The notes: generated by a model not told the origin, from the letters alone. Positions 1 through 64,000 are shown, counted from the first letter of the stretch. The stretch: DNA of 64,000 nucleotides from an uncultured Nitrososphaeraceae archaeon (GCA_963729045.1 CAVSMN010000020.1:1-64000); one strand, 5' to 3'. Numbers and translations are program-made.

Positions 1-52
1 TACTAATAAATTGAAATTCCAAATACATGTAGTAATAATGCATATAACTCAA

Positions 53-867
53 TTATTTAGATGCTAATATATTTAACCTGACATAGTCAAGGTTCCATTT
101 CAATTCAGGATAGTCTTTCTCATCAAGTTTAAAATTGCTTCAACGAATTTATTTTTTACTTGTTCTGACGGAAGGTATTTGAAGTACGGACCTAATACTA
201 CGGTTTTTACATATAGTAAATAGTTACTTTTGCTATCGAAATTGACATTTGAGTTTGAGAGATAGACATGAACGTGTTTGAATCCGATATCATCTAGAAG
301 ATTTTTCATATCATGAGGTTTTGCAAAATTCCATGACTGTTTCCATTCAGAAAAATATTGTTTGAAATCTGATGAGTCCTTCACAGTATTAAAAACTGAA
401 ATCGTCTTTTTCAAATTTCCAAAGCCACCGCATTGGATAAGCAATTCGCCCTTGGGATTTAGCAAATTATAGAAATTCTTAAAAACCTTATGGTGGTCAA
501 GTATCCAATGCAATACCGCATTAGAGAATATGATATCGAATTTTATTTGCATATTTACAAAATCCACATCTGTCAGGTCCGATTGGATTATACGGACATT
601 CCCGATACTACCTAAGATCTCTGTTGCCTTTTTGATCATATTGGGGTCGTTATCAACAGCATAAATTTTGCCATCTCTAATTATTTGAGACAGCATTTTT
701 GTAATTCTTCCCGAGCCACAGCCTGCGTCGAGTACAACCTCGTTACCAGACCATTTCCTCTGTTTAATTATGAATTTAGCCCATTCTTCCTGGGCATTAG
801 AAACAATGTCATAAGTATCAGCATCCCAAAAAGCGGAGTTTTCTGTCACTGTGTTCCTCATAGTCAT
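53..867 (-). CDS. Class I SAM-dependent methyltransferase (trans-aconitate methyltransferase-like), frameshift near 3' end
   Basis: VLDAGCGSG motif I and IFSNAVLHW motif. The family-like C-terminus (…WNLDYVRLNILASK*) continues in another frame to a stop at 53. Confidence 0.85.
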
Positions 868-1206
868 TTGAGTAATTATAGGTTTTGATCTTTGAATTTT
901 ATATAATCTCGCCTATTATTAATCTTTAGAGGTGAATAAGTTCTACATTTAATAATAAACTCTGAATGTTTTGGATTGCACTAGTCTAAACCGTGTCTAC
1001 CTTATATATAGACAAATCCCATCCCCTTCGATGTTATGAATGATATGGTTAGAAATTAGTCTAACTCTAGTATAGCCACACTATGACCTCTGATAGATTT
1101 AGATTCTTGTTAAAATCCATCACCACAATGGGCTTGGGCTTGTTCCCAACTGCCGCTCTCATACGAATAATATATTTATTTTACTGACTCATCGCATTCA
1201 AAAGGT

Positions 1207-1256
1207 AAATAAAAGTAACAGTTCCCATATACCTCATGGATTCGAAGCCCACCGGG
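1207..1256 (+). repeat. att-like repeat, arm family A + tRNA-3'-like core
   Basis: aaataaaagtaacagttcccatatacctcatggattcgaagcccaccggg; matches 4223, 14085, 23856, 45497. Confidence 0.85.
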
Positions 1257-1722
1257 TGTGGGTTTTAGTAAATATACATCAAACAAGCGATTCATATTAA
1301 ATTCTAATCCTAGAAAATAAATGATTCTGCCTACTAGAGTTAGAAATCATTAATTAAATTTAATAATCCAATTCAACACTATTAATTCTAATAAATTCTG
1401 ATTTTATTTCCATAAAAATTATCCTTGTGAATTCAGGTTATAAATTTGCAATATCAAACTAATTATGCTTAACAAAAGTAAAGAGAGAAAATGTAAAAAC
1501 AATAATAGTAGAAAACAAAATATATCTGAAAGGACTTTGCCTCATAGGGGGACCGAACTATATATTCTAAGAATTTCGCAGACCAAGTTGAATCAATTCG
1601 TCTTTTAAATTATTTAAGATAATTAGAAAAAGTTAGTCAAAGGACCAACAAATTTAATCAATGGAACAGTAATAGCGCAATAAATTAGTTGTATAAAAAA
1701 GTCTTTTACTCATTAAAGCAAT

Positions 1723-2112
1723 TTAAAATTTTAATATTTCCAATTGCTTGTATATCGATGCAAAGTTAAGGTATACTCCAATTCTTTTTATTTTGTTCAC
1801 CTTATCAAATTTTATAGAAATTACCCCCATGGTTGAAAATTTTTTACCGCTGGAAGGATTTCCGTTCCACCATCCCAATTGATGACCTTCTACTTCGACC
1901 TCAGAGATAATAAGATTATTGGTGCTATCATCATATAAAATAGTAATCGGAGTTATAAACAAATCAGCAAAGCCTTGAAACAAATCCGATAAAAATTTAC
2001 TCGATTCGTCTTTCCCATGCCAAATTCTATGTCCTACTAAGTCGGCTTCAAAGTTTTCAGAAACCATTGATAAGATGCGATCTGTCTTGTGATTGTTTAA
2101 TTCCAGTATCAA
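1723..2112 (-). CDS. SnoaL/NTF2-like ester cyclase family protein
   Basis: F..L..GFADL, G.H.G.W.G.P.SGKKF and GKI-like C-terminal pattern. Confidence 0.75.
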   Translation of the reverse strand: MILELNNHKTDRILSMVSENFEADLVGHRIWHGKDESSKFLSDLFQGFADLFITPITILYDDSTNNLIISEVEVEGHQLGWWNGNPSSGKKFSTMGVISIKFDKVNKIKRIGVYLNFASIYKQLEILKF

Positions 2113-2291
2113 ATTGGAGAAAGTATTTCTCCTCTTTTTTTCATCGAAAATGTTACTTGAGTATATACCTAATTCTAAGCTATCTGTGTATTAAGTATAA
2201 TATATTAATAATCAAAATTGGCACTAGTAAAACAATCAATTAGTAGCTTTAAATTTTGGATCCTTAAATAATTTGTAGACTATTATATGCC

Positions 2292-2441
2292 ATGAATAAT
2301 TATGAGGTCGATAGTGTGAAAGATTCAGACGAGAATTCAACTAATGTCAAAGCATCGTTCCCTTGCGATAAATGTGACCAAACATTTGGTTCACGGCAAG
2401 AATTAAAAGAGCATGGTATCAGTGCCCATCAATTACTCTAA
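2292..2441 (+). CDS. Small C2H2 zinc-finger protein (49 aa, not in ORF track)
   Basis: MNNYEVDSVKDSDENSTNVKASFPCDKCDQTFGSRQELKEHGISAHQLL*; canonical F-x-CxxC-x3-F-x5-L-xx-H-x4-H. Confidence 0.8.
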   Translation: MNNYEVDSVKDSDENSTNVKASFPCDKCDQTFGSRQELKEHGISAHQLL

Positions 2442-2804
2442 TTTTCTTCACTATCATCTTTGTTTACAACATTTAATAGTTATTACACATATCTTCTTGA
2501 TGATGCAAGCACTGTCTTTTTAAATCGTATCTAAATCCACCCTATTACCATCGGTATAATCTATTGGACCTTATTCCATAACACCCACCATTGACTTTTC
2601 TATTAGATCTTAATTCTTCAGTCTAAATTAACCATCTCCTGAATCTCAAAAAATTATTATTTCATGTAATTCCTCATCGATTAATCTTTAAATCATCAAG
2701 TTTCGGTATAAATCAAATCAAAATCGTTAATTAAGATTAATTCATATCAATATGAGATTACTAAACAAAGATATTATATATGAGAAGAATTATAATTCGC
2801 ATGC

Positions 2805-3224
2805 ATGAATAAAACCAGTTTACTCGCAATTTTAGGTATTGTACTAGCATTCACAACAGCATTGATCTTTGGATCAATAGTGACACCTGCCTCAGCCCAA
2901 GGAAATACGACTGTGACAATGGACAACATGACAGCACCAATGAATAACACGGGCAGTATGAATATGACAATGGACAACATGACAGCACCAATGAATAACA
3001 CGGCAGTATGAATATGACAATGGGCAGCATGAACAGACAATGGATAAGAATGAGCAGTATGAATATGACAATGGAAAATGATACTGTTGTCCAGTAATTG
3101 CGGAATCACAAGTGGGAGAAGGCTCTGACAAGGTGGAGAAGGCTCCCAAGCTGGAGAAGGCTCCGATAGTGGAGAAGGCTCCGATAGTGGAGAAAGTTCC
3201 GATACTGGAGAAAACGAGAATTAA
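2805..3224 (+). CDS. Secreted Met/Asn/Thr-rich repeat protein with acidic GEGSDS tail (frameshifted)
   Basis: Signal peptide ending ASA-Q; tandem MDNMTAPMNNTGSMNMT units; 18-bp ggagaaggctccgatagt repeats at about 3115-3210 ending GENEN* at 3224. Confidence 0.7.
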
Positions 3225-3398
3225 ATAAATTAATTATATCTTTTTCTTTATTGTAAATTTTAAATTCCTGTTGTTTAACTAATTGGCAGTAGAATAAAAC
3301 AGACTAATCATATTATCAAATCCTGAGAGAACCTGAAAACTTTAATTGCAGGTATCATTATAGTTAATGAGTCCTTTTTTAGAAGTGAAAATGCAACG

Positions 3399-3420
3399 AA
3401 ACCCACCGGGCCCGTTTGAT
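3399..3420 (+). repeat. att-like core
   Basis: aaacccaccgggcccgtttgat. Confidence 0.75.
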
Positions 3421-3444
3421 ATCTCTTCATCTTTTAGTTCAGGT

Positions 3445-4080
3445 TCATACAGCAAATAGTGATTTGTTGTTCTTCTTATATTGCTTCACAATCAAGACAG
3501 TATAGAATAGGTCAAAGAAGAAAATGGAAACAAACAAGAACGGTAACACAAATGAACTCTGAGAAACAGGTTCAAATAGATAAAAATGTATGCTTGTTAG
3601 ACCAGTACCAAGCATCTTAAATATAGCTATAAAAATGGATTGACCTCTTAATGTGTTTCCACGTTTAAAGAACATAACTACGAATAGCACAGACATCAGT
3701 AAATTTTGTCCAAAGGCAGCATACACGCCATCAACATCACCAAGAAAGATTCCACCCGACAATATTATACTGAAAGCAGTAGCTACCGAAATTCCAAAAA
3801 CAATACACAGAGTTAGTGAGGATAAATTGGGGAATTCATTCTTATAGTATTTAAAAAACTGGAAGACAATTATTACATCTAGTACAAACCAGAGGTAATT
3901 AATATACAATTGAGGTGGAGAATGAGGTAATAAAAATGAGAATATAAATTCCCAAGAGATGTTTGCACATAATGCTAATAGTGGCATACCATAGGTTTTA
4001 TCTTTATAACCTTTTGAAATTATGAAAATATAAGTAAGGATCCAAAATATTCCGCCCAATATTAGAATAATTGATTGCAT
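3445..4080 (-). CDS. Pyr4/PaxB-like integral membrane terpene cyclase homolog
   Basis: About 7 TM helices; W..TY…KDKTYGMPLLALCANISWEFIF, WFVLD, RGQSIFIA and C-terminal FFDLFY motifs. Confidence 0.75.
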   Translation of the reverse strand: MQSIILILGGIFWILTYIFIISKGYKDKTYGMPLLALCANISWEFIFSFLLPHSPPQLYINYLWFVLDVIIVFQFFKYYKNEFPNLSSLTLCIVFGISVATAFSIILSGGIFLGDVDGVYAAFGQNLLMSVLFVVMFFKRGNTLRGQSIFIAIFKMLGTGLTSIHFYLFEPVSQSSFVLPFLFVSIFFFDLFYTVLIVKQYKKNNKSLFAV

Positions 4081-4222
4081 TTCTTTGTTTATTCTAGGTA
4101 ATAATACCCAAATTTATAAAATTTATCATCTGAATTTCGATATAATAATCATGCTCTGCAACTGAACATAATTTAGACAGGTTCAATTAACTTCATAACA
4201 GGAATCAGATTTTTGCAAAAAT

Positions 4223-4278
4223 AATAAATAAAATAACAGATCCCATATACCTCATGGATTCGAAGCCCACCGGACCCG
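4223..4278 (+). repeat. att-like repeat, arm family A + core
   Basis: aataaataaaataacagatcccatatacctcatggattcgaagcccaccggacccg. Confidence 0.85.
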
Positions 4279-4488
4279 CTGTTATTCTTCATACTTTAAT
4301 TTAACTATAGAATATTCAAATTTCTATAAATGTTATTCTTATTACCTTTAATAGCAGAATATACAAAAATTTATAAAATCTATACTACTTCATATAATTA
4401 TTTTAAAGAAATGAACAAGTTATGAGGATTTTGTAAAGCTATCACAAAGACTTAAATAAAACGATTACCATATGTTATTGTGGTTTAA

Positions 4489-4959
4489 ATGCAGTTAATA
4501 ACAATGAAACACAAAAGCAGTGAAATACAACAAACAAAGCAGTCACATATGCTAAATCTATTTAGAATACACAAGAAAACAATAACCATAGGCGTAACAA
4601 TGATATCAACTATTCTAATTATCGGGTATCTCCTGAATAATATTTCATCGCCTAATGCAACCATGGGGCCTATCCTTGGTTCATTACCAGCATATGACAA
4701 TGGTCTAGGAGCTGTGAACGGATATGCATTTACATCAACAGGATTACCAGCTCTTGGAACGATTGTGATAGCCGCAGGACAAAGTGGTTTGGCTAAAACA
4801 GTAAGTGCAGACTTAACACAAGAAGGAAAGTATGTATTTCAAGATTTGAATCCAGGAAAATATAACATAGTAGCATATTTCCCTGATGGTGAATATAGAG
4901 TATTGAATAACATACAAGTAGAACCCAATTCAGTACAGACATTAATTTTTAAATATTAA
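4489..4959 (+). CDS. Membrane-anchored protein with carboxypeptidase-regulatory-like (Cna-B) domain
   Basis: N-terminal TM; GKYVFQDLNPGKYNIVA motif. Confidence 0.7.
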   Translation: MQLITMKHKSSEIQQTKQSHMLNLFRIHKKTITIGVTMISTILIIGYLLNNISSPNATMGPILGSLPAYDNGLGAVNGYAFTSTGLPALGTIVIAAGQSGLAKTVSADLTQEGKYVFQDLNPGKYNIVAYFPDGEYRVLNNIQVEPNSVQTLIFKY

Positions 4960-5248
4960 TTTTTTTGTTTTGTATAAGACTAACTTTAAATGATAAATCG
5001 TGTTCATTCAATTCGACAAACGAGTTTTAATGAGTTATTAACATAGTATTTAGATATACCCATGAAATTGATTGATAATAAATTCCTACGGATATTTCAA
5101 AAGAAATTTAATTTTAGTCACGATTTATTTCATTCACCTAAGTGTTAAAATTTTAAAACCTTTTTCAAAGTAACAGGATGTAATACTAATCGCAATAGGG
5201 CCAAATTATTCTAATTATCTCAACCTAATATTTATTATATTACACTTG

Positions 5249-5275
5249 CCATATGCCCCATGGATTCGAAGCCAT
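5249..5275 (+). repeat. Degenerate att-like repeat, family A
   Basis: ccatatgccccatggattcgaagccat. Confidence 0.65.
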
Positions 5276-5328
5276 TGAATTCATATTATTTTATTATTCT
5301 GAAGATTAATAGCTTTTTTGAAGAATTT

Positions 5329-5393
5329 GGACTCATAATATATCTATTACTAAACCCACCGGGCCCGGTGTAATTTTACTACTTTATTAGGAC
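5329..5393 (+). repeat. att-like repeat, arm family C + core + downstream arm
   Basis: ggactcataatatatctattactaaacccaccgggcccggtgtaattttactactttattaggac; near-identical to 8142-8205. Confidence 0.85.
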
Positions 5394-5468
5394 AGTAAAC
5401 AGAAGTAAGAAAATCTCACCTGTGCTATTCGTTATTCAAGGTTTCAACCATTCTATATAAAATCACGT

Positions 5469-5747
5469 TTAATTTAGTAGATATTTTGAGTGTAATTTTG
5501 AAGTTGAAGGGGCGGCATCATCAACTGGAAATTGCGATGTTTCAGTGTCATTTCTACAATCAAAGTAATCAGGATTTAACCCATCAAGTAAAAATGTCCA
5601 GTTATCAGGGCAGGTTTCGATCGTTGCTTTAGCATCATCGGGAGTGATAGTCATACTAACCATTATTGCTAATACTATGATCGTTGTCACCGAGATGGAG
5701 ATTGCTTTACGGTGTTTGTTTTTATTTTTGAGATTTGATATTCTCAT
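5469..5747 (-). CDS. Small secreted hypothetical protein
   Basis: Basic N-terminus, hydrophobic segment, Cys pair. Confidence 0.55.
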   Translation of the reverse strand: MRISNLKNKNKHRKAISISVTTIIVLAIMVSMTITPDDAKATIETCPDNWTFLLDGLNPDYFDCRNDTETSQFPVDDAAPSTSKLHSKYLLN

Positions 5748-6671
5748 ACCGGTCTCTATTACAAATAATCATATTGAAATTGCTAACTAATTCTAATACT
5801 CTAATACTCTTGTAATTTGAGAAAATTACTAGACTTTTTGTGTATTCATTTTACAAACATTAAAGGTCCAATCACTTTATTTGAACCCTCTCTTTAAAGT
5901 AGTATAATTTGAAATGTAACCAATGAGCGTGAAAAACTGAGATCATATCTGATATAGGTGGTCAAACTACTTTCTCATGCACAATAAAGAGAACCATTTT
6001 GACAAAACAACACTACGAAAAATAATTTTCGATGATTAAGGAATCTGAATTGGAGGGTAATAGAAGCATCATCCTCAGACTTCATTATACCATTGCATCT
6101 AGATGTTCCAACGCAATCACCATCCACCATTTTGATCCTTAATGCAGGGATCGATAGCCAATAAGTCGCTTGAAACATCCTGTGTAATTACTCTCATTTG
6201 AAAGGGTTTACCTAAACGCTATAAAATATTATCATATACAAGATGGTCATTGTTACAAATTGTCGCAGGGGAATGCGTTTCACGTCCACTAATAGTTACT
6301 ATAACCGCACCGTAAGGTGAGATGCAAGAATTATCCTGGCGAGGAAGAGGATTAACCATACTTCGAGTAATCTCTAATCGTTTTCCCTTGATGATCAGTT
6401 GAGGCCTGTCCTTTTGAATCCAGTTCCATTTTTTGGCTAATAGAACTTGATACGTTTTATAAGACAGGACAGTCTTTCAGATGCTCTCCTCAAAAAGACA
6501 AACCTGAAAAGTACAAATACATACCATAATTAACGTATTTTTGAGGGGTTCTATTTCCGGTATTCATAAATGGAATAAGATGTCTTCAAAGTATAGTCTT
6601 ATCGTTAACTGAACAGAGCCAATCAGGGCCACTAACGACTTAGTACAATATGTTAATAACATTCATTCTTG

Positions 6672-7088
6672 TCAATTGAATAGTTCTAAATTTTTATCGA
6701 TATAGGGTAACAATTCATTTTCTATAATATCTTTAACGTTGGCATCAATGTCAAATGATACTAAGAGATAGAATTTAGTCTGAGCTTGAAGATTTTCCTC
6801 CATTATAACTGGAACTGTGGCGTATCAGCCCATCATATGTTCCGATAGAGTGTTTAAACTTACCCAGTTTGTTTACAAAGTCTTCTCTTGTTGCAGCTCT
6901 CGTACTGTCTGCATTGCATAATTTTCGGTCTCTTCACTTGTCATGAGTGGTATTAACTTCTCTATGTACGATGTGACCAACAAGGTACCCAAATTGTTCA
7001 CTACTCCTACAAATCTAATCGACTTGTTTAGGTTCATTATCTCATTGCATATTCGTTTGAAATGACCGGAAGTTGTGTGAGATGACAT
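6672..7088 (-). pseudogene. DUF6659 / roadblock-like thaumarchaeal protein, frameshifted
   Basis: IMNLNKSIRFVGVVNNLG…PLMTSEE; C-terminus FYLLVSFDIDANVKDIIENELLPYI lies in another frame; paralog of 21635. Confidence 0.7.
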
Positions 7089-7307
7089 ATGGAACTTAAA
7101 TAAATAAAGACAATACAACTATTTATTCAGTAGATCTCTTTCATAATTGCGACACCATTTTTTTACTTTGTGTGGCTCAGTGGTAGTTTTATCCGCATGA
7201 TTTCCACCCGTACCGATATACGTTACTAACGGATAAACTTCTAGAGTAGTATTTGCCTATTGGTTTGTCCGTTTAATATCACTATAAATTTAATTCATTA
7301 AACTAAT

Positions 7308-7344
7308 AGAACCCATCTAAAGGGATTGATATCGTCCCGAAGTC
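7308..7344 (+). repeat. Truncated att-like repeat, arm family B
   Basis: agaacccatctaaagggattgatatcgtcccgaagtc; resembles 21155 and 22271. Confidence 0.65.
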
Positions 7345-7392
7345 TGTAATAAATCTATTGTTCGATCTTCAAAATACTTCAGATCGAGTCTT

Positions 7393-7824
7393 TTATTCTG
7401 TTCTTAGGCCGTAGGAACGTGCATCATAATGATCAATATCCTTCGTACTCATAAGGAAACTAAAACCTTCTGTAGAGCCTGGTTCCATTGTAGAAAGTGG
7501 AGATGTAATGGACCTGGTTGTATCCTCTATTGTTTTGTTTAGTGGATCAAATAAGATAATATCTACTTTGACATCTTTTACGTTTTCAGTTGAATTGTTT
7601 AAAATAATCCCATCTATACCAGTCAAGCCCGTAGGGCTTTCGATAACTGTTATGTTCGATATAGATAGGTTTATTCTATCAGGTAATGGTGGGACTGATC
7701 CTACTGGCCCCTGTTGCAGCTGTGCATAAACAACGGGAAGAGATATTGCAAATAAGATTATGAATAATGCGGAAATTGTTAAATTGCTAATTTTTTGTAC
7801 GATAGTATATTTATGATAATTCAT
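7393..7824 (-). CDS. Secreted FxLYD-domain protein
   Basis: Signal peptide; G.I.NNS…V.V.IILFD…MEPGSTEGFSF pattern. Confidence 0.7.
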   Translation of the reverse strand: MNYHKYTIVQKISNLTISALFIILFAISLPVVYAQLQQGPVGSVPPLPDRINLSISNITVIESPTGLTGIDGIILNNSTENVKDVKVDIILFDPLNKTIEDTTRSITSPLSTMEPGSTEGFSFLMSTKDIDHYDARSYGLRTE

Positions 7825-8141
7825 CTTATTGATATTTATTATTTAATAGCAGGGGCAAAATAAACATTCTTGGGTTTTTTGTTATCATCTTTTAAATATC
7901 ATTATTTTTGATGATGAATGAGTATACCTAAGGGTGTTATACCTAAATTGATTTATTGCTTTTGTTTTATTAAAGGACAGATCTCTTGTTTAATTATCAA
8001 AAACAGTTTTATTGATCTTGATTCTTCTCTGACCTGCCCTTAATAATTAATCTTTTGAAATCGTAGATATGAATTACAGTAAATATGGTCTCAGATCGAT
8101 ATATAACAACGAGTTCATATCTTTTTCAAACCTGAAATTCA

Positions 8142-8205
8142 GACTCGTAATATATCTATTACTAAACCCACCAGGCCCGTTGTAAATTTACTACTTTATT
8201 AGGAC
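8142..8205 (+). repeat. att-like repeat, arm family C + core + downstream arm
   Basis: gactcgtaatatatctattactaaacccaccaggcccgttgtaaatttactactttattaggac. Confidence 0.85.
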
Positions 8206-8875
8206 TCAATAATTAAAGAGTGATAAAATATTGGTTGGAAATAAAATTACAATATAAAAAAGAACGTGCAGGAATAGAAGAGAAAAGGGAGAATGAACAG
8301 GAAAATAATGATGATACATATTTGCCGTTTTGTGAAACTAGCAAAACAAACGCAAAGAGAATTTGATTTTGTTAATAAACATATTGCGTTCCGTGATGCA
8401 ATCTTGATGTGCTGAGCCAGATCAAATTTTGCATATAAGTTAGAAGGGCAGAGCCGAAATTATTCGCCAGTGACTATCCCCTTATGTGACAGTAAAAATG
8501 TTGTCTCCAGACAACGACAGTATAAAGAATGTAGGGATTTTTAACGCAGAAAATTCGATGGCTAGAAACGATGATGGTCTAATTGTAAAACCTCTATTTT
8601 CAAGAATACCTTTTCTAATTTTTTAATGCTTTTGAAGCTTTTTGACCTATATTATTATAGACATAAACAGTATCAATGTTTCTAACAAGAAAAATGGTAT
8701 GCAATTGGGTAAATGATTCTGCAAATAACTTCATTTCTAATGTCCCATTATATTTAGGATACTAACGTTATATGAGATATATGAGATATATGAGATACTA
8801 TCTAGAGAATGTAACCATTAATATGCGGACACTTCAATATGTTTAAATTGGTTATTTTAGAGTTTGGATATCAAG

Positions 8876-9447
8876 TCATTCAGAGCCAACCATAACAACT
8901 GAAGTTTCGTTAGTTAAGGTGTCAAACGCAGGGGAAAACTTTTTTCCAATTTCATATAGTTCATTTATTTGCTCCTTTGATGCAGTATTACTATTGATTT
9001 TGAGATTTACTCTAAACTGCTGGGCCCCGGGTCTAACACTGAATCTATGCCTGTAAAACCACGCAAATTAACATCGCCTTCTACATCAACGTTAATGCTA
9101 TCAATAAGGATACCCCTTGATGTAGCATGAACTACTATAGTTTGTATTAAACATGCAGCTAAATTACCCATACGGACCTCACAAAAAGTGGGACCGCTTC
9201 CTTCACCTGAAAATTGAATGGGAAAATCGTAATCCATTTTATATTCTGCATTCCTTTCCATAGTTCTACCACCAAGGCTAAAATTTTTGGAACTGGATGT
9301 AACACCTAAACCACCATTCCAATTCGATTTTACATAAAACGTTGTTGTTGTCATTGCAGAAGGATTATTCTGAAGAGACTCATACATGGTTTTCAGCATT
9401 TGTGTATTTACCTTATTAATTCGAGTATCGTTTGAACAATCATTCAT
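8876..9447 (-). CDS. OsmC family protein (frameshift near 3' end)
   Basis: D.P..FSGEGSGPT…LAACL…RGI.ID…VEGDVNLRGFTGI; tail KFSPAFDTLTN in a shifted frame. Confidence 0.8.
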
Positions 9448-9609
9448 TTAATTACTACAAGAAATACGAGATAATATTCTTTATTGAATAAATAGAAGAA
9501 ATAACATGGGATTAACATAGTAAATGCACTAGCCATATCTCATACTTTATGAGTAGTGAACTATATGTTATCTTTGGACCTTCTGTTAATCTGTGTCTTT
9601 TCTTTTTAT

Positions 9610-10607
9610 CTAATAGTTACAAGCTATGTCTTTTTTAAAAATTTCAATCTGTTCTTCAAAATCATTTATGGGCCAAAAATGTATTCGTTTTACACCGGCT
9701 TCATAAAAAGCATTTATCTTTTGGGTGCATTCTTCGACAGAGCCAAAAAGAAGTGAATCTTCTAACTGTTCTACAGGTCTTCCTAATGCTGGAGATAGAA
9801 TATCTTTTACCACTTTTCTAACTTTGTATTTTTCATTATCAATATATCCAAACATCGACATCATGGAATTTTCAAATGAGTCAGTATCTTTACCCAATCT
9901 TTTTCTATACGATAAAAGTATATCCCATTTTTCTTTGAACTTATCTGGTGTAATATTATAGGCAGATGCCATCCAACCATCACCATATTTTGCTACTCTT
10001 TTTAGACCTTCTTCTGATGATCCCCAAGTTCCTATGAAAATAGGAGGATGAGGTCTTTGATATGGTTTAGGTGCAAAAGATACTTGTTCTAGTTGATAAT
10101 GTTTACCATTATAATCTACTTTATCTAATAAACTATTTTGTTCTGCTTGTGTATAATCCCAAAGTTTATACAAAATTTCTAATGCCTCTTTAAATCTACT
10201 CCATCTCTGTTCAAAAGGAATTCCACATACGTCATAGTCCCCTTTATGTGAACCAGGTCCGACTCCTGCTGCAAATAAGCGTCCTGATGATAGTATGTCT
10301 ATGGCTGATAAAGCATTGGCACAAATTACAGGAGTTCTTACAACTATATTCAGTATTGAAGTACCAAGTTTTATCTTGTTGGTTACTGCAGCAGCTGCAG
10401 ACAATACACTTAATGAATCTAACCAGTAGTTCTAAAAACGATGTGATCATTTACACTTAATGAATCATATCCAAGAAATTCGGCCTTTTTTATAATAGAC
10501 TACATTTGTTCTCGTTTATTAGGCGATTCGTCTATTCCTTTTTTCTCATGGTTAGTGTTATCAAACCCCATAACTGGCAAGCCAACTCCAAATAGAATCT
10601 TTTCCAT
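9610..10607 (-). CDS. LLM-class flavin-dependent oxidoreductase (5' frameshifts)
   Basis: AAVTNKIKLGTSIL, IDILSSGRL, PKPYQRPHPPIFIG; upstream GYDSLSVNDH and MEKILFGVGLP in other frames. Confidence 0.85.
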
Positions 10608-10683
10608 TTGACAGATCCCATTTGATGACTATTATTGATTTACCTAAAAAATCAATCTTATTAATAACTAAATTAGTATGTAT

Positions 10684-11310
10684 CTAAGTCAACTTTGTGT
10701 CATGGATTGACTCGTCTATAATTGTTCTAAAAGTCAAATTTATTCTTGGATGATTTATTTTGCTCGAGAGAGGTAAGGAATGTAACCAATTTGATTGTGT
10801 ATTACCTCTCATCACAAGCAAGCTTCCATTCTCTAATAGTAGTGAGATTGTTTGTCTTGTGCGCCTATGCTTAAATGAAAACTTTCTTTCCGCGCCAAAA
10901 CTTAAAGAGGCTATGACGGTATTTTTTCCCAGGGATTTTTCATCATCGCTATGCCAGGTCATTCCCTCATTACCATCATGATATAAATTAAGTAAACAGG
11001 AGTTAAACTGCGAATTTGTGATTAATTCTGTTTTTCTTTTGAGATCTATTAACTCATTGGTCCAAGGTAGTGCTTGCTTTGTAGTATTAGAATAAGTGTA
11101 AAGAAAACCTTGATCACCATACCAAGCAACTTTTCTCTTTGTAACTATGTGTCTTCCGTGATATAATGCCTCATCGTTCTTTCAATTTATATTTTTTAGT
11201 AACAAATTATAGTATGTGTTTGCTTCTGATGTTGTCATTACCTTTCCATAATAGTTTGCTTCACCATCTTTGTTTAATACATTAACAAATTTGTCATTAA
11301 AAAGATTCAT
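10684..11310 (-). pseudogene. alkB: AlkB-family 2OG-Fe(II) dioxygenase with in-frame TGA at 11182-11184
   Basis: KRKVAWYGD, FNSCLLNLYHDG, WHSDDE (HxD), WLHSLP and RINLTFR motifs. Confidence 0.85.
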
Positions 11311-11466
11311 TTAATACATTTTCCAAACTACATATATTTTATTAACATAATGTCGACAAGGTCTATAACCATTTAAAGCTTCATGTTTTGCTCCTAAAGA
11401 TATTAGAATATTAGAGTATTGCAGTTTGTTAGCAAATCCCATATATTTTATTGATACAGGAAAAAT

Positions 11467-11790
11467 ATGAATAAAAAAATTATTCAAGAAAAAAATAACA
11501 AACCAAAAAACAACTATTGCAATTCTTGTAGGCTTTTTTATATCCGCTTTCTTGGTTGGTAGTCTGTTAAATATTGTTCCATTGACGACAGCATCTGGAT
11601 ATACTTGTTCTGCCATTCTAAAAAAATGCGTGTGTAATGGATCTGATAACGACTTCAATAACATGAAAACAAAAGAATGTAAGAACGGTGTCCTGGAGGT
11701 ACTTCCTGTAAACAGAAATTTGTTAGTAATGATCTAAAAGCAAGCAGTAATTAGATGATGTGAAAATATGTAAAATGATCTTGTTACAAC
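11467..11790 (+). pseudogene. Secreted hypothetical protein, frameshifted
   Basis: Signal-like IAILVGFFISAFLVGS followed by a Cys-containing segment; reading frame broken. Confidence 0.35.
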
Positions 11791-12187
11791 GTAGATGTAT
11801 ATGTAAATGGAATTGAATACGAGGTAAACCCGGAAATAAATAGTATGTAGATCAGAATCTTTCTTCAATCCTCAAAACAAAATCTGCATTTGAATTATTA
11901 ATGATCTGAATTTATTTTCTGTTCACAATCAAAGTGATTAGTTAACAAAAACGAAAACAAAGAGGATTCATTTTGGGCTATTAATTCAAAATATTTTTGA
12001 ATAACTCCCTTAGAATTTTTTTAAACTTATTCTAAAACTAGTATGAAATTTCATACGCGTCCCACTCATTTGTTCTGCTATAATATTCAGAGGTCTATGT
12101 CACGTAAATCTGTAATTGTTAGATTAATCGGGCCCATCTTCTAGTTGGGTAAGACTTTTCATCCTATATTCATTATATTTTAAAAGA

Positions 12188-13768
12188 CTAAGGAATAACA
12201 TTTATTGTTCCTACCATCATTGGATGCAATCTACAAAAGTACGAAAATTCACCTGCATTAATGAATTTGTGTGAAAAAGTTTTAGATGGTGAAATAAGAG
12301 ATGTTAACCCAGAGTCAAATATTTGACCTACAGTTGGAGTGTTTGGTATTCCAGATGTAACTGTGTGTATAGTATTATCGTTATTAGTCCATGTTATTGT
12401 GTCTCCTACTTTGATTGTAATTGGATTTGGTAAGAATGATTTATCGCCAAGGGTAGTTGCCCCTTTTACTATTGAAACTTGGATTGAATTGTTATCATTG
12501 GATGAAGATATGTTAGATAAAGATGATTCTTGTTCCCGTTCCTGCGTGGTAGGTTTTTTCATTTCTTTTTCTTTCATTTCATCATGATTATTGCCATGCA
12601 TACTGGGAGGTGACTCGACCATTTCTGTAGAAGTTATATTTCCATTTGGATCAGCTTTTTGCAAGGTCTTTGTCAAGTTCATCTGCCAGTCATTCATGTT
12701 TATCGATTTTGTAATAGCTATGTCCTTACCATCAATAGCGTTGGCAGGAGGATCAGTCACATTAAAGTATCCCATCGCTCCGCGCTCTTCCGGTATTCCA
12801 TGGAAATGAAATGTGAATTTACCAGGCCACGGCCATTTTGCTTCTAAAATGGCTGTATTTCCTGAGGCTAATTCCCAAGATTGAACCTTTAGTGGTGAAT
12901 TTTCTAGAATACCTGAAGGCCATGCTTTAAACAGAGTTCCGTGAATATGCATACCATAGGCTGGAGACATTCCCATATTAGCAAGGTAAATTCGTACTGT
13001 CTCATTAGTCATTGCTGGAAGAGGATTCAATTCATATTGTTCTGCATAACCATTGTAAAAGTAGTACTCGGGTAACGGAATAAGTTGATTTTGAGTATCA
13101 TATTCTCCTGCAACAAAAACATATTCTCTAGCAGGTGGTAATGGGTCCTTTGGGTAAACTATGAATGCACCATACAAACCCATTCTCACATGTTGCATTA
13201 CTGGAGGAACATGGCAGTGGTATGCTAGGGCACCAGCCGGTTGCGCAATAAAATCATAAGTGTATGTTCCATTTGTTCCTATTATTTCAAAAACACCATC
13301 TTGTTCACTAGGATGGTCTCCATGTAAATGAACTGTATGTGGTAATGGCGTCTTATTAATAAAATGAACTATTACTCTATCTCCCTCTGTCGCTGTTAAA
13401 GTAGGGCCCGGAATAGTGCCATTGTAAGTCCATGCATCCACACGGAGTCCCGGTGCTATTTCTAAGGTAGTATTTTCTGCAATTAGGGTATACTCGTGGA
13501 TTTTTGGCGGTGAAGGTTGTTGCTGTGATTCTTTTTGGGTCTGATTCACTGAATGAGAAATGCCATCTGTCATATTGTTATTCTCTATAATATGTGTAGA
13601 TGATGATGTGTCTGGTGAAATAGATTGAGACTGGGCTTGGGCTAATGCAATATTACCGTTATTAGTAATAAAAAAGATATTAGTAGTAGTACCAGCTATT
13701 AGTAAGATTGAGACTATAAAAGAAATTGTTTTCCTTGATTTCCATCTATGGTCTTTTCTTAAAGACAT
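12188..13768 (-). CDS. Two-domain multicopper oxidase with C-terminal plastocyanin/cupredoxin domain
   Basis: Domain 1 HTVHLHG and YHCHVPPVMQHVRMG (T1 ligands); domain 2 MHIHG and FHFH; tail HTVTSG…YFCRLHPMM; signal/TM segment. Confidence 0.9.
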   Translation of the reverse strand: MSLRKDHRWKSRKTISFIVSILLIAGTTTNIFFITNNGNIALAQAQSQSISPDTSSSTHIIENNNMTDGISHSVNQTQKESQQQPSPPKIHEYTLIAENTTLEIAPGLRVDAWTYNGTIPGPTLTATEGDRVIVHFINKTPLPHTVHLHGDHPSEQDGVFEIIGTNGTYTYDFIAQPAGALAYHCHVPPVMQHVRMGLYGAFIVYPKDPLPPAREYVFVAGEYDTQNQLIPLPEYYFYNGYAEQYELNPLPAMTNETVRIYLANMGMSPAYGMHIHGTLFKAWPSGILENSPLKVQSWELASGNTAILEAKWPWPGKFTFHFHGIPEERGAMGYFNVTDPPANAIDGKDIAITKSINMNDWQMNLTKTLQKADPNGNITSTEMVESPPSMHGNNHDEMKEKEMKKPTTQEREQESSLSNISSSNDNNSIQVSIVKGATTLGDKSFLPNPITIKVGDTITWTNNDNTIHTVTSGIPNTPTVGQIFDSGLTSLISPSKTFSHKFINAGEFSYFCRLHPMMVGTINVIP

Positions 13769-14084
13769 TTTATTTGTAATCTAAACTACTAGATCCCGTG
13801 TTTATGTCTTTTGTATTATGATCTCGCGGGCGTAATTTACATTATATTTATTAAAAAAATTGGATTTCTAAAAGATATTTAATTATAATTATGTATATTA
13901 TATTGTTCACCACATTGACATTTTTGAATTGTTACGAGAATCTTTTATTTACAAATGCTCCTTCAATGATGGCAAATCTAAAATTATTGTAAATGCGTAT
14001 TTCTTATTCAAGACATTAAGGAGAAAACATTAGAATACAATGAACGTATTATATGTCAGATATAAGAGATAAAATTATTTAATC

Positions 14085-14123
14085 AACAGTTCTGATGTAC
14101 CTCATGGATTCGAAGCCCACCGG
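14085..14123 (+). repeat. att-like repeat, arm family A + core
   Basis: aacagttctgatgtacctcatggattcgaagcccaccgg. Confidence 0.85.
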
Positions 14124-14347
14124 TTGAGGTTCGGGTATTTATCGTTTGAGCCTGAAGTTATTAAATTAAGGCATACGTAAAATACAATAAGGATAAATGT
14201 TAACTAGTCTTAAAGAAGTTCTAATTTACTTTATTTTTTAGATTTTATAAATGACAGGCAAAGTAATATCTTATTTTAGTTGAACGGATCATAATCATAA
14301 TCTTGTTTTACCGACGAATCTTAATAACAAATAGAATTCCAATATAG

Positions 14348-14983
14348 GTGAGTATGTTGATATAGTTCCTATTTCCTCACATAATTTATTTTCATTTCTG
14401 AATATTTTTGGAGATGATCTTTTAAGGGCCACAATATCTCTTTTTGTCGTAATCAACCCAATCGGTACTATACCCTTTATTTGCCAGTATTACTCAAAAA
14501 ATGCAAAAAAACGAACGTGATCGAGTATTAAAAACAACCGTTATTACTGCCAGTGCTTTATTAATGATCTTTGCAGTTGCAGGGACGCAAATTCTATCAA
14601 TCTTCGGGATTACGATATCTAGCTTTATGATTGCTGGAGGGATATTGCTTTTTGTGGTCTCAATAGAATTATTAACTCATGGTGGTTGGAGATTTGGAGG
14701 AACTGTTTCTGACGAATCAGGTGTAGTTCCGTTAGCATTTCCTTTGTTGGCCGGCCCAGGTGCCATTACTACTGTCATATTGTCTTTTCAGACGTCTGGA
14801 TTGATGGTAACAGTGTTATCAATCGCAATTGTGATGGGGATAACTTATGTTGTCTTCTTTCTAACGGGAACGATATATAGGATACTTGGTAGACGTGGTT
14901 CATTAATCATTACTAGAATATTTGCAGTTCTGGTTGCAGCAATAGCAGTTCAATACGTAGTAGATGGTTTAAAAACAATTTAA
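14348..14983 (+). CDS. marC: MarC family integral membrane protein (frameshift near 14480)
   Basis: SLFVVINPIGTIP, SFMIAGGILLF and VPLAFPLLAGPGAITTV. Confidence 0.85.
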
Positions 14984-15384
14984 CCTCAATTTATGAATCC
15001 TTTGGAAATAGTTACTATTGATTTGACATAACCATTTTGAATTTTTTGTGTTTTTTTCAATATAAAAAGTATTTCCAAGTTAAGCGAAGACTATATCTTA
15101 AAATCCGAAACTTGATAACCTCTTCTCTCAGGTAAGGTTTCAAAAGAGGATTTGAGTAACCCAAATTCTGTTACCTAACTTGCATAACTCAGGATTATGC
15201 AAAGCCCATCTGGGAAAATATTTATCTTATTAAATAGTCGCTTATGCTCTTAAAGTTCTAGAGACTATAAGAAAAGAGATAAAGATGGACAAAGAATCCT
15301 TAATAGAATGTTTGCCTGCGTAGTATTTTGATATTTTTTTGCAATTATGTTCGATTGGGGTTACCCTTCTTTCTCAAGCTCATC

Positions 15385-15419
15385 GTTCCGAGCCGCCCTT
15401 AAAGGACGCGCCAGATTGT
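15385..15419 (+). repeat. GC-rich hairpin-like repeat (IS200/IS605-end-like), copy 1
   Basis: gttccgagccgcccttaaaggacgcgccagattgt; related to 16995-17028. Confidence 0.55.
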
Positions 15420-15490
15420 CAATACCATCAATTGTTTTGGACAATAATCAGTTGATATTAATTATTAAATGCTGAGCGGTTACCGCTAGA

Positions 15491-16925
15491 TTAAGTCTTA
15501 CTTTGTTTGGCAGTCTTTTTTAAGGTATCAATCAAAATATGAAGTGAAATTAATGGGTGAAAAAGGATTAGCGGAGACCTCATCATATGCATAACCTCAA
15601 AAAAAGATTTCGTGGCAATTTTGCTCTTTGGAGTTAAAAGTAACACACGATGAGAATATTTTTGCAATATACCGTGTAAAGATGTGTGGTCTGATTCCCT
15701 CAGTTGAAGGCCATCTAAAGTCTTCACCTGTTCCCAATAGCCATGGAAGAGTGTTAATTTTTGAAATCTTTTTCTGAAAAGTCATAGAAAATCCCAGGAG
15801 GTCGCTATTTTTTTTCTTATATTCTTTAAGACTTTGTCCAACGTGACGGCTTCAATGCATGCCACAGTAATTCCTTGGCCATAAAAAGGATTGAATGAAG
15901 AAACGGAATCACCGTAGGCAATGAAATTTTCAGGCCAAGATTTCATTTTTTCATAATGATATTGCCGGCTTCCCGTTGTTCGATATCCGTATATTGGACC
16001 ACTTAACTCAAAGTCCTTTATAGCGTTGTAGATGTCAAGAGTTTCCAATTTCTTGGTATATTGCAGGAATCCTTGTTTGTCTGTTGGTGGGTAATTTTTT
16101 CCTATTCCTAGTATCCCGATTAACCACGATGAACCTTCAACAGGATAAATAATCCCCATTCTTGGATTCAAGGGCGGCTTTGTCAATATGATAATAGGTT
16201 TGATTATAGGTTTGTCATTATCATTATCAGCAGCAGCACCAGCAGCCGGTTGCTGCGATATTTGGGCCGTATGTGGTTTAAACCGGCAAGTAGAATAACC
16301 TATATACGAATTAACAACCGTTTCCTTTGGTTTGCCATAACCAAGTTGGTCAAGCCATTCTGCGGTCTTAGACTCTCTTCCGCTAGTATCCACAACTAGG
16401 TCTCCCATAATGGTTTCCTCGGAATTAGTATTAGTAGAGATCACCGTAACCCCTTTGCATATACTCTGTTCAGTTTTCTCGTCTTTTGCAACGACCAATC
16501 CTGTTGCCCGGGTATTTTCGCGCACATTCACATTGGGAAATTCCAAGATTTCATTTCTAATCTAGTTCTAAAAGTTGTCTTGTACAAGCAATTGTGGTTA
16601 AATTGGATTCAAATTTTATTGAATAACCCGTTCCAACATAATAATCGACATCATTTGTGAGGTTTACAATATGAGCCCCTTTGGCAACCAAATTTCTCTC
16701 TAAATCTGGAAACAATCTCAAAAGTATTTCCTTACCTTTGATCAACAATACATGAATGTGGTTAGATTGAGGAGTGCCGTTTCTAGGACCATCTTGGGTT
16801 GGATACTTATCTTTCTCTATGATTATTACTTCTTTAAAATGTCCGCATAATGTCCTTGCGGCTAACAAACCTGCAATTCCTCCACCGATTATTATTGCAA
16901 CTTGATGCTTAATTTTTTTGTGCAT
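15491..16925 (-). pseudogene. FAD-dependent monooxygenase/epoxidase (LasC/MonCI-like), split by frameshifts
   Basis: GGGIAGLLAA, RNGTPQSNHIHVLL, DLVVDTSGRES, GDSVSSFNPFYGQGIT, WLLGTGEDFRWP and LFHP motifs across four ORFs. Confidence 0.85.
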
Positions 16926-16994
16926 AGAGCAGGCTTCTTATTGAAACGTCCATTTATTTATCAATCTTGTTGCCAAGGTTATTGTCTTAATGCT

Positions 16995-17028
16995 GTTCTA
17001 CGCCGCCCTAAAGGGGCGGCGCTATTGT
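16995..17028 (+). repeat. GC-rich hairpin (IS200/IS605-end-like), copy 2
   Basis: Perfect 8-bp stem cgccgccc-taaag-gggcggcg at 17001-17021, followed by ctattgt. Confidence 0.65.
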
Positions 17029-17265
17029 ATCTATTTTAAGATGAAAAGCTCAATCCTGTCTGTCTGTTTATTAATATACACGTGGTATGTCTACGCAAAT
17101 GATTGGATAAATTATTAAATTCGCTTTTAATCGTACATACAATGTGTCATCATTGTAGTATCCCTGGTAACCATATTATTGTGATGGCAACATCATGATT
17201 GTTATCGAGAATTTAGACAAAGTTGCCCAATTAACTTAGTTAGTTTGGTTTGGTTATAACTATCC

Positions 17266-17286
17266 ACGTCGCCTCTAACGCGACGT
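17266..17286 (+). repeat. Hairpin, copy 3 with compensatory change
   Basis: acgtcgc-ctctaac-gcgacgt. Confidence 0.5.
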
Positions 17287-17513
17287 TATAACTTTTAAAC
17301 GATCGACAGTAACGGATTCTTTAGTCAGTATTTGGGACCTTAGCTGATCGAAATCCAAATAATGTATGATATTCACAATCAAAGGTAGTTAGGACATTCA
17401 TCTTTAATTTCTCCTTGTCTGTTTCCATAAATCATACAAAATTTTTAATAATATGTCTGATGAGGATAAAATAATGATAGTTTTTATAAATTCTTACTGG
17501 AGAAAGAACAACA

Positions 17514-17627
17514 ATGGAATGTGAACATAAAGAAGTAAAGAGGGTAGTCAACCCTTCAGGTGGAGTTGCTACTAAGGTATGTGCTCACTGTGACAAGGTA
17601 TTAGATGACGAAGTAGAGACAAGCTGA
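17514..17627 (+). CDS. 37-aa zinc-ribbon-like microprotein (not in ORF track)
   Basis: MECEHKEVKRVVNPSGGVATKVCAHCDKVLDDEVETS*; CxH…CxxC. Confidence 0.6.
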   Translation: MECEHKEVKRVVNPSGGVATKVCAHCDKVLDDEVETS

Positions 17628-17789
17628 TCTTCTAATAACTGGCGATGCCGGTTTTTTTACAACATTTTTAATTATTCTAACTTCCTTGGCTATAAATTGA
17701 TGAAAACAAGAAATGTGAACATATCATTTGGCCCGATTCTTATTAGCACACTATTACTACTATAAAAACAATGTTGAAAAAATATCTTA

Positions 17790-18296
17790 ATGAAGCCTTT
17801 CATGAATATCAGCATTTCAGTGATTATACTATCTGTTTTATCTATTCAATTCATATTGTATTTACTTCCTCTTTCAATTGGCCCTATCCAGTCGCAGTCG
17901 GGGGATGGATTGGAGATTACTCCTACGGTTCAATGGAGTCAGAATTTAGAAGGGACATTTAGTTATTGTGTATATGAAGGAACTGTTACGCTTGATTCAG
18001 TTGATGATCCTCAAGCATTCTGTATCATTCCTACTACTGATTTATCTTCTACAAACATGCAATCTTTTGAAGATGACGGAATTAATATTTATGATTTAAA
18101 TCCAATTAAGACTCCAGCAGGTTTGTTTAAAGATGGTGCTCCATATTCTGTGTGTGCCACATTTGCTCCACAATCGCAAGATGCTGGATTTAATACGGCT
18201 GAGAGTTGCCAACAATTCACAAATAAAAAGGGTAGCCATCCTGAAGAACCATTTATCAACTTAGATGAAGGAGTATTATTTACCAATAATCAGTAA
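17790..18296 (+). CDS. Secreted hypothetical protein
   Basis: N-terminal hydrophobic segment; four Cys; acidic composition. Confidence 0.7.
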   Translation: MKPFMNISISVIILSVLSIQFILYLLPLSIGPIQSQSGDGLEITPTVQWSQNLEGTFSYCVYEGTVTLDSVDDPQAFCIIPTTDLSSTNMQSFEDDGINIYDLNPIKTPAGLFKDGAPYSVCATFAPQSQDAGFNTAESCQQFTNKKGSHPEEPFINLDEGVLFTNNQ

Positions 18297-18359
18297 AATT
18301 CATCTCTTGTTTGGTAAATTCCTATACAATTACGACGAAATCAAACTGTAGATTCAAAA

Positions 18360-18627
18360 CATTAACAGCGGCATCCAGATTCATGGCAATCGAAACTTCC
18401 ACTCGGCTTTTGTTCTCTTTGAACATTTGAAAAGCTTTAGAGTTATTGATGGAGATTTATTCTGATACTCTGTTTCTTCTCCGGTATGTCTTCTAACTAT
18501 TTTTCCAATGTCTAACAATGATACGTGTGCGGCTTGAGCAATCTGCCGAGTTGTATTTCCTTCTCTGGTCAGCTTTATGACTAGTTGTTCTTTCTTGTCG
18601 GGTGAGAATTAATACAACTTTAGGTAA
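18360..18627 (-). pseudogene. HTH protein remnant (paralog of 22615-22857)
   Basis: KKEQLVIKLTREGNTTRQIAQAAHVSLLDIGKIVR…SKAFQMFKENKSRVEVSIAMNL. Confidence 0.65.
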
Positions 18628-18816
18628 TGTCAAAAAACTTAAAAGCCCTTGATTCTCTTGATTCTAAATCAAAGAATTATATTCTAATGGATTTGTAGTC
18701 TACTGTATTCTTGTTGCAACGTACGTTCCTATCTATTTCTTTTAGAGAACTTCCAATGGAATATATTCATAGGACCGGTCATACGGATCTGATAATTCGC
18801 GACTACTCATAGATTT

Positions 18817-19827
18817 CTATTCTAATAACTTGTAAGCCACAAGTTTGTTATCCTGCATAAGAGGTATTATAATAGTACTTTGGCCTGGTATAGATCCCAG
18901 ATCCGCAGCCCCTTGCGTGTGCAAGTCTATTAACGTTTGATAACCTGTTCCGTCTGCGTTAACAGCATATACCTTCCCTGCGGGGTTGTCAGTAACATAG
19001 TAATGTGTATTGCTAGCATCGGATTCTATTCCATCGAGACCACCAAAAGGAGATGTAGTTCCTTGTTCTCCTAAACTAGTTATTGTCTTATTTTTCATAT
19101 CTATAACCTCAATGCCTCCGCCGGGTTTACTTAAAGGTCCAAAAGAAACAACAATTAATTTATTTTTGTTATTGTCTATATGCAAACCATTAGGACCGTT
19201 TAATTGTGGGTTTTGCAGCCAAGCTTGTATATCAGATGATGATGTACTATTGCCAGGATTCGTATCTAGCTTGTAGATAGTATTGGTATCGGTATCTGAT
19301 ACATAGATATTTCCTTGATTGTCTGCTACAACATCATTAAGAAAAGAGCTTCCTGGTGCATTGAAGCGTTTGATAATTTTTCCACTATCAATATCTATCT
19401 GTACTAGGTCTGTGATATCTGCAACATATAATGTACTATTATCATTTGAAATAGCTATACCCTTTGGTGCATTCAGTGCTGTTATCCAATTTAATTCAAT
19501 TATGCTCCCATTAGAAGGTGAAACCTTGGAAATGAATCCATTTTGATCTTTTTGATCTGGTTGTCCATTCATATTTGAAACAAACAAGACATGTTGCTTG
19601 GATCCGTAAGCTACGGATTCTGGATCCTTCAGATTGGCAGGTGTTTCCCACAATTTGCTAACCTGTGTCTGCTCTCCTTCTTGCTGCTCTTGTGCTTGTG
19701 CTTGAGCATTAATGTTATTAGTTAAATTAATGCTTATTCCACTAAATGATAGTATTACTGATACTGCTACTATAAGCAAAAAGGTTGTAACTAATGATTT
19801 CTGAGAAAGCCTCCTATTTGGAATCAT
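18817..19827 (-). CDS. Secreted SMP-30/gluconolactonase-like beta-propeller protein
   Basis: PESV, LNAPKGI, LYVADI, FLNDV…GNIYVSD, GPNGL and LDGI repeats. Confidence 0.85.
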   Translation of the reverse strand: MIPNRRLSQKSLVTTFLLIVAVSVILSFSGISINLTNNINAQAQAQEQQEGEQTQVSKLWETPANLKDPESVAYGSKQHVLFVSNMNGQPDQKDQNGFISKVSPSNGSIIELNWITALNAPKGIAISNDNSTLYVADITDLVQIDIDSGKIIKRFNAPGSSFLNDVVADNQGNIYVSDTDTNTIYKLDTNPGNSTSSSDIQAWLQNPQLNGPNGLHIDNNKNKLIVVSFGPLSKPGGGIEVIDMKNKTITSLGEQGTTSPFGGLDGIESDASNTHYYVTDNPAGKVYAVNADGTGYQTLIDLHTQGAADLGSIPGQSTIIIPLMQDNKLVAYKLLE

Positions 19828-20394
19828 ATCTGAGAATTATAATCTACAATTAATAAATCTAGCTTGTCTCTTTCCAATAAATTTTCGAACAAAATAATAA
19901 AACTTCTTACTATACTTTTCGAGATCTTGTATGGTGAGGACCTATTAAATACTAGTATTGAAAGTAAAAAACGTACCGATAAACAAAGAACATACGATGA
20001 TCTCATTAAAGGAAGATTTGATTTGAAAAGAATAGTAACAGTAGAACGTAAGGATGATATACATAGTATATACGATAAGTGGGCAGATTATACCTCAGAA
20101 ACCATAGACAAGCTAATAAAAGAAGGGGAGGGCTTTGAGAAAAGAGCAGTCGTGAAGACTACCCCTCCTGACGTAGACATTGTATAACAAATGCATCATA
20201 CAAAGTTGTATTAGAGGTCTAACCTCTCATTCCATGATATTTTCGCTACTTAACCTAATCGATAAACTAAGCAGACTGAAAAGCGTTAACTAGAGCATTA
20301 TTCCTTTTTCAGTACCGATACCGGTAGTTCTGTCTCCGATTAATATTCTTATTAAGATTAATATTATATCGGAGAATTAACAAATAATCATAAT

Positions 20395-20913
20395 TCATAA
20401 ATTGTCGATTGCCTCTTGCATTTCTTTTTCACTTAGACCTTGATACTTCATAATTTGCTCATAGACCGGTCCTTTAGTGACTAACTTTGGTCCTGGTTCC
20501 AGTATCGAAATAGTGTGTTTAATCAGGTCATTCATATATCTTATCCACTCCGTCAACTGTTCTTTTAGACTCTCATCCGAAGTCATTTTCGTTGTTCCTA
20601 TTATTTGACCTAGTTGATGAAATGCCACGATGATCATCAGTCTAATTCGTTGACATTCTTGCTTAAAATTATCATTATCTTTTATATTTGAAATTGTTTT
20701 ACTTAGGTGATACTGACAATTATCAAGGGTTGTTGCAACTTCATTTGCTTTCACAAATTCGATAAATTTATTTGAGAAGTTAGCCAAATCCATATTTAAA
20801 TCTGCAAACCCTATCTTTGTCCCATTCAAAGTGATTTTATCACCAGTCCTTTTTATTAACATCTCATACTCCTTCCCTTTGATCAGCGTTACAATTTTCG
20901 TAAGCAAGTCCAT
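20395..20913 (-). CDS. Hypothetical helical protein
   Basis: 172-aa ATG ORF with normal composition. Confidence 0.6.
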   Translation of the reverse strand: MDLLTKIVTLIKGKEYEMLIKRTGDKITLNGTKIGFADLNMDLANFSNKFIEFVKANEVATTLDNCQYHLSKTISNIKDNDNFKQECQRIRLMIIVAFHQLGQIIGTTKMTSDESLKEQLTEWIRYMNDLIKHTISILEPGPKLVTKGPVYEQIMKYQGLSEKEMQEAIDNL

Positions 20914-21154
20914 TATTTTTTTTCAGATAGATATTATTTAAATTTAAGTCGCATTTCCTCAGGATGTTTAATAAATGCGAAAAGAATATTGACGATGAAG
21001 ATGAGCGAGTGATTCAAGAAATTTCTGACTATCTTTTGACTTTCTTTAGTAAATTGGAATATTTACTTAAAATACAATTAGTCAAAAGAAATAAAATATT
21101 TTACTTTAGATGGTGATAAAATCATAAGATTTACATCTGAATCTATCTGACTAT

Positions 21155-21207
21155 TAGAATCTACATTAAAGGACCGATATCGTCCTGAAGCCCACTGGGC
21201 CCATTGT
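21155..21207 (+). repeat. att-like repeat, arm family B + core
   Basis: agaatctacattaaaggaccgatatcgtcctgaagcccactgggcccattgt. Confidence 0.85.
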
Positions 21208-21209
21208 CT

Positions 21210-21470
21210 TTAAATGAGATTCTTATCATTAAAGCCCTTTATCTTTTTAACAAAATTCTCTAACACTTCCGTATCGGCTATTGTGATTATGATCTTTCGA
21301 TCTGAAGCCTTTGTCTGACTTTGGTCACAAGACTTTCTTGCTCTTACTATCTGTCTTGATTTTCCCAGCCCATGTAAATTGTACAGAGTCGCTTCAAGTT
21401 TCAACTCATCAGATATTTGTAACATATCATTTACTTGCTCTGGACTAAGGTACAATTCTATTCGCTTTAA
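21210..21470 (-). pseudogene. P-II (GlnB/GlnK)-like protein, C-terminally truncated
   Basis: KRIELYLSPEQV…ATLYNLHGLGK…KIIITIADTEVLENFVKKI; lacks the GKIFV tail and ends at an att-like site. Confidence 0.6.
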
Positions 21471-21634
21471 GCCAGAAAGTACTTTCTACTCATTTGTTTC
21501 AGATGCTGAAATTTCAAAAGAAAGATATATTCAACCATGATGTAGTCGTGGTTCACAACTATCTAAACTCCACAAAATAATACAATTGGTATCATGGTAA
21601 CCAGTTGTAACATGTTAATCGAATATTTATAACA

Positions 21635-22012
21635 ATGTACTTTGTTATTAATGGTATGGTGTTCGGAAAATACGGAAATATGGGAAGAAGTATCTTGAAC
21701 CGAGATTCATCAATACGATTTGTAACAATATTTGATACTAGAAATGAAGGCATAGTATTTTCAGAACATCAACCCGGAGCTACCAATTTGTTATCAAGGG
21801 AAGAAAGTCAGGAGTCTCTTCAGTTAGCGATTGACGCATGGAAGATGAGAAGTAAATTGGCACCAAAAATAGGTAATGGGAAGTACGTACTGGCCGAATA
21901 CGAGAAGATAAAAAGAATTACAATGCCATTGGACAATGATCATTTGATATATATAACAACAGAAGTCGAATGCGATGTATTTGATTTGATTGATAAAATT
22001 AGGAAAATGTAA
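21635..22012 (+). CDS. DUF6659 / roadblock-like thaumarchaeal protein
   Basis: SIRFVTI…LLSREES…KIGNGKYVLAEYEKIKRITMPL. Confidence 0.75.
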   Translation: MYFVINGMVFGKYGNMGRSILNRDSSIRFVTIFDTRNEGIVFSEHQPGATNLLSREESQESLQLAIDAWKMRSKLAPKIGNGKYVLAEYEKIKRITMPLDNDHLIYITTEVECDVFDLIDKIRKM

Positions 22013-22270
22013 AAATTATAAATGAAAAATACCAGCATTTATGCATCATGAAGAGAATAGATACTTAATTAATGAGGGTCCGAAATAAAGTGTTTGTTGA
22101 AAGGAAACTAGTGATCTTGATTCTCGGAACTTTAATTTTTAATTCGAATTATTTCGTAGTAAATGATGGTAAATTGTTTCTATACGACTTCAATTTGTTT
22201 TCAAGGAATTGAAGGATCACAAAAATCATCTTCAATCTTAACAATATTTGACCCACTTAATATGTGAAAT

Positions 22271-22324
22271 AGAATCCACAGTAAAGGACTGATATCGTCC
22301 TGAAGCCCACTGGGGCCGTTTGAT
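22271..22324 (+). repeat. att-like repeat, arm family B + core
   Basis: agaatccacagtaaaggactgatatcgtcctgaagcccactggggccgtttgat. Confidence 0.85.
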
Positions 22325-22614
22325 TTGCAAAATAATATTGATTTGGACTTATTTGGTTTGTATACTGTTTTTGTAAATCGATAGAACAGTACATATCACA
22401 AGCGATATGGTATAGCCCTACCTTCTTGAAAAATTCCTTTGAACCTATTAAAGTTTTATTATCTATTACTGGTAATATAGTTCGTACATGAGTAAATTTA
22501 TCTTAGCATTATGTTATATAAATAATGGAATCATTAAATGAAAATTTGAGCAATATAGATTCTTTTAACCATCGCTAGCAATGATCTTATCACTTGTTAT
22601 CACATCCATATCAC

Positions 22615-22857
22615 TCATATCATTTCATCTATCATGAATTCAAATGGTGCTGATTCTTGAGATGGAATTATGGTGGATTCTAGAGTTAGTTTCCTTGCTT
22701 CAAACTGTTCTTCATTAATATCTCTTGTATACTTCCAAATTATTTTTCCAATAACTTGTAAAGAAATTCGGATTTCTCTCGCAGTGTCTCTAGTCGTCTT
22801 CCCTTCTTTTACGAGTTTGATAACTAACCTCTCTTTTTCCTTTCGATCTAATAACAA
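22615..22857 (-). pseudogene. HTH protein remnant
   Basis: KEKERLVIKLVKEGKTTRDTAREIRISLQVIGKII; appears truncated. Confidence 0.6.
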
Positions 22858-23855
22858 ATAAAGACTAATTTAATATATTCAGAAAATTAATATAATGATT
22901 CTGATTCTTTTGATTCCTTGATATTTGTATTTTATCCTGTATGCCCTAAATTAATTCAAATTAAACATGACATACAAGTAGTTTATTTCGGTATACTTTC
23001 CATGGACGGTAGGGATTTGAAGTCCACTGTAGTATTTAATATCTATATTTTGACTTATAATACTAAAGAAATAGAGATTTATTTTTTCTTCTTACAAACT
23101 TTAAGAGACTAAAAGTTATGGAAAGAAATTACCGCAATCTTGATTTATTTTCTGAAATGAACGCAAAAGTTATTTCAATTTAGGATAATTATTGCAATTT
23201 TTAGAAAATCTCTATTTACTAAGGTTTTTTTATTGTCGAATCAAAAATGATATCTTATAAAATGTTATCAATATTAACGTGAATGATATTTTGTACAATT
23301 ATGATCCCAGGCGGTAGAAGAGGTCTTGAAACCATAGTATTTGTTATTCACCAGAATATGATACTCCATAAGACTTGCTTTATTTGTTGGGAATTATGAC
23401 CCAGCCTGATATAACTAATATACTAAAGCCAAATCATTACATAATATTATAAGGCATGGATGGTACATAGGGTTGTGAGACAAAGATTTTCATTAGGAAA
23501 TAATTGTGAATGTATGTGTCATGGCAAACCCGGTATTGTAGATTTTTGTGGATACTGTACTACATCTCATAGAAATGTGTTCTCCAGAAATAGGACACAA
23601 AGATAACCATATTTTTGCATTAGTAAAGCCAATGTTCTCATTATTCAATATAGAATTGATCTCTTTCATATGCTTATAAATGACTAACAACCAATAAATT
23701 ACTTTAATCCTTCACCACCTAATTTATTATTATGAAACTAGCCCTATAACCAATTCACAATCGTGTTAAAACCCATCATCGCGATAGAATCAATCCCCAA
23801 CGGCCCCTCTCATCACAAATCATACTTTCATTTAACCAAATCATCAAGTTCAAAC

Positions 23856-23911
23856 AATAAATAAAAGTAACGGATCCCATGTACCTCATGGCTTCGAAGC
23901 CCATAGAATTC
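23856..23911 (+). repeat. att-like repeat, arm family A
   Basis: aataaataaaagtaacggatcccatgtacctcatggcttcgaagcccatagaattc. Confidence 0.85.
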
Positions 23912-23919
23912 TTAATCTA

Positions 23920-24250
23920 TAGTACGTCCCCATGTAATCCTTTTAGAGAACTTCCATGACTTAGATTTTCCATACGCTGTTAGAAATCAAATTTCTTATC
24001 TATGCGAGTTGTCATTCAAAGATATTCTAATTGAAAAGCAATAAGGTCTCAAAGGTTTTGTTTCTTATGATAGTAGTAATTTGGGATCCTATTACGCATA
24101 ATGCCTTAGACCTCTCATGCTTTTGCTTCCAACTGATGGTAAAGTTACGACATGATCGTAGCCTTATTTCACCTCATTTGGATTATCACAGAATGTTATC
24201 AGTGTATACTTCATATAATGAAACTCAAGACAAGTATTGTCACACCTAAT
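23920..24250 (-). repeat. Degraded coding remnant shared with about 42150-42450 and 18720-18775
   Basis: Collinear blocks ttttagagaac, gcaataagg, ttatgatagta, agacc(t)tctcatgcttttg, catgat(c/t)gta(g/a)ccttat. Confidence 0.7.
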
Positions 24251-24397
24251 TCAATAATCGGTGTGCAGAGTTATTGAAGTCATGAGCGGTGGTGTTTAAA
24301 AATCATGATATTGTTTTTTGTGTGAGCTGGATATACATACATATTGTAAAAGGGTAGCAATAACCAGACGTCGGCTGATTTTACCATTCTAATGTGA

Positions 24398-24940
24398 TCA
24401 GGTACCAATTAAGGCAAATAAGGCTTTTGTGAAGCGCTGTAGACTTTCCTTGGTCTGGATATCGATAATAGCCCCATGTGCATCAATTTTTCCCTTAACA
24501 CCCTGGATTAGCAAAGTGGTTTCGGGTGTAAAGGTTGCCATAAGGGTACGCATGATCAACTGCAATTCTTCATGACCTTTAATCCCGCTTGTGGAAGCGG
24601 TAATGATTCCCAAGGGTTTTCCGGAAAACACTGTAGTGGCCACGCACCATTCTATGGCGTTCTTTAACCCCGAGGGTATGCTGAATACGTACTCCGGGGT
24701 ACTGATTATTACCCCATCCGCATCCTGGATAAGATTGCGCATCTCCGTAATTTCTGACGGTGTATGTTCCAGAGATAGCTCCGGGTCGAAATGCGGCAAA
24801 GTTTTCAGCCGGTCGTAAAAAGTTATTTGGAAAGTATCTCTAGCTTCTGACTGGATGTACTCTAGCAATTTATGATTGGCTGATGACGTCGTGGCGCTTC
24901 CGATTAGGGCTACAACGTTTTTCATAGTTAGAGCATACAT
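24398..24940 (-). CDS. NADPH-dependent FMN reductase
   Basis: LIGS…SANHKLL, LPHFDPEL, ADGVIISTPEYVFSIPSGLKNAIEW; GC higher than surroundings. Confidence 0.9.
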   Translation of the reverse strand: MYALTMKNVVALIGSATTSSANHKLLEYIQSEARDTFQITFYDRLKTLPHFDPELSLEHTPSEITEMRNLIQDADGVIISTPEYVFSIPSGLKNAIEWCVATTVFSGKPLGIITASTSGIKGHEELQLIMRTLMATFTPETTLLIQGVKGKIDAHGAIIDIQTKESLQRFTKALFALIGT

Positions 24941-25039
24941 ATGCTTTTTTCTCCTTATTTTACTTAACCGAGTGGTATTCCAGGTAGAATATACAGGATT
25001 AGAATGGCTTTTTATTTATTAGATATAGTGTCGGTACAC

Positions 25040-25372
25040 GTTGCTTGCGGATTTTGATTTAGTTTGGGAGTATCTTCTGTAGGAGAAATAAATATTTTAA
25101 AATCTACTGAAATACAAAAATATTCTAAAGAATAGTAAAGTTGCCCTAGTTATCGATGATTTAAAGACTATCAATCCTTGGGACCCACGAGGTATTAGGA
25201 TTTATGGAATAGCAGACACCGTTGATCGTCAAGGAGGGTATATGTCCAATACGGACCATCCACAATCTCGATATATAAGAATAAAGCCTAGTAAAAAGTG
25301 GGGTTGGGGAATTGATGAACCCGTTTTTGTAGATGGCAAATTTAATGTGAAAAAATCTACTACTAGTCCTAA
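25040..25372 (+). pseudogene. 5'-degraded partial duplicate of the PPOX/F420 gene at 35129
   Basis: About 25087-25370 nearly identical to about 35284-35570. Confidence 0.85.
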
Positions 25373-25543
25373 AAAAATAAGACAATGCATCTTTGACAGA
25401 TGTTGATTCGAACTAGGATATTTACAACCAACATATGAGAATGGAATCGCAAATTGAAAAGAAAATTTTAAAATTTTAAGATCAAAAACTCTTCCTTATT
25501 ATCAATAGTCTTGTGAGTACCAGGTGCCAAAGTCCAAACTCTC

Positions 25544-25867
25544 CTATGTCTGTGAATGATCCTTGGCGTGACTGGAACGATATTGCGGATCATTAGGATG
25601 TGGAGTTAAGGGAGTTATGGCAACTTTCATCCAGATATGAAGGGGAAGGGACTTGAGGAGTTTGTGAATTTCTATTTCGTCTTCTGCCCGAAACAGCCCG
25701 ATACTACGCCATTCATCAGGACCAAGCGGAGGACGCCAAAGGCGAATCAAATGGCCCTTTTTGGAGAGCTCTGCAGCTCGCACTGCTTCAGCCGCACGTA
25801 ATTCATCAACTTTGAGAGAACTAGTACCTTGTGGTACTGTGGTAACCATATCGACAAGATATTCCAT
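25544..25867 (-). CDS. Muconolactone delta-isomerase family protein
   Basis: MEYLVDM…EAVRAAEL…GHLIRLWRPP…GLF.A…LPLHIWM…PL.PHPND. Confidence 0.85.
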   Translation of the reverse strand: MEYLVDMVTTVPQGTSSLKVDELRAAEAVRAAELSKKGHLIRLWRPPLGPDEWRSIGLFRAEDEIEIHKLLKSLPLHIWMKVAITPLTPHPNDPQYRSSHAKDHSQT

Positions 25868-25872
25868 GGATA

Positions 25873-26139
25873 TCACTCTATCATCACATCATCTATGTAG
25901 CAATATTTCCAATCTTCTCCTGGTTGAAAGGATCTTATGATAGGGTGTTCGGTAGATTTGAAATGTTTTGTTGCATGCTTATTAGGAGAAGAATCACAAC
26001 AACCTACATGACCACATGTTAAACACAAACGCAAATGTACCCATCTAGAACCCATCTGTAGACATTCTTCGCATCCATTTGGAGTTTTTGGTTCTATATC
26101 TTGATTTACTTGACTAAGATGTATATCTTTAGGCGTCAT
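25873..26139 (-). CDS. UBP-type zinc-finger protein
   Basis: GCEECL…WVHLRLCLTCGHVGCCDSSPNKHATKH…W.YCY.D. Confidence 0.9.
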   Translation of the reverse strand: MTPKDIHLSQVNQDIEPKTPNGCEECLQMGSRWVHLRLCLTCGHVGCCDSSPNKHATKHFKSTEHPIIRSFQPGEDWKYCYIDDVMIE

Positions 26140-26983
26140 ATTATGAAGGTAATAATGTATGTCCTTCCTTAAAGATGTCTGTATAAATAATCAGATAAAG
26201 GTAGCAAAATAAACCTATATTTAGGTAGGTACCGTTACCATCTGTCTATTGGTTTTAGAGCCTTAGATGGAAAAGATATAGGTAAGGATACAACAAAAAA
26301 TGCAGGTGAAGTGAAGTTACGAGTCAAGTTACCAATATGCTTCAAAACTTGGCTAGAGTTGGCATCGGGATTATGTATAACAGGGTTCCACCTGCGATAA
26401 ACCTCAAGTAATGTGGTAAATGCTTTTTATCTTTTTCTTATACAGATGATAAAATACCAAAGAGATGTGGAGTTTGTAGCGAACTGATAGATTGGGGTCA
26501 ACAACCGATTATAAAGCAGAAGGAATGTCCCAAATGTGGCTATACCCCTGAATATGATGCCATTAAAGTATGTCCTTACGAAGATGATATAGTGTATCTT
26601 CAATAATTTCCTTATAGTTATAATGATAACACTTTAGCATAAACTATAATTTTATTTATCTACTCAGAAAAGGATTAGATTCTTATTAAATGACCCAATA
26701 TGTTACCCCTTTTGCGAATTACTTCTTTCTTACCTGACAATTTTCGTAAACTAGATTAACCCAGTTTATAAAAGTAGTAATTTATCATAGACAGAGTTTC
26801 TTAGATCTTTCAGTCTATGGATTAATAGTTACAGTATTACTATCACTTAGGTTCCTTTTGTTACATCTAGAATGAAATCAGCAATTTCGTTTGGATGGGA
26901 TACATAAGAGGAAATACCTTGATAACCCTATTACTATGACATTGACAGTAAGTTCATTCCTTTTCTCTACCTCTAGGTTCTCC

Positions 26984-27298
26984 TTAAACTTCTTTTTTGA
27001 TTTTGCTTAACAAATCAATTGCCCCTACAGAATAATTACACATCCATCTATCATATAGATCTTTGATAGGGAGTGGATTAAGATAGTTCCAGCGATTGCG
27101 ACCATTGCGTTTTACAATTATTAAGTCAGCCTTCTCAAGGACACGTAAATGTAGCATTACCGTGCACCGATCTAAATGTTTGAAATGATCACACATCTCT
27201 CCAGTTGTTTTGGGTTTATTTCTAAGCATATCGAGTATTTCACGTCTTTGAGGATTTCCCAAAGCTTTCAGAGTTAAATCATCTCTTTTATCCCTCAA
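26984..27298 (-). CDS. ArsR/SmtB family transcriptional regulator
   Basis: KALGNPQRREILDML…TTGEMC…RCTVMLHLRVLEKADLI…GRNRWNYLN. Confidence 0.9.
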   Translation of the reverse strand: MRDKRDDLTLKALGNPQRREILDMLRNKPKTTGEMCDHFKHLDRCTVMLHLRVLEKADLIIVKRNGRNRWNYLNPLPIKDLYDRWMCNYSVGAIDLLSKIKKEV

Positions 27299-27320
27299 TA
27301 TGTTATATAAATATAACATA
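27299..27320. promoter_or_regulatory. Palindromic operator between divergent arsR and SRPBCC genes
   Basis: Perfect 10-2-10 inverted repeat tatgttatat-aa-atataacata. Confidence 0.7.
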
Positions 27321-27337
27321 TCAAATATTAACCATTC

Positions 27338-27778
27338 ATGAAAGTAGCATTTGAAGTTTATTCAAAGAAAAAAACCAGTAGCAGAGGTGTTTGATGCGGT
27401 CTATAATCCAAAAAAACTAAGTGGATACTTTACAACTGGTGGAGCAAGTGGCCCTTTGGATGAAGGAACTACGGTCACATGGGACTTTCATGATTTTCCT
27501 GGAGCATTTCCTGTTTATGTTAAACAAGTAATAATAAATGAGATGATTGTATTGGAATGGGACAACAATGAAAGGTACTGAAAAATCTTGCGGACATAAG
27601 ATTTGAGCCGTTGAATACTGAATCTACACTAATAAAGATAAGAGAATCAGGTTGAAAAAATGAAGATCAGAAATCATTGGATGCATCTTATGCTAACTCT
27701 TTTGGTTGGATGCATATGCTTTGTGGTCTTAAGGTTTTTCTGGAATATGGTAAAAACTTGAGAGAATTTTTCTTTTAA
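27338..27778 (+). pseudogene. SRPBCC/AHSA1-domain protein, frameshifts and in-frame TGA
   Basis: KPVAEVFDAVYNPKKLSGYFTTGG…WDFHDFPG…ESG*KNE…GWMHMLCGLKVFLEYGKNLR. Confidence 0.85.
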
Positions 27779-28312
27779 GTTCATCGATCTTTCTAATCTC
27801 CACTCAACTATTAACTAAACAAATAATTTCACTCATCGTATCGGTATACAAAGTTTCATATTTTCCCTCACGGACAACACGTTTTGCAGTATCAACATGT
27901 ATTTCATAGTATTTGCTTAAACCTTCGCCACTACAATTATGGAATTCCTTAGAATTGGCAACTGTCACACTACCTATATCATATCACAAAGACTACTTAA
28001 GTTATTTTCATACCTAATGTATGCAGAATGGATCTATGTAACCATGACTAGGAATTACAATGGCCCATTCCATATTGATTTTTGAATTCAACTTTATAAT
28101 AAGTTGTAATAACCGCCATGATTAAAAATAACTGTTACCTAAACAGTAATCACATTTTGCACAGAACAATCATCTAATCTTATTGAATATAATTGGTTTT
28201 ATATTTACGAATAAAAGAAAGCGGCAAAGTATCATCTATCCTACTGAATGTTGAAATTTCAAATTTTCAATTCCAGTAACTTTATTATTTAATAAACATA
28301 TTATAATATATT

Positions 28313-28570
28313 ATGAATATTAGACTTTTCTCTATAATTACATCGGCATTAGTTCTTGGATTTTATATCTCTTTTACTATTCCTTTTACTTTTATTCCAA
28401 ATTCCATGGCTTCCCCAAATCCATCTTTTGAAGTGACGGAACAAAACGATAGTAGTACTTTTAGTTCATTAAGTAGAGACTTTGACCAGACTATAGACAA
28501 TATTAACGACGATGATAAAAACTCCACAGACACAACCAACGATGATGAGAGCTTACAAGAACGATCTTAA
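28313..28570 (+). CDS. Small secreted acidic protein
   Basis: Signal peptide followed by a D/N/T-rich tail. Confidence 0.55.
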   Translation: MNIRLFSIITSALVLGFYISFTIPFTFIPNSMASPNPSFEVTEQNDSSTFSSLSRDFDQTIDNINDDDKNSTDTTNDDESLQERS

Positions 28571-29410
28571 ATATTTTAAAATTACTAATTTTAAGATCCC
28601 TTTATGATTTGAATATATGTGGGATAAATTATTTCAAGTAGTTAAGAATTTTATTTTTAAAATCTATCAATTTTTAGATTAAATAAACAAATTAAGAATG
28701 ATCTATAAATTTTAAAAAAAGTTGATGTGTAAAAATGTTAAGATATCATAGCTGCAATTGTGATCAATTTTACTGAACTATTGAATTTGTAGAAAGCATA
28801 TAATAAATAGTGAATTACTCCCAGATCTGTGACTCTTTCCACTGAACCCATAAAAGCAAGATTCTGCTTTAACAATGAACCAAAAAAATATTTATATCAC
28901 TCCCCGCTATAATAATAGTAGAATCTCTAATAAAGAACCTTTATCGACATAAATTCCACTCCCCTCGCCTTAGCCGTGGTTTTTTATGATTATTTCAAAC
29001 ACATCCGAAACAAAAAAAGACATAGAGAATTGAATGAACCTACTTAAACGCGTTCGAACAATGAACAAAATCCAAGTGATATTTATCAAATCATAGACGA
29101 TGCCAAATTTGTCAAATATTCATCGAATGGAAAGATGGTTTTAGATGTCCATGTTGTCAATATAAACTGAGAACCAAACCTCGAAATAAAAAATTCAAAA
29201 TAGATATCGTAAAGAAATGAATAAAAAAGAGACAACAGTGAGTGCTTTAGTCTAGACAAGTACCAAATAAAAGTTGATAAATGTTAGCAATTACTAGATA
29301 TGTCGGAAATAGATTATGTCGACAGAAGTTTCATCTAATAAATATTGCCCAATAGTAACAATAATTCCCAAATCGGACTACTATTACAATCTCTTTTACC
29401 ATTTGTAGCA

Positions 29411-29439
29411 GGATTCGAAGCACTGGGCTTGTTTGATAT

Positions 29440-29440
<1 letters not shown>
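29411..29440 (+). repeat. Degenerate att-like core
   Basis: ggattcgaagcactgggcttgtttgatatt. Confidence 0.65.
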
Positions 29441-31800
<2,360 letters not shown>

Positions 31801-31869
31801 TTGAGAAAACCCATTAATCAGGGGTTATTGATTTAAAAACTAAAGTTAAAGTTCGAGATTACATTTATT

Positions 31870-32271
31870 AATTAGACTTTGAATCATATGATCTCAAATC
31901 TTGATCTGGTATCTGTGAGAATAGTTCATCCTGGATTGGAAATATTTGATAAAGTTCTGAATTAAGATCGCAATTTGATCAGGTATCGATGAGAATGGCT
32001 CACCTGGATTGGAAATATTTGATAAAGTTCTGATTAAGATCGCAATCTTGATCGGTTCGATGAGAATGGCTCACCTGGATTGGAAATATTTGATAAGGTT
32101 CTGATCGATCGCAATCTTGATCAGGTATCGATGAGATGGCTCCCTGGATCTGGATCTCAGTTCCGACTGGTAGGTAAGGATAAATATATTATTGCTGGAA
32201 AGCAAAAGCAGAATCGCAATAACAAGAATTATGACTCCGAATGTTAAAATTGCTTTTTTCGTTATCAACAA
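31870..32271 (-). pseudogene. Secreted protein with about 72-bp tandem repeats, frameshifted
   Basis: Signal/TM at the 5' end; cctggat recurs at 31930, 32003, 32074 and 32143. Confidence 0.6.
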
Positions 32272-32381
32272 TTAGGGATATAGATATTATACGGATATAT
32301 GATTTTTATTTTGTCTTTTATTAGTAGATTATCAAAGTACGATAGGTATATTTTAATACAAAAATCTTCATACGTAGAATC

Positions 32382-33466
32382 ATGACTGGACTAATAGAAC
32401 GATTCTCTACAATTTTTAAAGCAAAAGCGAGTAAAATCGCAGATGATCTTGAAAATCCACAAGAAATGCTAAATTATTCATTTGAAAAACAAAATGAATT
32501 AATAATTAAATTAAGACAAGATATTGCTCAGGTAGTTACATCAAAAAAAAGACTGGAAATGCAAAAGGCAAAACTGTTGGCAAATGTAAATACGTTAGAG
32601 GATCTAGCTAAACGTTCATTAATTTCTAAGAGGGAGGATCTAACTAAACTTGCTCTCGAAAGAAAAAATGCTCTGATGGTGCAAGTAAAAGAACTCGAAT
32701 CTCAAATATCGGGAATAGAAAAAGACCAGGCAAAATTGGAAGACGCAGAGAGGCGTCTCTCAACTAAAATTCAAGAATTTAAGACTAGAAAAGAAATAAT
32801 TAAAGCTGAATATTCCGCGGCAGAGGCTCAAGTAAAAATTAAAGAAAACATCACGGGGCTTTCTGAAGAGTTTAGCGATGTAGGTAATATTTTGAATAGG
32901 GTGGAAGAAAAAACTGAAAATATGAAGGCAAAGGCGCAAGCACTTGATGAAATGATTGACTCAGGAACTCTTACAGACTTTGCTTCATCCTTTCCATCCT
33001 CAAAAGATTCCGACATAGAGAGCGGACTGAATAAGGTCTCATCTAGTCAAGCAGTCGAAGAAGAGATTAAGAAAATGAAAAATGATCTGCAGACAAATGC
33101 GTCAAACACTGTTGAAAAAGATTCATCCACTATCAAAAATGTAGAAACTAAAACAAAGGAAAACATAACTATCATTAGAATTTCTGGTGGGGGTCAATAT
33201 GAAATTGACAATAATCTATTAACACAAATTAATGATATTGACAATAAGGTTGTCAACTCTGAAAAATCATAGTAATGGTCAATCTAACCTGAAGTAGTTA
33301 AAAAGGAACTAAAAGGGAAATTAGAGGAAATTATATCATTTATAAAAAATAACGGTCGGCCGTAATGGAAACAGATATAGTAAAATCTAACCTTTATATT
33401 CCACAGCCGGACATTTCTGTTGACGAAGCACAAAATGTATTCAAAGATGAAGGAATAATAAAATAA
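32382..33466 (+). CDS. pspA: PspA/IM30 family protein fused to a C-terminal PspAA-like domain (frameshifts after about 33265)
   Basis: ERFSTIFKAK…LENPQEML…AEYSAAEAQVKI…AKAQALDEMIDSG, then IIRISGGGQYEID…NDIDN and …IVKSNLYIPQPDISVDEA…FKDEGII*. Confidence 0.85.
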
Positions 33467-33496
33467 AAAGATGGGTGCGGATCAATTACAAAAAAG

Positions 33497-34186
33497 TCAG
33501 AATGGTATATTCCAAACAGGAAACCATTTGCTCAAATCTTTTTCAAATATGATTTCATTCGATAATTCTTCCATTAGTTTAATCTCCTGATCATGATTGC
33601 GTTTCTTTAGATTAGTATCATGAGATTTATCACTAATAGGTAAAAAGGATAAAATTTGTTCGACTTATCATTGTAAATTAAATATTGTCGGTTAGAACCA
33701 CTGCCATTATTTTTGAAACCGTCATTTTGATATCCTGAAGTAAACTCAAATATTGTTGCTAACAGTTGCTTTGAAAAACCCTTTTCATGGATTGTATCAC
33801 CTATGGATGATATCGACTTATCAGATCCTCTAATTTAGTCCCTTTTAATAAGAACCATAGATACCCATACTCATCAATTAACGAACTATAGGAAATAGTT
33901 ATTTCACTTTTCTCTTTGTTTGCTGTTGCAATTGAAAGAAATTTGTCTATAAATTCTTTCATTTCTTTAAATTGTTCTGTTTCAACAGCTTTTACGCAAA
34001 TTCCGCATTTTCCTGAACTTTTTAGTCCAAACTTTTCATCAAGTTTGATGCTTGCTCTTGATAGTGATTCTATAGCATCGCTATAATAAAGGAATTGGTT
34101 ATGTTTGCCGATGACTTTTCAGATACAGATTTATCATGCTCAGATTTGCCTCTCATTGTTGATAAAATTTTTTTAAAAAAGGTCAA
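33497..34186 (-). pseudogene. PspA-associated protein PspAB homolog (frameshifted, absent from ORF track)
   Basis: DAIESLSRASIKL…GLKSSGKCGICVK…DEYGYLWF…EDL…GFSKQLLATIFEF…FYPFLP…RNHDQEIKL…EKDLSKWFPVWNIPF*. Confidence 0.75.
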
Positions 34187-34967
34187 TGATAGTATTGTAT
34201 CTTAGAACAATTTATCCATTCCCGTATAACTAAATATCTAATTACGATGAACTTTATATCAACTTGCAGTTATTGTTCATCTTATAAAATCAAAATACAA
34301 TTAAAAACATTAATTTTCGACCTTTTATTTTTTATATATGATAGTATGTATTAAAAACTAACTTATTGTTACATTATATGGAATATCAAACTATTACAAT
34401 AAATCAAAAATGCATTCTAATCCAGAATCCTTTAATTTACGTTATTGCAGGCACTTTGATGAATTCGAAAATTATTGCCACAATCGTAATTATTCAATGC
34501 TTGCAGGCTTTACAGCCTTAGTCGGTCAAATATCTCAACAGGTTTCTGCCACCAGCATGGTATTTGTGATAGCAAAGGGTGAGTGGTCAAGGAGCTGAAC
34601 ATTGTAACTTTGGAGATTGTAAGGTAATAATTACACCAAGTGGTCAAATAAACTCAAATAGCAAGTGCCGATAATACCTACAATAATCAACAATTGTATG
34701 TATAACTTTTTTTTATTACACTAAAATTAAAATTGGGTTAGAGTAATTATCAAGATATTTTATTATCGTTTTTGTGCCTGTAAATATAAGATTTCAGTAT
34801 TTGACAATATGATGAAAACAAAAGGTCAGAATATAAATAAGTTATATTAGTAATAAAATCAAATATTCTCAGGTTATCAATCCATTCACCGGACTGACTC
34901 CAGTTATAAAAACCTGTTAAACCCATGTGGATATCCTCATGATTTTACCGAACCCGTCATAGTATAC

Positions 34968-35005
34968 GGGACTTAAGCCCACCGGACCCATTGTAATTTA
35001 CTATT
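34968..35005 (+). repeat. att-like core + downstream arm
   Basis: gggacttaagcccaccggacccattgtaatttactatt. Confidence 0.75.
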
Positions 35006-35128
35006 TATCAAAAAAACTAGGCAAACGTAAACATATTATCAACTACCGGAGGAGAGATAACATTATGTGATACTATTATTCAGAGACTAATTTTAAATGC
35101 AATGAGGATTAATTAAATTAGATATTAT

Positions 35129-35569
35129 TTGTTCACTGAAAAAGAAAAAGAGTATATTAAATCACAAAGACTTGCAAGAATAGCTACTGCCTCCGCAGTT
35201 TCCCCCTCAGATATTGCAAGTTGTCAACCAGATGTTGCTCCTGTGGGTTTTGATTTTGATGGAGAGTACTTTTATGTGGGTGGAATAAATATTTTAAAAT
35301 CTACTAAATACAAAAATATTCTAAAGAATAATAAAGTTGCCCTAGTTATCGATGATTTAAAGACTATCAATCCTTGGGACCCACGAGGTATTAGGATTTA
35401 TGGAATAGCAGACACCGTTGATCGTCAAGGAGGGTATATGTCCAATACGGACCATCCACAATCTCGATATATAAGAATAAAGCCTAGTAAAAAATGGGGT
35501 TGGGGAATTGATGAACCCGTTTTTGTAGAAGGCAAATTTAATGTGAAAAAATCTACTACTAGTACCTAA
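35129..35569 (+). CDS. PPOX-class F420-dependent oxidoreductase
   Basis: FTEKE.EYI.SQRLARIAT…QPDVAPVGF…KYKNI..N.KVALVIDDL..PWDPRGIRIYG. Confidence 0.9.
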   Translation: MFTEKEKEYIKSQRLARIATASAVSPSDIASCQPDVAPVGFDFDGEYFYVGGINILKSTKYKNILKNNKVALVIDDLKTINPWDPRGIRIYGIADTVDRQGGYMSNTDHPQSRYIRIKPSKKWGWGIDEPVFVEGKFNVKKSTTST

Positions 35570-35768
35570 AAAAATAAAACCATTGCTTTTTGAAGTAAAT
35601 ATAAAATTAATAATATTTACTAGATAAATCAACCTATTCTAAAGTATCGACATCATCTCGAAGTATCGAGATAAATTATATCTATATCTTTGTAGATATC
35701 CGCTATAAATCGATTAGTATTATCCATCCCAAAATTAAAGATAATCGTTAAATTTGAATTTGTATTAG

Positions 35769-35993
35769 ATGGTATATATGAAGATACGCGAATGTTGCGA
35801 TGGAATGAAAACTATGATAAGGGAAAATGCATTTTGGATATCAAGTATTAGTCAAAAAGGATGGTTAAAGGTGATAGAACACGACGGTACTATGGAGTTA
35901 GGGATAGATCCAAAACTCCATAATTACGATATTATCTATTGTCCATTTTGCGGAATTCAAATAGAGGGACAAGCGGATCCATTTACCAAATAG
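35769..35993 (+). CDS. Small CPxCG zinc-binding protein
   Basis: ECCDGM…IIYCPFCG. Confidence 0.65.
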   Translation: MVYMKIRECCDGMKTMIRENAFWISSISQKGWLKVIEHDGTMELGIDPKLHNYDIIYCPFCGIQIEGQADPFTK

Positions 35994-36183
35994 ATTAATC
36001 CTTAATACCTCGAATTATTTCGGAATTAAAAAAGATCCATCTTTAATATGTTAAACATCGCATGCACTAAAATTGTATTTAATCTTGAATCATATCACTC
36101 ACGGAAGTTAACAAATAGTATAAACCCCCTGAATGAAGGATTTGCTCCCATAGAGTTCCCATATACAACGGAATATATCAGAA

Positions 36184-36831
36184 TTGGACAACAGTAACAG
36201 TAACAGAACTTTCTTCGGTGAATTAATAAAATTACAAAACGAATTTTCAAAAAGAGTTATAGTTAGAGATGATTTTGATAGTAATATCGAATTTATTTGT
36301 GGAGTAGATGTATCTTACAGGAAAAAAACTGCGTTCTGTTCAGCTGTTGTAATCAATAAAGAAAAGTTTGAAATTACAGAGACAGCCATTAGCAAAAGCG
36401 AGATAAAGAATCCATATATTCCAGGCTTGTTTATTCTAAGGGAATCTGCGCCCATCCTTCAAACTTTGAAATTGATCACAAAGCCTTTCCAACTTTTGCT
36501 AGTGGACGGTCATGGGATACTTCATCCTAGGAGATGTGGGTTAGCAAGTTACATAGGCATAGTTACAAACTTGCCAACAATAGGTGTCGCAAAAAATTTG
36601 TTATGCGGTTGTGTCCAATCAAGCAACTTTGTAAGCCATAAAGGTGAAATTCTTGGGTACGCATTAAAGGGTAAAAACAACTCGAATAAAATTGCATACA
36701 TCAGTGTTGGACATAAGATTAGTTTAACAACGTCAATACAATTAGTTGAATCAATGACAAGAACAAATCAATTCATTCCAGAGCCTCTTAGAGTCGCGGA
36801 CAAGTTATCAAAACAACAAGACTGTAAATAA
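36184..36831 (+). CDS. nfi: Endonuclease V
   Basis: CGVDVSY, PYIPGLFILRE, LLVDGHGILHPRRCGLAS, PTIGVAK, YISVGH and PEPLRVAD. Confidence 0.95.
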   Translation: MDNSNSNRTFFGELIKLQNEFSKRVIVRDDFDSNIEFICGVDVSYRKKTAFCSAVVINKEKFEITETAISKSEIKNPYIPGLFILRESAPILQTLKLITKPFQLLLVDGHGILHPRRCGLASYIGIVTNLPTIGVAKNLLCGCVQSSNFVSHKGEILGYALKGKNNSNKIAYISVGHKISLTTSIQLVESMTRTNQFIPEPLRVADKLSKQQDCK

Positions 36832-36942
36832 TCTTCAGCCGCTTCCAAACGAATTATGTGCGGTCAAAATAGTAAAAAAGCAATTTCTTTTGTAAGGTCG
36901 ATTTTATCGGATTGTGTAATAATCAGCAAAACTAAAAAAGAT

Positions 36943-36987
36943 AAGGACTTATATCGTCCTGAAGTCCACCAAACCTGTTATAATTTT
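36943..36987 (+). repeat. att-like repeat, arm family B
   Basis: aaggacttatatcgtcctgaagtccaccaaacctgttataatttt. Confidence 0.75.
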
Positions 36988-37047
36988 GCTGTTATATTAT
37001 AAAATTACTAAATAGGTTTCTTTGAATAAATATTTATTTAATTAATT

Positions 37048-37091
37048 AACAGTTCATATATACCGCGTGGATTTGAAGTCCACTGAGCCAG
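37048..37091 (+). repeat. att-like repeat, arm family A
   Basis: aacagttcatatataccgcgtggatttgaagtccactgagccag; T-stem gtgga/tccac pairs. Confidence 0.75.
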
Positions 37092-37387
37092 ATACCCATT
37101 CTAGTACCGACATTAATATTCTCTCGATTGCGCTTTATCTGACTTATAATGAATCCAACATCTTCTTGAATAATGGAAAATTATAAAAATAATTTTCTAG
37201 AAAAACTATAATCAGTGTGGTAAACATTTCCATCAATGATAGTTCCAGTTCTGATTTGTCCTACTTCATAATTTCCTGCTCCAAAAGTTATTTGCACTCT
37301 CAATACGAGATTATCCATCACCGATATTTAGGATTCATATTTACTTCATTTATATAAATTTTAATTATACATGATCAATATGTCAAT

Positions 37388-37942
37388 ATGGCAAATCAGT
37401 CAAATGTAAAGGAGGTAGCTCAATTAAAAGTACCTATTGTTTTTGTTAGCATCATCGCATTATTTGGAATGGTGAGCTTTGGAGGTGTGTCAGTCTATGT
37501 TGCAAGTGGCCAAAACGTAACAACGACAACGACCCATTTGCAAGCTTCGGATTTTGCGATAGTTCCTATCCAGCAACACCTTGGAGACAATAAAAACGAC
37601 ATATTTGCTCCAGGTTATCCATACAGGGGAGATGTGTCCGACACTTTTAATTTTACAATTGACAGCATACCCGATGGAAGTGGATATCTCTTGGTACAAA
37701 TATATGGATCGTACTTTGAGGGACATACAATAATAATTAATGGACAAAGTGTAACTAGTCCCGGCGGCAACTTTGGAAATTCTGGTTCTGCAAACTGGGC
37801 AACACTAACAGTCTTGTTGGATGAGAATGTGCTAAAACAGGGCCAGAACAGTATACAGTTCTTAAGGAATCCGAATACAGAAGACAACTTTCTAATAGAC
37901 AATGTTGTGGTTAACTGGAAGTATCAGTTGCCCCAACAATAA
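37388..37942 (+). CDS. Secreted beta-sandwich (galactose-binding-like) protein
   Basis: Signal/TM; IIINGQ…VLKQGQNSIQF…DNFLIDNVVV. Confidence 0.7.
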   Translation: MANQSNVKEVAQLKVPIVFVSIIALFGMVSFGGVSVYVASGQNVTTTTTHLQASDFAIVPIQQHLGDNKNDIFAPGYPYRGDVSDTFNFTIDSIPDGSGYLLVQIYGSYFEGHTIIINGQSVTSPGGNFGNSGSANWATLTVLLDENVLKQGQNSIQFLRNPNTEDNFLIDNVVVNWKYQLPQQ

Positions 37943-38557
37943 CTAATACACTCATCTATCCTTTTTTTAAAATGTAAACTGGTATCAATAATACTACAAT
38001 ACAAAAACTTTATCATAATAAGCTTCATCTACATTGGGCCTTCCCCCAGCATAACCAATCAAATGAAAAGTTTTGGTCCCAAGTTACGTGCTTTTCCTCC
38101 GGCAAAATTTCAACCCCTTTTAGAATTCCAAAAAGTGATCCAAAGAAGCAAAGACAAATTATTAATACTATCGCTATTAATGGAGGAACAGTCTCATCGT
38201 CACTAGAAATTTAGAAACTATATCGTTACGACACAAATATTTTTTTTGATTTATCTACGTTAGTTTCTGTTCATTTACCGTTACCATAAAAATCAATAAA
38301 CCCTACAAAAATGATATTAATAGTGATAGAATTCTATTTTAAAATAAATTGTAATTGCAAAAGCATTGGCGAGCATTTCAATGTAACATCACGATTACGC
38401 AATAAAACCATCGATTTTAAAGTAAACATTTTTTAGCTAATCTATTAGATCAGTTTATTAATTAACCGAACCAATAAATTCAAAAAATATTATCTCTTTG
38501 GAAGTTAGTTAATCTTGCTAATAACTTTAAGAAAAAAGGATAGTTTATTTTTCTCTT

Positions 38558-39187
38558 CTAATTTTTAGACTGATAATTTTTTTGAGTTGATAACAATGCA
38601 TCGTTGTTGTCTCTTTCGATTCTCTCATATGCTGATACATTTCTTTTTCCTATTTCTGCAAGATGTTTAGATTGTTTCTTTGTGTTATCAACTACATTTT
38701 TGAATAATTCAATATTAGAAAATGCCATATCATTAAAAATTCTACTCATTGCTATTGTATTTTCTGCACAATTATTTACTAATTTCGAGTACATTTCTGG
38801 CATTCTTCTAAAGTAATCTTGGTTATTCAATAATTGGTTATTTACATTTTGTATATATGGAGTGGATAATGATTGAAAAGAATCAATTGTTTGTTTTTGA
38901 TATTCAAGATAGTTTTCTGCAATATCTTTAGTAGCTTGAAGTGTCTGTTCTTGAACTTGATTAACAGTTTCAGTATAACGTGGAATCTGATTTCTTGCTT
39001 CTCTAATACTTTCATCTATACTTTTTTTTGACTCATCAAAAGCTTGTTCAAGTGATTCGGTGTTTTGTTCTATAATTCTATTATATAATCTTTGATTACT
39101 TTGGTAAATATCTTGTTGATTACTAACATTATCATTATTTAAAGATGAAGTTTGGTAATTAATTTCTTTTTTATCGTTCTTAGACAT
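38558..39187 (-). CDS. Gln/Asn-rich coiled-coil protein, phasin-like thaumarchaeal family
   Basis: AFDESKKSI…EARNQIPRYT…QEQTLQA…IAENYLE.QK pattern. Confidence 0.7.
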   Translation of the reverse strand: MSKNDKKEINYQTSSLNNDNVSNQQDIYQSNQRLYNRIIEQNTESLEQAFDESKKSIDESIREARNQIPRYTETVNQVQEQTLQATKDIAENYLEYQKQTIDSFQSLSTPYIQNVNNQLLNNQDYFRRMPEMYSKLVNNCAENTIAMSRIFNDMAFSNIELFKNVVDNTKKQSKHLAEIGKRNVSAYERIERDNNDALLSTQKNYQSKN

Positions 39188-39647
39188 TGTAATAATTTGT
39201 AATTATTATACTATATAAACAGAGGTATCCATTGGTTTTTAATACCCGGCAAGAGATTTATTCGTCCTAATCAACTCATATTGATCAAAAGTCTACTAGA
39301 GTTTTCCTTTACAAATGATTGTTATCCGAGAATAATTAAGTCAAACTAAATCATTCTAAACGGTATCGATCCTAGACCCTCAGTCAAGATTTTTTTTCTC
39401 TAAAGTTCGAGTTGTGAGTCATAATAGTCATCTAGACATTTTGACAATCAGATCATCTTCTCATTCTCTAACATTTACCAAATGTAAACGTTACAGGTAT
39501 GAGCGATTTAAAAAAATAGTAATCAGTTAATGCCCAAAGATTTCAAATAATCCAATATCAAAATAATTTTGAATCACTACCATCGCAAAGAGAATACATA
39601 ACAATATATACAAGATCTTAAATCCTCGACTGAGAAGGCTATAAAGT

Positions 39648-40037
39648 ATGAGTTACAATAAGCTAACACCAGAAGAAGAGAGAATAATTGTAGATAAAGC
39701 TACTGAAGCTCCCTTCATTGGTAAGTATGACAATTTTTATGAAGATGGAACGTTTATCTGTCGAAGATGCAATATCCCCCTCTTTTCATCCAAAAGCAAG
39801 TTTGATGCGGGGTGTGGATGGCCAAGCTTTGATGAAAGCATTCAAAATGCAATAAAACGTATACCTGATCCTGATGGAATAAGAACAGAAATAGAATGTG
39901 AAAATTGTGGTGCGCATCTAGGACATGAATTTCTGGGAGAACATTTGACAGATAAAAATACACGGGAATGTGTCAATTCATTATCTATACACTTTATTCC
40001 AAAGGGAAAAGAATTGCCAAAAATAATTCATGAATAA
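39648..40037 (+). CDS. msrB: Peptide-methionine (R)-S-oxide reductase
   Basis: TEAPF, CRRC, KFDAGCGWPSF, RTEIECENCGAHLGH and CVNS. Confidence 0.95.
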   Translation: MSYNKLTPEEERIIVDKATEAPFIGKYDNFYEDGTFICRRCNIPLFSSKSKFDAGCGWPSFDESIQNAIKRIPDPDGIRTEIECENCGAHLGHEFLGEHLTDKNTRECVNSLSIHFIPKGKELPKIIHE

Positions 40038-40218
40038 CGATATCAAAATCTTAACAGCCGTCAACGGCTATATCAGTGCAATGAAGAGATCTTAAAAGAA
40101 TCTAAGGTATCGAATTTGTTCCACATAACTATGCATGAGGAACAGTTAAAAATCCTTATCATGGTCATGTATGATGAATATATATATTAACGAAATTCTA
40201 TAAATCCTATTCATATTC

Positions 40219-40764
40219 TTATTTATTGATCTTGTATTTATTTTGAACGAAACCAAAGTTATATACTGTCGTTTTTAAATGTTGCAAAGACAAATCTTTT
40301 GATAATAATCCACTAAATGATTTTCCTTTTCCTATAAGTATTGGTACTATAGTAACAGTAATTTCGTCAACCAATCTTGCTGATAAAAAATCCTGAATCA
40401 CCATGCCCCCATCTACATATATATGGTTAACAGATTGATAAGATAGTTCTTTAACTAATTGTTTAGGTGATGATATGTTAGATGTTGTTACAGTTTCCTT
40501 TAATTTCTCAGGAATTTCAACATTCTTTGAGGTCAATACAATCATTTTGGTATTATTATACGGCCAGTTGTCAAAGGTCATTACCTGCTCGAAAGTTTTC
40601 CTCCCCATAATTATTTGATCCACAGACTCTAGGAAACTCTTGAATCCAAAATTCTCATCAAGAGTTACTTTCTTGTTAGCATCATCTAACCAGCCTATAT
40701 CTCCATTCTCTCTTGCAATGAATCCATCTAGACTAGTACCAATAAATATAGAGACTTTTACCAT
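40219..40764 (-). CDS. Dihydrofolate reductase / RibD C-terminal family protein
   Basis: Likely start MVKVSIFIGTSLDGFIA; IMGRKTFE, IYVDGG and VPILIGKG. Confidence 0.9.
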   Translation of the reverse strand: MVKVSIFIGTSLDGFIARENGDIGWLDDANKKVTLDENFGFKSFLESVDQIIMGRKTFEQVMTFDNWPYNNTKMIVLTSKNVEIPEKLKETVTTSNISSPKQLVKELSYQSVNHIYVDGGMVIQDFLSARLVDEITVTIVPILIGKGKSFSGLLSKDLSLQHLKTTVYNFGFVQNKYKINK

Positions 40765-41392
40765 TGATACTTTTTTAAAAATCATTAAGATAAATGTATT
40801 TAACCCCTCACTTGAAATAGATTTGTTGAGCGTTCTATTCATTTTTTTGTATCTTATCAGTTCGACTTTGGTTTTAAATAGAATAGCATTATTGGCTATC
40901 TCATCATAAGATTTGCAAGAAGGGCACTGAAAAACTAATCGTTTTAAGCATTTGAAATAATATTCTTCCCCAGGAATATAGTTGTGAAAATCCGAAATGT
41001 AAAGATTGTTTGTATGATTCACAATCAGATTTTGTCAGATTGTCTGATTTTATATGACTACGTAGAGAGAGTTCATAATCTTTTATGAATATTTTAATAA
41101 TAAAACATTTTAAACTTTAGAATACTTGATTGATTAGTAGAGAGAAAATAATATCTCAAGTATATTTCCTTATTCCTACAGGTTTCTATTACAGTGAATG
41201 CTATAAAACTCTATTATCAATATCTTAGTTTCTATGGACTTTTAAAAAGAATCATAAAACCTTCATCTGATAAAAGGAAAGCAATAGGTTACCTTAAGGG
41301 TCGAGATTTTGAAGAATCTATTGCCAATTACTAAATCGGATGAAAAAATGATCAAATAGATAAATAAGTTAAATCAAATCATCAATTGATAG

Positions 41393-41770
41393 TTGTATAT
41401 TAGAATAAAGGACATTTTTTATTCATTATTTTTCTTTTTTATTGCTGGCGTATGTGAGATAGGAGGCGGTTACCTGGTATGGTTATGGTTAAGGGAAAGC
41501 TATAGTTGGATATTTGGAGTACTAGGCGGTTTTGTTTTATTTTTGTATGGCGTAATTCCTACATTACAAAAAACACATTTCCATAGAACATATGCAGCTT
41601 ATGGAGGAATTTTTATTATAATGGCTTTAGGCTGGGGCTATCTCTTTGAAGGATTGATTCCGGATATTTATGATATAGTTGGAACTATTGTCGCTGCTAT
41701 TGGAGTCATCATTATTTTTTACTATCCACGTAAAAGGGGGGAAAAAATTGGAATCAACACTTCCGGATAA
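41393..41770 (+). CDS. ynfA: YnfA/UPF0060 small membrane protein, copy 1
   Basis: EIGGGYLVWLWLRE…YGVIPTLQ…RTYAAYGGIFI. Confidence 0.85.
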   Translation: MYIRIKDIFYSLFFFFIAGVCEIGGGYLVWLWLRESYSWIFGVLGGFVLFLYGVIPTLQKTHFHRTYAAYGGIFIIMALGWGYLFEGLIPDIYDIVGTIVAAIGVIIIFYYPRKRGEKIGINTSG

Positions 41771-42110
41771 TTATAACCTAATCTTTATCATTTCAACCTT
41801 CGGATTGTTTTTGGTTGCTGCAATTGCTGAAATAGGAGGAGGATATCTTGTATGGCAATGGCTAAGAGAAAGAAAAACGATAGGCATTGGACTTGTTGGA
41901 GGTATCATACTATTTGTATACGGAATAATTCCAACTCTTCAGCCATCAAATTTTGGTAGAGTGTATGCTGCTTACGGAGGAATATTTGTTGTGATGGCAA
42001 TCATTTGGGGTTTGCTGATAGACAAAAAAAGACCCGACAGATTTGAAATAGTTGGAGGTTTTATAGTTCTTATAGGTGCATTCATAATATTCTATGCCCC
42101 CAGACAGTAA
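41748..42110 (+). CDS. ynfA: YnfA/UPF0060 small membrane protein, copy 2
   Basis: EIGGGYLVWQWLRE…FGRVYAAYGGIFV…PDRFE. Confidence 0.85.
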   Translation: MESTLPDNYNLIFIISTFGLFLVAAIAEIGGGYLVWQWLRERKTIGIGLVGGIILFVYGIIPTLQPSNFGRVYAAYGGIFVVMAIIWGLLIDKKRPDRFEIVGGFIVLIGAFIIFYAPRQ

Positions 42111-42623
42111 CTAAATATTGTAAAATCAATCTACTTTTATATAAACTGCAGTTCCCCTTCAATTCTTTTAGAGAACATCTATAAATGGATTTTCTATATC
42201 CTTGTCAGACATTAAATGTGTTGTACATCTGTAAGTTATCATTCAAGACAACTTTTTTTGAAAGGCAATAAGGTTTCAATAAAGGCCTTGTTTTTTATGA
42301 TAGTACTTAGCATCACTATTATATAGCATGCCTCAGACCTTCTCATGCTTTTGTTTTCCTACTGGCGGTAAACTTATGGCATGATTGTAACCTTATCACA
42401 CCTTATATAGAAAACAACCGATTCTTAACGACTCGGTGTGTCCACATAAGGTAGAGTATTTTATATAACATAGTATTTAACCCCTAATCATTTGGTGCAT
42501 CTTTTAATGTATCATTGAAATTTGAAAGTTTGAAAAAGTTAGACCCAGGTAAATGTCACTAATATTATTTGTATATTATTCACTTATCCATCAAGGCTTG
42601 GTGTCTAACGATGTAAAAAACTT

Positions 42624-42914
42624 TCATCCGCTAAGTGGTATCGCCTCTTTCTTTCTATTTTCTAGTTCATTAATACCATCCGGAGTAATTTGGTAATTTT
42701 CGCCATCTTCAGAATGTATAAGACTTTGAGCAATCAAATCTTCAATTGCTTGATCTAGTAGAGGGAACATAGTTTTATCTATGGAATCCATTAAGTCTCC
42801 AATGCTGGTTGAAGAGTTTTTGGAGTCAAACTTGGTAGATAATTTCTCTAACACAAAACCTTCAACATTGTGAAGAGCATCTGTCTCATCTTTGGAATCG
42901 GATATTTTATCCAT
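42624..42914 (-). CDS. Small winged-helix protein
   Basis: AIEDLIAQSLI…YQITPDGINEL wing motif. Confidence 0.65.
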   Translation of the reverse strand: MDKISDSKDETDALHNVEGFVLEKLSTKFDSKNSSTSIGDLMDSIDKTMFPLLDQAIEDLIAQSLIHSEDGENYQITPDGINELENRKKEAIPLSG

Positions 42915-43189
42915 AATAATAAGTGTGTGCTACGCTTAAATTCTTATCTTTGTAACTTGATCAAGGTATTACAATCGAGAAGAATAATAGGCCAAAATGA
43001 GATATATATCTTGTTTCAACCGATCGTGTTGTGATTTCTATCAATGAAATATTAATAGAATTTATGCAACTGTAATATAGTGTCATAATCTCAAATGAAA
43101 ACTAAACAATTTCTAATAGCATTCTAAATATTATTGAATACTCATAATCAATATACAATGATAATTCTTATGAGAAAGATTTTGAGTTT

Positions 43190-43229
43190 AGGCTCGGAAT
43201 ATATCTACTACTAAACCCACCAGGTCCGT
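43190..43229 (+). repeat. att-like repeat, arm family C + core
   Basis: aggctcggaatatatctactactaaacccaccaggtccgt. Confidence 0.8.
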
Positions 43230-43498
43230 CTCATAATTGATCCAAATCATGGCCCGATGTGCATTTTAATATTTTTTAATTCGATGATTATTTCCCTCTG
43301 ACAGATAAATGTATAATGTATGGCATATGTTTCTCTATATTCTGTTTTATTTTTTAATTTATGGTCATACAATATACACCAGATCGTTAATTACATCAAT
43401 CTAAAAGACATATAATTACAAATCTACAAAAATAGCAGCTCAGATAGAAATGTTATCCAATAGACAATATTGGAAATAAAAGGATTGTTTATTTCTTT

Positions 43499-44479
43499 CT
43501 ATTTGGTCTTATTTACAATATTGGTATTATTTGAGCTTTGAGATAGAGTCTTATTGTAATGTGCAATAGATTCAGTCTGATTCCCAATATGAGAAAGCAC
43601 ATTCCCTTTACCTTTTATCGCATCTGTATTTTCAGGATCTATGGCTAAAGCTTTATCATAGTAAATAATCGCAAGTTTATAGTTTCCAATCTTATCAAGG
43701 AAATTAGCTTTGTTAGTTAAATCAGGAATATATCTTGGATCTGTGGCCTTTGCCTTGTCATAATAGAAAACGGCTTGTGTATGATTTCCCAGTTTATCAA
43801 GTGCGTATCCTTTACCAATCATTGCAAGAACATGTTTTGGATCCAAAGCTAATGCCTTGTCAAAATATGTTATAGCACCTGAATAATTTTCAAGAGCCTC
43901 AAGAGCATTTCCTTTGTCATATGAAGCAAAAACCACAGTTGGGTCTATAGATAAGGCCAGATCATAGTAAGGAATAGCCTCAGTATAATTGCCTAAATGA
44001 TAAAAAACTACACCTTTATTATCTAATATAGTAGCGTTCTTGGGATCCAAAGCCAGAGCTTTGTCGTAAGAGGCAATAGCCTGTGTGTAATTTCCTAAGC
44101 CACCATAAGCATTACCCTTCTCATTTAGCGCAAGAACATTCTTTGGATCTATAGCAAGAGCCTTGTCAAAGTAGACAATAGATTCATTGTAGTTACCTAC
44201 TTTATTAAGTTCTACTCCCTTGTTAGTCATAATTGCAGAATCATTAGATGTGGAATTTGAAATTGAGGCTTCTGATGGCAAGCCATAACTTTTCAATGGT
44301 ACAGAAAAAATAATCACCATACAAGATAGAATAGCGAATAATGAAAACAAGTAAGGGGTTTTTAGCCGGTTATTCATCACATTATCTGATAAAAAAGATA
44401 GTTTATAACAATTGCTAATAAGCAGACTTTTAACTGTTATATTATTGTAGAAACCCTTAGTATAGGTTTTATTAAACAA
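43499..44479 (-). CDS. Secreted TPR-repeat protein (start probably MNNRLK)
   Basis: Repeated KG…LGNY..AI..YDKALALDP 34-aa units. Confidence 0.9.
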   Translation of the reverse strand: MFNKTYTKGFYNNITVKSLLISNCYKLSFLSDNVMNNRLKTPYLFSLFAILSCMVIIFSVPLKSYGLPSEASISNSTSNDSAIMTNKGVELNKVGNYNESIVYFDKALAIDPKNVLALNEKGNAYGGLGNYTQAIASYDKALALDPKNATILDNKGVVFYHLGNYTEAIPYYDLALSIDPTVVFASYDKGNALEALENYSGAITYFDKALALDPKHVLAMIGKGYALDKLGNHTQAVFYYDKAKATDPRYIPDLTNKANFLDKIGNYKLAIIYYDKALAIDPENTDAIKGKGNVLSHIGNQTESIAHYNKTLSQSSNNTNIVNKTK

Positions 44480-44619
44480 TTCACCAAATAAATTATTGAC
44501 TATTTTCTCTTTCTTCTTTCTACGGCTAATTTGAATAAGAATTTGTTCTACTGCCCAAAATGACCCTGTTTGAATTGTTTGACGCTAGATCGCAATTCTT
44601 GATGGACTAAAAAAGTACT

Positions 44620-45284
44620 CCATCCTGATAATCATCGTGATTCAAAATTCTTTAATTGTTCTTTGAGTTGCGCTATTTCGGCATCCTTTACTTTTATTAT
44701 CATGTCTCTTTTTGATATCTCATTTTCTGCTTTAATGAGCTTTTCATGAATTGGTTTAAGTTGTTGAAACTCTTCTAATTCCGGAATTGTAGTTTTGTAG
44801 ACTGATGCCATGGCAGTTCATTCTTAGCCAAATTTAAAATATCCGTATCAAGACGTTTTAATTGTTCTATCTTCTCAAAAATATATTTATCAAGGTTCTC
44901 TATTGGAACACCTATTCTATTAGAAAGGTCAATTAGATGATCTAGCCTAGATAAAAATTCTGAAATTTCAAGATTTCTAGTAAAACAATGGATATGTAAT
45001 TTCTCTATAGCTGATTCAGCAAGATCTTCATTAATTCCTAAATTATTAAGCTTATTTTGCAATCTAACAGTAAAAGCAAACCTATTCAAATCAAGTCCTG
45101 TTTTTCTCAAATTCAGGGCAACTTCCCTCATTAAATCTATATCTCTAATTTGACTCCTTGTTTCATTGATGATAGCAGAAATCATTCCAACACTAATTTT
45201 ATTATTTGTTGCTATTTCATCTCTGAGAATACCATCTAACCATTGCGAGATTACATTTTTCTTTATTGAATCAGGTATTACCAT
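44620..45284 (-). pseudogene. HTH plus coiled-coil protein remnant, possibly mobile-element associated
   Basis: IKKNVISQWLDGILRDEIATNNKISVGMISAII HTH; coiled-coil continues in a shifted frame; next to an arm-A site. Confidence 0.6.
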
Positions 45285-45496
45285 ACTATATATGAAACCG
45301 TAGATATTTAGGACTTACAGGGATAGTGATTTTCTTTATTATATTTCCCACTTTTTTCTTTTTGACACATTCTTGAACCCATTTTGACATTGAATTAATC
45401 TTGAATTGACCAAATATTGACACAGGTCTGGTATTAAATACCAAAGGCCAAACACCTAGTCCCAATTTTAAGAGGTAAAACATGGATCATGATAAC

Positions 45497-45560
45497 AAAA
45501 TAAAGTAGCAGATCACATATACCTACTAGATTCCAAGCCCACTAGGCTTGCTGCAAATTT
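45497..45560 (+). repeat. att-like repeat, arm family A
   Basis: aaaataaagtagcagatcacatatacctactagattccaagcccactaggcttgctgcaaattt. Confidence 0.75.
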
Positions 45561-46824
45561 ATAAAATTGTTATTAGATATTTATAATAATTATAATGCTT
45601 TATATAATTTTGATAAATTTTATAATAACTTGCTTGATAATTCCAAAATTATTAGAATATTAGAATATTGCAATTAGTTAGCAAATTCAATATATTTTTT
45701 CTTCGGAATTGTATATATGAGTAAAGAATACAATCCTGCCTCACACATTCTGACACTCTTCGCAATTTGGTCAGAATATATGCGGGCTTGCAAAGAGATA
45801 AACAGACAAGCATATGATTCTGCTGAAGAATCTTTTCACAGCGGAATGTATCTTCTTATATGTTGCGGTCCATAATAATCCATTCTTTATTTTTTACATA
45901 ATTTTCTAAAAAATAATTACCAATCCATTATGGTCTATATCATTTCGTAATAGTTTGAATATCGAAAGATTGAAAAACTAACGCAGATCCATTAATATAG
46001 TTATTACGGACAAAGGATTGTTCTATATATTGCCTTAAATTTGCGTTATACCTAAAGAAGAATTAAACGCATTGTCATTGAGAATTATTTTAGGAGAGTA
46101 GTATTTGAGAATTCATGACATAAGTTATATGAAGCAGTAATAATGTTACATGGACCCTCAACTAGAGTACTTCACTTTTTTTATAGCTTTACTATGGAAG
46201 TGTAAATATGGTGAAAATAATATCAAGGATATCTAGACTAAAAGGGCGACAATTGAATACATACGATAATGAATTGTCAAGAAATACTAATCAGATCAGG
46301 AATGAGTTGTCTATCAATCCAAATGACTACAAAACAAATAGTTTGAATGTGAGAGATGAGCCTAATGGGACTATCGAATCAGATCTACTAAGTACCTAAT
46401 AATACGAAACAGGAATTATCAAATCGAAAAGATTCAGGAAAGGATACTAGTATCTTTCTGATAGAGAATTATGCAGAATTACTTATACAAAAACTTAGAC
46501 ATTCGAATAATAATAATACTAAATTATCTTACTATTCTCCCAACAATGTATAGAATCATGTCAAGTAAGAACGTTGATAGAATGAGTAATGAAAAATGAA
46601 TATTTCTATGTATGAATCACGAGTGATTTGTGTGGGGAAAATTTGTGCTTGTAAAAGTGATAATAGGATTGGATATAGATTTACTGAACCAATTAATAGC
46701 ATATGTATCGATAGGAAGCAATTGATACTATCACAAATCCAAGTACCAGGAATCTATTAAAATGTACCACTGATAAACTTGAATTGAACATGGCTAAGAA
46801 GGAGGGAGAAGGGAGAGGAACTAA

Positions 46825-47031
46825 ATGCACTCTATAAAATTTACTAGATGTATATACGATAGCTGTTCGGCCAAACCCATTGCACGATGCCTTCGTTGTT
46901 CAAAATATTATTGTTATGTCCATTTACAGTTATGTTTTCAGACTCACCCAAATGAAATTGAGATCATTAATCCATTAAAAAATAAGATGAATGTCGGAGC
47001 AATTATGATAATAGGTCAAAAATCGAGTTAA
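46825..47031 (+). CDS. Small Cys/His zinc-finger protein (AN1/B-box-like)
   Basis: CIYDSC…CLRC..YYCYVH…C…H. Confidence 0.55.
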   Translation: MHSIKFTRCIYDSCSAKPIARCLRCSKYYCYVHLQLCFQTHPNEIEIINPLKNKMNVGAIMIIGQKSS

Positions 47032-47094
47032 CTAATTAATATAAAAGAATAATCTTATTTCTCTAGATTAAAATAGTTTATTTTTGTTGAAAAA

Positions 47095-47130
47095 GTGGGT
47101 TCGTATCAATTATTAAAACCACCGGGCCAG
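47095..47130 (+). repeat. att-like core preceded by a 5' T-stem-like GTGGGTTCG
   Basis: gtgggttcg-tatcaattatt-aaaaccaccgggccag. Confidence 0.6.
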
Positions 47131-47727
47131 CAATTCATTTTAGTAACTATTTTTTGACATATATGTGTCTTAATGCAAACTAAAAATCCACTTATTAAAT
47201 AATGGTATTAGTATGAGATTTTTAAGAAACTTGGAACGAATCTCATATTATATTATCTACCCACATTTCATTAAAAAACGGAAATCAGAAGATAAGTTTA
47301 CTATCCTTACTAGGTGATTGTCTTTGGGATACAGATTAAGTATGAATTACCATCTACTGATGTCTGTGCTAGAGAATTATTGTCTGTATTTTCCTGACCC
47401 TATTATGCCTCCTATTGGGGAGTTGGCATTATTGGTGACTCATCTCCTATCCATATAAGGAAAGAGATTTGGGATATGTATGAATTATCTGCAATCATCA
47501 AGTATGAATCATACAAAGGAAAAAGGCCATTATATCTTTATTATGGAATTTGGACGCAAGATCTCAAGACATTGCGTTACTAAAATTTAACAAATATAAT
47601 TAAATGAAAAGTACGGAGAAATCATTGATTGACTTTATCCTAGAAATAAAGTTTTTAGAACGATAAGAAAACACAAGATAGGTAAAACAAATACATGAGA
47701 TAAATCATAAATTAACATTGTATTTGG

Positions 47728-49220
47728 ATGAAGAGACTTGTTATGTCCTTAATTGCCTTAATTGCCTTAATTGTCATTACAATCATTGTGATCAAATATT
47801 TTGATTATTATCATATTATTGAAAGTTATATAAATCCACTACAAGACAAGAAACAAATAGAAATTAGCCCAAATTACAAGGATAGGATCAACGTGGATCT
47901 TTATGTGACGGGTTTGTCGTTTCCCACTAGTATGATATTTGTTAGATAATAATTCCATACTAGTAACGGAGAAGGATGAAGGTAAGGTTCGCCTGATATC
48001 TAATGGCACATTGCAAAAAGATCCTATTTACACAATAAATAACATTTCAAATGAAAAAGAACAGGGTTTGTTGGGGATTACCTCATCAAGCAAATACGAA
48101 TCTAAAAAAGAGACTCCAGTAGATTATCTAAATTTTAATTCAACCTCTTACCCAGTCTCTGACAGGGATGTATTAATCTCCTCTCATAAGCCCATGAGTC
48201 ACGATTCCAACTATATGATTTACCTATATTTTACTGAGAAAATATACGACCCTAAGGATAACAATAATCTCAAAGTACAACAAGAAGATTCGAATTATAC
48301 TATCCGGAATAGGGTTTATGAATATACCTGGGATGGAATAGGTTCTTTCTCAAATCCAAGACTTATTATGGATATGCCCGCAGAACCTGGGCCCTATCAC
48401 AACGGTGGGAAAATACACATGGATAAATTAGGTAATTTATATGCAATAATAGGAGACCTCACGGCTATAAATAATACACTCCAAAACTATCCGGAAGGAA
48501 AAAATCCATCTACTTCTATACCTAATAATTCCTCTGTCATTATCCGAATGAATCCATCAATAGAATCGTTCATGCCATCCCATAATCCACTCTATCCATA
48601 TCATTCTAATAATGCTAAACTTAATTTGACAGAATATTATTATGCATACGGAATTAGAAATAGTTTTGGAATGGATATCGATCCTCTAACTGGAAAACTA
48701 TGGGATACTGAAAATGGCGAGGACAACTATGATGAAATTAACCTTGTCCAACCAGGTTTTAATAGTGGATGGTCCAAAATAATGGGCCCTATCTCAAGAA
48801 ATAACGACACTTTAGTTTCTGATCTTGTTATTTTGGATGGTTCTCACTATTCAGATCCAGAATTTAGTTGGAGGCTGCCTGTTGGGGTAACAGACATTGA
48901 ATTTTTAGAATCTTCGTTGTTAGGCGATGACCTGGAAAATAACATATTCGTAGGAGACATTAATAATGGGAATTTGTATTTCCTTAAAATAGATTCAAAC
49001 AGATCTGGAATTGATATAAATAAAAGTGTTCATTGATGATAGGAATGAAAAAGGGCTGCAAGATTTAGTAGCGGACGATAAGGACGAACTAGAAAAAGTC
49101 ATATTTGCAAAAGGATTTGATGGAAGAATTACGGATATTGAAACTGGATTGGATGGTAATTTGTATATACTAACTTATTTTGATGGGAACATTTATCGAA
49201 TAACCCACACAGAAAAGTAA
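47728..49220 (+). CDS. PQQ-dependent glucose/sorbosone dehydrogenase family protein, split by two frameshifts
   Basis: GLSFPTSM, EQGLLGI, HNGG, YAYGIRNSFG, LWDTENG…YDEINLVQPGFNSGW and ITDIETGLDGNLY. Confidence 0.9.
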
Positions 49221-49424
49221 TACAAATTATTTCAAATATTGTATTTATCGGGCCTTTTTCAAAAATATGGATTCTCCAAAATCAGTAAACGAAATTCGGA
49301 TCAGATTTCATATCAGTCACTTAATTCTTTTAGAATTCAAAATAAAATGATTCAGCAATTCATAGGATAAGAATGATTTGAATTAATACCTGATTGAAAA
49401 TATATATACATTTTATTTCATAGT

Positions 49425-49694
49425 CTATTGTCTCTCTATTATCTCTAAATCAGCAATACCACGATGAGTTATTTGAAACTCATTTTGATCATTCATTTCT
49501 ATTAATCCATTATTTTGCAAGATTAGAATTGCTTGATTGAAATATGTATGAACTGCTCTGGTACTATCTTGCAATGTCTGTCTTGACACCCAAGGAGTTT
49601 GAACAATATGTTCACTATTCAATTTCCTCATGATTGCAATCGCTGTCCTTTTAAGATCATCATTGATACCACCTACATTTCCTAAAATAGACAT
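49425..49694 (-). CDS. Small winged-helix protein
   Basis: AILILQNNGLI…FQITHRGIADL. Confidence 0.65.
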   Translation of the reverse strand: MSILGNVGGINDDLKRTAIAIMRKLNSEHIVQTPWVSRQTLQDSTRAVHTYFNQAILILQNNGLIEMNDQNEFQITHRGIADLEIIERQ

Positions 49695-50232
49695 ACAGTC
49701 TGTATAAATATCGACCTTATAACCTTAGCTTCAAGAAAACACCAATGGTTGCTCATTTGTGTTGTGTGTGTGCTAGTCTAAATAGGACCGAATCAAAATG
49801 GTGGAATACAGTACGAGAATTATAGTTATCAAGCCCAAGAGAATCAAAGAGTTCTAATAAATTCGGATCCACAGTAATCGAGTCCTGCTTTAGTGGATGA
49901 TAATACATCAGAAACCACCTAGCCCGTTATATACTACCATATCATTTTAAATGAGTCTTAAATGAATTCTCTATCAATAGGCAGCCAAAATTGGGATTTA
50001 ATCTTATCCTGATTTTGCCTAGAATTTCATATTGCATAATTTTTAGTGTTCAACTATAGATAGCAAATAATAAATCAATTAAGATATAAATTAGATGGTA
50101 AATTGACAGAAAGCAAAGAGAGGCACTTGTCTTGGCATTAGCTGAAAAGGGGAAAAATTGTAGAGAAATCACGAAAGAGTTATTGGGGTTTCCAAACACA
50201 ATCAAGACAGTCACTGGAACGTGTAGTTTACC

Positions 50233-51521
50233 ATGACAGTAGAACCAGACGTTCCTTCGAAGATCGGCTTTATCAATATTGATGATCCTTGCAGCACTAT
50301 TCGGCGCCTTATCTTCCCTGCTTACCGTGGGTTATATCACCCTCTATAATCAAGGCATCAAGATCTTTGAGCAAGTAAGCCTCATGGTGCTTAATATCAA
50401 CATATGGCCACTCGTCTTACTCACTAGTGCGGGGGTATTAATCGGCCTAGTTATCAAATTTTTTGGTCAGAATGGGGGACTTGGAATTGCCCAGAGCCAG
50501 TATGCCCAAACTGGCCGAATCAATCCTCGCAAAGTGCCGAGCATTATGCTTCAAGCATTCATATCTCTATGGAGTGGTGCTCCCGTTGGTCCTGAAGGGC
50601 CTCTAACTTTTCTGACTGGAGGCTTTGGAACCTATCTTTCAGAACGACTCAGGCGCAATAAGGATGATGTTCAGATACTTGTTTACAGTTCCATAGCTGG
50701 AGCTTTTGGCGGCTTCTTTGGTTCACCAGTTATTGGAGCTGTTGGAGCCATCGAGTACATGTTCATTAAAGAGCTGGATCTCTATCGTCATTTGATTCCA
50801 GGCCTATTGGCTGCTGCTGTTGGATACGGCGTCTACTCCGCAATATTGCAGGATTCATTTCTTGGAATTTACAGCTTCCCTGACTATGCTTCACCACGCC
50901 TTGTTGACTTGTGGTGGGCTTTGCTTGTTGGAATAATTGCGTGGGTTTGTCGGGATCATGTTCAAATTAATGTTCGGTATCGTTCACCGTGTCTTTGCCC
51001 CCCTTGCCAATAGACCGGTTAGCCGTGCGGTCATAGGTGGTATAATCATAGGCCTCATCGGAACGTTCCTCCCACTGACTCTGTACTCTGGTCAAAATCA
51101 ACTACTGCAAATTATCCATAACCCTGCCGCCTTTGGCATAGGAATTTTGCTTATTATGGTTGTTGTTAAAGCCCTCCTAACAAGCACATCATTTGCCACA
51201 GGATTTGATGGTGGACCCATATTTCCGTTACTTTTCATAGGTGGAGCGTTAGGGCTTGCGATTTCTAAGGGCCTTACATTCATTCCAGAAGGTGTAGGAG
51301 TGACCGTGGGGATGGCAGCGGTTGCGTGTGCTGTTTTCCCGCTTCCTTTGACGATAGCTCTCTTACTAGGGTTTATGGGAGGACAGACAGATCTTTTGCC
51401 AGTGATTGTTATTGGGGCAGTCATCGGTTTCGTGATATCAAAAGCGATCACTCCCCTCCTTCCGAAACCTCATTCACAGCCGACTGGTAACGAAGGAGAT
51501 AAGCAGCAAGCATCAAAATAA
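50233..51521 (+). CDS. ClC chloride channel family protein (YfeO-like), frameshifted
   Basis: GAPVGPEGP, AGAFGGFFGSP and GFDGGPIFP motifs; GC higher than flanks. Confidence 0.85.
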
Positions 51522-52090
51522 TTTTGTCTCTGTCGGCAACGAATCAAAATAGTCACATCTTATAGAGGTTAAAAGAAACAATAGACATTTTTGTTTATAT
51601 GGTAAAACACAATAGCTAGCAATAGTAACAACGGTGACATCATAGTCTTTTTCTGTCTGTTGAGTTTATCAATGCAAAATCAGTGGTACTATTGGTGTTT
51701 TCATTCACCATCCCAATAATCTTCAACATAGGAATAGGAACAGATTGAAGGATATTCGATAGGAAGGACATGAATTTATTAAGTTGTCATTCAATAAATT
51801 CCTGAAAGACATCACCATGGATTGCAAAGAAAGAACTCCATTTATTTCCAAATATTATTATTATTTGAATTTAAAAATAGTGAGGCACAATGTCTATCAT
51901 ATGTATACTTTACATATGATGGGGACATTTGTAAGAGGGGTTCATATACACTGTCATAAATGGAAGCCAAATGGAATTTAAGATTGACCCCTGAGGCTAA
52001 ATCTTTCTAACCCTTTCAATCATATTTAGTTTATCCTGTAAATGATAATTTTCTATAAATTAGACTGTTATGTTTTTATAAATTTCGTTC

Positions 52091-52135
52091 TGACATTTCG
52101 ACTCGTAATATTATTTACTGCTAAACTCACCAGCA
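52091..52135 (+). repeat. Degenerate att-like repeat, arm family C
   Basis: tgacatttcgactcgtaatattatttactgctaaactcaccagca. Confidence 0.65.
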
Positions 52136-52205
52136 TCGTCAACTATCTTAGTAACATCGTTTAATAAGATTGAAAGGATAGTATTTTCCTGAATTTGACT
52201 CTTAT

Positions 52206-52754
52206 TTATTTCAATTTTGCGCTTACCTTAATTATGTGACTCATACTGTAAATAGCAGGACATCTCTCTTCAGCCATAATAATCAGTTCTCGAATTTTTT
52301 GGTCATTTGTAGTATTATCCCCTTCGTGCTCATTTTTACCAATATCAATTTCAAAATTTATCCCTTCTGTAATAGGTTCATCTGAAATATCAAATGTCTT
52401 GGCAAAATTAACGTTACATTCTGCATTTATTCGTAGTTTATTGAGTTTGATTCCATGGCTTGATAAAATACTTACTAATGTGGTAATAAAACAAGAGGTT
52501 ATTCCTACCACACAATATCCCATAGGTCCTAATCTGTTACCACTACCTCCTAAGAATGACGGCGAATCTATTTCAATCACTTCTTTGCCTTTCTCATATG
52601 CTAGTTCTGTTTTGAATTGGTATCCTTTTTGAATATCAAAATTCCATTCCCCTTCCAATCTTATTGGTTTCTTTAAAAATTGTGGGTCTTTATGTCCACT
52701 TTCTATGGTTTTTTGTATTTTGTCAAGGTCGATATTATTCATTATATTTGACAT
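52206..52754 (-). CDS. OsmC family protein
   Basis: DSPSFLGGSGNRLGPMGYC…SCF…AEERCPAIY. Confidence 0.85.
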   Translation of the reverse strand: MSNIMNNIDLDKIQKTIESGHKDPQFLKKPIRLEGEWNFDIQKGYQFKTELAYEKGKEVIEIDSPSFLGGSGNRLGPMGYCVVGITSCFITTLVSILSSHGIKLNKLRINAECNVNFAKTFDISDEPITEGINFEIDIGKNEHEGDNTTNDQKIRELIIMAEERCPAIYSMSHIIKVSAKLK

Positions 52755-53067
52755 GGTAGTGTTATATTCTTACAATTATTATTTAATGAAATCTATCTTT
52801 AACTATCCTTTTGAATAAATCAGTGCTGCCTTTCACGATTATTTGGCTCTGTTGTGATTCTATCACTAATTGAACTAAAGAATATTCAAAAAAAACTATA
52901 ACCATGGATTTAAATGAATTAAATCAAAGTGGATCGTGCAACAGAGCGGTGCATCTTATATAATTTGTTCTTTCTCATGACTTATGCAGAGTGAAAAGGA
53001 CGATATGTCAACTAGAAGTATTTATTATGGAATATTATTTTTTCTGTGGCAAGAAGGAGAGAAACAA

Positions 53068-53972
53068 TGACTGATCACAAGATCGGAACACGAGAAGAGT
53101 GGCTCGCCGACCGGCTGGAGCTACTCAAAGCCGAGAAGGAGCTAACCCGGCGTAGCGACGAACTGGCCCAATGGCGGCAGAAGCTACCGTGGGTTCGAAT
53201 TGACAAAAAGTACCTTTTCGAGACTGATGATGGCACGATGTCTCTAGCCGATCTATTCAGAGGACGCTCGCAGCTTCTCGTTTATCACTTCATGTTTGGC
53301 CCCGACTATACGGGTGGCTGCCCCGCATGCTCTGCCATCGCGGACGGCTTCAACGGATATGCCGTGCATCTAGAACACCACGATGTAGCAATGATCGCTG
53401 TCTCACGTGCCCCCATCGCTGCGCTTCAGGCCTATAAGCGCCGTATGGGCTGGACGTTTACTTGGGCGTCATCTCTGGACAGCGACTTTAACTACGACTT
53501 CAATACATCTTTCACAGAGGAGCAACAACTCTCCGGTAGTGTAGATTACAACTACCGCGCGCTCAGCGCGATCCCAGACTCTGAGGCAGGTTCAAATAAG
53601 TTCGCTGCCATGAGTGGCACTGACGTCCTAACCTACACTCGCGAGGCACCGGGTATGAGCGCGTTTGCATTTTCTGATGGTGTTGTCTACCACACCTACT
53701 CCGCCTATGCGCGAGGCCTTGATGCGCTATGGGGGATGTATCAGTGGCTCGACCGGGCGCCGAAGGGGCGCAACGAAACGGGACTGTGGTTTCGTCGACA
53801 CGATGAGTACCAGACATGCGAAACGAACCATCTTAATGATGATAATCAGGCAGGGCCGATGATGGACAGGGTAGTGAATTTAAGTTGCGACAGTGTTGTG
53901 GTTAGAGCCAAACTATCTTGCCTTGTGATAGCAGAGTGCATGTCTATATGCAACAACATTGCACAAGTATAA
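53068..53972 (+). CDS. DUF899 thioredoxin-like protein (bacterial-type, high GC)
   Basis: REEWL..RLELL..EKELTR…LFRGRSQLLVYHFMFGP…GCPACS…HTYS.YARG…LDRAPKGRNE…RHDEY. Confidence 0.9.
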
Positions 53973-54309
53973 TCTGGCAATGCTTTTCCTTTTACCATGC
54001 GTGCTAATGCAGCATACTTCTTTTGATCGTTAGTGGGTTTACTCTTTTCATTAAAAGTAAAAAGGGCCATTACGATAAGCCTTTGGATTGTGTTTCTCTG
54101 TGATATGAACGAATCTACAGAAAGATGAATAAGATCTATCGAACCATCGAGAATCATTTTTAATCAAATGCTATTCTGCAAAATAAATAGGAGCATCATT
54201 AATTGAAGAATCACATTATATTATAAAGTGTAAAATAAAGAAAAGGAAAATCTCAGGAACATCTTTATTTATTGATGAAACCGGAGGTCGTAAGCTGTTA
54301 GTGATTAGA

Positions 54310-54633
54310 TTATCTGGCGGATGTATTTGTATTAGAGTTTGTATTATTGGAGTAAGTAGGTGTATTTTCAGATGGTGGCCTAACATTCTCAGTATTGGTA
54401 ACATTGTATACCGGATTAGTAGGGGTGTTCGAGAAACAGTTAGATCTGGATACATTTATTCCCGTATCCGGAGTACACTTTGCTTGAAGAGTCTGGGCGG
54501 TTACATTACTATAGGTCAAATTAAAAGACGAAATCCCTAAAAATCCTGTAACTATAATTACCAGAACCAATTTTATGGATATTTTATGAAAATGTATGTA
54601 ATGCAGTTCTGATTTGATATTTGAATTCCTCAT
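54310..54633 (-). CDS. Secreted Asn/Thr/Pro-rich hypothetical protein
   Basis: TM segment followed by a low-complexity tail. Confidence 0.45.
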   Translation of the reverse strand: MRNSNIKSELHYIHFHKISIKLVLVIIVTGFLGISSFNLTYSNVTAQTLQAKCTPDTGINVSRSNCFSNTPTNPVYNVTNTENVRPPSENTPTYSNNTNSNTNTSAR

Positions 54634-54976
54634 TTATGGCTTTAGTATAGTATAGTATTTAACATTCAGTATTAGACTAATTAATTAAAAGTCAACTTAA
54701 AATAAATGTGGGTAGTATGGTATATACTACTTATGAATATTGGACTAGTATTAACAACGTGTTTGCAGCCTGGGCAGTTATTCCAGCAGTTTATATCATG
54801 AAATAACATGATAGGTGTTCTTTTATCTTTCAAGTTGATTACTATTTAATGAATTATAAAACGAGTAAACAACGATACCGTTATTATTATTAGATATTAC
54901 TAAATTTCCTAATCACTAGTTTTACTATTTGTCACTTAACCTAGACTTTGGTAAAACTAGATATAAAAAAAGGAAG

Positions 54977-55636
54977 TTATGTGTCGGTTCCATTTAGCGC
55001 TTGAGCAATTTCGTGTTGGGATGTATAGGGTTCTGGGAATCCGATTCTATCGTCTGGACATTCTAGTCCACCAATCAAAGCCATTCTCTCAACTCCATTG
55101 GAGATTTTTACAGTAGAGTTATCTGGAGGAACATCCTCACCTAAAATTGGATTACAACTAACTGTGTTATCGAAACTTGTTCCGTTTATGTCTCCATATA
55201 CTCTAAAACTAAATGTTGTTGGAATGGTAGGATAAAATGTCTCTGATTCATATACACCCAGTTCTCCAAATGCTGGATCTAGGTTTGATGATAAGGTTTT
55301 ATTTCCAGCCATTATGTCTACCTTTAATGAATTTTCAAGTCCTGTAATTGGTTGTGTACCATTTGCTTCTGCATTAGTTGGATCTGTCATATTTGGTGAG
55401 ACAACTGTTAATACTACGTTCGTCTTGTCATCAACAGCGACCGGTTCATTTGCCCATTCCACCTCCATAAGATAGTCTTTTCCATTTATAGAGTACAGAG
55501 ATATCTGATGTGCAAAGGAGGATTGTAAAGTCGGCAAAACTAGTAAAAGTGTTGAAATTCCAAAACAAAGGACCAGATTCCTGAGAATTTTATTGGTCAA
55601 TGTTACCTTTAATATGTTAAAAGAGTATATAACCAA
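54977..55636 (-). CDS. Secreted hypothetical protein (thaumarchaeal family)
   Basis: Signal ending SFA-H; W.NEP, ITGLENSLKV and FYPTIPT motifs. Confidence 0.75.
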   Translation of the reverse strand: MVIYSFNILKVTLTNKILRNLVLCFGISTLLLVLPTLQSSFAHQISLYSINGKDYLMEVEWANEPVAVDDKTNVVLTVVSPNMTDPTNAEANGTQPITGLENSLKVDIMAGNKTLSSNLDPAFGELGVYESETFYPTIPTTFSFRVYGDINGTSFDNTVSCNPILGEDVPPDNSTVKISNGVERMALIGGLECPDDRIGFPEPYTSQHEIAQALNGTDT

Positions 55637-55854
55637 TCTTGTTCAATCATCGAAGTAAATAAATGGGGACAAAAAATAGAATTGCTTTTTTTATCCTTCA
55701 TCAAAATGGAGAATTGGATTTGAACCTAATACAACCACGCGTATTAGCGGATTTATATTCATAACTAGAATTACATTCTAGGTAACATATAAACTGGTCT
55801 TCTTACTTGTATTGGGCTACAAATATTTTCTCACACATTTCATTTTGTCAGTAT

Positions 55855-56496
55855 CTACGCAGTCTTTCTTCCAAAATATTTGTCTGGTATAATCTCGGGT
55901 ATCAAAACTAGTAATAAAAGAAACAGACTAGCAGGCAAGTATATAAATGAAAATCCTATAGCTACCGAGTACGTTAATATCGTGGCTACTACACGTCTAC
56001 TGGAGCTTTTCTCAATCAAAGCCTGTACCGACTTGTCAACTAATTCGGGGTGATGTTTGACATAGTAGTATATTGCATATATTAGTAAACCTGCAAGAAT
56101 TGCATTGAATGAAAATGCGAAGATCGAATTTTGACTATCCATATACTGTGTAAGCAAAGTAGTCGAGAAAGGTATTAATCCAATAATCATTAGAAAAGAG
56201 ATGTTAATCCAGATCAAAGGGCGATCTACAGAAAGTATCCAGCGGAAAATTCTATGATGTGCAACCCAAAAAGCACCAAGTGTTGAAAAGCTAATCACGT
56301 AAGCTAGGAAATCAGGCCATAAATCAACAAATTTAGCAGAAAGTCTATCTGATGCGTACTCTCCCCCTTCAAATAAAATGAGTTCCGGGACGCTGATGTT
56401 GAACACCAATATTGTCATAATTATTGCAAATACTCCATCAGTAAGAGATACAAGTCGTCCCTTGTCAAAATCTAAAGTCTTTTTTTCAAAACCCAT
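55855..56496 (-). CDS. TMEM175 family potassium channel
   Basis: RLVSLTDGVFAIIMTILV, AYVISF…FWVAHHRIF and LIPFST. Confidence 0.9.
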   Translation of the reverse strand: MGFEKKTLDFDKGRLVSLTDGVFAIIMTILVFNISVPELILFEGGEYASDRLSAKFVDLWPDFLAYVISFSTLGAFWVAHHRIFRWILSVDRPLIWINISFLMIIGLIPFSTTLLTQYMDSQNSIFAFSFNAILAGLLIYAIYYYVKHHPELVDKSVQALIEKSSSRRVVATILTYSVAIGFSFIYLPASLFLLLLVLIPEIIPDKYFGRKTA

Positions 56497-57177
56497 TCTA
56501 AATCAATCATGTAATAGCAAAGAAAAGTATGATAAGTGAGAGTAAAATTCTGAATCAAAATAAGAGCGCATGCGAATATATAGGTAAAGTCATACTTATT
56601 AATAAATTAGTAGTCATAACATGATAGTTAGAAAGCAAGATTTGATACTAACGTCCACAATCTGACCTAAAGTAGCCTGTAGTTTAGCCTACAGATGTAT
56701 ACATTCCCATCAAAGATTAGTTTCAATATGTCAATCAACTAATCCGTGTTCAACCATACATTAATATTTTCAGTAGTAAAGTTATCATCAATTAGTGTTC
56801 TTTGAACCGACCAATTATGCCCTTCATTAAATGGACTTGGTTACACTATGTGGATATATCATATAATTAGAGGTTATTATTAATTGGCCTTATTCATTTA
56901 ACTATAAATATATCATTAGATGATGCCTATCTCTTTTATGAATACAAGAAACGGAATACCTTCAAAGTATGTATGAAATCAAAATTGCTAGAGTGGTAAC
57001 ATTTAAACTAGAACCTCAAATTGATTCACAAAACAACGTTGAAACAGCATTACTTTTGAAAAATCATTTTTTTATTATGTGGTCAAACAATACTGTTTAA
57101 TAAGTTCTGAAAATCCAAAACAGAAAAAAATAGAGAATTGAAAAATGTTTGTGGCTACTAACTGAGTAGTTACTAGC

Positions 57178-57381
57178 CTACATAGGTGCTGTTGAGTTAT
57201 CTGTACCAGTAACATTTCCATCTGTTGCGGTCATGTTTGATGACATTGGATCTGTTGTAGAACCCATTTCACTATCTGGCGTAGTTGGAGCTTGGGCTAT
57301 TGCTGCTGATGTAAAAGTGCCCGCCATTAAAGAAGCTGTTGCAAGAATACTTGCGATTGCAAATAAGTAGATTTTATTCAT
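57178..57381 (-). CDS. Small secreted Thr/Met/Asn-rich protein
   Basis: Signal peptide ending AIA-Q; low-complexity tail. Confidence 0.65.
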   Translation of the reverse strand: MNKIYLFAIASILATASLMAGTFTSAAIAQAPTTPDSEMGSTTDPMSSNMTATDGNVTGTDNSTAPM

Positions 57382-58135
57382 GCGATTTTACTGTATAATT
57401 TATATCATATATTTATTATCTAAAATGATACTATATTTTTATGATGTTACTTCTTATATAGTATGTTTGAATAGATAGAGATTTCAGAAAATAGATTGAT
57501 AGGAATATTATGAAGAACGATTGTGAATTATATCTGTTAATTGAATTTAATGTGTCCGTTGCGAATGCGAATGTTTATTACTAATAATTGGTTCTGTTGA
57601 TATAATAGTTATTTACATATCTTTTATCAACTATCCAAGAACCATACATTACTACGATACTAGCATTTGCTATTCGTTAAATTAATTATATATTAAAATG
57701 AAACCTTGTTCTTATGTCACAATATCTAATAAATGATAAGTATTACTGCTAATGATTTATTGATGGGAGTTAAAAATAAGCATTAAATATTAATAATATA
57801 AATTATAATATGTCAAAAGTTGTTCGTTCTAAACGCATCCAAATTAAAATGATATACAAGAGTGCATAGTCAAAAGGTAATCATCTAATGTTCGTTTCGA
57901 TGGCCACGACAAACTTATACTCAAGTATTTCAATTTACCTAATAGATTAACATTTCTAATATCAGAAACTTATTTAATTAAAAACAAGATATAAAATGAG
58001 ATGATATAGATTAAATATAAAATAACAATAAATAAGTAATAGTATGAAGCAAAAGTTACTTTTAAATTCCAATTAGAATAGTTTTATTATTGACTTTACT
58101 AAAGACATTTAGTAATGTGAATGAATGTATGATTC

Positions 58136-58876
58136 TTAAACAAACCATTTCGACCAAAAGGTATTATCATCAGGAGACGAGTCAATTAGATAATCTGGCT
58201 GCTTATCAAGAAAAGTATCATTTACTCTAATCATAACTGCTGTTGTGTAATTGAAATCGAGGATACCGCCTATGAAATTAGGATCGATTGTAATCTCCAC
58301 TTTATTATCAGTCATTTTGTCTATTCTTGATAAGGGAAATGAATATTCGTTATTGATATTATCATAGATTGCCAAATACCATCCTTTAATTCTAAAATTA
58401 GATTCGCTGCCAAAGTTAGGGATAATTATGGTAAAGACCTTATTCTGGTTATTTACTGGATCAAGATGACTTATTAGCCAAAGATATGTTGATTCATACT
58501 TTTTATTCTGATTTGGATCATCATCCAGATTAATGGTGAAAACCAAATCATTGTTATACATCTTGCTAATCTGGGTGGAAACAATGTCATAAAATCCATG
58601 GATTTCAGGCATTTGAGTAGTCTTATCAAGAGTAATGAGATGAGTATCATATTTGGCATCTACAGTGTTACCGATTAGGACTTTGGTCAAATTTTTTGAA
58701 TTGATTAGGAACGGCAAGCCGCTATTATCATTATCATTATCATTATTATTGCAATCAATACTGCAAATAGGGTTAGAATGTAATTTGGTGTTAGTGGTAA
58801 GAAGAAATGAGGTAAGAATTGATATTGAAAAAGAAATTATGGTGATTAAAGTGATTATTGATTGTTGACTTTTCAT
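58136..58876 (-). CDS. Secreted hypothetical protein
   Basis: Signal/TM; ND repeat; globular beta-rich remainder. Confidence 0.7.
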   Translation of the reverse strand: MKSQQSIITLITIISFSISILTSFLLTTNTKLHSNPICSIDCNNNDNDNDNSGLPFLINSKNLTKVLIGNTVDAKYDTHLITLDKTTQMPEIHGFYDIVSTQISKMYNNDLVFTINLDDDPNQNKKYESTYLWLISHLDPVNNQNKVFTIIIPNFGSESNFRIKGWYLAIYDNINNEYSFPLSRIDKMTDNKVEITIDPNFIGGILDFNYTTAVMIRVNDTFLDKQPDYLIDSSPDDNTFWSKWFV

Positions 58877-59060
58877 AGTACAGATAATAATTTAGCATTG
58901 AAGATCGAGATTAAGATTTTCCCTGATAACAAATTGCGATAAATACCTCAACGAATTATTGCCATAAGTAAATTCAGATCCGTGATTTCGATGTCATATA
59001 CATCAAAAGGAATTTCTTTAAGATCAGGTTTCATCGAAAAATTGAATTCGGAATATATCA

Positions 59061-59795
59061 CTAATCACTATCACTTATTATCTTTAACAATAATCTAGAT
59101 AGTTCTTCTGGTGCCGTAATCATAGAATCATGACCTCTTCGAAGTTCAAAATAACCCCAGCTATCTGTTTCTTTTGACCTCATACTATGAAACATAGAAT
59201 CTCCGAAATCAGTACATGTGATGTAAGTTCTTGATAACCTCTTGGATTTGATTTCTTGGATCGATAACGCCTCATCATGAGTATGGAAAGGCATTGGACA
59301 TAAACGACTTTTCATCCAATTAATATCATCTTTATTAGTAACTCCAAATTCCTCCGGTGTGTAGGAGAGTACAAGCCAATCTTTACCTTCTTCTTTTAAT
59401 CTTCTTTGCTCATAAATATCTCTTAAACCAGGTATTAGATCAAATCCACTCTTACCATCTTGTGGAATATATGCGTCAAGAAAAATCATGGATTTGATTC
59501 TATCAGGGATTTTCTCTGCTACGCCGCCAATGACCATCCCTCCATAGCTGTGACCCACCAAGACAACATCACAAAGATCTTGATACTCAAATACTTGAAC
59601 TATGTCATTAATATGGGTAGATAAATTAATAGATTCATATAATATATGACTTCTTTCGCCTAAACCGGTAAGTGTAGGAGTATAGATTTCATGATCGTAT
59701 ACCTTTAGAAAAGGTTTCATCTTATTCCAACACCATCCTCCATGACAAGAACCATGGACTAAAACAAGTGATTTATCAATGGAATACGTTGACAA
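59061..59795 (-). CDS. Alpha/beta hydrolase (methylesterase/salicylate esterase-like)
   Basis: LVHGSCHGGWCW, PTLTGLGER, LVGHSYGG and GHDSMIT. Confidence 0.9.
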   Translation of the reverse strand: MSTYSIDKSLVLVHGSCHGGWCWNKMKPFLKVYDHEIYTPTLTGLGERSHILYESINLSTHINDIVQVFEYQDLCDVVLVGHSYGGMVIGGVAEKIPDRIKSMIFLDAYIPQDGKSGFDLIPGLRDIYEQRRLKEEGKDWLVLSYTPEEFGVTNKDDINWMKSRLCPMPFHTHDEALSIQEIKSKRLSRTYITCTDFGDSMFHSMRSKETDSWGYFELRRGHDSMITAPEELSRLLLKIISDSD

Positions 59796-59924
59796 TGCTT
59801 TATTATTATTGTATAAATATTTAAGAATAATTAGTATTATGGTTATTGGTAATCTAATTAGAAATAGTACGATATCATGCGATTTCTACATTAATGAATT
59901 TTCAAATACAGGCATGATAATGGC

Positions 59925-59960
59925 AGAATCCACATTAAAGGACCGATATTGTCTTGAAGG
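59925..59960 (+). repeat. Truncated att-like repeat, arm family B
   Basis: agaatccacattaaaggaccgatattgtcttgaagg. Confidence 0.75.
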
Positions 59961-60117
59961 CAATTGTTAAGGATGAGGAGCTAATCCATTATAGATGATA
60001 AAGACAGATCATAATAAAATTTGTACGATGTTGCAACTACAATTTTTCAACTAAAATTTTACTTCTATCAAGTTAACCTTTGAATACAATAGTTTTTGAG
60101 AGGATTCATTGATTCAA

Positions 60118-60441
60118 TCATTTGTCCATACAGGTAGGCAAACTTCCACCATGACTTTCACGGTATTCCTTTAGCAATTGATCCTTTACATGTAGGGCGT
60201 TTTCCGTAATCAAATAACTAAATCTCCTTGCTTTGCTTATGCAAGGATCTGATAACGATTCTAAAAGAGATTGTTTTAGGTTGGTACTACTTCCAATAAA
60301 TAGAATTTTCATGTTTGCATGAACCTTAAAGACTCCGGGTTTGTCAAGAGTAGTAGTTGCATCGATATTAGAGTGATCAAAATCTAACCATTCGGACCAA
60401 ACATCTCCTCCTTTTTCTTCTTTGTTGTTCATATTCTGCAA
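60118..60441 (-). CDS. Degenerate GIY-YIG-like small protein
   Basis: KPGVFKV…ILFIGSSTNL…LKEYRESHGGSLPTC. Confidence 0.6.
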   Translation of the reverse strand: MQNMNNKEEKGGDVWSEWLDFDHSNIDATTTLDKPGVFKVHANMKILFIGSSTNLKQSLLESLSDPCISKARRFSYLITENALHVKDQLLKEYRESHGGSLPTCMDK

Positions 60442-60957
60442 TTAACTTTAAATGAATACGTATAAAAAGAATTCAAGATTTAATGAAATGTCAAGTCAAG
60501 TTAAAATCTAATCCAAAACATAAACTTCTAATGAGGTTAACAAAAATGTTCTAAAGGCAACATAAACAAATCAATCGTTTGTAGTAGAAACGCAACGGAA
60601 ACCATCCGGCCAGTATCAAACTCGAATAGAAGATACGACTAGTTGATGATTTATAGAAATCTGTTATTTTAAATGAACCTCCTAATGGAACCCACAAGAG
60701 GGAAAGTTTGACCATTTTCCACTAATAACTATTATTGAAATATTAGTTAATCATAATCATAAAGTATCTTTTACAGCTTTAACAACATTAAATGATGAGG
60801 ATAAAGACACAAAAGTTCAAGACATGAAAGCACGTCCTCAAGATTCAACAATATTTATTTTGGTTAGTGCTTCATTCATTCATGTTAAAGAAATGATGTT
60901 AAATGAAGCCATAAAGAAGGAAGGAAATTTTATCTATAAGTATGCAAGTTATCTTTT

Positions 60958-61428
60958 ATGAAAATTATTAGTGCTACTTCCGAAATTCCTAGTATGACCA
61001 AAGAAGAAGCAGAGAAATTTCTTGAAAGTAAATTGAATTTGCAGTTGGCCACTATCGATGAACAAGGTGATCCAAATATCCAACCTGTCTGGTTTTACTA
61101 TGACAAAGATGGAGAAAAACTCTGGATAAACACTTCTAAATTTGCTAAGAAAACTCAAAATATTCTAAAGAAATCAACTATTTATTTTTCAATAGACGAT
61201 GAAAATCCCCCAGTTAGAGGAGTTAAAGGTAAGGGGGTTGCAACCATAATAGATGATTTAAAAACAGTCGTTCCACTAGGAGAAAGAATTAGTTTGAAAT
61301 ATCTTGGTACGCTAGATCATCCAATAGCAAAAATGATTGCCGAAGATTCAAAGAAGGGAGGAGTTGTACTTGTTGAAATTAGTCCAAAGTTCCTTTCTAC
61401 TTGGGATTATGGTAAAATGCAGTTTTGA
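60958..61428 (+). CDS. Pyridoxamine 5'-phosphate oxidase-like (F420/FMN-binding) protein
   Basis: MTKEE..FL…QLATIDEQGDP.IQPVWFYY…KK..NI…VRGVKGKG…STWDY. Confidence 0.9.
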   Translation: MKIISATSEIPSMTKEEAEKFLESKLNLQLATIDEQGDPNIQPVWFYYDKDGEKLWINTSKFAKKTQNILKKSTIYFSIDDENPPVRGVKGKGVATIIDDLKTVVPLGERISLKYLGTLDHPIAKMIAEDSKKGGVVLVEISPKFLSTWDYGKMQF

Positions 61429-61643
61429 CTTGCTTATGATTAGGTTTGTTCTCTCTTTTGTTTTGGTAATAAAATTCTAGATCAAATATGTCTATTAATG
61501 GATTATATTTGTTAAACTGATCTACCGATCTATAAATATCATCAATAACCGATTTTTGATTGACATTAAAATCCGGATAATTTAACTACTAATTCTTTTT
61601 GGGATAAACCTATCGAAAGATATGATATTAATCTTCTATATTC

Positions 61644-61706
61644 AAAATCCCCACGAGAGGACCGATATAGTCTTGAGGTCTACCGGTCCTACTATAATTT
61701 TACTAC
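61644..61706 (+). repeat. Degenerate att-like repeat, arm family B + downstream arm
   Basis: aaaatccccacgagaggaccgatatagtcttgaggtctaccggtcctactataattttactac. Confidence 0.7.
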
Positions 61707-61906
61707 ATAATAAAACCACATAGTACAGTTTAAACTATTAATTAGATTCTCAATAAAATACTTTGTACCATCTGAGTGTTCAGTAGTTAGAAGACAGACA
61801 GACAGATTAATAAAATTACATGCTGGATAAACATAAATTGTAATTGAGGATCGGTATAGAATTTGTAAAAAAATAAATAGGCTTATCTGGTCTATACAAG
61901 AGTATT

Positions 61907-62299
61907 TTAAGGCTTTTTGTTCTTAGGATAATTTTCGATTTGTTTTTTTGATTTCATTGCAACTAAAAGCCCTAATAGTACGATAAACGCTATTTGAAAG
62001 ACTTCGATAGCAATTGCTGTATCTCCAACCATTCCTGCCCTACCTGTTATTGGATTTTCCGGTATCCTTGTAATAACCCATATAAGTACAAATGCAATCG
62101 TTCCTACTATGCCAATATAATCCCATATTTTACCCCAATTCTTTACTGTGGGAATTATCCAGAATATTTGTGCTAATCCGCCAACTAGAAACAAAATAGT
62201 CATTTGAGTATTAAAAGCTGGCAGCATATTTAGATGAAGAATGCCTGCGATTCCTGTACATATCGCCGCTACTATGGAAATTAACAGAATCTTGTTCAT
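61907..62299 (-). CDS. Four-TM membrane protein (thaumarchaeal family)
   Basis: AGILHL…LFLVGGLAQIFW…WVITRIPENPITGR. Confidence 0.75.
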   Translation of the reverse strand: MNKILLISIVAAICTGIAGILHLNMLPAFNTQMTILFLVGGLAQIFWIIPTVKNWGKIWDYIGIVGTIAFVLIWVITRIPENPITGRAGMVGDTAIAIEVFQIAFIVLLGLLVAMKSKKQIENYPKNKKP

Positions 62300-63675
62300 T
62301 ATTAGTACAAAGTTATAAAACTATATAACGTATTAATAAATACTTTTTACAAAATAGGAAAAATGAAAGAGGTATCTCCTTAGACCTTGTTTATCCCTTA
62401 CTAGACTCTCTTCTTAGATCAAAAAATGAGAATCTAGATAAATGATAAATAGGAATTTCTCTTAAGTAATACTTACACCTGAACCTCAAAGGGTGAAACT
62501 CAAGTCTCATCACTTTTGCGCGTAGTGAGCCAGAAAAGTAGTAAAGGCTACATTCATGTGATAAGCATCTTGACAGTTGAGCTAATATGGGTCATGATAC
62601 CACAATCTGATAACCATGATGACAGCAAAAAAATAGATAGGTAACACTCCAATCTATCTTACCATTCTTGCATGAGAGAAAGATACAAAAGCATGAGAAA
62701 GTTCCCCATGTGAACTTCTAATTGATGCCTTTACTACTTTTCTTTTTTTTTATTAAGTTGATTCCCTAAATGATGGAATAAGTCGGAAAAACTGTTCCTT
62801 TGAGAATTCTATATTTGACACCCATAATAATTCAACATGATGGAGAAATAGAGATCTGAAAATATCCACTATACAAAAAACTTATTTTCTAATTCAATAC
62901 TCACAATACAAACTAAATATTTTCAGGTCCTAACAAAATGTTGCACTAGACTGTATGTTGTATTCATAATCCACTCCAACGCATCAAGCCAAACATACAT
63001 TCTTTTAGTTTCCGAGTGCATGGAAGGGAAGTAAGACATCTAGGGTTTCTCACCAGTTCTCCTCTATTACTTCCCATTCCATTTCTACTCATCCATACTT
63101 TGGTGTTAAAATTAGTCATTAACCCCTAAATGCATTTAACCCAAAAATGGTCACCTTCTGGGACAATACACAAGGTCCCCAGATGTTGATTGCATCAATG
63201 AAAAGCGGTGTGACATATGTTAATTATCATACCGAATAAAATTCAAATAGTGAAATTAGAGGACAAATAATGAGCATAAGGTAGATACTTCAGTCATAGC
63301 TTCTAGAAGGATGAAAGTTAAAATGGACGATAGTATAGGGTTTGAATAGGGAATTGGAAATACATCAGTAAAAACACCAGGAATAGATGTATGAGTAGTA
63401 AGAGATTAGCGTGTTTTTTCCCTCGATTTTACTAGGATAGCCCTACACAAAGAAACCAGAGTAGATAAAATAACTCTTTGCGATCATTAAACCAGCAATC
63501 TTTTGATTTTCAAGTTAAACTCTTCCAAAATTACTATCAATTTCATAATTTATTCACATTATTAAAAGTCTATAAAACTAATCATGAAGAAAAAAATGGC
63601 TCTATTAGTATAGTTCTTTCCTTTGTGCTTCAGCAAAAATTAGCTATTTAGTTGGAAAAAAATATGGTATATAAA

Positions 63676-63870
63676 TTAAGTTGTTTTTATTACTTTTCTA
63701 AAATGTTCTAGGTTCTTTGCCATTTCTTCTTTGAATGACTCTTCTGTATACCCATGAACTTCTATCCCATGTTTTTTCGCATTTTCCATCAATTCTTCTT
63801 CTGTTTGGCCATACATGGTATGTGTACACACAGGGTCTCCCGCATCCTTGCAATTGAGGCTTAATGTCAT
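63676..63870 (-). CDS. DUF1059 small metal-binding protein
   Basis: LNCKDAG..C…GQTEEELM…KHG.EVHG. Confidence 0.85.
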   Translation of the reverse strand: MTLSLNCKDAGDPVCTHTMYGQTEEELMENAKKHGIEVHGYTEESFKEEMAKNLEHFRKVIKTT

Positions 63871-64000
63871 AAATTGTAAATGCTATGCATTAAGTTAAGG
63901 ATATCTATCAACTTCCAAGTTTGAACGGAATCACTCATGAAAGACTGACACAGTCTTGATATATCGAGTTAGTTTCACGTATTGATAAATCAGATCAAAA

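Follow-up and report, generated by a model that had tools for sequence, protein, structure and literature searches.

Gene content and direct repeats of the window

The window, by which we mean the whole stretch of 64,000 nucleotides analysed here, starts at the first base of its contig and represents 2.2% of a 2.85-Mb genome (assembly G000). The DNA comes from an ammonia-oxidising archaeon of soil and forms a flexible gene island, with about 26 copies of a tRNA tail as seams between small packets of accessory genes. Pfam matches were obtained for 41 of the 71 window ORFs scanned (17 on the plus and 24 on the minus strand), with no recombinase or transposase among them. The seams part small, unrelated gene sets, as a preliminary description of this DNA had stated, and most units are 0.1–8 kb long and lack an integrase. 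Many cargo genes are split or shortened, and the ORF coverage of the window (0.427 vs a median of 0.669) is the second lowest of 32 tiles.

Twenty-six att sites, recognised by arm and/or core with the sequence read directly, are present in the window, all on the plus strand (Table 1). The core CCCACCGGGCCCG, allowing up to two mismatches, was matched ten times (0.03 expected from shuffles), nine times on the plus strand; the sole minus-strand match is a palindromic overlap at 5360–5372. Compared with the 17-nt tRNA tail GAAGCCCACCGGGCCCG, the window sites carry 1 to 12 mismatches. Tail copies that are exact or have one or two mismatches are located at 3402, 4266, 5355, 8167, 21191 and 22306, and at 5271, 7343, 23900 and 59960 the arm is kept and the core curtailed. 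Three conserved types of arm (A, B and C) stand 5′ of the cores; their profile HMMs produced 31 matches (E ≤ 1e-3) in the 2.85-Mb genome, 17 of which fall inside the window, all on the plus strand. The preliminary description had listed 23 copies, all on the plus strand, and no reverse ones seen by eye. Arm and/or core were found at each of these 23 positions, arm-HMM mapping in G000 and its relatives showed the copies to be clustered and co-oriented, and three sites were added at 18684, 28919 and, weakly, 35623. Core quality does not change clearly with position in the array (rho 0.32, p 0.11), and an order with the newest unit next to the tRNA thus finds no support in the window.

Folding of six att sites as single-stranded DNA gave z values of -1.5 to +0.5 relative to shuffles and no extended hairpin; a small hairpin (GGAC..GTCC) occurs in the B arm, and part of the core is palindromic. 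An Rfam search of the window returned no match, and reading of the sequence disclosed neither terminal inverted repeats nor target-site duplications around the repeat units. True dispersed repeats of another kind occur at 6399–6621 and 11396–11503, and a poly-A/T-poor stretch at 30286–31160 warns of a local assembly error.

Table 1. att sites and associated features of the window
Feature	Position	Strand	Evidence or remark
att site 1: A arm + core (GAAGCCCACCGGG, then diverging)	1212..1260	+	arm HMM E 6e-15
att site 2: unclassified arm + perfect 13-nt core + P'4 arm (TTTGATATCTCTTC...)	3388..3436	+	core search, sequence reading; P'4 arm directly follows intact tRNA in G032
att site 3: A arm + core, 1 mismatch	4230..4279	+	core search, arm HMM, junction alignment
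att site 4: A arm; core ends early after GAAGCC	5236..5283	+	arm HMM
att site 5: C arm + perfect core + P'1 arm, 70-nt block	5324..5393	+	core search, arm HMM
att site 6: B arm; core ends early after GAAG	7308..7349	+	arm HMM, junction alignment
att site 7: C arm + core (1 mismatch) + P'1 arm	8136..8205	+	core search, arm HMM
att site 8: A arm + core (CCCACCGG, then diverging)	14080..14129	+	arm HMM
att site 9: degenerate A-like arm/core + P'2 arm	18684..18755	+	sequence reading
att site 10: B arm + core, 2 mismatches	21155..21205	+	core search, arm HMM
att site 11: B arm + core, 2 mismatches	22270..22320	+	core search, arm HMM, junction alignment
80-aa HTH gene in 0.7-kb att-bounded unit	22615..22857	-	N-terminus resembles relatives' 155-aa HTH gene
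att site 12: degenerate core (GATTTGAAGTCCACTG)	23010..23035	+	sequence reading
att site 13: A arm + GAAGCCCA + P'2 arm	23864..23957	+	arm HMM, junction alignment; G004 homology changes block inside core
att site 14: degenerate B arm + core	28919..28969	+	arm HMM E 1.5e-5
att site 15: degenerate core (GGATTCGAAGCACTGGGC)	29408..29432	+	sequence reading
att site 16: unclassified arm + core (2 mismatches to 13-mer) + P'1-like arm	34953..35010	+	core search
att site 17, weakest member: B-like arm ending GAAG	35623..35667	+	63%
att site 18: B arm + degenerate core	36929..36979	+	arm HMM; with site 19 a conserved B+A pair matching G004 1896-2045
att site 19: A arm + degenerate core	37043..37093	+	arm HMM
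Orphan P'2 arm, without recognisable core	42151..42182	+	corresponding place in G004 has B-arm att
att site 20: C arm + core, 2 mismatches	43185..43254	+	core search, arm HMM
att site 21: A arm + degenerate core	45502..45552	+	arm HMM
att site 22: C-like arm + core (ACCACCGGGCCAG)	47103..47131	+	core search, arm HMM
Tyrosine integrase pseudogene fragment	47452..47585	+	tblastn; DNA match to G012, G015 int genes
att site 23: degenerate core (GAAACCACCTAGCCCG)	49905..49930	+	sequence reading
att site 24: C arm + degenerate core	52096..52138	+	arm HMM E 0.0025
att site 25: B arm; core ends early	59924..59974	+	arm HMM
att site 26: B arm + degenerate core + P'1 arm	61643..61711	+	arm HMM

The tRNA gene at the head of the array in relatives

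The 17-nt core is the 3′ tail of tRNA-Arg(TCG) in G015, G012, G007, G004 and G032, and in all five of these same-genus genomes examined the array opens with the 3′ end of an intact, co-oriented gene for this tRNA as its first core. The preliminary description had guessed at a host tRNA for Arg or Lys, and it correctly reported that the window itself contains no intact tRNA (tRNA and Rfam searches). All 67 arm-HMM matches in four fetched arrays are co-oriented with tRNA-Arg(TCG), as is every in-island arm match in three complete genomes; the island of G032 carries its 36 matches without exception on the minus strand, across approximately 970–1133 kb. There are 26 seams in 62 kb of the window, and about 36 arm matches in about 163 kb of G032. 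The same architecture is present in three single-contig genomes.

Arm copies also occur off-island, on contigs C7, C8, C10, C15, C17 and C21 of G000 and near 648, 780–796, 1366, 1834, 2217 and 2721 kb in G032. The core that accompanies an arm can be that of another tRNA: at C12:357291 of G000 an A arm bears the core of the local tRNA and is followed by an integrase fragment, and B arms on G004:C13 bear a core that matches the tail of a G000 tRNA at C9:3000 (probably Lys-TTT). Among the 34 tRNAs of G000, an assembly that is 87% complete, none has the tail of the window array, and only nucleotides 1–43 of tRNA-Arg(TCG) were found, on contig C6. Since G000 has neither an intact tRNA-Arg(TCG) nor an intact integrase, the link between window and tRNA rests on the relatives and on the shared arms.

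An integrase-bearing element behind the tRNA gene of relatives

Behind the tRNA in G015, G012 and G007 lies a gene for a tyrosine recombinase of about 450 aa (R..YxxR..Y), followed by a winged-helix gene and a gene for a Prim-Pol protein of 867–894 aa (PF09250), after which the cargo is located. The layout of this element is the same in all three genomes with an intact integrase: its left end consists of tRNA, core, P'3 arm and integrase gene, and its right end, 22–33 kb downstream, of an exact 17-nt core preceded by the same A arm as in the window. The kinds of cargo in the full elements (GSDH, multicopper oxidase) also occur in the window. A search of the window with 84 ORFs taken from the first elements of three genomes recovered a single integrase fragment and no Prim-Pol or winged-helix remnant.

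The integrase family is present in 31 of 34 genomes of the genus. It has a C-terminal zinc ribbon, and residues R179, K207, Y295, R298, W320 and Y330 are invariant in 24 sequences. Searches against Pfam, PHROG and PDB sequences gave no match, and P0001 and P0002, two integrases whose ORFs begin 64 nt past the core, hit the XerA model NF040815 of NCBIfam weakly (E 5.5e-5 and 1.2e-5), far below its cut-off. Foldseek best matches of the structural model (mean pLDDT 70) were XerA, Cre, XerH, lambda Int and IntI, with TM-scores of 0.2–0.35; IntI (2a3v) ranked 26 among general tyrosine-recombinase fold matches. With invariant R179, Y295-x-x-R298 and Y330 and an att site outside the integrase gene, the protein resembles pNOB8-type (type II, non-suicidal) integrases, for which the consulted part of PMC8371274 gives the consensus R..YxxR..Y and an external att site. 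We rejected an SSV-type (suicidal) integrase, whose gene contains the att site and is split on insertion, as the genes of P0001 and P0002 are uninterrupted next to their att site and the proteins do not match PF16795; a different gene, on contig C6 of G000, does match this family.

G000 holds integrase fragments only. The one in the window comprises about 45 residues, corresponds to residues ~143–187 of P0001 and P0002 and lies some 320 bp 3′ of the core at 47118. The earlier statement that the window has no integrase thus holds for intact genes and overlooked this pseudogene fragment. Further fragments follow cores at C12:357224-356897 in G000 and at 57671-58166 and 76557-76685 on G004:C34.

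Homology breakpoints and insertions

Homology blocks of at least 84% identity and at least 300 bp were counted between the window and C34 of G004, the closest relative. Six of 26 block ends lie at most 10 nt from a core (0.36 expected; none of 20000 random draws reached 6), and at 3397, 4267 and 23898/23903 homology starts or stops inside the 13–17-nt core, the arms differing between the genomes. The remaining 20 ends are away from cores, many of them in the part from 47.6 to 62.7 kb. This part is collinear with G004 and has its att sites at the same places, which indicates its vertical inheritance.

G004 carries, between tRNA and integrase pseudogene, an integrase-less unit of 0.85 kb with one HTH gene, P'1 and A arms, and a perfect 21-nt direct repeat. 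The empty counterpart is seen in G015, G012 and G007, where the tRNA is directly followed by the integrase gene. Its perfect direct repeat and its position between the tRNA and the integrase remnant indicate that the unit arrived later. A comparable arrangement on C12 of G000 consists of the tRNA, 4.2 kb in which Pfam detects no integrase, an A arm, a core and an integrase fragment. The 155-aa HTH gene of the relatives sits in single-gene units of ~0.9–1 kb, and five separate att-bounded units of this size in G004 and G015 each hold one diverged copy (34–48% identity) of the same HTH gene.

No excised circles or empty sites were seen in metagenome contigs, where the joints found were ambiguous and contigs stop or switch at repeat edges, as at any repeat. 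G000 and G004 are multi-contig assemblies, so that repeats could have misled the order of units.

Discussion

We consider the window to be the body of an island that grew by accretion behind tRNA-Arg(TCG) through integrase-borne insertion, a reading to which we assign a probability of roughly 0.85. Direct repeats of a tRNA tail, an adjacent tyrosine recombinase (in relatives) and rearrangement ends at cores are features of accretion at a tRNA gene. Together with the clustering of the sites they favour the original proposal of repeated integration at one tRNA-derived site, which had named breakpoints at the cores and recombinases beside the arms as checks. None of its three refuting outcomes (a core without a matching host tRNA, copies scattered over the genome in random orientation, breakpoints that ignore the repeats) was observed.

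According to our model, a genus-specific tyrosine recombinase of about 450 aa with the pNOB8 motif would ride on an integrative plasmid-like element of 22–33 kb (integrase, winged-helix protein, Prim-Pol) and join an element-borne site to the last ~17–21 nt of the tRNA gene (TCGAAGCCCACCGGGCCCG). Every insertion would restore the tRNA and leave one tail copy downstream, and all copies would therefore be co-oriented. Each copy would then be preceded on its 5′ side by the right end of the left-hand unit (arms A, B, C) and followed on its 3′ side by the left end of the unit after it (arms P'1 to P'4). Recombination between any two co-oriented cores could excise, lose or re-insert the units between them, by which cargo would be shuffled between lineages. 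Units without integrase may be either shortened full elements or small hitch-hikers that use an integrase from elsewhere. This integrase family presumably acts on the sites described here, and small units may still move, their cassettes probably being mobilised in trans.

The array in G000 looks largely fossil, given its degenerate cores, the presence of integrase fragments only, the many broken cargo genes and the low coding density, and some of its units may be deletion remnants of 22–33 kb integrase-bearing elements and not small cargo circles. A stricter version would make each unit the leftover of a once-inserted full-size element trimmed by deletion, with small units immobile and arms conserved by descent from few element families. 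It would accommodate the degenerate cores, the integrase fragments behind cores in the window, on C12 and on G004:C34, the A arm as right end of the full element in three of three genomes, the shared cargo and the vertically inherited part. However, it is at odds with the lack of Prim-Pol or winged-helix backbone remnants in the window, where one integrase fragment is all that was recovered, and with the late arrival of the 0.85-kb unit in G004. Moreover, the five one-gene HTH units look like a family of minimal units, not like random deletion products, and arms are found in free combination with various left arms and with the cores of other tRNAs. We thus regard this version as possible, if doubtful.

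Exchange by ordinary homologous recombination between repeats of 50–70 nt, or mis-assembly, would dispense with a site-specific enzyme. Arms plus core do share similarity over 40–70 nt, G000 and G004 are drafts, and metagenome contigs end or switch at repeat edges. Yet homology changes within the core while the arms differ, and 13–17 nt are probably too short for efficient homologous exchange; the three single-contig genomes show the same architecture, and an integrase gene stands at the array head. We consider this explanation very unlikely. No more credit is due to a self-spreading, tRNA-derived dispersed repeat (MITE-, REP- or SINE-like) amid ordinary chromosomal DNA. Off-island arm copies in G000 and G032 and the true dispersed repeats of the window would agree with it, but not the uniform orientation of the sites in the window and in the islands of five relatives, the tRNA at the head of each array, cores that vary to fit the local tRNA in other arrays, homology breaks inside the core, or the lack of terminal inverted repeats and target-site duplications. 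Least probable of all is a role of the repeats as terminators, promoters or small RNAs of island genes: their intergenic position, the B-arm hairpin and the partly palindromic core would suit such signals, but the window has no Rfam match, the sites fold no better than shuffles, and single-orientation copies stand beside genes on both strands.

Accretion behind the tRNA gene can be compared with several known systems. In integrons, those of Archaea included, a platform beside a tyrosine recombinase gene stacks small co-oriented cargo units, each closed by a recombination site. Stacked, co-oriented units closed by sites, in an order that varies between relatives, are common to both. By contrast, the sites of the island are double-strand tRNA-tail copies with arms and not folded attC hairpins, its platform is a tRNA gene and not attI, and the integrase is borne on a mobile replicative element. 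We rejected classification as an integron, whose attC sites are imperfect palindromes that fold as single strands and whose cassettes share one orientation and are read from a platform promoter, as attC-like folding was absent from the six sites and genes lie on both strands; of the earlier comparison to an integron or tycheposon island, the former is therefore an analogy only, and the tycheposon-like working stands.

CIMEs of streptococci (accretion-mobilisation, ICESt1/ICESt3-type) are integrase-less, att-bounded units that stand in tandem with an integrase-bearing element, at a gene's 3′ end. The integrase of the neighbour could in principle move them, and they are bacterial, conjugative and few per site. 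Integrase-less units with two att sites beside a related integrase element or its remnant are likewise found in G004 (0.85 kb) and on C12 of G000 (4.2 kb). The island differs in its dozens of units, its archaeal replicative (Prim-Pol) element and the absence of conjugation genes from what was seen here.

Integrated elements of Thaumarchaeota often have a tRNA gene as their target and short att sites; arrays arising from re-use of a site by tyrosine recombinases have already been noted (PMC6563490, consulted in part). The main text of that paper does not mention 'Nitrosocosmicus', and neither its consulted part nor that of PMC8371274 describes an array in which dozens of units lack an integrase and carry conserved arms. 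Tycheposons of Prochlorococcus, according to the consulted part of bioRxiv 10.1101/2020.12.28.424599, combine a tyrosine recombinase, a small replication module (primase/helicase) and cargo, and integrate in the 3′ part of specific tRNA genes. In their islands newcomers push older elements inward, and partial tRNAs, fragmented integrases, degenerate elements and niche or stress cargo are found. As far as that source allows a comparison, recombinase, replication genes and cargo at a tRNA gene recur in our relatives, G000 having no intact copy. The present host is archaeal, however, and its integrase looks unrelated (pNOB8-type motif, zinc ribbon). Excision has been shown for tycheposons, whereas no excised form of the present units was seen in metagenome contigs; seams are far denser here, and three conserved arm families recur on integrase-less units. 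By analogy, the island appears to work like a tycheposon island or like the accretion of CIMEs.

Results

Att sites and cargo

The window is the first 64 kb of its contig in an assembly of 2.85 Mb (22 contigs, ~33% G+C, 87% complete). At ≤2 mismatches the 13-nt core CCCACCGGGCCCG has 10 matches in it against 0.03 expected; nine lie on the plus strand, and the tenth is a palindromic overlap of a plus-strand match. Repeat finding combined with a reading of each place located a copy at all 23 positions listed in the preliminary description and added three att sites (18684, 28919, 35623 (weak)). The common orientation claimed there likewise holds, as all 26 sites are on the plus strand. Three conserved types of arm (A, B and C) occur 5' of the core, and recurring left-end arms sit 3' of it (see table). 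Mismatches of the window cores to the 17-nt tRNA tail range from 1 to 12, and several sites combine a whole arm with a shortened core; decay of the cores along the array followed no significant gradient (rho 0.32, p 0.11). A search of the window with Rfam returned no family. Arm HMMs gave 31 matches in the whole genome at E≤1e-3, of which 17, all on the plus strand, fall into the window with its 2.2% of the bases.

The genes between the sites are unrelated and accessory. They encode a methyltransferase, SnoaL, a Pyr4-like terpene cyclase, a multicopper oxidase, MarC, an NHL propeller, FMN reductase, muconolactone isomerase, ArsR, PspA, PNPOx (two copies), endonuclease V, MsrB, RibD_C, UPF0060 (two copies), TPR, GSDH, a CLC channel, OsmC, DUF899, TMEM175 and an alpha/beta hydrolase. 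Pfam matched 41 of the 71 window ORFs scanned (17 on plus, 24 on minus), and no recombinase or transposase was found among the 71. Several of them (the luciferase-like, 2OG, halogenase-like, GSDH and CLC genes) are cut short or split. ORFs of ≥100 aa cover a fraction of 0.427 of the window, the second lowest value of 32 tiles, versus a genome median of 0.669.

Features of the island, its relatives and other repeats (C, contig; G000, genome under study; G004, its closest relative; G015, same-genus genome)
Feature	Location	Sequence or remark
A arm	5' of core	AACAGWTCCCATATACCTCATGGATTCGAAG
B arm	5' of core	TAGAATCYACAnTAAAGGACCGATATCGTCCTGAAG
C arm	5' of core	GACTCRTAATATATCTATTACTAAA
P'1 arm	3' of core	TTGTAAATTTACTACTTTATTAGGAC
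P'2 arm	3' of core	GAATTCTTAAT..GTACGTCCCC..TTTTAGAGAAC
P'4 arm	3' of core	TTTGATATCTCTTC
Arm groups (A, B, C) outside window	G000 C7:166598-177413; C15:195853-197331; C21:82001-83300; C20:66730-78275	possibly secondary arrays, or further parts of this island
Inverted arm copy	G000 C20:78228-78275	outside window; exact core
Integrase fragments	G000 C12:357224-356897; C18:135201-135732; window 47452-47585	
Att-bounded units of ~0.9-1 kb	G004 C34:56709-57560, 63866-64829, 83490-84488	
Att-bounded units of ~0.9-1 kb	G015 C1:2715245-2716129 and near 2663554-2663925	
Tandem repeats	window 2898-3222	periods ~51 nt and ~18 nt; ORFs of the two strands overlap here; may be a gene for a repetitive secreted protein, or what is left of one
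~220-bp repeat	window 6399-6621	present several to many times (70-76% identity) in all same-genus genomes searched, further copies in G000 (C13); unrelated to att sites; possibly a MITE or small RNA
~50-100-bp dispersed repeat	window 11396-11503, 45645-45698	twice on G000 C18, also in several relatives; 11404 and 11449 are end points of many metagenome contigs
Duplicated pair	window 25075-25377, 35272-35573	268 nt at 98% plus 37 nt at 86% identity; overlaps PNPOx-like gene 35129-35569; G004 homology stops at 25114; recent internal duplication inside the island
Odd composition	window 30286-31160	poly-A runs of 134, 42 and 187 nt, then C14, then ~360 nt with 2.2% T; resembles an artefact of sequencing or assembly more than biology; a warning that the assembly around it may not be reliable
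Two overlapping UPF0060 (YnfA) ORFs	window 41393-42110	G004 has a B-arm att site here; flanked by blocks collinear with G004 (39450-40847, 42149-42542)
Two paralogous ~90-aa winged-helix genes	window 42624-42914, 49425-49694	each 220-300 bp 5' of an att site; a 69%-identical copy adjoins a B+A att pair in G015

The core is the tail of tRNA-Arg(TCG)

No tRNA was found in the window, and none of the 34 tRNAs detected in the genome with the Rfam tRNA model (23 with ARAGORN alone) ends in the core, the best having 4 mismatches in 22. In same-genus genomes, the 17-mer forms a long series on one strand. In G015, G012, G007, G004 and G032 this series opens with the 3' end of a complete tRNA-Arg(TCG) gene, which bears out the proposed descent of the core from a tRNA 3' end. 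The genome under study carries nt 1-43 of this tRNA at 100% identity on contig C6 (37740-37782), followed by unrelated DNA, and the sequence upstream of the G004 tRNA also matches C6. The gene is therefore present but broken or duplicated by another element, its intact copy being unassembled. In this stretch (C6:37740-38720; 3741-4720 of locus L030), the tRNA piece is followed by an ORF of 238 aa that matches PF16795 (E 2.3e-5), an archaeal phage integrase of the SSV/suicidal type which differs from the array-linked integrase family. The 5' half of this tRNA gene seems to be the target of another, distinct family of integrases, and this may explain why the intact tRNA is unassembled.

At ≤1 mismatch at least one copy of the 17-mer is present in 85 of 151 genomes of the order, a count that takes in one unpublished genome (G136) on which no other claim depends; outside the genus most matches are tRNAs with the same tail. 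Two candidate tRNA assignments were dropped: tRNA-Ala(GGC) as the head of the copies on contig C7, since its tail differs from their core, and a tRNA-Lys gene at G004:C13:15134, where no tRNA was found and a B arm is joined to a core matching the tail of the tRNA at C9:3000 of the genome under study.

An integrase gene adjoins the tRNA in relatives

In G015, G012 and G007 an ORF of ~450 aa lies 64 nt after the tRNA, and downstream of it follow genes for a winged-helix protein and then a Prim-Pol protein of 867-894 aa. The element has the same layout in all three genomes with intact integrase, running from tRNA, core, P'3 arm and integrase gene to an A arm with an exact 17-nt core 22-33 kb downstream. 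The integrase ORF had no match in Pfam, PHROG or PDB-sequence searches, and its matches to the archaeal XerA model of NCBIfam are weak (E 5.5e-5 and 1.2e-5, far below the cut-off). For its AlphaFold model (mean pLDDT 70) the best Foldseek matches are XerA, Cre, XerH, lambda Int and IntI, with a probability of ~1 and TM-scores of only 0.2-0.35. Residues R179, K207, Y295, R298, W320 and Y330 and a CxxC..CxxC ribbon are invariant in an alignment of 24 relatives. The protein shows the pattern R..YxxR..Y, given as the pNOB8-type consensus in the part of PMC8371274 consulted, and its att site lies outside the gene. Relatives at E≤1e-5 number 1658, the named ones coming from Ca. Nitrosocosmicus and Nitrososphaeraceae, and some sources label relatives XerD-like integrases. 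The family occurs in 31 of 34 genomes of the genus, often as pseudogenes, and in the genome under study as fragments only, that on C12 directly following an A arm and core.

Islands of relatives and breakpoints

In four fetched arrays, 67 of 67 arm matches are co-oriented with the tRNA. Likewise, in three single-contig genomes every arm match inside the island has the orientation of the tRNA, with a few small clusters elsewhere; the G032 island (~970-1133 kb) has 12 A, 7 B and 17 C matches, all on the minus strand. Pieces of positions 1-20000 of the window are scattered over different contigs in 18 of 18 same-genus genomes. Compared with G004 (~90% identity), 47.6-62.7 kb of the window is collinear and 1-47 kb is shuffled. 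Breakpoints between relatives were expected to fall on cores, and for blocks of ≥84% identity and ≥300 bp a part of them do: 6 of 26 block ends lie ≤10 nt from a core versus 0.36 expected, a number that none of 20000 random draws reached, and the remaining 20 are not at cores. G004 homology begins at the core at 3397, with different arms, ends after GAAGCC at 4267 and 7 nt past the core at 22324, and switches between two G004 blocks inside GAAGCCCA at 23898/23903. The islands of G015 and G012 have in common only the tRNA, the integrase gene and one 479-bp block (≥75% identity). This means a near-total turnover of cargo, which left no breakpoints to score in this cross-check of complete genomes.

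Reads were represented by Logan contigs of soil and rhizosphere metagenomes, covering at most a share of 0.38 of the stretch. Joints in these contigs (1248 to 8143, 1242 to 5325, 4266 to 8141, 1252 to 17651, 1128 to 4234) were rejected as evidence of excision, because their sides are 20-32 nt long and run from repeat copy to repeat copy, as any repeat would give. The loose ends at 1216, 5323, 8135-8139 and 8167-8171 were discarded likewise, since they coincide with the edges of repeats.

Other tRNA cores and one-gene units

On C12 of the genome under study an intron-containing tRNA, probably Arg-TCT (unnamed by ARAGORN), is followed by 4.2 kb with a split patatin gene and DUF1622 (no integrase by Pfam), an A arm carrying the core of this same tRNA, and an integrase fragment. 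G004:C13 carries B arms whose core matches the tail of the tRNA at C9:3000, probably Lys-TTT, of the genome under study, together with an integrase fragment and a homologue of positions 1-936 of the window. Paralogues of the integrase seem to neighbour tRNA-Arg(TCG), a second tRNA that is probably Arg, tRNA-Lys(CTT) and a tRNA that is probably Lys-TTT.

In G004 a unit of 0.85 kb occupies the site between tRNA and integrase pseudogene. It consists of a P'1 arm, one gene for a 155-aa HTH protein and an A arm, and has a perfect 21-nt direct repeat. Its empty counterpart is found in G015, G012 and G007, where the integrase gene directly follows the tRNA. Homologues of the HTH gene (34-48% identity) occur in four more att-bounded units of ~0.9-1 kb, whose single gene encodes a protein of ~130-155 aa with a resolvase-type HTH (Pfam HTH_7, E 7e-5), and the window ORF 22615-22857 has the same N-terminal HTH. 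Such units are candidates for a minimal mobile unit, or their HTH protein for a directionality factor.

Discussion

We read the island as having grown by accretion, with site-specific integration at tRNA-Arg(TCG), and as later reshaped by decay and by recombination between cores of like orientation. The data show the tRNA origin of the core, the common orientation, the integrase gene next to the tRNA, the breakpoints at cores and one site that is occupied in one genome and empty in others; we infer that the integrase acts on the arms described here and that small units move in trans. The limits of this reading are the draft assemblies, the weak similarity of the integrase, read data that gave no evidence of excision and the lack of a decay gradient. 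We tentatively propose, at a probability of roughly 0.4, that the genus has a tRNA-anchored platform for gene capture, which resembles an integron without being one and whose integrase-less cassettes are moved in trans. Small cassettes, down to ~0.9 kb with a single HTH gene, would bear standard ends, with a right arm of type A, B or C and a left arm of type P'1 to P'4, be excised as circles and be re-inserted at any copy of a tRNA tail. The integrase would be supplied in trans by the plasmid-like element with the Prim-Pol gene, and the same arms could be re-targeted to several tRNAs with a common GGGCCCG acceptor end.

Decay alone, in which the small units are what remains of full elements, would agree with the integrase fragments that follow some cores and with the cargo of full elements, which is similar to that of the window. 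However, a search with 84 ORFs of the element revealed no Prim-Pol or winged-helix remnant in the window, and the existence of a family of one-gene units also argues against decay as the only process.

If the capture platform is real, it would build hypervariable islands of 60-160 kb in which a large part of the accessory gene content of soil ammonia oxidisers resides. In this genus of soil ammonia-oxidising archaea, genomes are unusually large and variable, and the ways in which accessory genes are acquired are, to our knowledge, poorly understood. For such acquisition the island supplies both a definite mechanism and a definite location: a single tRNA gene, a single family of integrases and a small set of standard ends account for a region of 60-160 kb in which species have almost no cargo in common. 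This cargo comprises redox, metal, stress and membrane genes, a kind that could set niche differences. Cultured relatives with intact integrase offer a route to probing cassette movement with the integrase in trans, and searches of metagenome bins for flexible islands can use the att core and arms directly as markers.

The literature searched, which lies largely outside the subscription journals, yielded no account of the island. Of the sources consulted in part, PMC6563490 notes in general that arrays arise from re-use of integration sites, the word Nitrosocosmicus being absent from the main text consulted, and PMC13245735 mentions integrase-flanked islands in one species only. The likeness to an integron suggested in the preliminary description stands as an analogy only; the island is not an integron, because no attC-like folding of the sites was found and genes lie on both strands. 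The mode of operation resembles that of CIME accretion. Finally, the island works like the tycheposon islands as presented in the part of 10.1101/2020.12.28.424599 consulted, and it carries this mode of genome construction beyond marine cyanobacteria into the archaea.
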